Source: Styela clava (taxonomy: Eukaryota). From it: a DNA stretch of 64,000 bases. The stretch covers positions 21,948,001 to 22,012,000 of the forward strand of contig NC_135251.1 in NCBI RefSeq assembly GCF_964204865.1, in the 5' to 3' direction. Under the pieces are notes generated by a model that searched no databases, was not told the origin of the DNA, and saw only the letters and a list, made by a program, of their open reading frames with translations. A program made the position numbers and the translations under genes. Below are positions 1 to 64,000 of this stretch, one piece after another (positions within the stretch are counted from its first letter, which is position 1; every line of letters begins with the position of its first letter).

Positions 1-3000
1 ACTCATGCTAATATCGCTGCCGTCATTAGAACGTGATAAAAAAAATGATTTCCAAACGTTATTGTTAGCTCAGGGAAATAACATCTTACGAAATTGTATA
101 CCTGTCCAATAGGTATCAATAATCCCTATTTTGACAAAAGATTTCACCCGCAAAAGAAAACTTCATTGTACCTATTCTGAGGTATCTAAAACTATTATAA
201 GCGTCAATTAACTAAATATAGAATCTAAGCTATATTTACATCACTGACTAACAAAAATAAAAGTTGTAAATCAAAACTATGAAAATAAATTCCGCTCCAC
301 ACATATCTCTAACCATGTGATCTATTAGGCGATAATAAATGTTGGTTAAAGACCGTATCATAATACATGTTATCACATGCTGTTAGTGGTAGCGCGGCAG
401 AAAAAGTACGTTATGGATGCTAGTGTTTGACCGTCGATGTTATAAATGTAGCAATTTTAAAAGTACAAGCAATTTGTAGACAATTATCTTCAAATTTACC
501 CCAAAATAACTTGTAGGTAGTAGAAAATTGCCTCCGTAATTTGAGAATCGGGCATCTAGCTCACATAAATATATACAAATGTTAATATAATTATATTGAA
601 TTTGTATATACTGGCTGTCAATATAAATTTGTAAATATACAGCATTCATCGATGTAAGATCTTATCAGATGTCTGACAAAAATAGGACATTGTCAATGTC
701 GCGTTTTATTACGTTTAGAATGAGTCACACTTTGATCGCGAAATGGCTATAAAATAAATCTTGCAATATTTTCCAGACACTTAGAAGATAATAATTACAT
801 GCTTTGCCACCTGAAACTGGACATTCAAATCATGGATCGTGGGGGCGTTGGATAAACTGTCTTCACGTGATACGTTCAATCTGATATTGGGGGGCAATTA
901 CTTGTATGCATTACTTGATTCATGCATTACAGGTTTATCATTGCACGATGAAATTTTGCAAGATTTTATGATAAGTGGTAACCAATTTTTTAAAAGTTGA
1001 AGAAAACTTGCACAGAAAAGCAAAGACATCAATTTCGAAGAACAAATAGCTAAATATTGCAAAGAGGTCCAATTTGAAAAAATAAAATAAAACTACTGTC
1101 ATTCGTAAGAGCCCATTGTCTACATGCATTGTGAATGCTTGATAACGTCAACGTTAGTTTATTTTCTCTGAAAAGTATATGATGTAACTATTTGTAAATC
1201 AGGCTCTAGCAAATGACATTATTATAACAAGATGAAAATTTCTCAATAATTATGACCCCATAAAAATTCCAATGACCCCAAATCTTAGTGCTAGACGTCT
1301 GACCATCATTTTCGGGTTTATTTTGAAATCCTGAAAAGTGACCTTTACAGTGGAATGCTCCATTAGCAATCCAAAATGACGGAATTGACCTGACTGATGT
1401 CATGAAAGTACCGCCATCTTGTCGTAATATACTTACCTGTCTATACGCAGACTATCAATTAAAGTAGATACGTCGTTATGCCGCGGTTCATGTAAGACTT
1501 TAAAGAATAACTAACTATACCTGTAAGGGTGAATTTCTCAATATAGGAAGTAACTGACCAATTGTCACAGAATTAATATTCCAATGTGGGGTCTCCGGTT
1601 CATGGTTCGGCCACCCAGTTAATAAATGTAGTGTTGACATTAAGTATTTCAATAATTTTGTGACGAGAGATAAGTAAGCTGTTGACAAAACGGATTATTT
1701 TAAATTTGATGGTTGCTCTATTTTCTGTTATACTACAAGAGTGAAAGTTCCCACGTCCTCGAATAACCCACACTTTACGAGTGAAGAATAAAATTTGGTG
1801 TTGCTCAGGTAAACTCTCTCCATGACCCCGGAACCCACGGTGATTGAAAAGGGCTGGGATTCAGTACGGCATAAAACTGGTACAAATGGAATTGATATTT
1901 GACCCCGTGAACAATTGAAAAGCACACCCTATTTATGCATTTAAATTTATCATTTAGTGCGTCTTCTCTTTCAAACGTGAAATTGTATCATGTCAAACAT
2001 TTTCCAAGGATGGGATACTGTTACGCCGATTAAAAAATAATGTTACCAATACCTCACGTTTGGTTAGGTTGCGGTGTCGTGGGTAAATGTTGACGGATGC
2101 CACGCGAGTGGGGTATCAGATTTTTTCATTCGATCTGAGTATCAGACGAATGCAAACAAAAGTCTATCTCTGGGTCATTAGCAACCAGATACATATGGTG
2201 ATTGTTTGGATTGTTCCGTGGTGTGGAATGTCAAATTAGAAGAAATATTTATCTTCTCCTCAGCAAGTTACAGAAAATTCACTTATCCCCCAAAGCGCTT
2301 TAAAAGAAATATTGTATAGTTTTTTAAAAATTAAGTTTGAAATCTTCGGCATGCTGTATGCAAACAAATTGCGTGAAACTTAAACCGTCTCGTTTATTGT
2401 TTGCGATTGTCCGTAACCACCAAACAGCTTGTACACACTACTGAGTCAAATCTAAGTTATTTGGAGTATTTGTATAACTGGGGTTCTGTCGCTGAAAATA
2501 TCAAAAATGCTGTTGGATTCAATGAATCATTCAAGTCCGAACTAAGCTTGAGTTTTCGGAAAAAATTTCAAATTTGTACACATTGTTTGGTAACACTTCT
2601 CTTTAGTATTTATCAAAAAAATATCATAGCGACAATTGTCAATATTCGCACTTTCGAATACGTACGTCATCATTACGTACGTTCAACATTAGGATCTTGT
2701 TTAATCTGGTGATAACTTTATTATAAAGTTAACGTGTACAAATGACCTTATTTGGTAAAGAGGGAAATTTTATTTTTCATAATAAGGTGGGATGTCAATA
2801 CTGAGATGATTGCTAGTTAGAACCTTTTGTTTGATTGAAATGGCCGATACGTAAAATTAGAAAATTGTTCGTATGTAATAAGGCTTATTGTTGGTGTCAT
2901 TTTGGCGTTGAAATTAGTTGTCGTTTGTGGTTGACAAGTTTTGCATAACATTTTTGACAAAAAAAAAATAGAAGAAAAAGAACTCCAACGCGATTTGTAT

Positions 3001-5368
3001 CATATAGAATACTTCATTGGTAATTTTTATGGTAGAACAACTATTTATTCCCCCATTTTTGCTCTTCAAATTCCCTCCTCAAAACTGTCAAATGACCACT
3101 AGGAAATAAAAAAAAAGAATTGCTCTACGGTACTCGCGTATGTCAAATTCTACATGGCGACAATCAAATATTGGGTTACAACGCTGAGTTATTTGATCTC
3201 AGTTTGGCTTGTTGGGCAGTAAGGAGACTTATTTCAAAGACGTGTCATGATATTGCAATACAAATGTGGTCGAAATTTTTATTTATTTATTTTCTGTTCA
3301 AATTGGCAAACAATTATGCTCTAGTTTGCTTGTGATATAAAATGTGTTAAAAAATTAAATTCAAACGTTTTTGAAATTCAGACATATTCAACCCATAATA
3401 ATTGATGCAGCATAATTTCGCGAAGTGACCTCGTTATATTAGTAAAATAACCGAATTTTTACAATGTATCCATGAGTACATGACGCACGAATCACCAAGT
3501 TGTAAACCTGAAATTCGTACGGCTATAGACTGTCACTAGATCCATTCTTAACCACAGTCCTGTTATAATTTGTTTTACCCACGCGATTTGTCATAAGACC
3601 GCAAAGGTCTGGCGTGCGCGATTACTCGGAAACGTGCTGTAATTGTAAATTTTGACCCAATTTGATTTTGGGTCCACCTGCTAAAGATATAAATTACTGA
3701 TATATGAAGTGATTTTATGGGAAACACCACATTTCCGAAAATAATTGGTTTAAATGTCCACATACACAAGTTGCTAATAATGCCAAATTTACGAGGAGAC
3801 ATAATTTTGTTCTATCACTCCCGTCGGAAATGGACTGGTCTAAACATTCGATGTGAAATAAAAGATGATTTCTACTTTTTAATGTTCTATGAAAAGTTTA
3901 AAATCAAATTACAGCCTGAACATCGCGCCACCCCAGGATATGTGTCCAGTATGCCTGCACAGAGTGTAAATATCCCCACGAAAAGTATTACTAAAAGTCA
4001 TTTCATTTATGGGATTATTGTTTTACACATCAGTTCCGCCTATTTCAAAATATTCATTCAATGGTAATGTCGTTCACGCATCCTTATGAAATTATCATCA
4101 ATTTTAATCAGTGATGATACGAATCAAACACAATGAATTCATTAATAATACAACAATGTTGGTGAATTATTGTCTCAATGATTTTGACAGGTCGAGTGCC
4201 CTTCCGCGATTGTTGATAGCAGGTCAACATTACAGCTGACTTTTCAGACGATGCTTCGTCATCATCAACTAACTTTCGGAATTTGACGTTTTTACCGGTA
4301 TTAGTATTGTGACTCAAGAATAACTTGACCTTCGATCAATGCTTCAAAAGTTCGTTACTGGACTGTAAATCTCAACCTCATTTTGCACTGCTTTTTTTCG
4401 GATGGAAAAGAGTTTGAGCTACCTAGCAGCGTTTTAAGAAGAAAATACCTCATATTAAAATTCAAAAACTTGACTGAGTGTTATTAACTAATAATAAGAC
4501 ATTTTTGATTGTTGTCTACTCTATTCCATATAAATCGATAACAGTCACAGCAGTAGTCAGTGTATACCAGGTATAGTATAAATGACTGTTTATGATGGCA
4601 TTTGCTGTAAGACGAATTGGGATTCATGAGCTAAGAATAAAGCTTTGGCGATCACATATTCGCTTAGATAGCGTTAACCACCCCACGCATACGAAATATT
4701 ATAAACCGTTCATTTTTAAATTTCTGAACCTGGCAGTCTTCAGTCTGTCTAACTGAAACAAACTATTTTTACAACCAACAAAAGCAAGTTTTGAGAAGCA
4801 TGTAAAAAACTTTGTTGAATAAATAAATAGATGCAAAAGTGCGAAAATTACCAAAAAGTACCATTTGAAAAATATGAATAATATAGAAAAATTATTGATT
4901 AAGCAGCACAACGGACGACAGAAAAAATGAATCATTAAAAACAATATTTTAATGGGAGTATTTTGCCTCAAAATTTCGAAAATAAAATCGTAAGTTTCTT
5001 TGGTCGAAATTTGATCAAAGCAACTGAATTTAGGATGATTCTAAATTTGGAACAGAGAACTCTATTTAGAGAAATTAATTTTTTGGTGCTGATTTAGCCC
5101 AAACACGAACTAATCAAAACATATCATATGGATTCACATATCGCCAATAATTAGCCAAAGCTATCTAAAATTGGCCAGTCACACGATACCAAATAATTTA
5201 CGGATATTTTCAGAGTGTATTGGTAGCTACTATTGGTTGAGATATACCATCCTTCTATTGTATCACAGTTTTGAGAATTTACGACTTCAAGGTCGAACGA
5301 CTACTTTAGACCTTTGGATTAGCAACATGAGAAATATATTAATTTAGCTTTGTAAAAATAAATATAGT

Positions 5369-5473
5369 GCTAACAATAAATTTCAAGTCTTTTCGGTCAG
5401 GTGTATAACTTACACAAGGCAGTGGGCAATTTACCTACAATACCGACCGAAAAGATTAGAATTTATTTTTAGC
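5369..5473. repeat. Imperfect inverted repeat / MITE-like hairpin
   Basis: gctaacaataaatttcaagtcttttcggtc ... gaccgaaaagattagaatttatttttagc; arms of about 30 bp. Confidence 0.6.
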
Positions 5474-6221
5474 AAACGTAGCAAGAGAATTACTTAATAA
5501 TAATAATAGATAAATAAGTATTGGGTGGCAGTTGAAAAAATAATAAAAGCATTAACACAAACTGAAATAAATCATCCAATTGGAAAATTTTAGTCAGGAT
5601 AGTAAATTGATTAATTTTATTTAAGCTCTTTGTTTTATAATCGAAATAATAAAGCTTGGCGTTGGTCAAAATTCTTCAGAGTCCAAGAAAATCACATTTC
5701 ATGATCACATGCATTTTTTGTATGTTTTATGTTATTAAAACAAATAATTTGACGTTATTTGGTCGCAGTTAAATAATTTCATATGAAATACTTACATTCA
5801 ATTCTGTTTGTGGGAGAAACATCAATAATAAATAATAGTAGAAAGAGTGAGAGATCAAGAAGCAACAACCATATCAAGCAAATGCTGTATAAATCCAGAT
5901 ATACGTAGAAAAATTAAAGTTTAAATAAAAGGTCTATGGTTTTATCAAGATTTAGAAAATAACACAGAAAAGTCATTGAGATCAATATCAAGCACACTGC
6001 TGACGGTATAATTTTGAAGATACAGCGGCGGTTGAGAAGGAAAGCAACAGTGAAATCCTTTGCGCGGAACTCAGGTACAGCAATTCACCAAATCGTATTC
6101 GCAGAAGTTCACTATGTTCATATTAACACGAATTATATATTCATCCCTTCGTGTTTGTTGGTTCATAGTACGGCGGCGTGAATACAAACCGGCAGTCGCT
6201 CATTTACTGATACTTAAGCCG

Positions 6222-8637
6222 TCACGTGCGTTCTTCGTCAAGAAGTCCCTTTAAAAGTAATCCCATTTCTTCAATTTTAGTAATGGGAATTACAAAATCA
6301 CTCGCCGAAATGTCACTTTTAATAGAAAGTTTTTTACTTCTCACTGGTGAGCGAGTTACAAAAATATATCTTGTGTTTTCCTCGACGTATTCGGCGCAGT
6401 CGCAGTTACGGGATTTGAGGGTCACAGGGGATTTTCCTTTGACGCGTTTTAGTGATATTTGTCCTCGTTTTGACTTGATTAATTTCATGTTTCCCAACTT
6501 CCATTGCCTTTGTGTCTTTCGTTTTGATGGTGGAATTATTTCTTCAACAGTTGCGACGTACACTAAAAATACATAACTGTATTAATAATCTGTTTATATT
6601 ACACAGCGTGCAATTATCGATAATTTTTATTAAGATCAAACCATGTTTCGTTAAAAATCAATTCGAAATTTTAATTAAAAAGTAAAATATGAAAGCAAAC
6701 TCACCATAAACTTTTCCGCGTATAGCTTGGATTTTTTCTGCCGTGATTGTGCATTCTGAAAAAAATACAAACATTTTTTACAAATATAACAATAATTTCA
6801 AACAAGTATGATAAGACATTTCATAGTTATCTTACTTTTCATTTAATGTTTTATATTACCATACAACTATACTCACTTTGTTCGAATAAAGGACATTGAA
6901 TTTTTTCCACTGAATCTCCGTTACAATCATGAGTTTCTGGATAGTAAGGCTTTTTCCGACAGCATCTGTAAATTAAAATGTAATATTTTACAACCAGCAA
7001 TTTAAATTTCATAAAAGTAGTGAATTAAAAAACAATTGAGAATTTATTTTACCTTGCTCCACTGTTGTACGAAACGGCAGCTGAGACTTCATTAACGCAG
7101 CAAATCTGTGTGTCTGGGTCATAATAGTTGGTTCCAGAGTCGCAGCAGGTGTTTCCCAATAGTTTCAGACCTTTATAAAATTTGTAACCGCAGCACAAAT
7201 CAGCTGATGTATTGTAGATTTTACTGGAACCGCACATCGCTTCTTGAGGACCGAGATTGTAAACTCCTCCATTTACGCACACCTGTTGAAGAAAACACAA
7301 AATAAATTAAAATTCGATTGAAAACTAACTCCCAGGAAATCTGACAAGCTCAGTATATTGAGATCAAAATCACTTCGTTTAATTACACTATATATCCACT
7401 TTCAAAGTTAGTTGCACAACAAGTAATGAAAAATTACGTACCGTTTTGTCATCTCTTGTGTAAGGGGTTACTGAAACACCTCCTGACCCTGCATGGAAAC
7501 ATATGTCATTTTGATTCGGATCTGTTTTTTGATATAACTTGCCGCTGGCACACAGAAACGAAAACATGTCATATACTTGTGGTCGAGGCCCCATGCAACA
7601 ACCATGCGTCTTTGGATCGTAGAGTGGAGCTTTTCTTGAACTACCGCAGGATTTGATACCGGGACTAGCTGTTGAAAATAACAGAGAATTTATATTTTTA
7701 ATAGAAGAATAATTTTTAGGATAATTGTTTTTAATATGTAATAATAATATTTAGGACTTTGGTGAATGCACTTATAGTATTTATAATAAAATAGAAAATG
7801 AAAAAATAAAAAAAATGAAGGAAAATTACTTTTGTTATTGACTCGTAGAGCACCGTGTTCTGTATGGTCACAAGATTGCTTCAGGGGGTCGTATGGGACA
7901 TCTAAGCAACACCTTCCGTACGGTAATGCCGTCAAGTTTTGTCTTCTTCTACGCGGGTCGTTGTGTGTCTGAAGACAGCACGTTTGTTCTGACTTTTTAT
8001 ATTTGACCCCCGAACAACAAGAATCATCTGGCCCAGTCAGATATTCTCCTAAGCAACATTCACCACCTGTGGAATAGAAAAAATGTTCGTTTCAATGCGA
8101 GTAAAGATATCGTTGTTACATTGTTTGCATTCGTTCTGTCGACGAATGATTATGTAGTAAATTTTGTAACAAACAGAACTTACCTGGGTGCTTGTTATGT
8201 ATGTTTCCGTTGCAACAAACTTGTGATGTTGTGTTGTAAACGTTCTTACCGCAATTTAATTCTTCTGGTGCTCGCGCTCGTATTGCACCGTGAACACAAA
8301 TTTGATCAAGAATGTTGTACATTCGTCCAGAACCTAAGTAACAAAACAAAAAAATTTCGATATATATCGTGTGCTGGCGGGAAATGGTACACAATTAATT
8401 TACAACGTATTACATACCTTGACAACATTCGAAGCCGTCCCTCATAGAAAGTACTTGGAAGGTTCCTGGATTGGGCCCGTCACAACAAAGCAGTCCTTGT
8501 TTTCGGCAGGAAAATCTTTGATCTCCTCGATAGCATAAATTATTTTTACACGACAAAACAGATGGACTTGACGGTTTGGCAGTTGAAGTTCCCAAGAGTA
8601 GGTACATCAAAACACATATCATCGCTGCAAATAACAT
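6222..8637 (-). CDS. Secreted galaxin-like di-cysteine-repeat protein with C-terminal NTR/C345C-like domain, paralogue 1 (~514 aa, 8 exons)
   Basis: Exons 8418-8637, 8184-8333, 7830-8066, 7442-7668, 7053-7282, 6877-6965, 6705-6755, 6222-6562; all GT-AG, phases consistent, 1545 nt. Signal peptide MLFAAMICVLMYLLLGTSTA; repeated CC...Y[ND]P..Q.CC motifs (YNTTSQVCCNG, YDPKTHGCC, YDPDTQICC); C-terminal basic module with CDCAEYVEENTRYIFVT. Confidence 0.88.
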
Positions 8638-8873
8638 TTTGTCAGTACTGTTATTGAATTTTAAAATCTAAATGTGCGGAACTTTGCCGGAGGTCAGGGT
8701 CTTCTAACAATGAGGTAATATCTTGTGACTTGTAACACTTTTTAACGTCACTCCCAATTACAGAAACTAATTTCGCAGAAATTTAGTATCTAATGCTTCC
8801 TTCTAAGAAGACAGTTGTGCAGGCACTGAGGGCATTTAAAAGCAGCCGCATCAATGTAACGCCGATTCCGGTA

Positions 8874-8880
8874 TTTATAT
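8874..8880 (-). promoter_or_regulatory. Candidate TATA box of paralogue 1
   Basis: Minus strand reads GGTATATAAATAC about 240 nt upstream of the ATG; weak evidence in AT-rich DNA. Confidence 0.3.
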
Positions 8881-11800
8881 ACCGAGCAATTAATCTTTTT
8901 ACGCCATGAAAAAACGCCGGTTTTCGGCGTCATAAGGTATTTGTACGGGATGGTGCAATCCAAAACAACGATTAGGCAAGCGTCGAGTTGAAAAGAACGA
9001 ATGATAACAAACGCACGTGTCTTTGACAGCGCGTGTTCTCTCGTTTTACCGTTCGCTATATTTCATATTCAATGCACAGCACAATCAAATGAAAGGAAGC
9101 TTATTACGTTCAACACAACATATTATAGCGTTCAATACATAATTTAATTGAAGATACGCAATTGTTTCTGTATGATTTCTGATATATACGCAATGTATTT
9201 TAAAAAAATTTTTAAAACCTGTTGGCTAATAACTTTGTGATCGTATTTGTAGGTACAAGATATACCGATAAAACAACTTACCTATTTCACAGTTAGTCAT
9301 CTTTTCTGTTATAAGGATGTTCTCAGTTCAGTTAAACAAATTTCTGTATATCCCAAACCGCTTGTAGCAGGACCTGTGTTTTAGGACGATCACTGTTAAC
9401 TATTCTGCAAAAGGTAATGTCCGTCGTTTTTATATTTGTTTCAAAATATAGTCTGGGCCATTTCAGGGGACTTTTTTCGAGTGAGATCATTTGTCGTCAT
9501 CTACGTATTTTTATTTTTTATTGTACCAATACCTCAGATGAGATGAAAAGAATCGACTTGAAATCGAGATATCTGTGATTTGTTGTTTATGAAAAAGGCA
9601 TCTTTGTTTCACTTCAGTTTCGAGATACGCTAGACTGCACACCACGATTCAAAGAGAATGGAGGATAGACCATAACCACGCCGTGACGCGACCGGCTTTC
9701 GATTGCTTTCTGTCGGCGTTGTCTTTTACCTGGCGCTGGGGAAAGTTTTTGTAGTTTTCGTGGTATTGTGAGTGTGCTGAAGAAGTACAAGTATTAATTA
9801 GTATTCCACATGTGTTTTGGTATTTTGTAGTTATTGTATTTTGACCATGAAAGTTGAGTATATTTTAGATAAGTTTCAGTTTTAGCCGTGAATGTTGGAA
9901 CTGCGCAGAATGGATTTTACAAGGTAAATATGCCGATACCTGTTTACACAGCCCAGCAGCTAGACGGGATATAATCATCGGTACTGTTGTACTGAATTGG
10001 TGCGTACGGTATTATGCTTGTACACGTGAAAAAAAACTTAGTTATACTGTTATAGGTGAATAGTTCGCCCAGCCCAAATACTGGAATAAGATCGTTGGCT
10101 TATGTCATGTATATTATTCATTGGCTATTTTTATCATATTTAATCACGAGTTCTTGAATTAAACTACATTTAACCTGACATTTTATAACCTTCACACTTA
10201 TGTTGTAGTCTAATACAGTAATACTTGTATCAAGTTTTTTTCCAGTATTATCTGCGAACTTTAGGGTGTGTATGAGTATTATAAGTATATAAACACTAAA
10301 AATGAGATTGAACACAGGACCATAAATAACAATATCTAAAAATTGTTAGCTCATTTATTGTCATTTTTGTATTAATATAATTGCATTGAATTGAATACAG
10401 TATTTGGGTAATAGCCATCTTTAATCAGTTTGTTTATTTATTATTTGATGTGTTGCGATGTTGTTAGCCTAGCATATAAAATGTATTCATAATTAAAGTT
10501 TTGTTCATAACAATTCAAACATAATTTATCCTTTCAACATAAAAGTCAGATATATATCATTAAGCAACTGACTGACCTCTACAAGAATTTCTTACTGTTT
10601 GCCTTATTCTAGCACTGAAATGACAAGACTATATTGATGGTTTAAAAGTTTGATTAGAATGGAAATACCTCACTTGTGCTCTTCTCTATAGCTTTTAATA
10701 CGATCTACCTTTTTCGTTGCAAATATATGCGTTTGATATAAATTGCTGACATATTGTGCATTTTTCATAGATTTTGAGTGACTTCCATATCAAATGATAA
10801 CTACCGGTAAATTGTATGAAAATTACCAAAGGTCATGAATTTTTTGCAATTTAGTTTCTGGGGAACTATTGGGTCATTATAGCAATATTCAAGATGTTCC
10901 ACCTGTACCTGGTGGTTTGAAATAGGAAAGTCATCATATATTTTGTCGGTACCTCTCATCCTAAAATATCATACAGGGTTGGACATAAAAATGGGTTTGT
11001 ATTGGGATTACTTTGTCTATATAATTTGGACCTTTGAAATTTTAAATTGCTCTGATGCAAAATATACCATATTTATCTATATAGCTTGTTGTCACCCCTA
11101 AATTTTTTCCAAACTGGTCTCACTCTCAGGAAAAAGGCCTGCCGAATCAATCATGACTATATTGTTTATTTATGGAACCGCTTTGTGAAGGGAGTCAAAA
11201 AAGTTTTTGGAATGATCTATAATAGTTTTCAATGATTATCTGTTGTGTCTGTATTCATGAATATAAATTTAAAAAAATCAACTGCAACGTCATTTGGAAA
11301 TGAAACAAGTGCAATAATGGTTTTGACGAGAAAAATACTCAATAAATATATATAAATATTAACACCATTTCTGACCAAATTAAGGAAATATGCAAAGTAG
11401 TCCCTTGTAGGGGCTGATTCACAAAAGATAAATATAATTCTTACTGGTTAGAGAAGGGGGTTTTAATTTTATCAAAGTGGCAACCTGTTTTTTTTTCATA
11501 TCTCTATTTCTGTTCACTGAATTATCATATTTTAATTAAATAACCATTGCCCATAACACCTTACTCAGTTTCTACTCAATAGTACACACAAAACAGTGAG
11601 TATATCACATGGTAAATATTTTTGACATCTTTGGCAATAATTTATCCTTAAGCTAGGTGGAATAGAAATGTAGTTTAATTGGAGTTTGCTGGTTTCCAAT
11701 ATCTCAATAACTGACATTATTGCTAATATAAATATAATTGACATCTTTAAGTATTTCTAACATAGTAATTTTTGTTTTTTTCAAACCAATTGCCAATGGT

Positions 11801-12453
11801 AAAAAAAAATAATGCCACATTTTTTATTTCAAAATTTAATATGAATCAATGTTATCACATCATCATCATCTGCATTATAACATCACACAATTCTTAAAAA
11901 CCTCTATAAAATTTATAAGCTTCAAATTATAAATTTGAACATTCAAATTTTAAATCTATACACAATAATGACTGTTTCTGCTATATTTACAACTTTCCTA
12001 ATGGTGCTACCAAACTTCCTGCACTGCCTTCTGGGTCCTTTTTAATTGAATGAAGAAGGTTTTGCATTTTTATACAATAAAGAAACAAAACATTTCTCCT
12101 TCTTTCCACATTGGTTGTGTGGTCATGTTCTGGGCAAGTCTGGGCAAGATATCATTATTGACCGCCAATGTCTTGTTTTGTTCTCATGCTATTAGTAATT
12201 GTATTTTTTTTCAATAAGCGATTTATCTCTAATAGTTCACTTACATATTATGAACTTGGGTCTCCTTCTCTAATTGCTGTACCTTTTTCTCTGCTTTTTG
12301 TTTAAACCATAGATATATTATGATGCATTTTATATTTATCTATCAACTGTCTGTCTGAACCTTCATAACTCGGTTGTTGAGATTTTGCCGAACTACTAAT
12401 TTGTCAGACACTGACTGAATTTATATATCTTTGGTCACTTTGGTTTCATCAAA

Positions 12454-15400
12454 ATGGCCAATCCAGAAAAAGGTAAGTCATTAGGATGTATTATATATCA
12501 CTAGTTGCAATTTGTGCTAATTGATCAATTGTCCAGTTTGTATGTACTGGAAGTAATTATCGTATTTTACAAAATGTTTATTTGTTTTGTGCTTTTATGG
12601 TTTTTCTTCAATTGAATAGGCGACTATTTACAGTAGATAAACTGTTATTATTATTAATTTGTCTTGTTTTCACACCTCGTTTGACGCCTTGTTCAATGGG
12701 CTTTTGATGGAATCAGACGGGTGCCTTTTCATGTAGTTGATATTTAAAAGAAAATTGTATCATTGAAGGTGTGAAAATGATTTGTACTTCGGGAAAACAA
12801 TGGTTTTAAAGTGTGATTGGAGAATGCCGGACATTCTTTGTCTTTTACATTTAGTCATCCTCCAGTCTTCGAGGCACCAGCACTGGCATCATTTATTGTT
12901 TGTTTTATGAATGAAAAGATGGAAAGCAATGTGAACAGTCGTCCCATTTGTCGGTTATTGGTAGTTTACAGAGTGCCCATGTCTGATATTTTTTTTTATG
13001 TCTCCAATTATATACAGTGGGTTGTATTATTAGGCTTTTAGCATTTATCCAGTAACAGTTGAATTTGTCGCGTCTGATTGCTACATTCCCTAGACACTGG
13101 CGACATCTTTTCACACCTTTTCGAGACATTGGTGTGATATTACACATGTCCCAACACCTTTGATCCTTTGTCCTCTTATGTTTGTGTTTTTGTTTCTTAA
13201 ATATAATCAATACTAATTATTATTAATAATTTTATAGAATTTTTATACATCATGAGGTCATTCTATTTCGAAATTATTCTACATTGCAAGTATATCTATT
13301 GAAACTTTTTACTAGTTGTACACTAATTGAATGTAATTCATATTGCATCTGGTTTTTGAAATTATCTAAAGGGAGACGAGCAACTTTCATCAACAGTATT
13401 TTGATGAATTGTTTTGAAAAAAAGCCTCCAAACAATGAGGACGTTAATTATTTTAGGCAATCACCCTTGAATAAAAATCACTTGACAAATTTTTTCAACA
13501 CTTAAATAAAAATATACTAGTTAATTAAAGATTCATATCCAATGCAACTAGTGCTGCCTTTCTGATAGCTATAAATCTATCTTTATTACTGTATTGCCAG
13601 TAGATGAGTGTTGACACTAGACTTGAAATAATTCAAGTCAACACTGTCAATTTATTTAAAAATATATATTCTCCTTTATATTGTAACAGTCTCAGCTGAA
13701 AATCCTCTACATCTATCATGGCATGACAGTGCTTGGATTCCTTTGTTGAACAGAGGAAATGTCCTCAAATATTTCTCCGAACGCAGTAACTCTTTTTATG
13801 ACAGCCAATGCAACAATGAAATTATAAAAATGCAAGGATTAAGTCTGGATCACTTGACGTAAGATTGGGTTTGCTTTATAGTATTAGGTCTAAACTTTCA
13901 TTTTAAAATCATTCCTGCTTGTTTTAATGATATTCTTGTTCATTGAAAAGTATACAAGTGATAAGGTAATTGAATATAGTAAAATGGTATAGTCACAATC
14001 ACCAATCACAAATATAAATTTGAATTAATTTTCAAGTCGAAGACCAAAGGTTCACAGAATCTAGGAATGGGTAATTTCCAGAACTTTTTTTTTTTTTAGG
14101 AACATGACAGGTATAGAATACACATTGCTACATTGCCAAGAACCAATATTATACATAATCAGGAAACAAATGAGACATTCACCCACACATGGTAAGTAAC
14201 CAGGTTCCTCTTTGCTAATATGACAATTTATCGATTCAAATTTATTATACTTTATTATTTTCTGTTATCATATACTAACTATGAGACGAGGGTTGGCACC
14301 TAATCAGTGATATAAATGCTTTGCTGATGTGCGCTGATGTCTATCTTAATCGCCACTGACCTACGTATTTGCCACTGACTTACATCACCACTGACTTACT
14401 TAATCATCTACTCCAAAGAAGAATGGGTAATTATTGGAATAAATTGTGAGATTAAAATAAGAACATTAGATTAAAATAAGTTCATATGCTTATCACCATG
14501 AATCATGTGTTAAAATCTGATTCAAGTACCAAGTATAAAAACAATTTCTTTAGGTTATAGCATATTAACGTTTTAGTAAAAATGGCTAATCAAATTGTTC
14601 TTGATAGCCATTGATTTGGAAGTTTAATTTAGTTTTTTGATCATGTTTCCTATGCAAACTTTGAATGACTCCTCTTGACCATAGCCAGTATGAAACTTCA
14701 TTTAGGATCCATTTCTCCTTTAGATTTAAAGTGTGCAAAAGTGATTCATGCTTCAGAAATGCAAACGTAATGGTATTAATGCGTAAGTATTGCCGCCAGC
14801 TTGAAGTGGCAATATTGCATAACATGTGCACTGTACGTATTGCTTTCTTGCCAAAACGACAAATAAATCTTGAGGCAAAATGCCTCATCGTGAAATACCG
14901 AACACGCGTATTGCTCATATATTTTTATCGTAAAGTCAATACAGCAATTTCTTATATAATATTAGCTGAAGCGTTGTTTTCCTTGAAACTCCCAAGTCTT
15001 CCGTAACCATATTTGGCATTTATTTGCCTTCGCTGAACACCTTCAGTTGCGACAGGTTAAAATTGATAAAACATTAAATTTGATGGTAACAATGCACGTG
15101 GGCGACCAATAACAGAACAATTCCTAATTTTTCCCCGCCTACGATAGACTCAAAAGTCTATAGAACTACCTGTAAATTTTTTTCAGGGGTTTCATGAAGT
15201 GTGAAACTGTTTTTAAATACCCTAATTCTCTAACCTACGTTAGAATTGTTCTTTGGAGGTTGTCTTATCACCGGCACATACTTAATACTGTGCAACATGA
15301 CGTGAAAGCACTCGTGCCGGTGATGTAATATTTGATCGTCGGATTCCTGCCCAATGAGGTGAGATACCGGAATAGAACGACCGCTTCTTCCGTAGAAAAG

Positions 15401-18400
15401 TATCTCTCGTTCAATTTTGCATGCTCTATAACTTTGAATACAACGTTCGGTTCTATTGTATTCATTTTTTTTGTTGTGCCGGAATAACTTTTTTCTTGCG
15501 AAAACATTCTACTCTATCGATTTAACGCTTTTCTCATTTAACTCTTTTGAGTTGTCACAAATATTCCCCACCCTATCAAAAATGTTTACAAAAATTATAG
15601 AATTATTATTGTTGTTTGTGGAGTAGGATGTTGCATTGGAAGATTTTCTTTCGAAACTATGTACAACTTACAAGTGAAGTCGCATTTAATATATAAACCA
15701 TACAACTTTAGACTCGACACATATCTCAAAGCTATTCTCGAATGCTTTGACCCCTCGAATTAAATTGTAGACGCCGAGGAAAGTGTTCGACCTGTTGATG
15801 CAATCCAAACCGGCCCTTTCGTTACAGGTTTAACGCTGACGTTGCCCTTTGTATCCACTAAAGCGCGTTAACGTGTTCAACAAGAATGTCAGATTGCAAC
15901 ATCTATTGCCGACGGAGTTTTGAGATTGTTCTAGTCCGTTCTTTAGTATTTTAAAACTGAAATCATTACATCCTGTACGGTTTACACCCGCAAAAGGATT
16001 GCAACATTTATTGCGGAATGAGTTATAAAATTGTTCTAGTCTGTTCTTTCGTATTTCAAAACTGAAATCATTACATCCTGTAGTGTACAGTATCCATCCG
16101 CATTCTTTTTCGTGACTCAGTTGAGTTCGAATTCTCTTGGGTATAGATTGATTGCAAATGAAATATTTCGGACATATCAAGTGAAAATGGGTAATAATAT
16201 TTCATAAGCATTTCAATTTGTCAAGTTTCATTAATCCTCACCTGTGCAATATAACAAGGATTGTTGAATTAGAGTTCTTCCGGTTTACCGTGGTCGTTTT
16301 ATACAGACACTAAAAACTAGCCAGGTTTTGCAAAATGCATATTCTGGATTTAGTCAACCCAGTGGTTTTGAACCTTTTTGCTGGAGTGGAACCCCAATGA
16401 AACATCACAGTTCACAGAGACTTCAGAACCCCTGGATTTTACTGACGAAAGGGTGCAGCGGAACCAGGTTGAAAACCATTGAGTTAGACCAATAGTCCCT
16501 TGCTTATATTAATTACGGTATATTGGCTGCACGGGATTTTTTTCATGACCAACGTCGTTTTGGAGAATGTTTATAAGCTTTCTTGTGTTGTATGAAATAT
16601 CCTCCCTGTACGACGAAAAACTGCGCAACCCGTTGCTGCTAAAATTATACAACTTTTTATTTTGCACGCCATGCTCTTGTAGAGAGAAATATTTGTGGCT
16701 GAGGGGGCGACAATGTATATTTGTCCCCGGTACTTTCCACTGTTTGCTCTCGTGCGCGCGTTTTAGCAGTGAACAAATATATGCTGAGCCGAATAGAACC
16801 CACATTGAATTTGAAAAAGCTTCGAATTGCAAATGTGGGAAACTTTTATGCAAATCTATTGAAACTGTTTATTACTTCTATGCAGTTTCTTTTTGGTAAT
16901 GTAGTAATTTCGTAGCAGAATTCAATTGAGAAAACATCCCCAATGTACGATTATTTTGCGAGAGAATGTGTTTGGATATTTTCTCATATTGCTTCTTATT
17001 GTGTCATAAGAGATTTGTATGAGCGTGGGCGCTCACCTTGCCAGGCTTATAGATATAAAACAAGGTGACTGTAAACAAAATAAACACAACTTCGGACGCT
17101 CGATCCGTGGCCATTGTCCGTCCGCCTACGCATTATCGTTATTGCGGTTCAATCATTGTATAAAATGAAAAAGCAAGCCAATTAGTGTTCCTATAAACGC
17201 GAGTTGGAATTATACTATAATTTTTACATGGAAATTACTGGTTTATTTTGTACAACCATAACTTATTGGTGCTTTTTTTTTAATGCTCGAACGAGCTTTT
17301 ATGCCGCATACATCGCATCTGTAGCATCGATAGGTAAGCAGGTTAACTCGAGTAGCAAGTTTTAAGTTACGCTAAATTAACGTTAATTTAATTCTTCTAC
17401 CTATCGCGTGGGCGTTTTTAAACAAGGTGTAGCGTGCAAGCGAACTGCTTTCTTCTCTGACCTGACCCAAGGGTTTATTTCAGCAAGTGAAACTAAACAA
17501 AACCTTCCGAAATCTACAATTGTAATAACAAAAAGCACGGTTATATTGACATGTCGAATCGTCCTGTTCTCCTCTAAAAATGATAGCGAGTCTCAAGTAT
17601 TAGGATTCGATATAGGATATCCCCGTATTGTTAGTTGATACAGCGTATAGCACCTGGGACTTATGTGGCTTAAAGAATACGTGTAAACAGTATTCGCTTT
17701 TGGAGTGTGTTCGTGGCAGTTCAAAGGTTAAAAAAGTCCATGTTGCATTTCTCCTGTTTCATAATGCCTGGATATTTTACTCTATATTATATTCAGTTGC
17801 ACAACACTGAGAAATTGAAACACTTTGATGCCTCTCACCTCGACTATTAATATACTATCTCATTATATGATCACAATTTTTGCAAGAAATGGTTTTATCA
17901 ACCATTCTGGCTTTACTATTTTAGGTTGGAGTGTCCGCCTCATTTGTAATTCTTAGTTTGCCACAGCCCACGAGACTAATTTAAGTTTTGTACGTACGTG
18001 TGGAAATGCTTTAGAGCTGACTGTTAACCGATGAGCTATTCTATTTTCAATAATTTGCTGAACATTTGGTTGAAGGCAAATCATATCAATAAAGTTTAAT
18101 TTAGATGGGGTAACACAGTTCGACAACCTACGCCAATAGGGTTGAAAAAGCATTTGTCTTCATTCTCGGTAACACTGCAGCACTTATGCGAAAGAAATTA
18201 TTTGCTCGATGCAGTATTGGTAAAAGCAAAATTGATGCGATGACAAAAACTGTTCCATGACAGGAATTCATTCGACTATTGAACAGGAACATTTTTCATA
18301 ATAATATTAGTTTCGCCATTTGTCATCCAAGATTAGGGTAATTAAACAAAAACCGTGAATCGTGAGAAAGTTCATAGAACCTGAAAATGCAAAATTTCAT

Positions 18401-21400
18401 TTATTTTTGGTTTTTACTTCTTCCAAAACGATTGGATCAATAAAATTACTGAAGGATTTGAGATAAATTTAGCATGATATTATTTTTTATTTGAAAAGCT
18501 CCATAATAGATCCTAAGTAGCTGTTAGGGACTCATTACACGAACTTTCGTTTTGTACCGCAAACCGAAAATAGAAACACTCTTATCTTCCTTGAGGGCAT
18601 CTCGACTCCGTTGGTTGGCTCTCAAGTCGCCGCCGGTTTTTGGTGGCGACGCAAAATTTTAAACAATCAAGTTTCAGTAAGGACTAATTATGAATTTGCG
18701 ACCACGCATGGTGCTATTGCAAATGTATTGTATCATGCTTGGTTGGTGATTGGTTTGGGGATTGTGTAAGAAAAGAATCAAGAATACTTATTGAAATTTG
18801 TGTTTGTACTGTTAAATACTAATTCTTCTTGTTATCCCCCAGGTGACCGATCAAATGTTTCCCTTGAGCTTGGTTAGGTTGTGAAAACAAAGAACTGAAG
18901 ATAGACCCCGTGACGTCAATATGACGTGGTTAAGTTGCCAGCTCTTAAAATCTTGTCAATCGCTGCTTATTCTTTCTTTAAGCCGGTTGTGTTGGATATT
19001 TCTGAGTAAAATCGCTCGATATTTCCTTGGTGATGATGTAAACTGCTTAGATCGCCAGTTGCGATAATAATTGATCCACACAAGGCGGGAACAGAACTGC
19101 CTTTGCTTATAGACAAGGGACATTCAAGCTGGTATCGGGAAAGCTAATTTATTTAGATCGGCGTATAATAAAAGTCTGAACGCAAAAATCAACTAACGAC
19201 TTTGACTGTACTACGCCGTTTTTAAATTTCCTGTGCGACTGAACATGCAACAAATTATTCTATATATGATTATATTTATCACTGTACAAACTATATAACC
19301 TTTTACATAGTTCGCACGCTCACTTTAAAGCCATAATAACGATGGCCAATACTACTGATTTAATGCATTGCTGAAACTTTTATACATTTGGACTAAAATC
19401 ATCGTCATTAGTTTATATCGAGGATATAATTTGTGCAACTGATATAGAGTGTGGTGTTACTGCATTTTCCACAGCTTCTGATCCTAATCGGACAAGAATC
19501 GGCCTAATCGGACAAGAACTCCTGGTATCCATGAATCGATCTATCGTAACAGAATGTCATTTGTTAAAATACTACTGTTCTTGCTAGTTAAATATATCAA
19601 ATTTTAACTTTGATTGACTTCCAAAAGTGATTGGTAAAATCGACCTCACTGAGTAGTTATAAATATATAGTATGAAATATATATGAAATATAGTGTGTCT
19701 TTTTTGTTTTTCATCCTTTATGTTATTTGGAGCATTTTCGTGTAGTCTCCCACTTCGATGTTTTCCCCCAAGCAAAGGTATTGACGTAAAAATCACGAAA
19801 TAACAGATAAGAATAATATAATTGTTTATTGTTATATAATATTTGAGTGATTGAATTTCGTTTCACTCACGCATTATCACTAACAATAACGATTTTCGAC
19901 CGTAAACACAGCGAATTCTTATCGATTTCACATAGAAACTGAACTTGACATCAAGAAATACATTCACGGTAATTCTAATTCTACCTTTGATGAAGCGTGA
20001 TCAAAAGAATATGGTTGCAACCGAAAGTTGTTCGTCCGAAAGCTGTTTTTTCGACATGATAATTTAATCTTAGCCTGGAGAACTGTCGTGATAAGATTTC
20101 ATGCATTGAATATTTAATAATGAAAGTTTCAACCTCATACTAATAGAAAATATTCCAGTACATGTTTGGAGGTTTCTAACCGCAGAAATCATTTGACTAC
20201 TCTTTATTCTTCACGAAAATTTGATTTCAAATGTCAAGGAATCTGGGGTCATATGACGCAATATTGGCCAAGGTGATTCCTCTCTATTCCTCTAAATTAC
20301 CCACTTTTCTCGCGCTTCGATGCTGATAGAAAAGTGCATAGTAATCTCATAATTATCTTGTACAAATTTTAACTAATAGACGAATTTGTTTCAAATCTTT
20401 ATTACTTGGAGATGGAAGAGGCTGTTGAACGGAAATTACTTTTCAAATTTTCTATTATCAGTCCCCAATATTTCACCCAAATTTTGTTAGCTTTGGGTAT
20501 ATTGCACCACAGCGTGTCACGTCATTCAATCATGCTGCAAGACCCTCAAGCAGATGAACAGCTCATTGAAATCAAATTGCTCATTTTAAATCCCACATTA
20601 GTTATATATATAGTTTTTCATGTCCATGTTATTGAGCATTGCTCTTGTATTATAGTATGCTTGAAATTGCGAACCTAACAAAAAGAAAATCTTTAACCAC
20701 GGCGAAGAGTATCACGTTAAGTCTAGAATCCCGATTTTAAGCGGTGACATACTCATGAATAATACAACTTTCTAATGTTTTTGCACTATGGGCTTTTTGT
20801 TAGATTTTATTATTCTTCTTTGTCGAATTAATCCATTACATAGACTTCAAATGGTTGCAATTGGACATTAACTTAACATAGTGTAGCATTTATAGTAGAT
20901 TTCCACAGTTTTTTTTTTTGGTGGAAAAGTTCTAGACCGAACTTGCTCAAATAAATCAATGCTGTAACTCGGAGATTCCAATTGAAATTTCTTATGTGGA
21001 TTGTAAAAATTTGTAGCTCATAATATGTAAATTTGATTAAACAAATAATTTTGCCGTTCAACTTAAAATTCTAGCTTATTTTCTCGCGTAAAAAATACCA
21101 AATCCAATCGCCAGCAATGGTTATTAATATTTTTTTGCAATACACATACTGTATTGAATAATTCACTTCTGCGATATACGAGTCTACATTATTTTGTACG
21201 AAAATATTACTGCGAAAAATAAATGAATTACCTGCGCTTTGTCCATCCGTTGCGACGCATTACGTAAAACCACCTGGTTACTAGCGTCGTCATTTTCACG
21301 TTTCTTTGCGGAAAACAGCTGAGAGTTCAATATTACGCCATAGAGACGAAATATATTTATACAAATAACTATTTCTACCAGTGGACTTAGCAAGCGCGTT

Positions 21401-24400
21401 TGTTACTTGATGCTATCATGCCGACTGTGGGTAAAATCGCGTCCCCAGTGTTTGCGTTGCCCAACCGTTGCTAACGAATGACCGTAGGTCGGCCAAGCAT
21501 TCCCCGCATGTAAAGCTTGTTATCAAACGCAAGTTATGTATGGTCCGATTATGGCTATATCAATGATTCTATTTTAAGGTAGCTTCTTTTTGAAGATTTG
21601 AAAGAAACATTCACGTGATTATGTAATGCTTACCGCAATCGTTTTTTATTACTCACATATTTGTGACGTATTTTGCACTGCGGTATTCCCCCAAATCCCC
21701 AGGGTAACGTCGTCGAAATAGACGTTCCGTATTTAGTTTACGCAAGCGAAATAATAAAGGTCGACATAGAGATATATAGCTAAAATAACATAAAATGTGC
21801 CAAAATGGGTAATGTTTCTATAAGGCAGGAGATGATATACAATGGTGAATGCCTTGCAGTTGAGTAAACTTTAATTTTTTATACATAATTTCAACGCCAT
21901 ATCACGATGGGCGCTAGTGATTCTCATTTTTTTCTTTTTTTAATTGTTCACTGTGTATATAAAACGATTTTTGAGACGTGTTGCGACGCCTTTTTGTGAC
22001 CGATTGTACATTATTTGAGATGATGCAATTATCCCGATGTGAAATGAGATCATATTGATATATTTGGATTAGCGCTGTAATACCGTATGTTTGTTTTTAA
22101 TTTCTCTCGTAGCGTGCGCTATTATTCGTACAGATTGTGTTTTTTCAATATTTGTTTTGGCTATTTATTTTCCATTGTTTAAACGATTACACTTCTACCG
22201 CTGTCGAAACATGCAATTTAAGCTTTTCTGATTAAACCCTGTCAATGTCATCGGTTATTCTAAATATGGTATTGATAACACCGATAAGCGTCTCGATTCG
22301 AATCATTTTCGTTATCTGCCCCTGGCGGTATAAAAATCTAAACATGGTTGGAGTGTGGAATCGTGGCAATGTATTCTTTCTCTTTCATGTTGTTACATTT
22401 CGCATTAGCATACGAAACCGCGTGCCAGTTTGGGTCAACATTTACATATTTCGTTTCTTCCTGAAGAAACCTGGTAAATCTCACACGAGAGGAGTAATTC
22501 GCCGTATGTCATATTTTTCGCCAGGACGGTTGAATTTGGATATTTATAGACAACAAAGACTGTTCGCAACCATATTGTAATGGTTTGTCGTCAATCGCCA
22601 CAGGATCCATATCTATTGACCGTCACTTATCCGGTGACGTCAGAATTCACTTTGTTCGATTATCTTGTAATTTTAAGGGTATATGACAGTTCCTAAGTGA
22701 TTTTTCAGGCATTAAGGAAGTCATGACATGTCTGCGTTTTATTTCCCATCATTTAAACGCCGACAATAATTCTTGCTGACCTTGGCCATACATCAGTGCT
22801 CGAAACGAATCATGCTATTCGACGTCTATTGAGAGTTAATAGCAATTTTGTGGAAAGACTCCAGATTGATTCCTAAGAATATTAGGCATGACAATTATGT
22901 AAGCAGCTGATAGTGTTCATTATTTCTCTCTTCTTTTTGCAGTGGTGAGCATTGCTGACTATTATATTATTGCTGGGATCGTTTATCAAGCACCAGATAT
23001 TAAATCTGTCGTAAATTCAAGATTGGTAAGTTGAGAATTCCATTATTCAGCTGGCATGGCTTCTTAGGAAATTCGTGTGATAGCTCGGCACATATTTCAA
23101 GTTGACGTTTGCAAGCTGGGAATTGCGATTAAATGGTCGAATCTGGCCCTTTTCATTTAATAACTGTAGATAAGTTCAATTCTCCAATCCAGTTTATACC
23201 AAATATATGCAATCAAACGGACCGATATGAAATAACAGAAGTTATGATTGTTGTTATTGCAATAACAAACTACTACAGTGAAATATTATCAAACAGAAGC
23301 TCTGATTTACTGTGACAAATTCATTTTATTTTTTGTATACCTTGCAAATTTTCTTATCCTAAACAATATTGTTTATTAGATTTACATAGTATTTTGATTT
23401 TAGACTTCAAGTCTTCATCACCTTGATAGTGCATTTTCTGAAGGTAAGTTGAGTGATTATATTCAAAACAGAATAACAGTGTGGTAAAATAATTAACATG
23501 AGCTGGATTCTCACCAAAAAAATCGGTGCAACAAACAGTCTTGGGAAATTGACTAATTGCAATCACAAGATACATTATAGAATTGAGCATTTTTCACATT
23601 CATGACAGACGTTCAAATGTTAAGGGTATGAAAGCAAACATCCCAACGACATGAAATAGTATTTATTAAATATGTTAATAACAAATGTATTGTTGACTGT
23701 AATATTTCAATGATAAAATTTGGCCACATCAAAATTCATTGTTCGCACTCGTATAATCGGTTATTTGAGACCCCACAAGGTTTGATTCATTCCATATCAT
23801 ATGTCATGATGTGCGAATTATTTGCATGGTGGAATTTTTCGAATTTCTTGCCATCCATATTGAGACTTTCCTAGTAATTTTAAAGCCAATGTGTATGTTA
23901 GGATGCATTAAGTAAATTTATATTTCTTACAAATACTTATTTTCTATCAGCCATTTCATATTCAAGATACCATCCGTCGAAAGGTTATTGGTGGCAATTC
24001 AATGACGATAATAAAACAGAGGGCAAAGAGAAAAAGACGAAAAAAAAGAAAGAAGAGCCCGGGTCATTGTTTCAATGTCGAAGAGTAGATCAATTACTAG
24101 ATAATCTCACTTCGAAATTTCCCCACAAATTTTACCAAGTGAGCAGTTTTAACTTTCTTGGAAATGTTGTATGTAGCAAGGTTAAATGATTTTGAGCCGC
24201 AAATGTTACAACGGTTCGAATTTTTGTAGCGGTGGGTACATGATAAAATAAATTAGTTAACATTTTCAGGTCCAACCGGGAGGACAGCCAGTTCCACTAC
24301 AGAAGGATACCTCTGAAAATGCAGATGCCAAGGCGGAAAGGGTCAATCAACAAACATCTGCGGATGCAACTGCGAAAGCCACCACCGGCGCATTGTCTGG

Positions 24401-24536
24401 TACATCGAATACTCCCGGCAGCATTACTGTGAAATCTTCGCAGTCACCAGCACCGAGTGCTACACAATTGAGAGTAAAGAGTGAGATGAGCGATAATATG
24501 AAACAACCTTTTGAAAAAAGGACTAAATATGTGTGA
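12454..24536 (+). CDS. MED6: Mediator of RNA polymerase II transcription subunit 6 (~285 aa, 7 coding exons)
   Basis: Exons 12454-12472, 13690-13858, 14100-14191, 22943-23025, 23404-23443, 23951-24138, 24270-24536 (858 nt, phases consistent). Peptides [83 protein letters not shown] and [14 protein letters not shown] match recalled MED6. The short first exon (MANPEK) is the least certain. Confidence 0.95.
15892..16082. repeat. Two-copy direct repeat, 105-bp period, in MED6 intron 3
   Basis: gattgcaacat.tattgc...ttgttctagtc.gttcttt.gtattt.aaaactgaaatcattacatcctgta at 15892-15977 and 15997-16082. Confidence 0.85.
16360..16481. mobile_element. Short hAT (Charlie-like) MITE
   Basis: Termini CAGTGGTTTTGAACCT ... 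AGGTTGAAAACCATTG resemble Charlie-type TIRs; TSD degenerate. Confidence 0.65.
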
Positions 24537-24935
24537 CAGAACTGACAATTGAGAAGGCGTGTAGCCATGTTAGCCACTATGCTGCTAAACTCAACACTTC
24601 CAAATATTTTTGCATTAGATATTTGCTTGTTCATGATTTCTTTTTATCAATATACAATGACCACAGTTCAGAAACATGACAAATGAAATGTTGCATTAAG
24701 ACTTGCTTACAGTGTACCTTTTGAAAAAAGGACTAAATATGTGTGACAGAACTGACAATTGAGAAGGCGTGTAGAGCCATGTTAGCCACTATGCTGCTAA
24801 ACTTAACACTTCCTAATATTTTTGCATTAAATATTTGCTTGTTCATGATTTCTTTTTATCAATATACAATGACCACAGTTCAGAAACATGACAAATGCAA
24901 TGTTGCATTATTTTCTAAGACTTGCTTACAGTGTA
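24507..24935. repeat. Tandem duplication (~210 + ~219 bp) covering the MED6 stop, the intergenic region and the METTL12 stop
   Basis: Copy 1 24507-24716, copy 2 24717-24935; both start ccttttgaaaaaaggactaaatatgtgtga and end aagacttgcttacagtgta, with a few substitutions and indels. Confidence 0.95.
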
Positions 24936-25576
24936 TAAAAAATAGTCCCTCACAGATGTAAATTGCTGACAGGAAATGCTGATATTAGAAGTAATATCAT
25001 CTGGTAACCTTTTGGCAGCTTCTTGTAGAAGGTCGATGCGCAGTTCTGGTGGTTCGTCTGTCACTTGTATTAAAACTCCATCTTTGCATAATATTTTATA
25101 GATGTTTGCCAACGCTCTGCTTGCTAGTTCAGTTCCTTTAGGTTGCTTTAATATAGAATCTGTAGTACCTTTATCCAGTGCTGCACAGATACTTCCTGTA
25201 GAGAACACTTGTTGCTCTGCTATATTAGCATGAACAAGAGTGCAGTTTCTGACATTATCAAATTTTGAGTTTCCATCCATTTTGTTTTGAAGCCTCCACA
25301 GTGAATCGATTGCAAAATCCAGACAGTATACTTCAACATCTTTCAGATCATATGCAATGTTTGCCCCAAAAGTTGAGTCTCCGCAGCCTATGTCCAGCAA
25401 GTATGGTTTTCTGTTACCTGGATTATCTTGGGCACTCAGTGCAGTTCTTATCATAGGTAGAATGGAATCCTTCAGATCATCATAATTTGCAAACCATTCG
25501 AAATCTGGGTTAGGTTTAGTGGTTCTATAGAATTGATTCCATGTGTCTAACAATCCAAGAGATGAGTTTATGGAAT
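24915..25576 (-). CDS. CSKMT: Citrate synthase lysine N-methyltransferase (METTL12/CSKMT) domain exon; predicted exon 3 of an NME6-METTL12 fusion
   Basis: FEWFANYDDLKDSILPMI, SAM-binding motif I LLDIGCG, ALDKGTTD, GVLIQVTDEPPELR and YFLYTV align with recalled METTL12 (FDWFFGYDEV, VLDVGCG, LLDKGTWD, LIQFSDEDPDVR, YFAYLI). Preceded by acceptor tgtttcacAG (25577-25578); no in-frame ATG before the conserved N-terminal motif. Confidence 0.85.
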
Positions 25577-25646
25577 CTGTGAAACAATGTGATTTAATAG
25601 TGAGAATTTGTGTGCAACAGAAACTAACCAACTTATATGAAATGTT

Positions 25647-26321
25647 TTAATGAGGTGGTATAGCCTTACTTTTATCCCAATGAAATTGTGTGTTTGTGTT
25701 ATACTCTTTGGTGGAAGCAATGTCGACTGTGTTTTCCCCAAAAATTATCTCGATTTCTCTGTTGGCAGATTCTTCAGAATCTGATCCATGTGTAGAATTT
25801 CTTGTGTCTGTTAAACCATACTCACCCCTCAACGAGTATGGTTCTGATATATTTGCCTGTGAACATAATTGCAAACATTAATAATATGTATCACACAACC
25901 TGCTTATGTTGTTGTGGAAGCGAATTGGGAGCAATATTTTTCTTTCGCCAACAAGATTTACTGGACTAGGTATGCAACAGAATTCCACATTGTAGTTACC
26001 CCCAATCCGAAAAAACTTGACCTTAAAGACTTTCGTTGGACCCATTAGGCTGCGCCAAACTTTTATAGAATCTTGTCCAGCAAGCACTAAAGCAATTACA
26101 GGACCACAAGTAATGTAATCCAGAAGTCTTTCATAGAAGAATCTCTCACTGTGCTGGTTGTAAAAAATCTCAGCATCCTTTCTTTTCCAGTGAACTGTTT
26201 TCTTTCTCAAAATGCGCAAGTTGTTTTTTGAAATACGATCGGTAACTGCTTTCGTTGCGATGGGATTCAGGGCAATATCTGGCTTTAACAATGCGAGCGT
26301 TAATTGAGTCTTTGATGACAT
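25647..26321 (-). CDS. NME6: Nucleoside diphosphate kinase 6 (169 aa stand-alone; exon 2 can instead splice at 25670 to the METTL12 exon)
   Basis: Exon 1 26022-26321, exon 2 25647-25856. QLTLALLKPD, RFFYERL, WRSLMGPTKVF and GLTDTRNSTHGSDS (catalytic His intact) are diagnostic of NME6. Confidence 0.93.
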
Positions 26322-26767
26322 ATTTCATGACTACGCAGTAATCTATTATAATTTTAGGTCTAAATTCAAATATGAAGACAGAAATATTTCAATACAAGAC
26401 TACAATAGTAAATGATATTTATCCAAATAAAGAAAAACCATCAACAAGGCAAATAAACCACTGACATTCATTTTTTTACATTATAGTTTGAGCATGCGAT
26501 TAATAGATGTGCCAAATGGACAAACAAAAGTTTTATATCAACAGTCCCTGTGCATAAGCTGATAAAGTAATGGCACAACAAGCTTTTAATTTTAGATATT
26601 TTTGCTTAAACATGTTTTTATCAACAATTATCTTTGAAGAGTTTTGTCATACTCTGTAAACCAGCAAGCGGTGAAAACATTTACTTATGTTTGCTAACTA
26701 TATATAGTGAGTTTATTTTTCTCTGCAACTGGAAAAGAAATAAATGCAAAAACATGTATAACACATA

Positions 26768-26842
26768 CAGGGTGAGCCAAAAGTAGGGCAACAGTTATTA
26801 CAATATCAACAATTAACTGTTACCTCAATTTGGCCCACCCTG
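26768..26842. mobile_element. Palindromic Tc1/mariner-like MITE just downstream of the NDUFB4 stop
   Basis: TA-CAGGGTGAGCCAAAAGTAGGGCAACAGTTA ... TAACTGTTACCTCAATTTGGCCCACCCTG; CAGGGTG termini. Confidence 0.6.
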
Positions 26843-26874
26843 AACATATATTTTCACACACACGGGGATATGTA

Positions 26875-27465
26875 CTAGTCCATCTGGGCTCGACTATTGA
26901 TACTGGGGTGCAGCGCATGAACATTCTTTTCCATTTTTCTTCGAAGTCCTAACTCGCTATAAGTAAAATACACAATAGTGAGTATTAGGACAACAAATGC
27001 TTTGAAGTAATCATTTGCAGACAACCACTTCGCTGGGTCATCCAGTGTGTAGTAAACACTTCTAACTCTGTTGAACTTTGCAAACATAGGATCGGAAGTG
27101 ATAAGATTAAAATATCTCCAATTAGTGGGATGATACTTCTTTGTCCAAAATTCTCGCCTTAGTCTTCCACGAATCGCTTGCCTCTTTTGGTGCGCTTTCA
27201 GATCCTCCGGGGTCACATTTTTACAGTTTTCGGGGTCAATTTCAGCCGGCATATCATGAGCCCAATCAGCTCTGAAGTCTTTGGTAGGAGCTAAATATTT
27301 TGGAAATAGTTGTTCACCCATAACTTCCGAGTATTGCTTATAATCGATTTGTTTCTCCAACTTGCCATCTTTTGCAGTGACGGATGGTAATGTCGAAAAT
27401 CTTTTATTAGAACAAAGATCCATCATGGCCCTGCAAGCAGGGTAAGGCACCTTCAATCTCAACAT
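26875..27465 (-). CDS. NDUFB4: NADH:ubiquinone oxidoreductase subunit B4 (B15)-like, single exon, with N-terminal extension (196 aa)
   Basis: FPKY...MPAEIDP..NVTPEDLKAHQKRQAIRGRLRREF...HP...DPMFAKF aligns with recalled NDUFB4 (FPKY...LPETLDP..ISPE.RRAQAERLAIRAQLKREY...DP...NPALLRW); one TM segment near the C-terminus. First ATG at 27465 (the ORF track starts at a TTG). Confidence 0.8.
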   Translation of the reverse strand: MLRLKVPYPACRAMMDLCSNKRFSTLPSVTAKDGKLEKQIDYKQYSEVMGEQLFPKYLAPTKDFRADWAHDMPAEIDPENCKNVTPEDLKAHQKRQAIRGRLRREFWTKKYHPTNWRYFNLITSDPMFAKFNRVRSVYYTLDDPAKWLSANDYFKAFVVLILTIVYFTYSELGLRRKMEKNVHALHPSINSRAQMD

Positions 27466-27578
27466 CCTCAACGGCTATTTTGTAACAGCGGTAACACCGT
27501 ACCGTGCCCTTCGTACAAGATAACCAAATCCGTGAACACATCACTGCCGTCCTTGGGCGCCGCTAGTGGGCCAAATCA

Positions 27579-28252
27579 GACCCTTGACCCTAAAAAAATT
27601 CTTCCTGCGAACCCAGAAAAATCGTCACTATACTAACTACGGGCCTTACGCGTTTTTCGCGATTTTAAATTCTATTCGTTAGTTTTCAGTTGTGTTTTGA
27701 AAACTTAAATATAAATCAGATAATTCAATGATCACTCTGTCTTCTTAGGAGTTTTAATTTTATTGCAGTAATAAAAAATTAGTGTAGAAATAGCTGTGAT
27801 AGACTAGGCTAAAATTACCGGTACCTTTAAAAAACAGATTGTTGTATGCGATGAATCATAATGATGGTTTGAACCTCAATGTTTGAAACACATACCCCAT
27901 TTTACAGGCATCAACTCGTGGAAGCACTCTTAAAATAGCCCCGAGAATATTGCAATGGTAAGGTAAAGGAAGGATTTTTCGAGGGTCAAAGGTCCATTGC
28001 AAAATTTTTGAAGCTTACTTTGAGAGTGTTTTAGAGAGTCAGCGCTTACAAACTAGTCTACCTATTCAAACCAATATTATTCTCTGTGATTGGACCACGT
28101 GTCGCTCACAGAATCTGATAGCTATTTTTAGCCTAACCTATCGCAGGTTTTGCGTGACTAATTTTTAAAATTACAACTAAACTCCTTGAAAGAATACGAC
28201 AATTGAGTTATTTGATCTACAACTAATTTAAAATGAAAAGGTTAAAAACTGA
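27579..28252. repeat. Two interleaved degenerate inverted-repeat pairs upstream of NDUFB4
   Basis: 27579-27606 pairs with 27967-27994; ~27685-27817 pairs loosely with ~28122-28252. Confidence 0.5.
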
Positions 28253-28578
28253 CATATAACACACAGAGCTACGATAACAAGGCAATGTTGCAATGTTTAT
28301 AACCATGCTTGAATATCTGTCTAAATAAAATTTATAAATGCACTTAACGCCGGTAGAAAAGTTAGGATGGCCCTGTGAATCTATATCTACAAGGTTTGCA
28401 TTGCAACTAGCCTTTTAAATAGAGTTTGAGGCCTATCTCAAATCCGACTTCTCAGTGCTCGAATAAACACATGCTGTGGTTCAACTGTACATATTCAAAA
28501 CGGCGCAGTTACTATCTCATAAAACGCGACTGACCACAAAGTATATATTTCAACTTTACCGCCTTTGTTAGTTTAAAT

Positions 28579-29055
28579 CAGGGTGGTCCAAGGTTGTCGG
28601 CTCCGCGGGCCACAAAATTATTTTTGCATTGTTCGCGGGCCACAATGGTGCCAAGAATAGGTAAACAGTGCAATACAAAACAAACACCTTTATTTTGCAA
28701 ACACATAGTTATCAGGCATAGCCATTCTAGACTAATAGAATCTGCATTCGAATTTTAGTTTTCTATGATGCCTATATTGTTTGCATATATTCCCGAACCA
28801 AAAAGTTAAAAAGCCAGATAACAATTTAGACCGCCAAGCACATCATTCAACTTCGCTAGTTTCCCCAGCTATCCATAACACTATTTAGTTCAGTGACAAT
28901 AGTGATGACAATACTTCAAAAGCTTTTTCTGATTTATTTTATGACGAAACAACACGAAATGCGATTTTTTGATTACTCTCCGAATGTGATGCGGGCCACA
29001 GATAATGAAGCGGCGGGACACATGTGGCCCGCGGGCCTGGGTTTGGACCACCCTA
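28579..29055. mobile_element. hAT MITE with perfect 8-bp TSD
   Basis: TIRs CAGGGTGGTCCAA ... TTGGACCACCCTA; subterminal GCGGGCCAC repeats; TSD GTTTAAAT at 28571-28578 and 29056-29063. Confidence 0.92.
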
Positions 29056-29399
29056 GTTTAAATATTGCAATTATCACTTTTCAACCACATCCACTTCTTT
29101 AGAATACTAACGTTAGTTAAAACCGATTTGCATCATGTTAATAACCAGCGAAAAAAATTAATATAAATTTATATCATTCTGCCGAAATGAGTGCAAGAAA
29201 ATTTACACCATTAGGACATTTGCATCATATCATCGGTACTTCATTACTAATATTTGAGGAACTACCCTTCTAAAGGAAGGTCTTGTTGATGAAAACCCGA
29301 GACAGAGTTTTCATCTCTTTTATGTATTTTTTTCATTTAACTTTGAATTTATAATGATTAGAGTATTCAGTATGATATGATTGGCTTTCTTTTGGTAAT

Positions 29400-29982
29400 A
29401 GTCGCTTCAATAGAATACCGCCATGGCTGCCCAAGAAGCCGAGCGAACTACAGGTGTAAGGAGTCTACTTTTAGACTACCCGGCACACATATATTGCTAA
29501 CCATTGGTGTAACCGCCACACTGATATGCCCAAACTCGATAGACGATAATTTGTTGAGCAAGCATATGTTTACCCTCTCTTTACAAGATTTATGACTATT
29601 TTCTGTACAATAAATAACAATAGCTTTACTTCTCTCTCTGTCTAATTATTATTTATTTACATCGATTCCTCTCGATTTGTATATTTTACTAATTTCATTA
29701 TATATGTTAGCGAAGTTGCGCTACATCTTGAGTTACCAAAAATATTTGACTTATAGTCAAAATATGTTCACCATCATGACTATTGCATAGTCAATGTTTG
29801 TAGCGAATGTAAATATTTTTTTATACTTAACCATATATAGGTGTCGCTGCTTGAAGACCCAGTCGGGTCCCTCGCGACTGCTGTCTCACAATTAACATTA
29901 CTAGTTTATTTACTTCCTGTTCTAATCTTTGTGCATTTCTTTTTATGTGACGACAACTAAACGATTGATTGACTGATTGATT
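29400..29982 (+). mobile_element. Possible degenerate 3' end of a CR1/L2-type LINE
   Basis: GC-richer segment ending in a (GATT)n-like tail at ~29965-29982; no recognisable RT motif. Confidence 0.3.
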
Positions 29983-31323
29983 ATATTAAAAGTATGCTAT
30001 ATGATGCTGGGTGTTACTGTTACATGTTTATAATATACCAGACAGACACCAGGTGTGAGTCATATGGATGGTTTCGAAGATATTGTACGACAGACTGCGT
30101 TTTGTGAAGTTGATCTATTAAATATTTGCGACACATAATTCAAAAATATAACTTATTTATGACATAAACAACAGATAAATGATTTTGTTTATGTGTGTGC
30201 CGCAAACTAACTTCCTTCCCGGTCTGTGTTTGTGGCTACTGCGACATTACATAAACCCAATTATATTTTTGCGTTTGCCGTGTCGGCAACAAATTGGTAC
30301 AATAAAATTGTTCTTGGACAATTTAATTGTATTTTATATTTCCGAGAAGGTAAGAAATAGGTTATTCAGATTTTCGATAAGTCGAAATACGTCACTCAGG
30401 GTACCTTGTTTAGAATTCACAGAACAATGGATGGTTTCCGAAATTATGAAATGCTATAGACAATAAATTTCAGTAAAACAATAAATGGATCTGTACAGAC
30501 GAGTAATTGGTTACTTCTTGTGGCTTATTTGTTGTACTTGAGTCTGCTGTGGATCCGGTTTATAAGTATTTATTATCATGTTTTGTTTATTTTTCCAGTG
30601 TAATTCAGGCATATGTTTCGGACACAATTGTTGAAACACAAAAGAGCTTTTTAGATTATTTATATTTACCGTGGACGAAAGTGAAATTTGCTTATTATTA
30701 ATATTTAGAAGTTTATCGAATAATGCCATTTAGTCGAACCATTTTATAGGTTTGCTTATCGTACGTTGACGGGGATTTCCCATCATTATCTTCATACGCA
30801 ATTGTTCGCATACCGTAGAATAAGAGACATTCTCGCACTATAACATCATTTAAGATATAAAGAATAGAATATAACTCATCTGTATGCAGCATATATAGAT
30901 ATACTTACACTCAATTTAGCATGCGTCGTCTTTCAAAATCACATAGTTTTCATCGTTGCTCATACCCATTATCCTGGACAGTAATTTTTCATATTTTATT
31001 TATTTGCACCAATACGATAGATCATAACAACGTCAAAAACAAAAATGGAATAAATAAACAGCAAATAAAATAACAATCCAAACATTAGAAAAGACGTCGA
31101 GTACAAATTCCTACCAGAAGCAACGTACCCGGGATTTCGTTGAAGAAGAGGGGCCAGCATTGAAAAATTGAAAATTTGCGACGTCACGATATGATGTCAT
31201 ATTTGCTATCTTACACAACGGAGAAAACCTGCTTGGGCGCCAAGCGGGTTTCCGTAAAATGACGCATGATGACGTGATATTGAATTCTATACGAGTCGGA
31301 ACATCTAGGCCTATTATGTATTC

Positions 31324-31662
31324 GGCGCGGCGGTGTGGCTCAACGGACTAAGCGTTAGGAATACGCTCGCTACCGCACCTCTAATTACTCTGCGTGGGTT
31401 CGCAGATTCGAATCCCATGCATGGATGGTTATGTGCGAGAGGATTGCTGGACTCCTCGCCGTCGTTGGGTGGTTCACGTAACCGCTGGTCGGTTACGGCT
31501 TCCTCCGCCACCAAGTCCATGCTTCCGGAAACAAACAATATAACTAATCCCATACCCGACTTGGAATGGTAACCGGACGAGAGGCCGTGGTTCGCCATAT
31601 GGATAAGCCGTTTTATCGGCTTTCCTCTCCCCCGGGATAAATATGTAAATCCTATCCTATTC
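31324..31662 (+). mobile_element. Full-length tRNA-derived SINE
   Basis: A-box TGGCTCAACGG, B-box-like GATTCGAATCCC, internal hairpin CGTAACCG-ctggt-CGGTTACG, (CCTAT)n tail, near-TSD tatgtattc/tatgtcttc; a second copy lies at ~58.2 kb. Confidence 0.85.
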
Positions 31663-32231
31663 TATGTCTTCATATCCCAATGTTCGAAAAGTAAGTTTTT
31701 GCAGTTACGAGCAAGTATATTTGGTTATAACTCGAATTTTAACGTGAAATATGTATTTCGTTTTCATACTGCTAATATATTTGATCAAAAATCGTGTGGT
31801 GTCACTAAGTACCTAGGCTAAGTTATTGACATATATGTATAAATTGGACAAAATAAATCCGGACTATATGAACAGATTACACAAATGTATATTACAAATG
31901 AGTTCACGAATCATTAATTCACGATTCTATAAATTTTCATAAATCTATCTATAATTTATATATAATTTATCTCAACTAGTCCAAGTACGATACATTGTAT
32001 CAATTCTTCGGCCCATTGGCTAAGATAAAATAACGAGACTGCTCTCCAAATCTTTTTCAGCCTGTGGACTTTGCAAACTTGGTTGATAGGAATCGAAAAT
32101 ACGCAAATTGACCGTTTTTTTTGTGTGATCATGTCCGTGCCTCAAGCCGTGCCTCATGTCCGTGCCCCAATCATACACTGGTAATCCAATGAACAATTAC
32201 CTAGCTTATAATATGCTTGATCAAGTATCTT

Positions 32232-32310
32232 GCTAAGCGGCTAGCATATTATGCTACGCCTTGAGAATACGCTTTTTACCGCTTCTCTGCTTCCACACGT
32301 GGGTTCGGAA
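32232..32310 (+). mobile_element. Degenerate 5' fragment of the same SINE
   Basis: gaatacgct...taccgc.tctct...cgtgggttcg resembles 31358-31402. Confidence 0.45.
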
Positions 32311-33520
32311 ATGGGTACGATTTACCTCTAGATGGCATACGTAGTTTGTTATTGAAAGTTTCAAATTTACGCCAAAGAGAAGTACCCTGTGGCACAAGGC
32401 GGTCGACCCGCGTGTTGTGAATGCAACATTTGTTTGAAAAAGTTAATAAATTTCGAAAGATCAAATGATCCCGTAAATTTTAAATATTTTCACAAGCTAT
32501 ATATGCTTTATCCCAATTTCAAAAGTTGATGCCATTGTTATATATCGGTTCTACAGTATTGTCTATATTTCACGCGGTATCGATAAAAATGTAAATCTTT
32601 TATGTATCAAAAACTCCTTATACATTTCATAAAATTGTCCGATTTAGCGCTTGATAATTATGAGTTGCTACCCATGGATTCTTGATAAATTTTCCGACAG
32701 TTCCGATGAGATTCGTAGGATGCTGAAACTTAAATTCTAATTTTGATTTGATTTGAAATGATCAGATAACATAATTTAGTGTCAATCGCGTAAACTGCTG
32801 TCTGTCACCGATCATTAACTTCAATTTACCTTCATAGACTCAATTTTTAAAAGTGCACTACAACCAAGAATGACCAGTTTTTTTTACTGGACTGTCCGAA
32901 ATTGAAATTATATATAGACATTGAATGATTATCTGTATTTTGCTCACAAATTACTTTTTTGAAATTGCTTTATTTACATGAAAGAAAAATAGGGAATTTT
33001 GTGACAAATAAATAGTATTTTCAGTAAATAAGAGTCTAAAAAATAATGCTACGTCAAAAAACAAATTTCCAGCCGATGGTACTTTGAACAAATCTATTTC
33101 TAGAATGACAATATTGATGCCTATAAACATGTTTAGGATTTTGAAAAGCACGATTCTAAAACATATAGTGAAAATTGAATGTGTTAACTTGAACTGCTTC
33201 AAGTCTCGTCTAAATTGATATTAGGTATAACTTAATGTATTAAAAAAAATCCAAATAGTTTCAGTAGCTGTTAGCAAGTCATTGTCATGATACGATGAGG
33301 TTTTCTATGTTTTTTTGCTGGCAACTTGGACACAACGTGTTTGCCGAACAGCGCCCGCAAACGTCTTTCAAACCTCCAATCTTGTTCACGATTATATCAC
33401 CTGAGCGCGGGTTTCCCCCGTGAACGCATGTGGGTTTTTTGGAGAGCATATACCAACGAAGGGAACACAACTGGAAGTAACCTGCAAAGAAGCACCTGGT
33501 TATCTGTAAAATGTGGTATG

Positions 33521-33528
33521 TATATATA
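33521..33528 (+). promoter_or_regulatory. Candidate TATA box of paralogue 2
   Basis: TATATATA about 80 nt before the ATG at 33607; similar spacing in paralogues 3 and 4. Confidence 0.4.
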
Positions 33529-33606
33529 TTCAATGGTAATTCTTGTAAGATCATTTTGACATCGCCTCAGTGGAATACGGACAACAGCTTACTGTGATAT
33601 TACACG

Positions 33607-36600
33607 ATGGCAGTTTTATTGAAAGTTTTTTTTCTTGAGTTAACAATATGTGGTAAGTTTTTTTGTTATTAGTACTATTAAGATATCACAAGTATTAGCC
33701 TATTAACTTGAACAGTCTTATGTCGATTTGGTTAGTATGAAACTTAAATTCATTTAAATTTCGAACCCGGCAATACTATGGTCCGCTCGATTGAACAGTC
33801 AAGCCAGCAATTTATGAATCAAGGGTAAACAACGTACAAAGAGCTTACGAACAGTCAGTACATACTTTCAGGACAGTCGTTTAGGCTCGGAACCCTTGTT
33901 GAAGTTGCTGTCAGAAACGGTGCTATGCTTAGCGATATGAAATTTGATAAGATGAGCTCAAATTAACTCATGATTCGATCAAATATTAAAAATCAGAATT
34001 ATTGTCCCTAGTGGCCATTTTTGCTTAATTACTATCGAATTTGGCCCTGATACAAAATTAGAACAGCCTTGAAATGTATATTACAGATGTAGATTAGGAT
34101 AGGATATACTTTGTAATTGAGATTTAAAACAAAATAGGGATTGCCAATTACTGCTTCCGTTGAATAAATAACGTTTGCTGGCTTTGTACCTTCAGAGTAG
34201 CAAATTAACGCGGTAAAAATTTCCGTCTTTTCTCTGAAAAGAAATATTTTTTGTAATGAAATAATGATAAGGAAAAATAATAAGGATAAGGATAAATAAG
34301 GAAAATTTGGCTCGTATCGAAAACTGTATATTTAACACTTGCCAGCAAATTTATCGAGTTTGAGAATGTTCTGTGGAATATAGTAGCACGTCGGTCAATT
34401 TGGACAGAAACCACTTGCCGGCTATGCGGAAATTCCAGCTGGAAAGTTTTTATGATGAAATCGTAATGAATAAAGATTTCGCAAGAGAAGTTCTGTTCGT
34501 CAGAAGTCGATATTTCTGCGCTACGTAGAGTGCTTTCTGTAAATGTTCACACCGTCTTTCATTCATAAAAAATCTCAGCGGCTTATTCAAGCGTGAATAC
34601 GAGTGAAAAACCAAACAAAAGTGTGAAGTGTACTACGAATTATTGCTGTAATGAAGTCCTAAATTTATTCATGTTTTAGTGTGATGTAAGGTAATGAGTG
34701 ATGAATGGGGCCGACGTGTTTTTTTTGATATACCTGTTTTTAGTGTTAGATCTGAATTAAAAATTTACCATATGACCCTAAGTTAAATTTAAACTAAATA
34801 TAAATCTGGTGAAATTTTGTATTTTAGGTTTTTTAGTGGCATCGACAACGGGTAACGAATCTTCAAATAGAAATGATTACAAATGTACACGACCTGGAAT
34901 TTGCATCGATGGTACGGGAAAAGAGTTCAGATGCGTCGTTAAAAATATGGAATGTTGCTTGAATTCACAAAACATACTCAGTCTTTACCAAGCACCACGA
35001 GGAATGACATGCTGTGGCGGTAAGTTATACACGAACTAAAATTAAGGAGCTGCTGTTGACAGTAGTTAACACCGTGTGGGATCCATACGTTCACGCATTA
35101 TTTCATTCATAAAATCTCAGCGATTCATTCAAGCGTGAAGGCAGGTTATAAACAAACCACAATGGTGACGAAGTATAGTTGCAGTAGGAGCTATGGCGAA
35201 AAGTTCACAAACTCGTTTAGGTATTCATGTACAATAAAGCATATTGTAAGAATTCTGTACAGAAACAAAAATTACCTATATTGTGATTGATTTTTTAGAA
35301 TACAACAGCACTACTTTATTTATCTATCGAAATGTTTTTTATCGATTTTGATACTTTTGTGCTAAACATGCCGATCCTTTACAATTCAGGGGATGGAATG
35401 TTTCATGAACAAACACATGATTGTGTAATAAATGAAAAAGGAGATGGGGAAATACAACTTCGAGAAAATGTCATATTTTGCCCCGGAACTGAAATGTATT
35501 ACAATCCCTCGAGTCAATTTTGTAGTACCGGAGAAAGTGGAAAAACTGAAGTTTTGATGCTGAAAGGTATGAAATATTGTAAGCCAGGCCAAGTCTTAAC
35601 TAAAAAGAAATGATGTGTTGCTAAAATACACTCGCTGTCCAGTATGCTTGATTTTACTGAAAGGCGTCTGATATTAATTACCCTTTGTTTTTTTAGATTA
35701 TTCCCTCAACTCAGCATCGCCATACACCGACGTTAATAGGCCTTATACTTGCGTAAGCTCGCGAGTATGCTCCGATTCATCAGGACGACGGTTTAAGTGT
35801 ACTGAGAAAAATGTAGAATGCTGTTTGAATAGTTTCAAACAGCTTGTTTTCTCCAACGCAAAAAGAGGAATGACGTGTTGTGACGGTAAGCATTGGCACC
35901 AAGTTATACCGTATATATCAACTAAAAATTTGTTCTTTTCTGCCAACTGCAACATTACTTCACAGTAACAATTTTTAAAGCAAATTCATAACAAAATGTC
36001 CTTTCGTAAGTTGATCCAAATGATGACCAGTTGTATCGTTGTAATACAGGAGATGGAATGTATCTGGAACAAACTCAGGAATGTGTTGATGGTAAAATAA
36101 CGCTGAGAAAAAACGCTATAGTTTGTCCTGGCACGGAAATGTACCATAACCCCTCATCTCAGATCTGCTGTACGGGTAGCAGTGGACTAACTGAAATACA
36201 TATGATTGAAGGTAAGGTGCATTTATTTTCCGTGAAATATCAAAAATCATTATTTTTATATTGAATTTTATCCTACTTATTGTACCAACTTTGTAGATGG
36301 TAAACTATGTTGTGGCACAAACTACATTAAAAACTCTACTACGGGTTGCTGCTCCGAAGAAGCATATGACAGAAAGGCTGAATGCTGTAAAAATCGAATT
36401 AAGGCTCCGGCTAAAGAATGCGTTGACCCAACGGGAGATGATTCGAGAAAGAATTCGAGATTGAAATGCACAAAAGAAACAGGTGAGAGAAAATTTCATT
36501 GCAAACTGAACTTACACCACAATGTTTTTATTGAACTAACCCTATTATTGGCCTGAAAACTTGCAAGTCTTAAAAATGAAAGAAATTTTATTTTCAGTTT

Positions 36601-37164
36601 CGCTATTCCAATAAATAGATTCATAAATATTGAATAAATCTTTTTTTCTCAGTATGTTCAGATAGAGATATGGAGAAACGATCGAAGTCATTTAATCACT
36701 GGTCTTACAGTAAGTTTCATTTGATATTTATTTTACTAAAATAATATTTGAATCGCCCGAAAAGTAACGAAAACACTATTTTGAATTTTGAAGCGGGAAA
36801 TATGATTGTTGTTTTTTCATTTTAAATAATTTTAATGAATAATTGAAAATGAAATTTTTTTTTGCATTTTCTTATATGTTTTTATAATTTTTCAGTGTAC
36901 ACATTCGAAGTAAGCAGGTTCAAGCGAGAAACTGAAACTCATCTAGTATACAGAGTTAAATTATGTAGACAGTTTATTGGAACAAGACGCAAAAAGATTG
37001 GAACCGAACAATGCAACTTGAAATATATTGAAATACCCAGATGTGAATGCCCAGGACAACTTGTGCCTGGCGTTAATTATGTTCTACGTACAAGACAAAA
37101 ACTCAATTCTAGAAGAATGGTGTTGAACGGAAAAAAGTTTTATATCTCCCAAAATAAATTGTAG
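33607..37164 (+). CDS. Galaxin-like/NTR protein paralogue 2 (~425 aa, 8 exons, exon pair 2-3 duplicated)
   Basis: Exons 33607-33652, 34828-35019, 35390-35566, 35697-35885, 36050-36211, 36297-36482, 36653-36709, 36896-37164 (1278 nt; all introns phase 1). Signal MAVLLKVFFLELTICGFLVA; CC repeats; NTR-like CECPGQLVPGVNYVLRT. Confidence 0.88.
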
Positions 37165-38386
37165 ATAAAAAGTCGAAATGTATTTTTTCGACAAAGTGTA
37201 TTTTATATTTCTTTGCCACAAATAAGTTATGAGACAATTTTTTTTTCTTTAAAAAAAGATGCATGTGTATTTTTAGTTATTTTGTAATTATATAATACGC
37301 TAATTTAATTTTTCTTATTTATTTGTAAATAATACTTTTCTATATTTTTTTTACCTTTCTACAAGAATTTGATATTATACTGTCACTACTGTACTGACAA
37401 CTGTTATGCTTTTTTTGTGCAATTTTCTAAACAGACTGCTATAATCATTGTATTTTTTTTTTCAATTTTTTCTTATTTATGTGCGATCGCCTTGTTACAG
37501 TTTCATGATAAAGATGCTCCGGTCCAAACGTTTCAGCCATTTTTGCCATGTGGGGTTGACTAGTTTTAACACCGATATTTACAATATTTCATAACACTGA
37601 AAGTTAATCAAAAATTCTATTTTTGGAGCTCGGTTTACAAATTTGAAACATTATTATATTCAGTAAATATCAAACTAGGTTTTGAATATGGAATTATATA
37701 TTAGTATTACAAATTGCCGTGTTGTAATATATTAACAATTGGATTTAAAAATTACATCATGGATTTTACAAAGCAAATTTTCTAAGTTGAATAAAGGGCG
37801 ATTTGGAAACTTTTCAATATACCATGTTACTTTAAGAGAGTTGTAATTGAGCATATTTAACTTTAATTTTGCATAGATGAATTATTTGTCTTTCCTCGTG
37901 TTACATAATATATTCTACATCCAAACAACTTTGCGTTGTTGTACATATTTTTTATCACATATTTATTTAGGTGTACTTTATATCAAAATGTGTTAGCTGC
38001 GCTTTAAAATACGCGACCATTAGATCAGAATGGCCGCCAAAATATTTTTAAAACCAAAGAAATTTTCCAAAAATTATTCTAAACAAATTGGGTGTGCAAA
38101 ACGTGGTGTTTCATGAAATATTTAGTACACATTACTTCATATTTTTGTTATTATTTTCAATATATCTTGATTGGCAATTAGGACTTATTTTTACTAAAAT
38201 CAACCTTTTGTTTATTTCTTTTTTAGGAAAATTGTAGTTTGAATGTAAAGTTTTTTAAGCACATTATTTATATGTATATTTTTAGAAATTTAAGTTTAAG
38301 CCTTTAAGACAATGTAAATGGAATTAAAGTATTGTACATAGCAATATTGAGTTTATGTATATTTGTTGTTATACAATGGTATAGAG

Positions 38387-38685
38387 TAGAGGCGGATAAG
38401 GTTCTTGAATCAGGGCCAGAAATTTTGCCCATCCAGACTGGCGGGCCATGTAAGTGTGGTTTAATTTTATGCAAATAGTTACAGTGTTGTTACAAAGCAA
38501 AGGTGGAAAACAATATGCCTCGTGCCAAAACTAAATTTAACCGTATTCTCAACAAATTCCTCGAGCTATTTTTATCTAAAACATCAAAATTTGGTTTCAG
38601 TTTGGTTGTGGTAGTATCGGGCGGGCCAGAATAAATTACCTAACAGGTCAGATTTTGCCCGTGGGCCGTACTTTGCCCATGTCTT
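38387..38685. mobile_element. hAT MITE with perfect 8-bp TSD
   Basis: TSD GTATAGAG at 38379-38386 and 38686-38693; subterminal GGGCCA/GCGGGCC motifs; degenerate TIRs. Confidence 0.75.
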
Positions 38686-38697
38686 GTATAGAGAGAC

Positions 38698-38994
38698 CAG
38701 TGGTTCCCGTCAGGGTTCCAACAGTATAGTCCAGTGTTTCTGCGAATTTCCATTCAAATCCGAAATTTGTATTTTGTTTATTTAAATATAATCAAATACC
38801 TTAGGTTTGTCACTATATTTAGAAATGCTACATTTCAATAATCCTTTTGTTTTGCCAATATAGTACAATATATTAGGTCAGCTTTTATATATACTTATAG
38901 TTGATACAATTCAGACGATAAAAGATAACTCAAGGGTTCATCGAGATTTGATATGATTCATTGGGCTCCACTAAAAAGGTTTTGAAAACCATTG
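38698..38994. mobile_element. hAT (Charlie-like) MITE adjacent to the previous element
   Basis: CAGTGGTTCCC ... AGGTTTTGAAAACCATTG; ends similar to the 16360 element. Confidence 0.6.
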
Positions 38995-40664
38995 ATATAG
39001 AATAGACTGTCGAGGTGAAATTCATCGCGACCTAACATCATTCTCTGAGTAAGGTGGTCGACATGGAGTTATAACCTTAGAATTTTGAACCTGCTGGTTG
39101 CATACAGTTTCAACAAAGTTAGGTAGAGCTTTCCGACCAAAATCGTCCTTATTAGAAAGTTTGGTCGATTGAACACTCTTATAATTTAGATTTTAGATCG
39201 AAGGTACGAAACAAACTCGGGATATATAAGTCCATAACTTGTGACGTGTATCCTTGCGTCTACCGCATCTGTTTGTTTTAGTCAATCTGAAATAAAGGAT
39301 CGTATTCGAGTCAGAAAACTTCCGATCGCGCTTGGACAAAACAACCATTTCAAACCGATAGGCCATTCCATTTCATTATTTTACTGTGTGACTTCCAAAG
39401 TTCGGTGCTATTCCTCTTTCTGTCGGGGTGAACTGAGTTAGGGTAAAGCACTAGGCTATGTTGCGATACAACCACCAATGGGTCAATATGTAAAGTATGC
39501 TCATAAGGAAAACGTAGTTGTTTTCGACGCACGGGAAATCACCTGACGTAATCTTTACTTCTACAGAGCGCGACCTTTGTCTTCCATATTACTCAAAAAC
39601 ATGTTTTTCGGCATCGGTAGTATCACGTGCTATTATTCAATTTAATAAATTTTTTATGTTCCTGACGTTCTTTGTACGTTAGGTATCTTTCTGCGAAACG
39701 GAAAGTACTTTACGCAATCGACGTAAAGTTACCACCCCGCATGTGATTTTGGTGGTATTTTTTCGGGACAGTCAGCTTACCGGGCTATTATGTCATAGAT
39801 CATAACATGTTTGTCTCACCCATCCGCGATTGATTTTAATTTCATATTACAAAGATTGAACAAACATGTTTTTTAGTCTAAACTGAAGAAATTGCGTCAT
39901 CCTTACGCCATGTGCGACAAACATGTGCGCAAAGAACAACGTTGTTCATTTCTTGTCAAAGAGAAAAGTCATTTTGATATTTTGGTTAATGATGATTTAT
40001 TACAGTTTATATCCTTCTATTGAAGAATATTTGACGGATTTCTTTACTCCACACATTTTGACACGATAATGTACATTATTATGGTGAGAACAGAAACGTT
40101 CTGTCTATCTTTCACCATATATATATCTGTTTTAAATTTCAAAATGTCGTAAATTTTTCTCTGTTTGTAAAATAATTTCATCGGTCAACAAATGCAATTA
40201 ATGACTAAGAATTTATTGAAAATTGTAAACACAAACGTGCAGAATACTAAATCAATAAGAAAAAGACATTTTCCAGAATATAAACCATTTTAAAAAGAGT
40301 CTCGTCGTTTGTCCCCTGTCAGTCACACATGCCAGTACTACCACAAATTATAAATAGAAAACGCCTTATCAAGAGTAAATTGTATATGAAATAGAATATG
40401 GCGGATATTTTAGTAGCAAACAACAAGAGCGATTCTTGATATTTATTGTACCTAATGTGTTATAATAAATCACTGGCAGTTTCACTAGTATGAACAGATA
40501 ACGCCTTTGCACGAGTTAACCGGACATAATATGAATTGGAGCTGTTTGTGGACTTGACGAAATTTAATTTATCCATATCATACGTATTATTGGCTTATAT
40601 GAATAAATATTTAAAGTGTTAATTAACAAGTAGAGGCACAAATTATAAATTGTACTTGAAAGTG

Positions 40665-43379
40665 TTATAAGTGAAAAACTTTCGCAAAAACATCTGTTGA
40701 ATTTACGGATAAAATAAAGTATTTATTTCCATGCAAAAACAATTTCTTAAAATATACTTTTGTTTTTGTTATTACAACATAATCAGTCCCGATACGGAGA
40801 TTTTTAGGACACCCACATTTAGGTAAACCAACGATTTTTAAATTCTTTTCTACCGTTTTAATTTTTCCTTTCTTCCCGAGCAGTTGTTTTCCGTATTTTA
40901 CTTTGTAAATTTGGTGAGATGATGTTTCGCCTTTTATTCTTCCTACTTGAAATGTAAACACTGGGGAATAAGATATGAAAACTATTTTTATCATTTTTCA
41001 AAAACTCGAAATACGTACATGATTAATATATACAATAAAGTACTCACTGTACGCCGCCATATGCCGATGCAAATGGAATCTTTTTTCCATAACAAGAGAA
41101 GAACAAACTAAAACGTAGAAAGCATTATATAAAAAAGATTCCAGAAAATGGTTTAAAAATTAATGGGAATTATGAGTCAAAAGAAAGCATAGTTATGGTT
41201 AAAAGAACTAAAGAATAATCAGATAGTTTATAGCCCGTTATGTATAAAATTAAATTTATTGACAATTATGCCTCATTGAGTATGAAGTTCCTGATTCTTT
41301 CCGTTACAATGTCCAAACAGCAAAATGATTGACAAAATAATCGCAATTTATCCCGTAAGTTAGAACGATATTTAAATGAGCTTAAAAGCATCAACTCGAT
41401 TTTGGCTTTTTAGTAGGAATTTCCAAGAATTTTTTTTTATAATTGATTGATTAAAGGAATAAATCGACTGAATTTTTTTTAATTTAGCTGCAGTAATGAA
41501 GAGCGGCCCAAAATGACAGAATTTCAATATGAGTGACGTAGTATGTAAGTAGAGAAAAATTTTCATGGATTAATGGTCTTGAAAATATCCATACGATGTA
41601 ATAAATATTCAAATTCAATAGTATAGAAACTAATTACAAATGTAGAAACCGCTATCGATTATAATTTAATTTTACTATACCTCGTTTTGTACAGTTTGTT
41701 TCACCAAAAATTTTCGAATAATTTTGAGACTTGGTATTAGATAATCCGTGACACTCTCGTATTGGTGATATCAGACTTTTATTTTTGCAACAGAATATAT
41801 TTTTATCGTAGCTTGTATCATTACAACATCCCTTATAATCAGAATGTACGTATTCAATGCCACAACACATCTTTAACCCTGTATACATAAATAAGTGCTA
41901 CTTTGGTATGCGATCTCACTTGCTTTAACGTTATCTTAACCGCATACCAAAGTGGTATCAATTGTGGTGCCACTTTGGTATGCCTCCAATCGCATAAAGA
42001 CATTCTCATAGAATTCAGTTCCCAATCCGGTCTGAAATCACACAGACCATACCGAAGTAGCACCCACAAATATATGTAAAGAAACTTAATATTTTAACAA
42101 TATAATCACTTTGAAAATTATAATAAAACTAATGGATGGATGGTTGATTAAGAAACCAGAATGGGCTCATATTTGAATTGTCTGTAATTTATGTTCGTAT
42201 TCGTTTATATGTATATATATTATTAATATTAATTCAGTAATTTGGAGGGAACATGACCATATTTACCGTATTTGTCAATCTTGAAATTTTCATTTACCTT
42301 CTGTTAGATATTGCATTGATTGATTACCCCCATGTAACGTGCAGCATGTCTGCGTATCTTGATTATAGAAACTATTTGATCCGCATGGTAGCACATTTTT
42401 TCTGTTGAGTAGTGCTCCATTAACACATTTGTGAGTTTGAACGTCGAATATGCCCGCACCTGATTAAAATGTTGCAATTGATACAGTATTTTAAATTCTA
42501 ATTTTGGTTTATTTTTATGCTTGGGTCTGATTTATGTACTTTAAGCACCTTCACAACATTCCTTTCCTCGAGGATATTCCTCAACTGCCAAAGTTGCATT
42601 ATTTTTCCGACAACATTCAACATTTTCTTCTGAGCATCTGAATGTATTGTTGTTCACATCAATGCAAGAAAATGGTTTCAAGCATCGAAAAGGTTTCCGT
42701 CTAGCACAAATGACATTGCTTTCTGTGTTAAATATTAAAATATGGAATTAGGCAAGGCAATCCTTTACGAAATTTTACTCGAGAACCTTGTTTGTACTGT
42801 GACGAGATTGCTTGCCCAAGGCCCCACGGGAGAGAGAAAAGGAGAGAGCAGTCAACCGTTACTGGAAATACCCGTCCGTTCCCACGCATATTTATTATTG
42901 ATCAATAGTTTTTGCATCTTGCTCTCAGAACTAGACTCGAATTCGTCTTTAATGGGAAATTGCATCTTTTCTATGCAAAAGTTAAAAATTCGATAAACAT
43001 GCATATGAAATGCGCTTAGTCTTTAGGAATAAGATTTGTGGGCTTCACGATTTTATTTTTCAATTTTAACATGTATTTGTATATTTTAAAATAAATTTTG
43101 CATTATAGCAAAAGGAAAATTAAAAAAATATTTCAACATAAAATCTTATGATTTCAATGTTAACGTGCACTAAAAGCACTTGAAAGCAAACATCAATAAC
43201 GTTTAGATTTTATTGCCTTAATTAATATGTGTCTAATTTTCATGAAAATTGCATGTGTGAATATTCCACATGAAGCAAATTTCACACAGACGTATATTAA
43301 ATCTTCAGTAAAACATTCACGTACCTCCGTATATCCACAGCCCGCAAAATACAAAAAAGAAGACTTGTTTGAATACCAT
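40665..43379 (-). CDS. Galaxin-like/NTR protein paralogue 3 (~314 aa, 6 exons)
   Basis: Exons 43325-43379, 42549-42722, 42298-42459, 41681-41878, 41048-41107, 40665-40960 (945 nt; all introns phase 1). Signal MVFKQVFFFVFCGLWIYG; FRCSEENVECC...PRGKECC; FYNQDTQTCC; NTR-like CGCPKNLRIGTDYVVIT. Confidence 0.88.
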
Positions 43380-43464
43380 TTTCACACTACTATAAAGTCC
43401 TGCAAGCTTTACCCAGTTGAAAATCAAAATTGATTCAATAAACTTTATTGTCGTCCTCATCTAC

Positions 43465-43471
43465 TTATATA
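43465..43471 (-). promoter_or_regulatory. Candidate TATA box of paralogue 3
   Basis: TATATAA about 90 nt upstream of the ATG at 43379. Confidence 0.4.
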
Positions 43472-46400
43472 TTCTCGATTTTTCTACTTGTCGATTTTAC
43501 TCTCAAGAGTCCAGAATGATAACCCACGTCGTTAGATTTTGGAAATAACGTAACGGGAATTCTCTTTTCAAGAAATGAGGAAGAGTGGGTGTCACGAGCA
43601 ACGATTATTTTACAAGCATCAGAGTCATTTTGATACATACATAATGCGACTTCATCGTTCTAAAAAAAATCAACTTCCAATAATTAAAAAAGTTATATAA
43701 TTTAACGCACATAATTTTTGCAATTTTAGTTTAAATTTAGAATTCTTATTATGTAACATAACATTTTGATACACAAGCGAACTATTTCTTTTAATAATTT
43801 CAATAAAGATTTTAAATTTAGATGCATAACGGATTTCATCGTTTTAATTGAACGAAGAGCAAAATGCCCTCACTACTTTTATGCAAATTATATGTCAAAA
43901 TAAACCATGATGCTCTGACGACGGACGTAACAACTCACAAGTTTACTTGCAAAATTTGAGTCTTTTTTCCCTTTTCATTATTTTCTTATTTCTCGTACAT
44001 GCAGGAGAGACCTTGACGCGCAGGGAGTCGTGACCGACTAACTCACGGGGAAATTTGCTTTTTCGAGAAGTGGCGTGACCCAACATACGAGTCGGTCAGT
44101 TCGTGGGGAGGGGTCTTTATTTTTGTAAACCCCCTTCATTGTAATTGTGGTATTATAACCGGTGTGCGTTTTATCACAAGCCTTATCACGCACGTATTTT
44201 TTATATAAAAATTTCTGTTACTTTGAGTGGAAGAATAGAAATGCAATTTCCAAGTTTGTTAATTAAAACGTTTGCCATTATTAGTCAAACTTCGTGACTT
44301 ATACAGAAGAATAAGTGAAATATCCATTTGTGTATATGCCTAACAATGTAAATTTTGTTTTAAGACGTCTTCCGGCAAATCTTAATATACAACTGGGAAA
44401 AACATTATTTGGGAAATTTTGTTATCTCGCTTCAGCATGAATACACACTCTGGTGTGTGACTATTAAGTCAATCCGCCAATGTAACAGGCCCACTGGTCG
44501 ACTAATATTCGCTTTGAAAGCAACCCTGCTCTAAAAGTTTCAATCATACATTTTTATCAGGTGTGTCATTTTTCCGAGAAGAAATTTTGCCAATACGCAT
44601 TTTGCAAATTTCATTCTCAACTACATCTTTTGATGATCATAATTGATAGACTTGTGCATGTTTTCGAGGAACGAACACTAAAACTAAAAATACTTGTAAT
44701 GGGGGAAAAAAGGAGTGAATGTATTTTAACAAATATACAACGAATAATATAAATTTGAGTGGATAATAGTGAAAGTGGACTTCTTGTACATTAGAAATTA
44801 TTCAACATTTCAGCATTTATAAGTCAATATATTTTTGCATCGTTTCTTATTTATCTACAATACGCATAAAGTACTTTAAAGTGTTTCAATTTCGCCTTTT
44901 TGATAACAAAAAATCTTTTATTATTGGGGTCGTATTTTTAGCTTTTTGAGCGCAGAACAAAAGATTTTAATAATGAAAGTATTTCACTGAAATCCCATCT
45001 TAATATAGCTGTTTTAATATAAAATACAAAAGATTTATATTTATTACAACACATAATCATATTAGGCTGAATGTACAACATTAAATAAGTTAGGCTATTT
45101 TAAAACGTATATGTTAAGTGAGTGGTATATGAGACACTATTTTATTACATACAAACAATGATCATGTGATATAATATGTGTCTATAATTTTCATCTTTAT
45201 ATGTTGGTTTTCAAGCTAGTGATATCATATGTAAAAAGACCCATTCAATCACGATATTTTATAAAAATGAACAAAAAAAACGACACTATAGTTGAAATAA
45301 TTGTGCTAAATATACACTGGGATTTGTAAAAAAGGTGCATCACAGGAGCAAAGTTTGAAAGAATATTTCATATTTATAAACGGTGAAGAAAAGTGGATAA
45401 GAAAGCATCATATGATGAATTATCGACTCTCTCCCGGTTTCGGTAAACAGGCTTCAGTTGCGTGCTATTAGAATGTGGACAAAGCCGTAATTATTTGGTA
45501 GTTACGTACGTCACCCTGTTCTTGGGCTATCCCTATTTTTCTGGTTTTCTTTGGTTCTGATTATGTTCGGTTAGGATAAGTTAAAGTCAAATAAATCAAA
45601 TATAAAAAATATTATAAAATAGGTGATGGGCAATAACGGCATAGTACCCATACTTGATACTGACTGTTAGTTTCACACAGATGAACACCCTCGCATTTGT
45701 GTTTGAGGTTTTGTGTGCCTATTATTTCTCCAGTATAGAATTGTGTAATTTGAAATAGCAAGTGCGATATTGTACTCTTCTGGTTGTATATCATGTGCAA
45801 TCAAGCAACTATATTAATTCAATATAAATCAGTTTATGGGCACCACAAATGGCTGTTTTTTTATATTTCTGATCATGCATATGTGCGTAGTCTGGTCCAC
45901 GTAGAAAACGAGACCAACATACCGGCTAATCGTTGCTCTCTCCTATTTAGATAATTCTCTCGTTTCAACAAACAACCTCGTGACTCGGACGTAATCACGA
46001 AATTTATTTGATCATAATAGCGGAGAAGAGAATAACAATACATAATATGGCATTTCTCTTTGGCTTCAAGTCTTTTCCACATGGATAATGATTTCAGCAC
46101 AACACTTAATTAACCCATTCAAAGCAACTTTACAGTGAAAAAAATTACAACTGTGTACAGGAATCCGTAATTGCGAAAAGAATTCATGTAACTTGTTAAT
46201 ACTTAGATTTTGTTGTGAAATCCTTTGAATTCGTGAAAACCTACAATTTCCCCAACTTTCACACCTCGGGTAGTGCTCAGGTCTCTCTCCGTGTTTATAT
46301 TATTATGCTGATAACTTGTTGTTTAAATTGGCAAAAATGAATCACTGATTCCAGCGGATTTCATCATCATCATATGTTGACGAAAGATAGAAACACGAAA

Positions 46401-49400
46401 CCCATTGTCTATTGTTACGTCAACCGAGCCGCATCTAGTGCATACTTCCGAGACGAGACAATCCACGAAGGGCTTCTTGTCGATGTTCCTGTCACAAACG
46501 GTATAATACCACGCCCCCTTTGAACTTTCGCTGCGTATCACGCGTATTATTCCATGTACCTTTCAAATATCCATGATTTTGAGTTCTGTGCCGTGGAAAT
46601 GTTTCTATAATTTTCCATGAGCATGTTTTCGTAATTATTCCTAGCTTCGGCTGCATATTGGAAAAATACAAACTAAAAAATACTAACGTATACATCTAAA
46701 CATAGATGGTATAAAAATAACTTTACTTGGTGAATATTATGTAATGTTGTCATTACAAAAGCGTAAACTACCCACATTAGATTTGGGGATCATGTTTAGA
46801 TTCATTCTTTCTCGTCAATCTGGTCAACGAAATGCGATGTTCTTTTTTCTTGTAATTTTCAATCTTTGATTGATACCACCCTATTTGCAAATTAAAACAG
46901 CATTTCAGCGGATCATAATATGATGCAATATCATGCAAATCTCAGTGTATGCTATCAGATTTATCAGATTTATAAAATGGATAGGAATTCACAATCTTAT
47001 ATATGGATTCTTCATATGTCTTTGTGAAAATTATTGAAGATACTATTATATATAGTCTGAAGTAATAATTATATGTACTATATAGCTTGGGAAGTATGGT
47101 ATTTTTAATTTTTCACCTATTCATAGAAATTGCCTCATTCTCACGATTTGATTCTTGTTTAACATAAAGTATAATTAATTGTAATTAGCCCGACGCCCTT
47201 CTTATTCTTTCTCGCATTTTTAATTACTATTAAAAACATGATCTGCGTAATCATGTGATGTTCTTGTTCCTTGTAATTTTTATTTCTATTCCAATACTTT
47301 CGGGGAATTGATTTCTGGGGCCTCTTAACCGGGCTTAAAACTCAAAAATTCATATTTCTTCTATTGTAATTATGATGCCTGCTTTAGAGTGTCCTGTCTT
47401 GGTAGAATCTTACCTTAGGGGTCGGTCGACCTTGTTGACCTTGGAAGTCTTGCCCGTCCCCTTCCGTATACATTTTTATGCTTATTGTTATTTGCTCATG
47501 CTTATTGTATTATGTACTTGTATCGGAAATAAATTATTATCTATCTACCAGAAATGGCGCTCATAATCAACAATCAATTATGTGTTTGTTTAAATTATAC
47601 CAAAAATTTTTCGAAACAATCACAATAAAAATTGACAAATTATTGAAAAATAGCAATTCCAGCATTTTGAAATCTATTTACATAAAAAGTAAATTAAAAT
47701 TAGATGTCATATTTCGTGGGAGAAAATATGTGCTCGGTTTCGAAAGATTGTTGCAATAATTTATCGCTGGATTTAACCATTAACCAGACCCTTTCTAACA
47801 GGAGTAAAATAGTTACTTGTTGTGCTCATGTCGTTTGGGAGAAATGTTTGAATGGTTTCGGCAAATGTTTTGAAAGTAAGCAAGCCAGGCCTTGGTTGGA
47901 TAATGCTTGGAATAAGGATGGATATATGGACCAATAATCACCATTTGCATCTATCAACGCATAACGCGGTCTTATACTAATCTCAATTCAGTGTAAACAA
48001 ACCTTTCTTCCTTTTGTGATCTCATATGTCGCATGTAAAATTTATTTGGATTGAAATTGGTCGCTCTAATATCCCAGTATAACAAAGCGCCGACTCTCGA
48101 CACACTAGCAAACAATAAAAAATCACGCATGCCATTTGAATTTTGCACACTATTGAAAATAATTCAAAACAATTCGGACCATAAAACCAGAGAACCTTGA
48201 AACCGAGATTACATTTTACGCCTTTTCATCACGCATGTCGTCTTAAATATCCCAACACATTAAACCCGCCAGTTACTCAAAGGTCGTCCTGTCGTACACA
48301 GAAGGGTCATTCCCGTGGGTCATTTCTACGATATAAATGATTCTATTTAAACAATTAGTCACCTAAATTCACGTGAAAGAATCATTACTTCCGCAGCCGT
48401 TCCGTTTACCCTACTTTATATCAGGTATTGCATCACTGAATATCCGTATGTCGAAAGCATTAGAAATAATAAATTTGTTGGTTGCGATATTACGTAGCGC
48501 AGAGTTGTTTGTAGGTTGTTCTTTCACGTCATGCTAACTGTAATTTTCCATTAAATTTCCTAATCAATTTTTTCAAACTGAATTTAAAGTATATTACCGC
48601 ACTATTCTCACGAAGAACTTTAAATCAACCACATATATTTCTGTATTGATCGTGTCACTTTGGCGTGATTTGCAATGCGAACAATAAAGGGCTTAAATAT
48701 CTGTAAATCCCTTTAAAGCCACTAAGAAAATACAAGGATAAAGTAGAAACTCCATGCGAAAATCTACCCAGCAACCTGCGAAGATTTTCCCAACAACTAC
48801 AACGTGACAAATTTTTTCACTGACTAATCTTGGGTATGGTCTTCCATTAATTAAAACACAGGGTCGACATAAAACACTGCTTACGCGTGGTATTTACCGA
48901 AAATGAATATGCTTCGTCGCACGACGCAGAGCTGAACTAATTTTCTTAGTATATATATTCAACACAAGTTGAGCGTGTAAATATTTTTATTGACATAAAT
49001 ATAAATTAAAAAACCCCAAACACATTGGCACAAAAAGCAATAATAAACAAGTTGAACTAATGGATTTTATATTGTGGTTGGAATAGCGAGTTCAATATAG
49101 TAGAAATTACCACTAGTAGGCCTACCAAAAACTTGTTGTTTGAATATTCAATTGTTTAATGTTGTTGGACATAATTAACATTGTTGTTCTGTCGAAAATT
49201 ATGACTTCCTGAGACAAATATACTTGACCAGAAAAACTGAGAAACCTATGATTCATGCTCTGAATATGTAGATTCTATTCGAAGTATTATAAACACAATG
49301 AACAGAATAGTATTTTAACATTCTTTATAACACCAATACAGAACTAGAAAAATTAGACGAGATGAGATTAAAAAATGCGGTGTGTGAAAAAACATCTACT

Positions 49401-50030
49401 ATGTGGGATAGTGAAAAATAATTAAAGCTGTAACCAAAATATATTGAAGCCTCAGGTAAGTGTTATGTTTGAAAGTATAAAAAGTATAAATACAACTGAC
49501 AGGATGAAAACTAATTGAGAACTATACGAAATCGATCGAGAAAATCTTAGGTATCGCATATTGTCAAACATTAATCACGATTACGTACAGCTAATGATAC
49601 GCAACTGCTATGGATCGTTGTTTTTGTGCTATATTTTTATTTTTTTTCAGGCGCCAACCTGAAACATGATTGACTAACATATGTACATGGTTTAGTGACA
49701 AAAATAAATAGAAAATAAAAATTAATTTAAAGTGGACAACAATACATCTGCGGAGGTGACATAGAATGTAATTTCTATAAAAAAACATTGGAAGAAAAAA
49801 TGAAATATTAAAATGACGAGATACTAGTAACTTGCTGTCCAGGCGAGTATCTTGTGTCCGGAATATATATATATTTGACTTTATAATATAATTATAAAAC
49901 CAATCTATCACAATCATAAATAAATTACGATCGAGGGTAAGAGAGGCCGAGGTCTAACATATTAATGAAATATAACAGTGGCACAAAAATTCTTTATGCA
50001 AAAATGTTGCTTATATATATATGCTATATT

Positions 50031-53000
50031 TTAAAAAAGGTTATTGCGGGTAATATAGTAATTTTTCCCATCCAACATCAACTTTTTCATAACTATTTTT
50101 TGTCTTGTTTTTAAAATATAATTGAATCCAGAAACAAGCTTTCCAGGGCATTCGCATTTTGGAATGTCGATGAATTTCAAATTGCATTTCTTTGTGCGAA
50201 TCTGCTTTTTTCGCTTTCTTGTACCAGTGTATTGTCTGCAGGAATTTGCTTCATAAATAAGATGAGTTTCCGTTTGTTGATTGAGTTCACCAACAGTGAA
50301 TGAATACACTAAAAAGAAAACACAATTTCAGTTTACGTACACCATAAAATCATGCGGGACAAATACACGAGAAAAAATAGCTAAAGAAATTTATTGAAGA
50401 TAGAAGAACTCTTGAGTTTTCACCAGCTGATAACGATTTGATTAAAATGTTGGAATCTGGTAAAACTTGATTATCACGCAGCTGAAACAAAAGGAATAAA
50501 GAAACTAGCTTTACGGTAATTCAAAATAAATTAGAATAGCCAAAATCAAACTTACTATATGAAGGCTTGTGTGAATGAGAGTGAAATGTTTTCTCCATAA
50601 ATTCCTCTGAACATTCTGAAATAAAGTTTTATTTAGAAATTCTGATTAGAATATTGCATTAAATCAAGTAACGGAAAGTTTTAATATAATTTCTATTTAA
50701 TAATTACTATTTTAGTGTAAAAAAAAATCAGATAAATTTATTATTCCATAATAATTCTCTATATTTTTATAACTACTAGGCACTACAGTAGTGGATACGA
50801 AAACTTCTCTTACCTAGTTCTTTGTGGCATCCTATTTTTTCAAAAACTTCATGTTCTTTCGAACAATCTTGAGCTGAAACTATCATTCTGTTTTTGCAAC
50901 ATTCTGATTTCCTGTTGTATTCTTGACCATTACAACATCCCTTCGTTGAGTTTTGTATATAATTTTCTCCACAGCAAACTTTACCATCTAAGTTTAAAAA
51001 TTTCATTTCATTTATAGTAATATATTATTCAGTTAAAAAAAAAATACGGAGTATATCACAACTGAAAGATATTCTCTCAAATACAAATCCCACACAACAG
51101 AAAATTGTTCGACATAACAGACTATAAACCGGTGGAAAATTGAAATGAAAATCGCTTCACAATGGGTAGTTTAAAAAAAAAACGGCCTTATTTTATCTTA
51201 TAGGGAGAGGGCAAAGAATCTACAATGAAGAAAGGTAAATCTATACTAACAAATTTAAGTTGATTCAATCATTCAGCGTTGGTCATATCAGAGAAAGATG
51301 TCGGGGCTTTTTTCTTAATTAGAAAATTGTTTCATTCAAAATGTGTTTCGTCTTAATTTCTTACCTTCAAGTAAATGAACTTTCGTCTTCCCACTTTTGC
51401 TTGTGCAGCATGTCTGTGTTTTCGTGTTGTGCCATTCATCTATTGTGTTAGGACAAGTTCTAACATTTAGTCGTCGAACAATTTCTCCATTAACGCATTT
51501 TTCTATTTGCTCGTCAAACATACCGGCACCTATACACGAAGTAATAGATAGGTAGATAGTAGTTAGATTGGTGTGTGAATGAAATATTAAACGGTGGCCG
51601 GAAATTTGTGCCGCGTACACGTTAGTCGTACAAGTGAGAAGTTATATGAAGTGCTGTTAATTGAGTATCAGGAGATTACAATTTCATATGATATAGTGAG
51701 TTAGCATGGTGATAATATACATTTATTTCATGCACATAGAGCTGATAATTTTTGAATATATAAGTCAAATCTTACCTGGGCAACAAAATTCCCCTCGTGG
51801 GGCATTGAATAGAACAAATTGGTCTTCTGTTTTTATATGGCAGCATTCAAGGTTTCTTGTAATACACCTGAATTCGTTGTCATTTTCATCGTAGCAAATT
51901 CCTGCTGATTTACATTTGTATACAGAGATATTATCTGAATCCGGTCGAAACGTAGGCAACGCATTGATTCCTGAAATGAATATTTAAAATAGTCCAAGTG
52001 GTCGGAAGATTTAAATTTTAAAATAGCAATTAGATATGATGAATTGTCATAATAATAATAATGACGATCTTAATTATTATCACTGCCATTTAATATTTCC
52101 ATGGCAATATCAGGTACAATACGCTCTCACATCTCGCGGCTGTGAGCACTCGAGCGTAAAGAGGCAAACAAAATTCTTCTTTGAATGGAAAGTACCGCTA
52201 AGCGAAAACGTTATGTTAACTGATATATACCAGAAGTTGTAATCACTTGTCTAGCTTAATGAAATTTAAGTTGAATCGGCAGCTTTTACGATAACAGGTA
52301 ACGGGCGGATAATATAATAAGTCTGACTTCAGTTTGCTTATACTTCGCTAATTTGGAATAATCACAATGCTAGTTATGTGGCAAACACACATACGAGTAT
52401 ATAGGCCTACTGCGAAATGGCAGTGAAATGTCACTTTCATATTATCGCTATTCATTCAAGTCATTCGCCTAACGTTACTCTAATTTTGACGTCCTATGAA
52501 TTGTAACGTTTCTAAGTTGGCCATTCATTTCTATACCGGTTGTAAATTTTCCGCCCCATTTTAACGAAAAACATCGAATTAAAAAAAAAATTATTCGATT
52601 TCAAAACCCTTTTAATGCCATTTTTTAAAACTTAAATAAACCATCTGAAGTCTTACTCTCTGATTCGATCATTACCTCTGTCACTCGTTTTCAGTAATAT
52701 ATCGATGAAGATATCATTAACAAACAAGATTTTTCGTATCGGCCACGGCATTTCCAGAAAACAATTGAATTTCGTCCGTTCGGTACAATATATATCACAA
52801 GAAAATGTCTTTTCGAAATCAGACTCACGAGGTACATTCTTTATGACTCCAACTTTCAAATTTCGAGATTTTTTGACTTTTAAAATTCGTTATAGACTGG
52901 CTGCTCACGATATTTTCGACAGCGAATGTCAGATATAATTTTCAAAAACCTCACAACGATCATACCGGCGTCAGTATACTGGAAGCAAGCAATTCCTACA

Positions 53001-53291
53001 TTCCATAAAAATCTCAGCAAAGCATCGTTAAATATCGTACAGCGAGACACTCACATCTGCCCACCGAGCGCGGATTTTGCGAGTGAAATGAATTTATTAT
53101 TCGTCAAAGCTCGCGGCGAAGGAAGTTTACTTTACACACAGCGGATTTGCGCTTAACCCATTGAGTCGTGATGCGACGAACAACGCTTGTCGGAACTTCA
53201 TAATAGAAGATCCGAAGTGTTATAAATAATTTCAACAAGGCAATGGCGACTCACCTCCCAGTAAGATAACCATGAATTTGAAAACGTCCAT
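50031..53291 (-). CDS. Galaxin-like/NTR protein paralogue 4 (~302 aa, 6 exons)
   Basis: Exons 53255-53291, 51776-51970, 51365-51529, 50814-50987, 50556-50615, 50031-50308 (909 nt; all introns phase 1). Signal MDVFKFMVILLGGINA; FRCITRNLECC...PRGEFCC; NTKTQTCC; NTR-like CECPGKLVSGFNYILKT. Confidence 0.88.
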
Positions 53292-53363
53292 GAATTTTTG
53301 TGATTCCGTACAATCTCTTCGATGTCGGGCCTTGGTTGTGAAAACAGGGTCTATCCGATGCGA

Positions 53364-53371
53364 TTTTTATA
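53364..53371 (-). promoter_or_regulatory. Candidate TATA box of paralogue 4
   Basis: TATAAAAA about 75 nt upstream of the ATG at 53291. Confidence 0.45.
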
Positions 53372-54294
53372 GACACTTGATTTTCGTTTTTATTAGTTAC
53401 TTCGATTTACCAGGGTCTTCCCCAGGTTTTGATAAAGGTGATTCAGGTAGTACCGTGATGCGCTAGACGTCACTTAAAATGGGATTCACATCAAAGAACC
53501 CACAGCTATACACGTGACATGCTTTTATCACCTATATTTTATTATTGTGTTTGTTGAGCAAGTTCAGCTTAAAAACGTTATCAAAAACAGACTTTTCTTA
53601 AAACATAAGCTATCATTTATTAAACTTAACTCACCTGGGCAACGAACCGATGTGACGTTGGGTGGAATTATACTTGAAACTAAATATACTCCAATGGTTG
53701 ATTCGCCTGTTTGAAATATTGAATACCTTTGTGGGAAGATGGACACTGCGGAAACATGCCCAGAATCCTTTATATGCTCTCCCCGTGGTTTACTCCCGTT
53801 GACAACAACAAGAAACAAAACAAAAATCGAACTGTGTGTTCATCAATTTGGCGTTGTTATTGTGATTCAGAATTTCCATCAACTTTATATATATTCTGCG
53901 GCTGCGATAAAAAATTCGAAAATATGTCATAGCATTTGGTCGTCCTCGAATGGCGGATTGTATATGATGAACGAAGAATAATGTTTAAAACTACCACGCA
54001 GAAGCCTCATTTTGCAATCCAATTGTAGTTTGACTATCAAAAATAAGGTTCATGTAATTTTTCATATAGGAAATTAAACGAGGACTGTTTGATTCAACTT
54101 TTCTCATGTGTTGAACACATTTCTAATAATGGGACATTGAGAATGTCATCGACCAATTAGGTGTTATATCCACGCTACGTTTTGGCTCAATTGAACACAA
54201 TTATGCGCGAGTGAATACCCGCCGCTTCAGACCTAATCATTTCGTGCGGGTCATTAAACCCTGGTTCAAAACATAGAACTATCTATACTGGCCG

Positions 54295-56042
54295 TAGAGC
54301 TCGACCGATATCACTTTTTGGCACCGATACCGATAACGATATATCGGCCAACTAGTGACCGATAACCGATATCGACATACCGATATCTACAACCTGAACC
54401 CGCGATAAATACAAACAGAAAGAAAAATTCAGTTTCAGTCAATCAAAAGTTTATGTTGAAAAATAAAGCAGTCCTACACAGTGCTTGCATCATTGATAAA
54501 AGTTTCACAGCAATTAATAAGAACACACATTAATGCACAAAACTGAAGGCAAAGTTTGAAAAAACCAAGCACGAAAGAAAAAGGGCAATCAGTAAAAAGC
54601 TTATAGAAGTCCACTTTGATCCATACAGTAGTAGGTGGGGACTAGGCTTGCACGTAATTTAGGGAATTACGTAATTATTTCGAGTTACGGAAAGAAAGTT
54701 ACAAATTACGTAAAGTCGCCATCCCGTTTGAGCGTTTGGTTTCACGATCAAAATGATATTATTATGAGCGTTATCACCGTAACGCAATTAACACCGACAG
54801 ACTTTTTTGTCTTCACGATTTGGTATCTTTTTTATTCGGCGCTGATAACGATAAATAAGAATGTGTGATAGTTGATTGTAATTCCGGAAGGCGTATTTTT
54901 CTTTCTCTCCGTGAAACAGACATGAAACGAATTTTACCGCCGCTATGGAGCAAAGGGAGAGAAGGCTACTTTATTTTCCCGACTCAAACACTTTTATTAA
55001 TACAAATTACAGCACATTAAAAAACAAAATAGAATTTATTAGCATTAATTTACAACGAGTTACGGGTAAGAATTTACCGCCGGCTAAATAATTAATATGT
55101 GATCTAAATTTATCGCAAATAATGTTATAACATTTAGGCCGCGAAATGATCTGATATAAAATGAAGCTTGGTAATCGGAATATCGTCAATAATTCAGCAT
55201 CAATAATTATTGCAAAATGCTAACTAGGTAGCAAAGTCGGATAATGTAAAAAACAGAGCAATAACAAGTGTTCGTCGCGAGGCAAGCGCAGGTAAAATCA
55301 AACGAAAGAATACGCTCGTCGTTGATTAATAACTTGGAAACCCGACATTTTTATTCAATACGAAAGTCGATTTAAAAAAAAGGCAACTATTGTTTCATAA
55401 ATATCCGTATACCAGTGTTGGTAATGATAAAATTGATCGCATAAAATTGGGACGGTTAATTTCCGAAGGTGATAAAGGAAAATCAAATCAACACAAAAGA
55501 TAAAAATCAGAATAAATACAATTTGAATTCACTCCTTGGTATTTGTCTTTAACATCTGTCGCCGGCGTGTAGTACTGTCGGGATATGAAAACCAAACTTC
55601 GATGTCCCATTCGGAAAAGAAGTGGTTTCAAATGGTTTTTATGATAGGTTTAAATGCGTGAAAAAATATCGCAATTACGGGGTCATTACGTAATCGATTT
55701 TGCCGTAATTACAAAATTGATTTTTGTCGATTACGTGCAAGTCTAGTGGGGACGCAAGATATTCGAAGGCGAGGATTTTGCGCCGCACGAAGAGATAAAA
55801 GAGAGAAATATAGAAGAGAACTCTCTGTTCATTGAGAGGCAAAATGAGAGAAGCGAAAAAAAGAAAACGCTCGGCCGCAGATATTTCCCGGGGAAAAAGA
55901 CTCATTTTTTAGAACGTGGAAAAGAGACTAACGCTGATATATATCGGCCAGATATATCGGCCGGTTGGGCCGATATGATATATCGGCAAACACGCAATAT
56001 CGGCCCGATATATCGGTTGGCCGATATATCGGTCGAGCTCTA
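54295..56042. mobile_element. Non-autonomous hAT-like DNA transposon (outer element)
   Basis: Perfect 17-bp TIRs TAGAGCTCGACCGATAT / ATATCGGTCGAGCTCTA; dense subterminal CCGATA/TATCGG repeats; no transposase ORF; TSD not clean. Confidence 0.88.
54643..55745. mobile_element. hAT MITE nested inside the outer element
   Basis: TIRs TAGGCTTGCACGTAAT / ATTACGTGCAAGTCTA (1 mismatch); perfect TSD GTGGGGAC at 54635-54642 and 55746-55753; subterminal CGTAAT/ATTACG repeats. Confidence 0.92.
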
Positions 56043-57834
56043 AATTACTGGGTTTATTAAATGAGGTAATCTATATCTCAAACCCAAAAGCCTTCGGCCC
56101 TTGCAAGTACAGATGGAGATACTAAACAAAGATATACCTTAATTGTGTTTACTTAATTAGAATTTAAAAATAGTTTACAATAACTCGAGGAAGTAAGGAA
56201 GTGCTTTATTTTGGTAAATAATGTCACATGATATGGTAAACATTGTGCTATTTTGAAACTGTATTTGATTATGAAGCAATTCCGTTAGTAGACATTATCC
56301 ATGGCAACTTTTTGAGTTCTGAGGTAAATACATTTGTTTAGTTCAATAGAGAATTCCATGGAAACCCGTACACCCATATCATATTGTTTAGAATAATCAA
56401 ATATCTATATAAAACAGGAAGATGGTTAAATGAATGTATTTGAGAGGCCCCGATATCACACGTAATCGTGGGCGAAGAAATGTTCGTTTGCCAAATCGGG
56501 ATTGCATAGGAGGAGGAGATATTGAACGGGGTAATTTCAGAAAACTTGTAATAGCTTGATTTCATAGCGGTATTATTTTGATTTCATAGCGTAAAAGTTT
56601 GTTATCTATTTGCATTTCTGATAACAAATTGTGAATTGCAATATAGGACGCATCTCCATAACATATAATTTAGCATTTTCAGTTTCATATTGTTTCCCCG
56701 GGGAAATACATCATATTATATTGATTGTGCTTCGACAGTTACTCAACGGTCATAATGCTTGTTCATACTTACGACGCATTCTTCGTTGTCAATAATAATT
56801 TAATGTTTACGGGCATTTGCTTAGCCCTGGTCGTCATCTACTAAGCGTGGGAAAATTGACTCTTTTTGACTCAATCAGACCACGAATCAAGCCTAAAACA
56901 AAGTATTCATATTCGTTATGACTTAGCTCACACGAACGGCGATTTGGTTCCACTCTCCATCCATGGTTTAATCGATGACGTTCGGGCGCGATGGTGAAAT
57001 AGTTGGGCTCAACAATATTAGTGACGCATGTGTGAGATCTCGTGTCTTACTTCTGTATCAATCAAAGTGTTAGGGAATGCAAAATAAGAAAGATTCTGGT
57101 CTTCATAGAAATAGTAGATCCATACGTATCAGCGGCTGCTGAGTCATGTTCGTAGCGAACGTGATAAAGACGTCTGACTGTGCTCAGAAGACGACGTGCT
57201 CCGACTAAAATTCTTCCTTAAAAATTATACCTGCCCGCGTATCAAGTGAATATCGTATAGCGCCTCGCTCAAAATAAAGATGTGAAAACGTGGGACTGTC
57301 TGTTGTTTGAGACGTTACTTATTTACACTATAATGCTATAAACCTGTTTTTACTTACCATGTCCGCATAGATTGCGACATATATGCGCAAGACAATCGCA
57401 GTAACCAAACAACAGGTCTGTTGATGCGAAAGAATCAACAGGAGAAGGGGAAAGGATCAACTGGCGGGGGAGTTGTCACCTGATACACCACCCCTACAAG
57501 AATGACGGGAAATTGTTAGGTGGGAGGTGGGTGCGACTGCATATAACACTGAGTATATTCTACAAATTCATAGCAATTGCGCTACAAGAGTAATGTCTAT
57601 TTAGTATGCTTTTTGTGTAGGCACCGGGCTGCAAGACCTAACCACGCTTCGCGTCAACATCCTAACCATTTTTCACAAATACAAAACACTCGGGAAATTG
57701 TTATTGTGTGATACAGCGAACTTTCATGGGCACATCAGGGTTATACCAAAATTCACAATTTTTAAGTCGCGTTTTATTTCAATAAACAAAAAAAAAATGA
57801 AATAAATTTTAGAAATTCAAACCACGCAACACAT

Positions 57835-57837
<3 letters not shown>

Positions 57838-57882
<45 letters not shown>
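57838..57882. repeat. (ATC)15 microsatellite
   Basis: Perfect trinucleotide run. Confidence 0.97.
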
Positions 57883-57885
<3 letters not shown>

Positions 57886-58032
57886 TGGAATATAATGAAA
57901 ATCGAAGTGCAAGTTCAGTAAGTGTATCAATATGCATTAAACGCCTTTAGAGACTATCCATTGGTAATAAATTATTAAAAGAGTCATAAAACGAAACGTT
58001 CCTGTTCACATTGTGGTGGAGCATTATTATTT

Positions 58033-58566
58033 CTATCTTCGTCGTTTGGGTGTACCACCCGCAACAAGAATCGGCGTTGTTCCAGCCATACTGGACGGCT
58101 TTTTCACAATGACACGTCCTTTAGAAACCTTGAAAATATAATATTGTACTTGTCAATAAAACATCAAATCACACAGTGCTGGACATTGTCAGCTCGCTTC
58201 GAGCGTCTTGTCAGGAATATGCTTGCCACCCCTCCACCCTACGTGGGTTCGCAGATACGAATCCCGATAGGGTATGAATATGTGCCACAGATTGTGGGAC
58301 TCCCCGTCGTCGTATGGTAATACACGTAACCGCTAGTCGATTACGACATAATTCAGCACCAATTTCATGCATCTGAAACAACTGGTATACTCGATTACTC
58401 GATTAACTGGTAACCAGACGAGAAGCCTGGGTTAACGATTGAAATAAGTCATTTTATCGCTTTTTCTCTCCATCGTGATAAATATGAAATTCCTATCCTA
58501 CCTTACCATTTGCAAATCCCGATCTAGTAGGCTACGCCGTGATCGCCGGCATGCATAACATGAAGA
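58033..58566 (-). CDS. Probable last two exons of a secreted, possibly ZP-domain, protein (partial)
   Basis: Exon 58507-58566 (SSCYACRRSRRSLLDRDLQM, GTAAG donor) joined in phase 0 to 58033-58128 (VSKGRVIVKKPSSMAGTTPILVAGGTPKRRR*). Cys followed by a furin site and a VSxGxVIV patch resembles the ZP cleavage-site/external-hydrophobic-patch tail; AATAAA at ~57774. Upstream exons not found. Confidence 0.4.
58215..58500 (+). mobile_element. Diverged copy of the tRNA-derived SINE
   Basis: cgtgggttcgcagatacgaatccc, cacgtaaccgctagtcgattacg, ggtaaccagacgagaagcc and gataaatatgaaattcctatccta are colinear with 31324-31662. Confidence 0.85.
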
Positions 58567-60662
58567 CTAAAATCTGTCAAGCTAATTGGTTCAGAGTTTA
58601 TGTGTTTGAAGTAACGTTTTATAACCAATTTTGTGAACATAATAAGGGTACCTGCCACCTTCCATTCAGAAGTAGATCAGTGGCCAAAGGTAACAAAAAC
58701 TAAAAAAAAAAACGTTTCCGGTTATGTACCATAATAAAAGGAGCTTTGTCGTCAGTATATCGCGTAGTTGCAATCCATAGGAAATTTATCATGCTGTAGA
58801 TGGGACATGGCGTACATTATTCAGTGAAGTTGTGCGAGAGAATGCCATGCAAATTTTGCACAGCCATGCTATATAGTAGCAGCAAAGACGTATTCTCAAT
58901 GGTATTTCGTGATGTAAGCACGTCAATAACTTTCTCTTTAAAAGTGCCATCAACTTTTGAAAAGTGCGCCAATTTGACAGCAATTTTGAGGTGGATGCAT
59001 AATACAGTTACCCAGCGATTCCGATTACTTCGACTTAACATTTATACTCGGCATACAAGATAAAAATAGCATATAAACGCATGTGAATAGAATGAATAAA
59101 ATGTTAAGTTTTGCGATTATTTTTAAACACAATATGTGAGTCTGGAATATGTCGTTAGTGACGGATTGTGGCGCCATAACTTGGTGAACCAATAGGCTAC
59201 TTTCTGTAAATTTTTACACTGTAAAATATACCCAAATACGGTAACAGAAATATATTTTAAAATTACGTATTTAATATCTTTCTGGTGATGAAATGTGTAC
59301 AATAAGAAAAGGTTTTTATTCGAACACAAAAACGAATTTTACAAATATTAATTCCCGAAAATGATCCCGTTGTCTTTTGTTATTTTCCCCCCACCCACCT
59401 CCTCTGTTACCTTACAAAAATATTTTGAAATGGATACTTTTGCAAACGATGACATTGGATTAAGTAAGAAACTAGTTTCTATTTGATCCGAGAATTTTGA
59501 CATTTTTTAAATGACTTAATATGAGAAAATTACGGGACGAAATCAACCGAAAAATATATTCAGCCCATACTTGCCCACATATTCCAGGGTACATATAAGG
59601 AGAATTTCCCATATACAATCTTTTGAAAATCAAAAGCCTGCAATATTATTGAAGCGAGCAAAGCGTGTAATATGATGGAACACACGACGAAGCCCTCGCA
59701 AACATTTTATCACAAATAAAAACGGCTATTGGAAGTTAGGAGAAAGTGGCAGAAGTACCGTTTGGGGATTTCCACGCGATCAAATGTTTTGTTTAGCCTT
59801 ATTTGGTTGCAGTTTTCGATGGTCACGCAACCCTATTGGGCGACATATGATGCAGAAATGATAAAAAATTATTGATACATTAATGAACAATGCGGAATAA
59901 TACCGATAAATGTGTTTCTAATATCTTAACAACCAGTTTGAGACCAAAGTGCTTTCTCTCGGGTGTAAAATCTATCGAATGGGGTTCCAATTTAACCTTT
60001 TCGATTTGTTAAAAGAGTGTTTATATGGATGGATGTTATGCTCAATTATAACAATTATCAAAAATTTTACCCAGTTATATTGAAAAGCGCAAATAATTAA
60101 AACGACAGTCTCGTAATGGCAGAAATTCTCATTGTTGTTTTCATTGCAGCCAAGTACGTCATATCAACTTGATGAGGGTAATGTTTGTTTATTGCGACAT
60201 TGCTCCCATTGCGACATTGCTCCCAAATATGGGATCGGAGTTGAACGCAACGAAATTTTTTAGTTATGTGTGTGGGCGATTTGTCCAAAATTCGATTGCA
60301 AAACTAAACTAGCATGATACAATTGAACGACACATGATGTTCAACGATGTATCATGCATAGCCAGCTATCGACTATCAATCAAAAATTTTGAAAAAACTT
60401 CGAAAAGTAACTGGGTTTATTGTTTTTTTGCGGCAGTAAAAAATAAATAACTTGCCATGCATGCATTGGTTTTGTGTACCGTAGATCTCTATGTAGCGTT
60501 TATCTTTGATGAGTACATAGAAAACTCAACCAACTGCGAGCAATGACGCAATTGCCGGCTAAGTAAAACTTCCACCGACAATTGTCTTGAACACATGTAA
60601 ACATAATTCAACCCACGCAAATTCCATTACCCTCAGATATTGTTCTATCTTTATATTTGTAC

Positions 60663-60732
60663 TAAATCGGGTATGTGCGAATGATAAATCGCGCCGCCGA
60701 GGCGCGGTTTATCAATAGCACATAGCCGATTA
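60663..60732. repeat. ~70-nt near-perfect hairpin
   Basis: aatcgggtatgtgcgaatgataaatcgcgcc-gccga-ggcgcggtttatcaatagcacatagccgatt. Confidence 0.75.
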
Positions 60733-63700
60733 AAACAGTTTTAACTGAATAATGTTCGTAACTTTACTGTATATTCCGCCGCCTTACTTGGTCCTTAATT
60801 AAAGCACCTGATATGGCTGACATAAGGCCGGTTATTTTTCGCGTGCAATTACACATTATGTTAGCCGGACAAATAAACGTGATGGATTAAAATTGGAATT
60901 CGACGTAATGTGTCGTTTATGAAAAAAAATTTCGATAGAGCTTCATATCTACCCTACTTCCTAATTTTCAATCCCTTTGTCATGCCGATTAAAATAATTG
61001 CCTTACGCAAGGTTCAACCGCTCAGTCGTGAAATATGGAGCGTGATAAAATAGGTATTGATGTAATAAAACTGAGGACTATATGAAATTTAATGAAGAAC
61101 TATAAATACGTGGACGTGAATTACAGATATTAATGAATGAAGTATTGGACATGAATGGATCGTTTTGTTGTTGTTATTGTTGTTTAGTGGTGATATTCTT
61201 TTTCTTGTTGTTGTTATTTTTGTTGTTGTGAAACAATTCTATCGTTAATTATAGGACCAATTGCTTTGACAATTTCAGTGGTTGAAGATTGTATTTTTCG
61301 CTGGAAGGCTACTTTCATTTATTTCAAAAATTTCTGTGGGCTTTATGAGATTTGTCATTTGTGTGCGATGACGTCGTCGAAATTAAAAACTGCGAACCTA
61401 GTGGCGGTCTAGCGTTCGCGTTGGTTGTTTTCTAGCGGTCAGGCAAAGTCGTGAAGGCTCCGGTAAGGGTACTCTACTGTAAAAGATCGCATACCCGTGG
61501 TACTCGTGGTCGTTTTGATTTTCGTGTCCGCATATATCTGAGCATAGCTTTTCTTGTTTTAAATATAAATTTTTAATTTGCGTGAATTGCGCGATACGTG
61601 TATTACTGGACTCACACTCAATTTGCCATTCCAAAATTACCATTACCGTATTGTCAAATTTGATATTAACATGAATGGTCTTTCATTAAGCGCTTTACTT
61701 GCCCCGGCATTAAGTAGGCCAATTTAACCAATTAAATAGGGTGGGCTCTCTCAATATTGAAAACACATCCGGAAAAATTAATACAAAGATGATAATACTT
61801 CACACCAATAATTCAATATTACTACTATTGACTAAACATCCGATTTGAAAATTTCTTCTTATGAATTTTACTTTAGATATCAGAATAGATTACCGGTCAT
61901 TCTGAATAATAATTGACTTTGATCGGCTATGGGATTGTAATATGAATGCGCTCGTGGAAATTTTTGATAAAAGTTTTATTGAACAAATTGCCCGGCACCA
62001 AACCTCACACGAAATAACATTTACGCAATAGAAATCTTACAGGCAGCATATCCGGGGATACACCCCTTGTTTTTACTAAACCATGATTCATATATGACAA
62101 GTTTTTGAATGGAACATAACAAATTATAATATTTTATGGACGCTTTGTCATGGCGCCGTCGCGATTGTACCACATCGTATATTTGATAAAAACCAATAGA
62201 TAAATCAATATGAAAACATACACTAAAAAACTCCGCCTTGAGCTATTTCCACGAATAGAGTGGGAAATCATACAAGACACGCGTTTTGAGAATTTTCTAA
62301 TATATCTGCATTACCTACTGTGAACAAATAAAGTCGCGGCTAAAACTCGGGCCATGAGTGATGCATACTTGACATTCAATATCGGTGAGATTGTCTTGAA
62401 CACAACAAGTGACTAATGCGCGTATGCTTGACAGCTACTGGGAGTAATATAATCAGTGGCATATAGCTAGCCATCTGACTCCATCTTTTTTTTCAACTAT
62501 CCTAACTTCCCGTCGCATCATCAACCTGGGGACACATTTATATGAATATTTTCCTGACAAACACAGATGAAAATTATAACGTATACGTCATCGAATGATG
62601 TCACCTTATGGGGTTTGTAATCAAAATTTACCAGTATCAAATTAAAAAAATCAACCAAGGAAAATAATCTTTTCATAAAACTGACAAAACTAGATTCATG
62701 TAAAATATAATATTGTTTGTATTACGTTGTATTTAAACAATAAACTTTATATTATATAAAATTTATGCTAACAGGTTTATCAATTATTTCCCCTGGTTGA
62801 CGTTTTTTGCGCCATCGGTGATTTATAAATTACAATACCCTGCGGTGACATCAACCAATGACGTATTTATTTTGTGAATCTCCGTTGCTGTTAGTTGCTA
62901 GTTTAGTTTTGAACACAAGATGTCACGGGTTGTTTATTATTTATTTAACCACAGTGAAATACGGTAGTTTAAAAAACTGAGAATGACCATTGACGTCAAT
63001 GGATGATGTAAAGATATTGAGTTTGTATTCCTTCACTTCTGTATAATTTATAATAAAGTAATTGTAAAGTCAATACTGGTTTATTTCGCTTTGCTTTTCA
63101 TACAGTCTATCGACTATCTATACATATGTGACACGTTATAGTGGCGCTCATTACGCGTAATTCGTCCACATTGGGCCATTTAAAAATCAAAAATACGTCA
63201 CTTTTATGATGATCACAACCAAGTACAACAATACTTCTATGATGCATTGAGGGTTTGAGGCATTTAAAATATTGTATTGGGACTATTGAATATGCAAACA
63301 ATTGAACTACTGAGCATATAAAAAATGTTTTTCCGGGGTATTTTATTTTCACATGAAGCAAAATCTAACGACTTGCTTATCATCACGCCCCGTCCCGGGG
63401 TACGGCACCGTGATCATTATTTTTAACCCTACAGTGTGAGTGACATTAATTTTACAATTTCGAAATTGCTAAACATGTATTTCAACTACAAATAATTTAG
63501 AACATTCACAGACGAATTTGTTGTACACAATTGAATGTGGAAAGTGTTGCTGAAAATAGTACGGCTGCGGCGTGTGCTAAAAATTAATTGTAATAAATAT
63601 TTTTGGAAAAAATATTCAACTGTATTTAAAAATCATTCATCTGATAACCATAGAGTATTTTTTAAATTTATTTTAATATGCTATGTTTTATCATGTTCCG

Positions 63701-64000
63701 TTTTAATACAGTCAAATACGTAATTTGGCATCGGAAATTCCGATATGACGTTTATGAGCGAGAGAAGTTATCAGAACAATTATTAACGAGATTAAATATG
63801 TGGATTTTACCCCAACGAGACCACGATGCGGAACTGATGATGTTCAATCGCGAAATGGTGAAATTGTGGTCAAAGTTTAATTTTAGCTTTTTCCCAAAAT
63901 AGCGTAAAGTCACGAATAGAAGCTTTTTTTTACCTCATAAAAATTACTTTCCCGTATTTATATATTCAACTGTCCTTTATGGATAAACTTTATTAAAAAG

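Follow-up and report, generated by a model that had tools for sequence, protein, structure and literature searches.

Galaxins, represented by the coral skeletal matrix galaxin and by squid EsGal1-10, are secreted proteins made of tandem CC-motif repeats and are encoded by tandem multigene families. The members described in PMC4890752, PMC7853314 and PMC12773714 consist of repeats only, and their reported sources are cnidarian, molluscan and annelid. NTR/C345C modules (PF01759) are known from PCOLCE (PCPE-1), netrin, sFRP and complement C3/C4/C5, in which they occupy the C-terminus of a secreted multidomain protein. NTR domains are basic, single β-barrels with N- and C-terminal helices (PMC3516229); the NTR/C345C modules span ~115-130 residues and combine an N-terminal pair of cysteines with a central C-x-C-P...Y-hydrophobic motif. 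Non-TIMP NTR domains often bind heparin or sulfated glycosaminoglycans (PMC2871463).

The window, i.e. the whole stretch of 64,000 nucleotides analysed here, derives from Styela clava (ascidian, sea squirt, tunicate). Four intact spliced genes, referred to as A, B, C and D, are neighbours in a 47-kb cluster within it (Table 1), and all four loci are labelled 'uncharacterized' in RefSeq. They share one order of parts: a signal peptide comes first, then Cys-rich modules, a short linker exon and finally a last exon that encodes basic sequence. Like galaxins, A-D form a tandem multigene family of secreted proteins with tandem CC motifs; in contrast to the galaxins of the papers cited above, they belong to a tunicate, the arrays of B-D are short, and the repeats are capped by an NTR-like module. 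The four secreted galaxin-like proteins probably make up a tandem family restricted to this lineage, each capped by a diverged NTR/C345C module. All copies detected in a search of the Styela clava genome lie inside the 47-kb cluster, and two other Styela galaxin-like loci (contigs C10 and C5) lack a detectable tail of the A-D kind. The original prediction of four intact spliced genes, each with a linker exon of 51-60 nt, was borne out for every gene (51, 57, 60 and 60 nt), and the predicted end of the cluster at 53291 is the ATG of the gene D isoform X2. The gene models agree with those of RefSeq: B and D are identical to P0003 (425/425) and P0013 (302/302), A matches P0004 (516 aa) at 510 positions and differs at the start only, and C is identical to P0001 at 305/314 positions, with 9 substitutions.

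Table 1. Coordinates of genes A-D and of the exons encoding their tails, numbered within the window.
Feature	Position	Strand	Remarks
Gene A (LOC120335234)	6222..8637	-	514 aa in window model
Gene A CDS exons	8637-8418, 8333-8184, 8066-7830, 7668-7442, 7282-7053, 6965-6877, 6755-6705, 6562-6222	-	introns all GT..AG
Gene A linker exon, 51 nt	6705..6755	-	second N-terminal Cys and N-terminal helix of NTR-like module; helix 392-396 in model
Gene A last exon	6222..6562	-	β-barrel and C-terminal helix of NTR-like module, stop codon
Gene B (LOC120335696)	33607..37164	+	425 aa
Gene B CDS exons	33607-33652, 34828-35019, 35390-35566, 35697-35885, 36050-36211, 36297-36482, 36653-36709, 36896-37164	+	7/7 introns GT..AG, phase 1
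Gene B linker exon, 57 nt	36653..36709	+	joined to both neighbouring exons in RNA contig
Gene B last exon	36896..37164	+	NTR-like β-barrel, stop codon
Gene C (LOC120336657)	40665..43379	-	314 aa from signal-peptide Met
Gene C CDS exons	43379-43325, 42722-42549, 42459-42298, 41878-41681, 41107-41048, 40960-40665	-	introns all GT..AG, phase 1
Gene C linker exon, 60 nt	41048..41107	-	RNA contig junctions
Gene C last exon	40665..40960	-	NTR-like β-barrel and short C-terminal helix, stop codon
Gene D (LOC120336093, isoform X2)	50031..53291	-	302 aa
Gene D CDS exons	53291-53255, 51970-51776, 51529-51365, 50987-50814, 50615-50556, 50308-50031	-	introns all GT..AG; phases all 1, from exon lengths
Gene D linker exon, 60 nt	50556..50615	-	helix 207-215 in model
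Gene D last exon	50031..50308	-	NTR-like β-barrel, stop codon

The Cys-rich part of all four proteins carries the modules that had been predicted, namely module 1 (C-x4-C...F[RKS]C...CC...CC), module 2 (G.G..[FY]...CV.G...Q.CC, with one additional residue, G-S-G-R-M-Y, in gene A) and the CC repeats that follow. In gene B, modules 1 and 2 are internally duplicated, the exon copies being 42% and 66% identical, and gene A has the longest repeat array. The predicted galaxin identity of the repeats was examined against Pfam Galaxin_repeat (PF24748), which was matched both by separate exons and by whole proteins. Gene A scored 79.3 bits, well over the cut-off of 28, and genes B, C and D fell just short of it (26.2, 27.2 and 27.7 bits). 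At the sequence level, the Cys-rich part of A-D is thereby confirmed as galaxin-like di-cysteine repeats.

The coding sequence for the tail of each protein is spread over three exons. The first Cys comes from the closing codons of the final CC exon, the second Cys and the N-terminal helix come from the linker exon, and the β-barrel, central C-x-C included, comes from the last exon. As predicted, the last exon is rich in K and R and contains the motif C.C-x9/10-Y[VI][LVF].T in all four genes; the tails have 22-28 K+R among 114-130 residues, and their pI is 9.5-10.1. They share 17-53% identity. The tail of D matches those of B (E 1.5e-30) and C (E 1.2e-13), and profile-profile comparison links the A-type to the B/C/D-type tails (probability 97.9%, E 3.2e-13). 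These similarities are far above chance and show, as judged from the alignments, that the tails are homologous. Compared with NTR/C345C modules, with which they share size, basic charge, the N-terminal Cys pair and the central motif, the tails retain four of the six canonical cysteines, and those of B and D have an extra, non-canonical Cys pair within the barrel.

AlphaFold2 models of D and A, made from shallow input alignments of 9 sequences, reach high confidence in the tail only (pLDDT 75-94) and depict it as a helix-capped β-barrel, a predicted OB-fold with NTR-type flanking helices. The C-terminal helix is modelled in A, has a similar short counterpart in C and is missing from B and D. 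The best and longest structural matches of the tail models are C345C/NTR/TIMP/NtA domains, with C345C and the PCOLCE NTR at the top. For gene D, the top 20 Foldseek matches are mostly complement chains bearing C345C, plus two isolated C345C domains, 6xzu_B and 1xwe; for gene A, 6xzu_B stands at rank 2 (probability 1.00) among generic OB-folds. Meanwhile, the tail neighbours in the ESM Atlas, a protein language model resource, are NTR, TIMP, agrin NtA and meteorin clusters, the best ten all of one clan, and the gene B tail matches NTR clusters at 0.93 with 189/256 features in common. Pfam NTR is the top family for the gene A tail (E 0.054) and for the outside homologues P0007 (E 0.012) and P0009 (6.7e-4), and the second for P0006 (0.043), yet the gathering score of 21.9 bits was reached by no tail searched. 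The Pfam NTR search with the B, C and D tails gave zero matches, and tail profile searches against PDB sequences found nothing relevant. By hhalign, the tail aligns weakly (E 0.046) with three bona fide Styela netrin/sFRP NTR exons, with C-x-C-P...Y-L-L in the expected register. The NTR/C345C tail of the original prediction is thus supported by modelled structure, language model and sub-threshold Pfam similarity, all three independent of the motif on which that prediction was based, and the predicted fold favours an NTR/C345C domain (TIMP-like OB-fold) of ~115-130 residues that has diverged strongly. In our opinion, a galaxin plus diverged NTR architecture very probably holds for A-D.

In a possible division of labour, the galaxin-like di-cysteine repeats would form a disulfide-rich rigid scaffold of one to several module sets, which may itself serve in matrix structure or in antimicrobial action. 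The cationic NTR module would localise this scaffold by anchoring it to polyanions, for example sulfated glycans in the tunic or extracellular matrix or, possibly, microbial surfaces. This anchor role, modelled on the non-TIMP NTR modules of PCOLCE and netrin-1 and on TIMP-3, is put forward tentatively, at somewhat under even chances. Alternatively, A-D may be cationic host-defence effectors of the kind proposed for squid galaxins, which we regard as rather unlikely. Their tail, repeats or released peptides would then attach to microbes on the tunic or an epithelial surface and harm or agglutinate them, in place of a structural part in the matrix. This would be a matter of function alone, compatible with the galaxin plus NTR architecture. 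It draws on squid galaxins, which are strongly cationic and show tandem-like family expansions, and of which EsGal1/EsGal2 peptides inhibit bacterial growth (PMC12773714, PMC7853314). The high pI of the A-D tails is in line with it; however, the NTR-like tail, rather than the repeats, carries the charge, and the N-terminal parts have a pI of 5.9 (B) and 6.4 (D). The divergence of gene C from its RefSeq allele, compared with the identity of B and D to theirs, and the origin of the B and C contigs from different RNA runs also fit a defence role. Allelic divergence of this kind is sometimes seen in immune genes, but that of one gene is weak evidence in a highly polymorphic species.

The tail could also be some other small OB-fold, generic or novel, whose likeness to NTR is convergent, so that the family would combine galaxin repeats with an unrelated basic β-barrel. 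The unreached Pfam cut-off, the PDB sequence searches and the two missing canonical cysteines agree with such an origin, but we consider it improbable. The OB-folds that score similarly are all intracellular nucleic-acid binders aligned over the barrel core only (74-99 residues), whereas alignments with NTR-clan domains extend into both terminal helices (95-118 residues). In addition, the C345C matches of D and A and the sequence-only language-model neighbours point to the NTR clan, and among Pfam families NTR alone is met repeatedly in the tails and the outside homologues. The module is extracellular, predicted to be disulfide-bonded, basic, C-terminal and flanked by phase-1 introns, and its Cys pair and central motif sit in NTR register.

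TIMPs are stand-alone inhibitors, and their inhibition requires the free alpha-amino group of the N-terminal Cys1. The tail might act as a TIMP-like metalloproteinase inhibitor, either as part of the intact protein or once cleaved off the galaxin scaffold, and gene C has a K-R pair two residues ahead of the linker-exon Cys. However, the module of A-D is C-terminal, preceded by 200-390 residues, and no processing site conserved across the four proteins was found, which makes TIMP-style inhibition very unlikely. Moreover, the C-terminal NTR of PCPE-1 does not inhibit metzincins (MMP-2, BMP-1 and ADAMTS enzymes), and inhibitory activity is unreported for the NTRs of netrin, C3-C5 and WFIKKN (PMC2871463). 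Sulfated-glycan anchoring appears more likely than protease inhibition, the TIMP-style form of which is the least likely of the functions proposed (glycan tethering, protease regulation and defence).

Joining of the last exon to the CC exons in cDNA, on which the original prediction depended, was seen for two genes. One 766-nt RNA contig (run X2) links 36295-36479, 36650-36709 and 36896-37416 of gene B across GT..AG introns, and gene C contigs (run X1) link 40960 to 41048 and 41107 to 41681, with CT..AC ends equal to GT..AG on the minus strand; the RNA nature of both runs is deduced from their spliced contigs. That the linker and last exons are separate transcripts or pseudo-exons wrongly joined to galaxin-like genes has a negligible likelihood. 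The models of A and D are based on canonical splice sites and on their match to RefSeq, but in the B and C contigs the linker is physically connected to both the CC exon and the last exon. Moreover, the four chains are all open, phase-compatible and stop-terminated, and the exon order and phases are repeated in four paralogues with related tails, which is not expected to persist in non-coding DNA.

A galaxin plus NTR protein was described in none of the papers and annotations that our search covered, and the NTR-domain family survey does not include galaxin repeats among NTR partners (PMC3516229). As a language-model lead, Atlas clusters labelled 'CQ058 protein (Fragment)', corresponding to the uncharacterised vertebrate UPF0450 protein C17orf58, belong to the nearest feature neighbours of the gene B tail (0.91). 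This type of cluster is absent from the gene A tail neighbours among the matches listed, named vertebrate proteins were absent from the results of a profile search over 1.84 billion representatives, and C17orf58 appears in the literature in association or omics lists only. Returning to the galaxin plus diverged NTR reading, a very basic NTR-type tail may anchor these galaxin-like proteins to negatively charged matrix.

A six-frame scan for cysteine-rich open segments and for the tail motif recovered exactly four loci, genes A to D, on the strands implied by the original prediction (see table). The window is AT-rich (GC content 31-37%) and free of gaps, and an Rfam search of its whole length returned no RNA family. 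Exon chains were built from canonical GT..AG sites and frame continuity. The spliced models served only for comparison with database proteins, and homology searches used single exons or proteins returned by the databases as queries. When profiles were searched with the last exons of all four genes as query, the full-length Styela clava proteins were retrieved. The gene B model is identical to its RefSeq protein at 425 of 425 residues, and the gene D model to isoform X2 (P0013) at 302 of 302; the ATG of this isoform is position 53291, at which the original prediction had placed the end of the family. The gene A model (514 aa) agrees with RefSeq at 510 positions and differs at the start alone, where RefSeq takes another first exon, and the gene C model matches RefSeq at 305 of 314 residues with nine substitutions. 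The linker exons measure 51, 57, 60 and 60 nt, within the predicted range of 51-60 nt. All introns of genes B, C and D are in phase 1, and those of gene A are in phases 1,1,1,0,2,1,1.

Coordinates of the four genes and of other features (window positions unless a contig of the Styela clava assembly is named)
Feature	Position	Strand	RefSeq gene	Database protein	Length	RefSeq description
Gene A	6222-8637	-	LOC120335234	P0004	516 aa	uncharacterized protein
Gene B	33607-37164	+	LOC120335696	P0003	425 aa	uncharacterized protein
Gene C	40665-43379	-	LOC120336657	P0001	341 aa	uncharacterized protein
Gene D	50031-53291	-	LOC120336093	P0002 / P0013	315 / 302 aa	uncharacterized protein
Unrelated housekeeping genes	24915-27465
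Gene B exons 2-5	34828-36211
RNA-covered region downstream of gene B stop	37417-38340
Dispersed repeat between genes B and C	38380-38740
RefSeq N-terminus, gene C	43380-43460
Start exon, gene D isoform X1	52751-52674
Galaxin-like locus (PF24748)	C10:3461605-3471079
Galaxin-like locus (PF24748)	C5:11119526-11121522
Netrin-like NTR exon	C19:8805818-8806012
Netrin-like NTR exon	C19:8704478-8704687
sFRP-like NTR exon	C16:3403007-3403180

As read from the gene models, all four N-termini are hydrophobic and resemble signal peptides. The N-terminus of gene D isoform X2 is signal-like and that of isoform X1 is not, and the RefSeq model of gene C begins 27 residues upstream of the methionine that opens a hydrophobic, signal-like segment; the RefSeq N-termini of gene D isoform X1 and of gene C appear doubtful. 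Most of the residues at which gene C in the window differs from RefSeq lie in the CC exon, and RNA contigs of this gene carry variants at 41712, 41739 and 41847, which suggests either that alleles of this gene are unusually diverse or that the haplotype block is a different one.

Nine public RNA runs contain 18-30% of the words of 34700-42800, a share that fits exons only. Four of the nine were mapped onto 35950-41949, yielding contigs that are uninformative on expression level or strand. For gene B, a single 766-nt contig from run X2 consists of 36295-36479, 36650-36709 and 36896-37416 with two GT..AG introns skipped, and the same run contains a further join from 36209 to 36295. For gene C, contigs from run X1 join 40960 to 41048 and 41107 to 41681 with CT..AC ends. 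In both genes the last exon is spliced through the linker to the CC-repeat exon, as had been predicted, and the refutation set out beforehand in that prediction, last exons left unjoined to CC-repeat exons in cDNA, did not occur here. Among the four mapped runs, gene B contigs occur in X2 only and those of gene C for the most part in X1 and X5 (X2 and X9 each hold one short, low-depth gene C piece near 41750-41949), which hints that the two genes are expressed differently. The region downstream of the gene B stop is covered by contigs in all four runs, including those without gene B coding exons, and may represent an extended 3' UTR of gene B, a separate transcript or reads derived from repeats; odd back-joins from about 37451-37474 to 36846-36870 occur in part of the contigs. 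A repeat about 310 bp long, dispersed through the genome and with no Rfam match, lies between genes B and C; 3,496 candidate genome copies were counted at first look, and 40 scored copies (its own site excluded) are 77-86% identical. This repeat accounts for the very deep RNA-contig coverage at 38350-38750 (from hundreds up to about 1,770) and for the numerous loose ends in that stretch.

The galaxin character of the N-terminal part, proposed from the tandem CC repeats, was confirmed by the Pfam Galaxin_repeat profile PF24748, which matches exons in all four genes. Against a gathering score of 28 bits, the whole protein of gene A reaches 79.3 bits in three stretches, and two of its single exons score 34.0 and 30.8 bits. 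The whole proteins of genes B, C and D, which are paralogues of A over their full length, lie slightly below the cut-off (26.2, 27.2 and 27.7 bits; E 3e-6 to 9e-6). In the precomputed Pfam annotation of genes A and B, PF24748 is the sole family, and a Pfam search of the module-1 exons gave no family. Upstream of the tail, genes A, B, C and D encode 12, 8, 6 and 6 CC pairs, respectively. In gene B, exons 2-5 contain modules 1 and 2 duplicated in tandem (42% and 66% amino acid identity), and the first copy of module 2 lacks the di-cysteine, with Q-F-C-S in place of Q-x-C-C.

Sequence comparison shows that the four tails are homologous. The tail of gene D matches those of B (E 1.5e-30) and C (E 1.2e-13), the profiles of the A-type and B/C/D-type tails align over 99 columns (hhalign probability 97.9%, E 3.2e-13), and a cross-profile hmmsearch of a small local database also supports the relationship. 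Four cysteine positions are common to all four tails, namely an N-terminal C-x5/6-C and a central C-x-C, and the C-x-C together with a tyrosine at +11-12 is invariant. The last codons of the CC exon include the first of these cysteines, the linker exon encodes the second and a helix, and the last exon the central C-x-C. Aligned by hhalign with three bona fide Styela NTR exons, a match so weak (E 0.046) that it was used for register only, the central C-x-C falls in register with C-C/C-x-C-P-K-L...Y-L-L-M-G of the netrin and sFRP exons; in the netrin exons, C-C-x-K-L...Y-L-L-M-G faces the invariant C-x-C and tyrosine. The tails are basic (pI 9.5-10.1; repeat parts 5.9-8.6). Against the Pfam NTR family PF01759, which has a gathering score of 21.9 bits, the last exon of gene A reaches 13.7 bits (E 0.054) and falls below threshold, as do the tail-like fragments P0006, P0007 and P0009 from outside Styela (14.1-19.9 bits); PF01759 matched neither the tails of B, C and D nor the full-length proteins. 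Tail profiles searched against PDB sequences gave nothing, or chance KH-domain matches at E 0.7. The third and sixth cysteines of the canonical six-cysteine NTR pattern are absent, and the tails of B and D carry two extra cysteines at non-canonical positions of the barrel.

Structure prediction points in the same direction as the motif. An AlphaFold2 model of gene D from a nine-row alignment has low confidence in the repeats and a pLDDT of 85-94 over residues about 205-312, where a helix (207-215) is followed by seven strands. The tail of gene A (pLDDT 75-87) consists of a helix (392-396), a barrel and a further helix (500-514), a C-terminal helix that genes B and D lack. Foldseek with gene D returned a top list made up almost entirely of complement C3/C4/C5 chains with C345C, together with the isolated C345C structures 6xzu_B and 1xwe and TIMP-1; with gene A, 6xzu_B ranked second at probability 1.00. 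The E-values are weak (9e-3 at best) because the query was the whole protein, most of it of low confidence. At lower ranks, VIA-align searches of 48,161 representatives with A and D found the PCOLCE NTR, agrin NtA, TIMP-1/-3 and the netrin-like AceES-2, with structural Z below 8 for the NTR-type fold, a moderate level of support. The alternative of a generic OB-fold draws on CTC1, RPA, Teb1 and similar folds, which score within one Z unit; these align over the 74-99-residue barrel core only, whereas NTR-clan domains cover the flanking helices too. Among the ESM Atlas neighbours of the gene B last exon and of gene A residues 385-516, NTR clusters come first (0.93, with 186-189 of 256 features shared), followed by TIMP, NtA and meteorin, and the ten best all belong to one clan. 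The NTR module of the original prediction is upheld by the fold, the language-model neighbours, the C-x-C...Y motif and the basic pI, and fails at the PF01759 threshold. The tail probably adopts a TIMP-like OB-fold of NTR type and is a far-diverged member of the superfamily; we do not class it as a canonical PF01759 member, because it lies below the Pfam threshold and lacks the six-cysteine pattern.

In genome-wide searches of the 377-Mb assembly (window, G000:C2:21948001-22012000), proteins A and D and the two tail types have all their exon-level matches inside the window. The four paralogues form a 47-kb cluster, interrupted between A and B by unrelated housekeeping genes. Elsewhere, PF24748 finds galaxin-like loci on contigs C10 and C5 with many typical CC-repeat exons. 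Within 50 kb (about 20-30 kb around each) no open frame matching the tail profiles was found, the best match having E 0.057 on the wrong strand. The bona fide NTR exons of Styela lie on other contigs, the two netrin-like ones about 100 kb apart. An exhaustive profile search of 1.84 billion representatives gave, outside Styela, five short tail-like ORF fragments only, four A-like (P0006, P0007, P0009 and P0011) and one B/C/D-like (P0010), a hint that the tail is present in other animals. Word-indexed searches, for which the A protein, the alignment of the tails and that of the four proteins were the queries, yielded no more than the Styela proteins, a pair of short fragments and P0018, a weak galaxin-like match; these searches are length-limited, so that absence is not implied. 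A metagenome scan with P0007 alone gave no relative.

Galaxins have been described as repeat-only proteins from cnidarians, molluscs and annelids (PMC4890752, PMC7853314, PMC12773714), whereas the Styela family is from a tunicate and combines the repeats with a basic NTR-like module. A survey of NTR-domain families covers TIMP, C3-C5, WFIKKN, ADAMTSL5, PCOLCE, netrins and sFRPs (PMC3516229). Our literature searches found no paper naming the four LOC identifiers and none pairing galaxin with tunicates. 'Galaxin' and 'NTR domain' came together only in a bivalve mantle transcriptome, once each, and galaxin, netrin and C345C in one paper whose sole use of C345C is a figure legend on agrin-like proteins. 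The genes themselves were already predicted in RefSeq; the domain assignment and the architecture are new.

Sulfated polysaccharides abound in the tunics of ascidians, which would make the tunic matrix a natural target of the tail. If non-TIMP NTR modules are a guide, the cationic tail may anchor the protein to polyanionic ligands: the NTR modules of PCPE-1, netrin-1 and TIMP-3 bind heparin or sulfated glycosaminoglycans, and that of PCPE-1 is without proteinase inhibition (PMC2871463). A defence role, as proposed for squid galaxins (PMC12773714), is a live alternative; biomineral-matrix presence and antimicrobial activity have both been reported for named galaxins (PMC4890752, PMC7853314, PMC12773714). 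The NTR-like module begins 197-386 residues from the start of the protein and no processing site is conserved before its first cysteine, which is thus not at the mature N-terminus. Inhibition by TIMPs depends on the free alpha-amino group of Cys1, which coordinates the catalytic zinc, and the lack of a free N-terminal cysteine and of a conserved release site makes such inhibition by the tail unlikely. Phase-1 introns throughout are typical of extracellular modules assembled by exon shuffling, and the uniform phases in genes B, C and D fit such an origin. A more far-reaching reading, which taken as a whole has slightly less than an even chance of holding, is an undescribed architecture of galaxin repeats and a highly diverged four-cysteine NTR module, assembled in stolidobranch ascidians by phase-1 exon shuffling and used as a glycan-anchored system of the tunic matrix or of surface defence.

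This analysis assigns domains to four proteins that RefSeq lists as 'uncharacterized', including a tail missed by automated pipelines. If the predicted models hold, the NTR fold would have been kept despite a divergence that left four cysteines and a sub-threshold Pfam score, and galaxin repeats would be a new partner among NTR domain combinations. Should the outside fragments carry galaxin exons, or the tail be related to C17orf58, an uncharacterised vertebrate NTR protein would be linked to galaxins. Because Styela clava is an invasive member of fouling communities, its secreted matrix or adhesion proteins also have some applied relevance. The basic NTR module of these chordate-side, tunicate proteins offers a testable handle on where the repeat scaffold is destined, the candidates being tunic sulfated polysaccharides, cell surfaces and microbes.

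Follow-up and report, generated by a model that had tools for sequence, protein, structure and literature searches.

A conserved gene fusion joining an NME6-type nucleoside diphosphate kinase to a CSKMT-like lysine methyltransferase in ascidians

The ascidian Styela clava very probably possesses a single gene in which cis-splicing connects an entire NME6-type nucleoside diphosphate kinase (NDK), through a disordered linker of approximately 25 residues, to a CSKMT-like lysine methyltransferase, the product of an old fusion shared by stolidobranch and phlebobranch ascidians. The gene lies on the minus strand of the window, the term used here for the whole stretch of 64,000 nucleotides of S. clava DNA (contig NC_135251.1) that was analysed. 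Fused gene models are already public in three species, that of S. clava in RefSeq, and this is not a new gene; the value of the present analysis is in noticing and dating the architecture. The fusion is apparently an architectural variant of two known enzymes that is conserved and has gone unremarked in the papers searched.

Both halves of the fusion represent mitochondrial enzymes whose characterisation is recent and whose understanding is still poor. NME6 provides pyrimidine ribonucleotides for mitochondrial transcription, and CS-KMT (CSKMT, METTL12) methylates citrate synthase; we know of no clear physiological role for the latter enzyme. Human NME6 is a nucleoside diphosphate kinase of the mitochondrial matrix whose activity depends on RCC1L (PMC10505918, PMC11312278), and it is reported to be imported there with no conventional targeting sequence (PMC11312278). 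The distribution of CS-KMT is scattered and is mainly vertebrate (PMC9006661). Our searches of the literature found no paper treating both NME6 and METTL12, and the one paper in which both CSKMT and NME6 occur was irrelevant. Surveys of the Nme family that list the Ciona Nme6, as well as a 2024 review of NME6, do not mention a methyltransferase, and no description of a fusion between an NDK and a protein lysine methyltransferase was found in the literature searched.

The S. clava gene consists of three exons joined across two GT..AG introns. Its features are given below in window positions, with a slash marking the splice site in each donor.

Exon 1, 26321-26022, minus strand, 300 nt: begins with the ATG at 26321 and encodes the first 100 residues of the NME6-type NDK domain; donor AAG/GTCAAG
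Intron 1, 26021-25857, minus strand, 165 nt: GT..AG; its retention leads to an in-frame stop ending at 25878
Exon 2, 25856-25670, minus strand, 187 nt: C-terminal part of the NDK domain, including the catalytic NSTHGSD, plus the greater part of the linker; phase 1 at its 3' end
Intron 2, 25669-25577, minus strand, 93 nt: GTAAGG..CACAG; donor AAAA/GTAAGG, with the G at 25669
Exon 3, 25576-24915, minus strand, 662 nt including the stop codon: N-terminal extension W..Y...EWF and seven-beta-strand lysine methyltransferase domain (DIGCG, LDF, DKGTTD)
RefSeq isoform X2, minus strand, 291 residues: donor ACA/GTGAGA (26150/26149) inside exon 1 and internal ATG at 26176; junction 25670^25576 the same as in the main isoform

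An in-frame TGA is located two codons 5' of the exon 1 ATG (26321), and in intron 2 a branch-like site, TTCTCAC, is followed by the acceptor TGTTTCACAG. The codon at the junction of exons 2 and 3 is split as A+AT and encodes asparagine, giving the junction WDK-N-SINSS. The spliced coding sequence is 1149 nt in length and specifies a protein of 382 residues comprising the NDK domain, the linker, and the seven-beta-strand methyltransferase. The numbers given in the sequence-only reading were all correct when read on the minus strand of the window. Its principal prediction, that splicing of an in-frame 93-nt intron fuses NME6 to a methyltransferase, is borne out by the S. clava RefSeq protein XP_039258645.2 (P0001), which was retrieved with the exon 3 open reading frame and contains both Pfam domains. 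An exon-by-exon comparison showed this protein to be identical, residue for residue, to the translation of the window, including the sequence across the junction and the total length: residues 1-100 are encoded by exon 1, residues 101-162 by exon 2 and residues 164-382 by exon 3, with the split codon supplying the asparagine at position 163. An exact match of this kind, exon by exon, to a 382-residue RefSeq protein is more than chance. The exons were searched singly, and P0001, being identical to them, served as the query for searches over the whole length. The donor used by isoform X2 puts the sequence downstream of it out of frame with the main ATG. The annotated reading frame of this isoform starts from the internal ATG in another frame and preserves just the final third of the kinase domain; it may represent non-productive splicing.

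Relatives of the fusion, which the sequence-only reading had suggested looking for, were identified by an exhaustive HMMER search together with two word-indexed searches. Ciona intestinalis (XP_002129729, 386 residues) and Phallusia mammillata (CAB3262926, 384 residues) share this architecture, as do five further database lineages (P0002, P0203, P0106, P0150/P0198 and P0159/P0199). NDK and methyltransferase Pfam domains were found in the S. clava protein and in eight other fusion proteins, and the sequences from Ciona and Phallusia together with P0002, P0203, P0106, P0150, P0159 and P0199 align end to end with the S. clava protein at 29-64% identity. Across a linker that is itself variable, a single open frame is maintained in nine sequences. 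Because the fusion occurs both in Styela, a stolidobranch, and in Ciona and Phallusia, which are phlebobranchs, it is, as dated from these sequences, older than the divergence between the two ascidian orders that were sampled. The five further lineages are represented by uninterrupted open reading frames on contigs of 1.3-3.2 kb; since both introns of the S. clava gene contain stops, these frames are most likely derived from spliced transcripts. Elsewhere the two domains are encoded by separate genes, with stand-alone NME6 among the search matches from vertebrates and protostomes. By this comparison the gene is a conserved Rosetta-stone fusion, with the two domains held in one frame across several lineages and separate in others.

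Three of the lineages, P0150, P0159/P0199 and P0106, are divergent and come from assemblies of sequencing runs and metagenomes; in some of their sequences DKATID takes the place of DKGTxD. If these three are not ascidian, the fusion would be older or more widespread than shown here. A scan of metagenomes with P0199 recovered no fusion, just an unrelated contig with a stand-alone NME6 (L007).

A search of the S. clava genome with each half of the protein found no second copy of either: the methyltransferase exon matched just itself, and the next NDK exon was 34% identical. Several candidate stand-alone methyltransferase genes were considered among the database sequences and rejected. P0124 and P0204 fall inside the clade of the fusion P0203, with very short distances between them, and P0119 adjoins the Styela group and has first residues that are possibly intron-derived; all three were set aside as partial open reading frames.

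The kinase half is identified by several lines of comparison. The Pfam NDK model (PF00334) scores 81.1 bits on exon 1 and 39.8 bits on exon 2, against a cut-off of 27, and its scores are 119-127 bits in the fusions of Ciona, Phallusia, P0002 and P0106 and 80 bits in P0150 and P0159. The NDK fold of the predicted structure superimposes on solved NDKs with a TM-score of approximately 0.85. The top named matches of this half, from vertebrates, a shrimp, an oyster and a termite, are all NME6 at approximately 50% identity. In a phylogenetic tree the kinase domains of eight fusions group together inside NME6 with moderate support (SH-aLRT 84; 84-86); two stand-alone sequences fall among the fusion group, and the multi-domain NDKs fall apart from the NME6 part of the tree. 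Nine fusions show no variation at the residues H123, N120, R90, R110, Y54 and D126, and LLKPD is also conserved; by correspondence with NME1, these residues include the catalytic histidine and the nucleotide-binding residues. As judged by its matches and its position in the tree, the kinase half belongs to NME6.

The fusion resembles human NME6 in having a single NDK domain (approximately 50% identical to vertebrate NME6) in which the catalytic histidine and the nucleotide-binding residues are kept, and in having no long N-terminal presequence (PMC11312278, PMC10505918): the fusion protein begins straight at the first NDK strand. Unlike human NME6, the S. clava protein carries an additional C-terminal methyltransferase domain of approximately 220 residues, and the C-terminal tail of NME6 is shortened and diverged. 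The stand-alone NME6 relatives that lie nearest to the ascidian fusions (P0134, P0175) possess basic N-terminal extensions of 40-50 residues that resemble targeting sequences, and these extensions are missing from the fusions. It is common for NDK domains to be combined with further modules, as in the multidomain NMEs (NME5, NME7, NME8/9), and our matches included multi-NDK proteins as well as NDKs joined to a GTPase or to a nuclease. The last two are fungal NME6-like proteins, an NDK with a small GTPase in Fennellomyces (P0035) and an NDK with an S1/P1 nuclease in Dissophora (P0037).

The methyltransferase half is characterised chiefly by its motifs and its fold. The Pfam class I methyltransferase models score just under their gathering cut-offs on exon 3 of S. 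clava, and pass them in Ciona and Phallusia. Motif I (DIGCGDS) and the acidic Post I residue (in LDF) are in place, with D224, G226, G228 and D249 invariant, and DKGTTD is found at residues 297-302, where D297 and K298 are invariant in the fusions. A Post II motif of the form [D/E]-K-G-T-X-D defines the family that comprises eEF1A-KMT2, eEF1A-KMT4, the N-terminal domain of METTL13, and METTL12 (PMC5737405). Although a single-sequence search of the PDB with exon 3 returned no solved structure, a profile built from exon 3 and two relatives matched eEF1A-KMT4 (PDB 2PXX) with an E-value of 2e-5, in an alignment that starts at the W..Y extension and continues to the end of the protein. The same entry was the top methyltransferase match to the predicted structure in a Foldseek search (target TM-score 0.74), so that eEF1A-KMT4, which belongs to the same motif family as exon 3, is the best solved relative by both profile and fold. 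From these matches the methyltransferase half is a member of the wider eEF1A-KMT4-like family.

Within this family, orthology to CSKMT is probable, with small margins over the paralogues in the nearest-cluster searches. RefSeq names the S. clava protein CSKMT-like. In a comparison of language-model features, the clusters closest to both the Styela and the Ciona protein are those of CSKMT, and for Ciona these clusters are also first and second by structure, with TM-scores of 0.85 and 0.83. Thus the METTL12/CSKMT identity put forward in the sequence-only reading holds as far as membership of the eEF1A-KMT4-like family, and the CSKMT name itself rests on RefSeq and on the nearest-cluster searches. 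Human CS-KMT shares with the fusion the seven-beta-strand fold, the W..Y...EWF extension and the DKGTxD Post II motif; it differs in that it stands alone, unfused, and bears a cleavable targeting sequence at its N terminus (PMC9006661). No cleavable mitochondrial targeting sequence of the CS-KMT type is present in the fusion, in which the NME6 domain lies upstream of the methyltransferase and occupies that region.

It is conceivable, although we consider it the less likely reading, that the fusion is real and the methyltransferase is some other eEF1A-KMT4-like member, acting on a different substrate that is possibly tied to the partners of NME6. The margin by which the Atlas features place CSKMT above the clusters of EFM4/eEF1A-KMT2 type is small (0.98 versus 0.97-0.96), the sole solved relative is eEF1A-KMT4, no named vertebrate CSKMT was retrieved by the word-indexed sequence searches, and the scattered, mainly vertebrate occurrence of CS-KMT would also fit such a reading. 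Against it stand the RefSeq name and the leading rank of the CSKMT clusters by features in two species and by structure in Ciona.

The second intron could in principle act as the switch that the sequence-only reading had suggested. Here the fusion would remain the main product, and the 93-nt intron would also be retained, or used for cleavage and polyadenylation, to yield an NME6-only protein ending ...WDKSKAIPPH. The sequence-only reading had noted the stop and the ATTAAA signals. Retention of this intron closes the frame after eight extra codons, at a TAA at 25649-25647, and the intron contains two ATTAAA hexamers, one overlapping this stop (25651-25646) and one 16 nt before the acceptor (25598-25593). 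At least two ATTAAA arose in 1.2% of shuffled sequences, which is a weak hint from a post hoc test, and such hexamers are not rare in an intron that is 68% AT. In the operons of Ciona, the upstream poly(A) site lies exactly at the downstream acceptor (PMC1488885). Conversely, both the donor and the acceptor of intron 2 are strong, and no NME6-only form occurs among the RefSeq isoforms retrieved, for which a protein of approximately 170 residues falls outside the length range searched. We regard such a dual output as unlikely.

Several observations indicate that the methyltransferase is translated as part of the fusion. From the kinase domain to motif I, the S. clava protein has a sole methionine, residue 204, which lies past the W175..EWF191 extension, in agreement with the earlier claim that the methyltransferase has no start of its own. 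This methionine is not conserved, being a glycine in P0002, the closest relative, in which no methionine precedes motif I; in five of the eight fusions, the stretch from the kinase domain to the W motif is free of methionine. The N-terminal extension of eEF1A-KMT4, located ahead of the core fold, serves as a wall on one side of the substrate tunnel (PMC5737405), and a product initiated at Met204 would therefore be without this tunnel-forming extension. Because no conserved methionine precedes the N-terminal extension, the methyltransferase, on this comparative reading, has to be translated as part of the fusion. The organization of the splice sites bears on the same question. In Ciona, spliced-leader trans-splicing uses acceptors without a partner donor, and acceptors having an upstream donor as their partner are cis-spliced (PMC1488885); a consensus donor lies 93 nt upstream of the exon 3 acceptor, which makes an operon unlikely.

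Some caution in accepting annotated fusions comes from human EEF1AKMT4-ECE2, in which a methyltransferase of the same family is likewise annotated as spliced to a neighbouring gene and for which there is neither EST nor proteomic support (PMC5737405). In that case the methyltransferase has its own start, whereas the ascidian methyltransferase lies downstream, has no start, and belongs to a fusion that is conserved across orders. That a tunicate-type operon instead yields separate NME6 and methyltransferase proteins, with a spliced leader added at the 25577 acceptor and the fused models being read-through artefacts of the kind that the human annotation represents, is very improbable: tunicates do trans-splice and have spacer-less operons (PMC1488885), and the arrangement of stop, ATTAAA and acceptor does resemble an operon boundary, but the missing start codon, the partner donor, and a frame kept open across the linker in nine sequences as divergent as these all speak against it. 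The comparative evidence is strong, and we take the fusion to be confirmed as real, on a case built from RefSeq models and homologues.

The predicted structure of the fusion protein shows two well-folded domains connected by a linker (approximately residues 150-171) with pLDDT below 50, and the pTM is 0.58. These values fit a tethered pair of domains and not a rigid unit. We propose that in ascidians NME6 may have replaced the cleavable mitochondrial presequence of the methyltransferase. Since NME6 needs no conventional presequence to enter the matrix (PMC11312278), the NME6 part would carry the methyltransferase into the mitochondrial matrix, and there the latter could act on citrate synthase or on another matrix protein while tethered to a kinase that supplies NTPs.

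A broader proposal is that NME6 and CS-KMT are functionally coupled in the matrix even where their genes are separate, for example with NME6 serving as an import vehicle and as a local partner in, or regulator of, the methylation of citrate synthase. The origin of the fusion would then be the gain of a donor at a spacer-less boundary in a tunicate operon, such that a trans-splice acceptor became the acceptor of the 93-nt intron, and the intron may still allow an NME6-only mRNA. This combined scheme is speculative, and we hold it to be more doubtful than either the different substrate or the dual output considered above. The conserved fusion, taken with the failure of the genome search to find a second copy of either half in S. 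clava, predicts that the two enzymes work in the same compartment, perhaps in the same complex, and that the unconventional import signal of NME6 can carry a cargo domain. Ciona offers a way to test both predictions, as electroporation and knock-outs are routine in this animal.

Two features of the surrounding DNA were also observed. Directly 3' of the stop codon, at window positions 24506-24935, there is a tandem duplication with a 212-nt unit (1.9 copies, 96% match). The repeat unit takes in the last approximately 20 nt of the coding sequence, indicating that the gene's 3' end together with its untranslated region has been duplicated. Upstream, and separated from the NME6 start by a gap of 553 nt that is very unlike the spacer-less operons of Ciona, an NDUFB4-like open reading frame (Pfam PF07225, 27.9 bits) occupies 26875-27471 on the minus strand.
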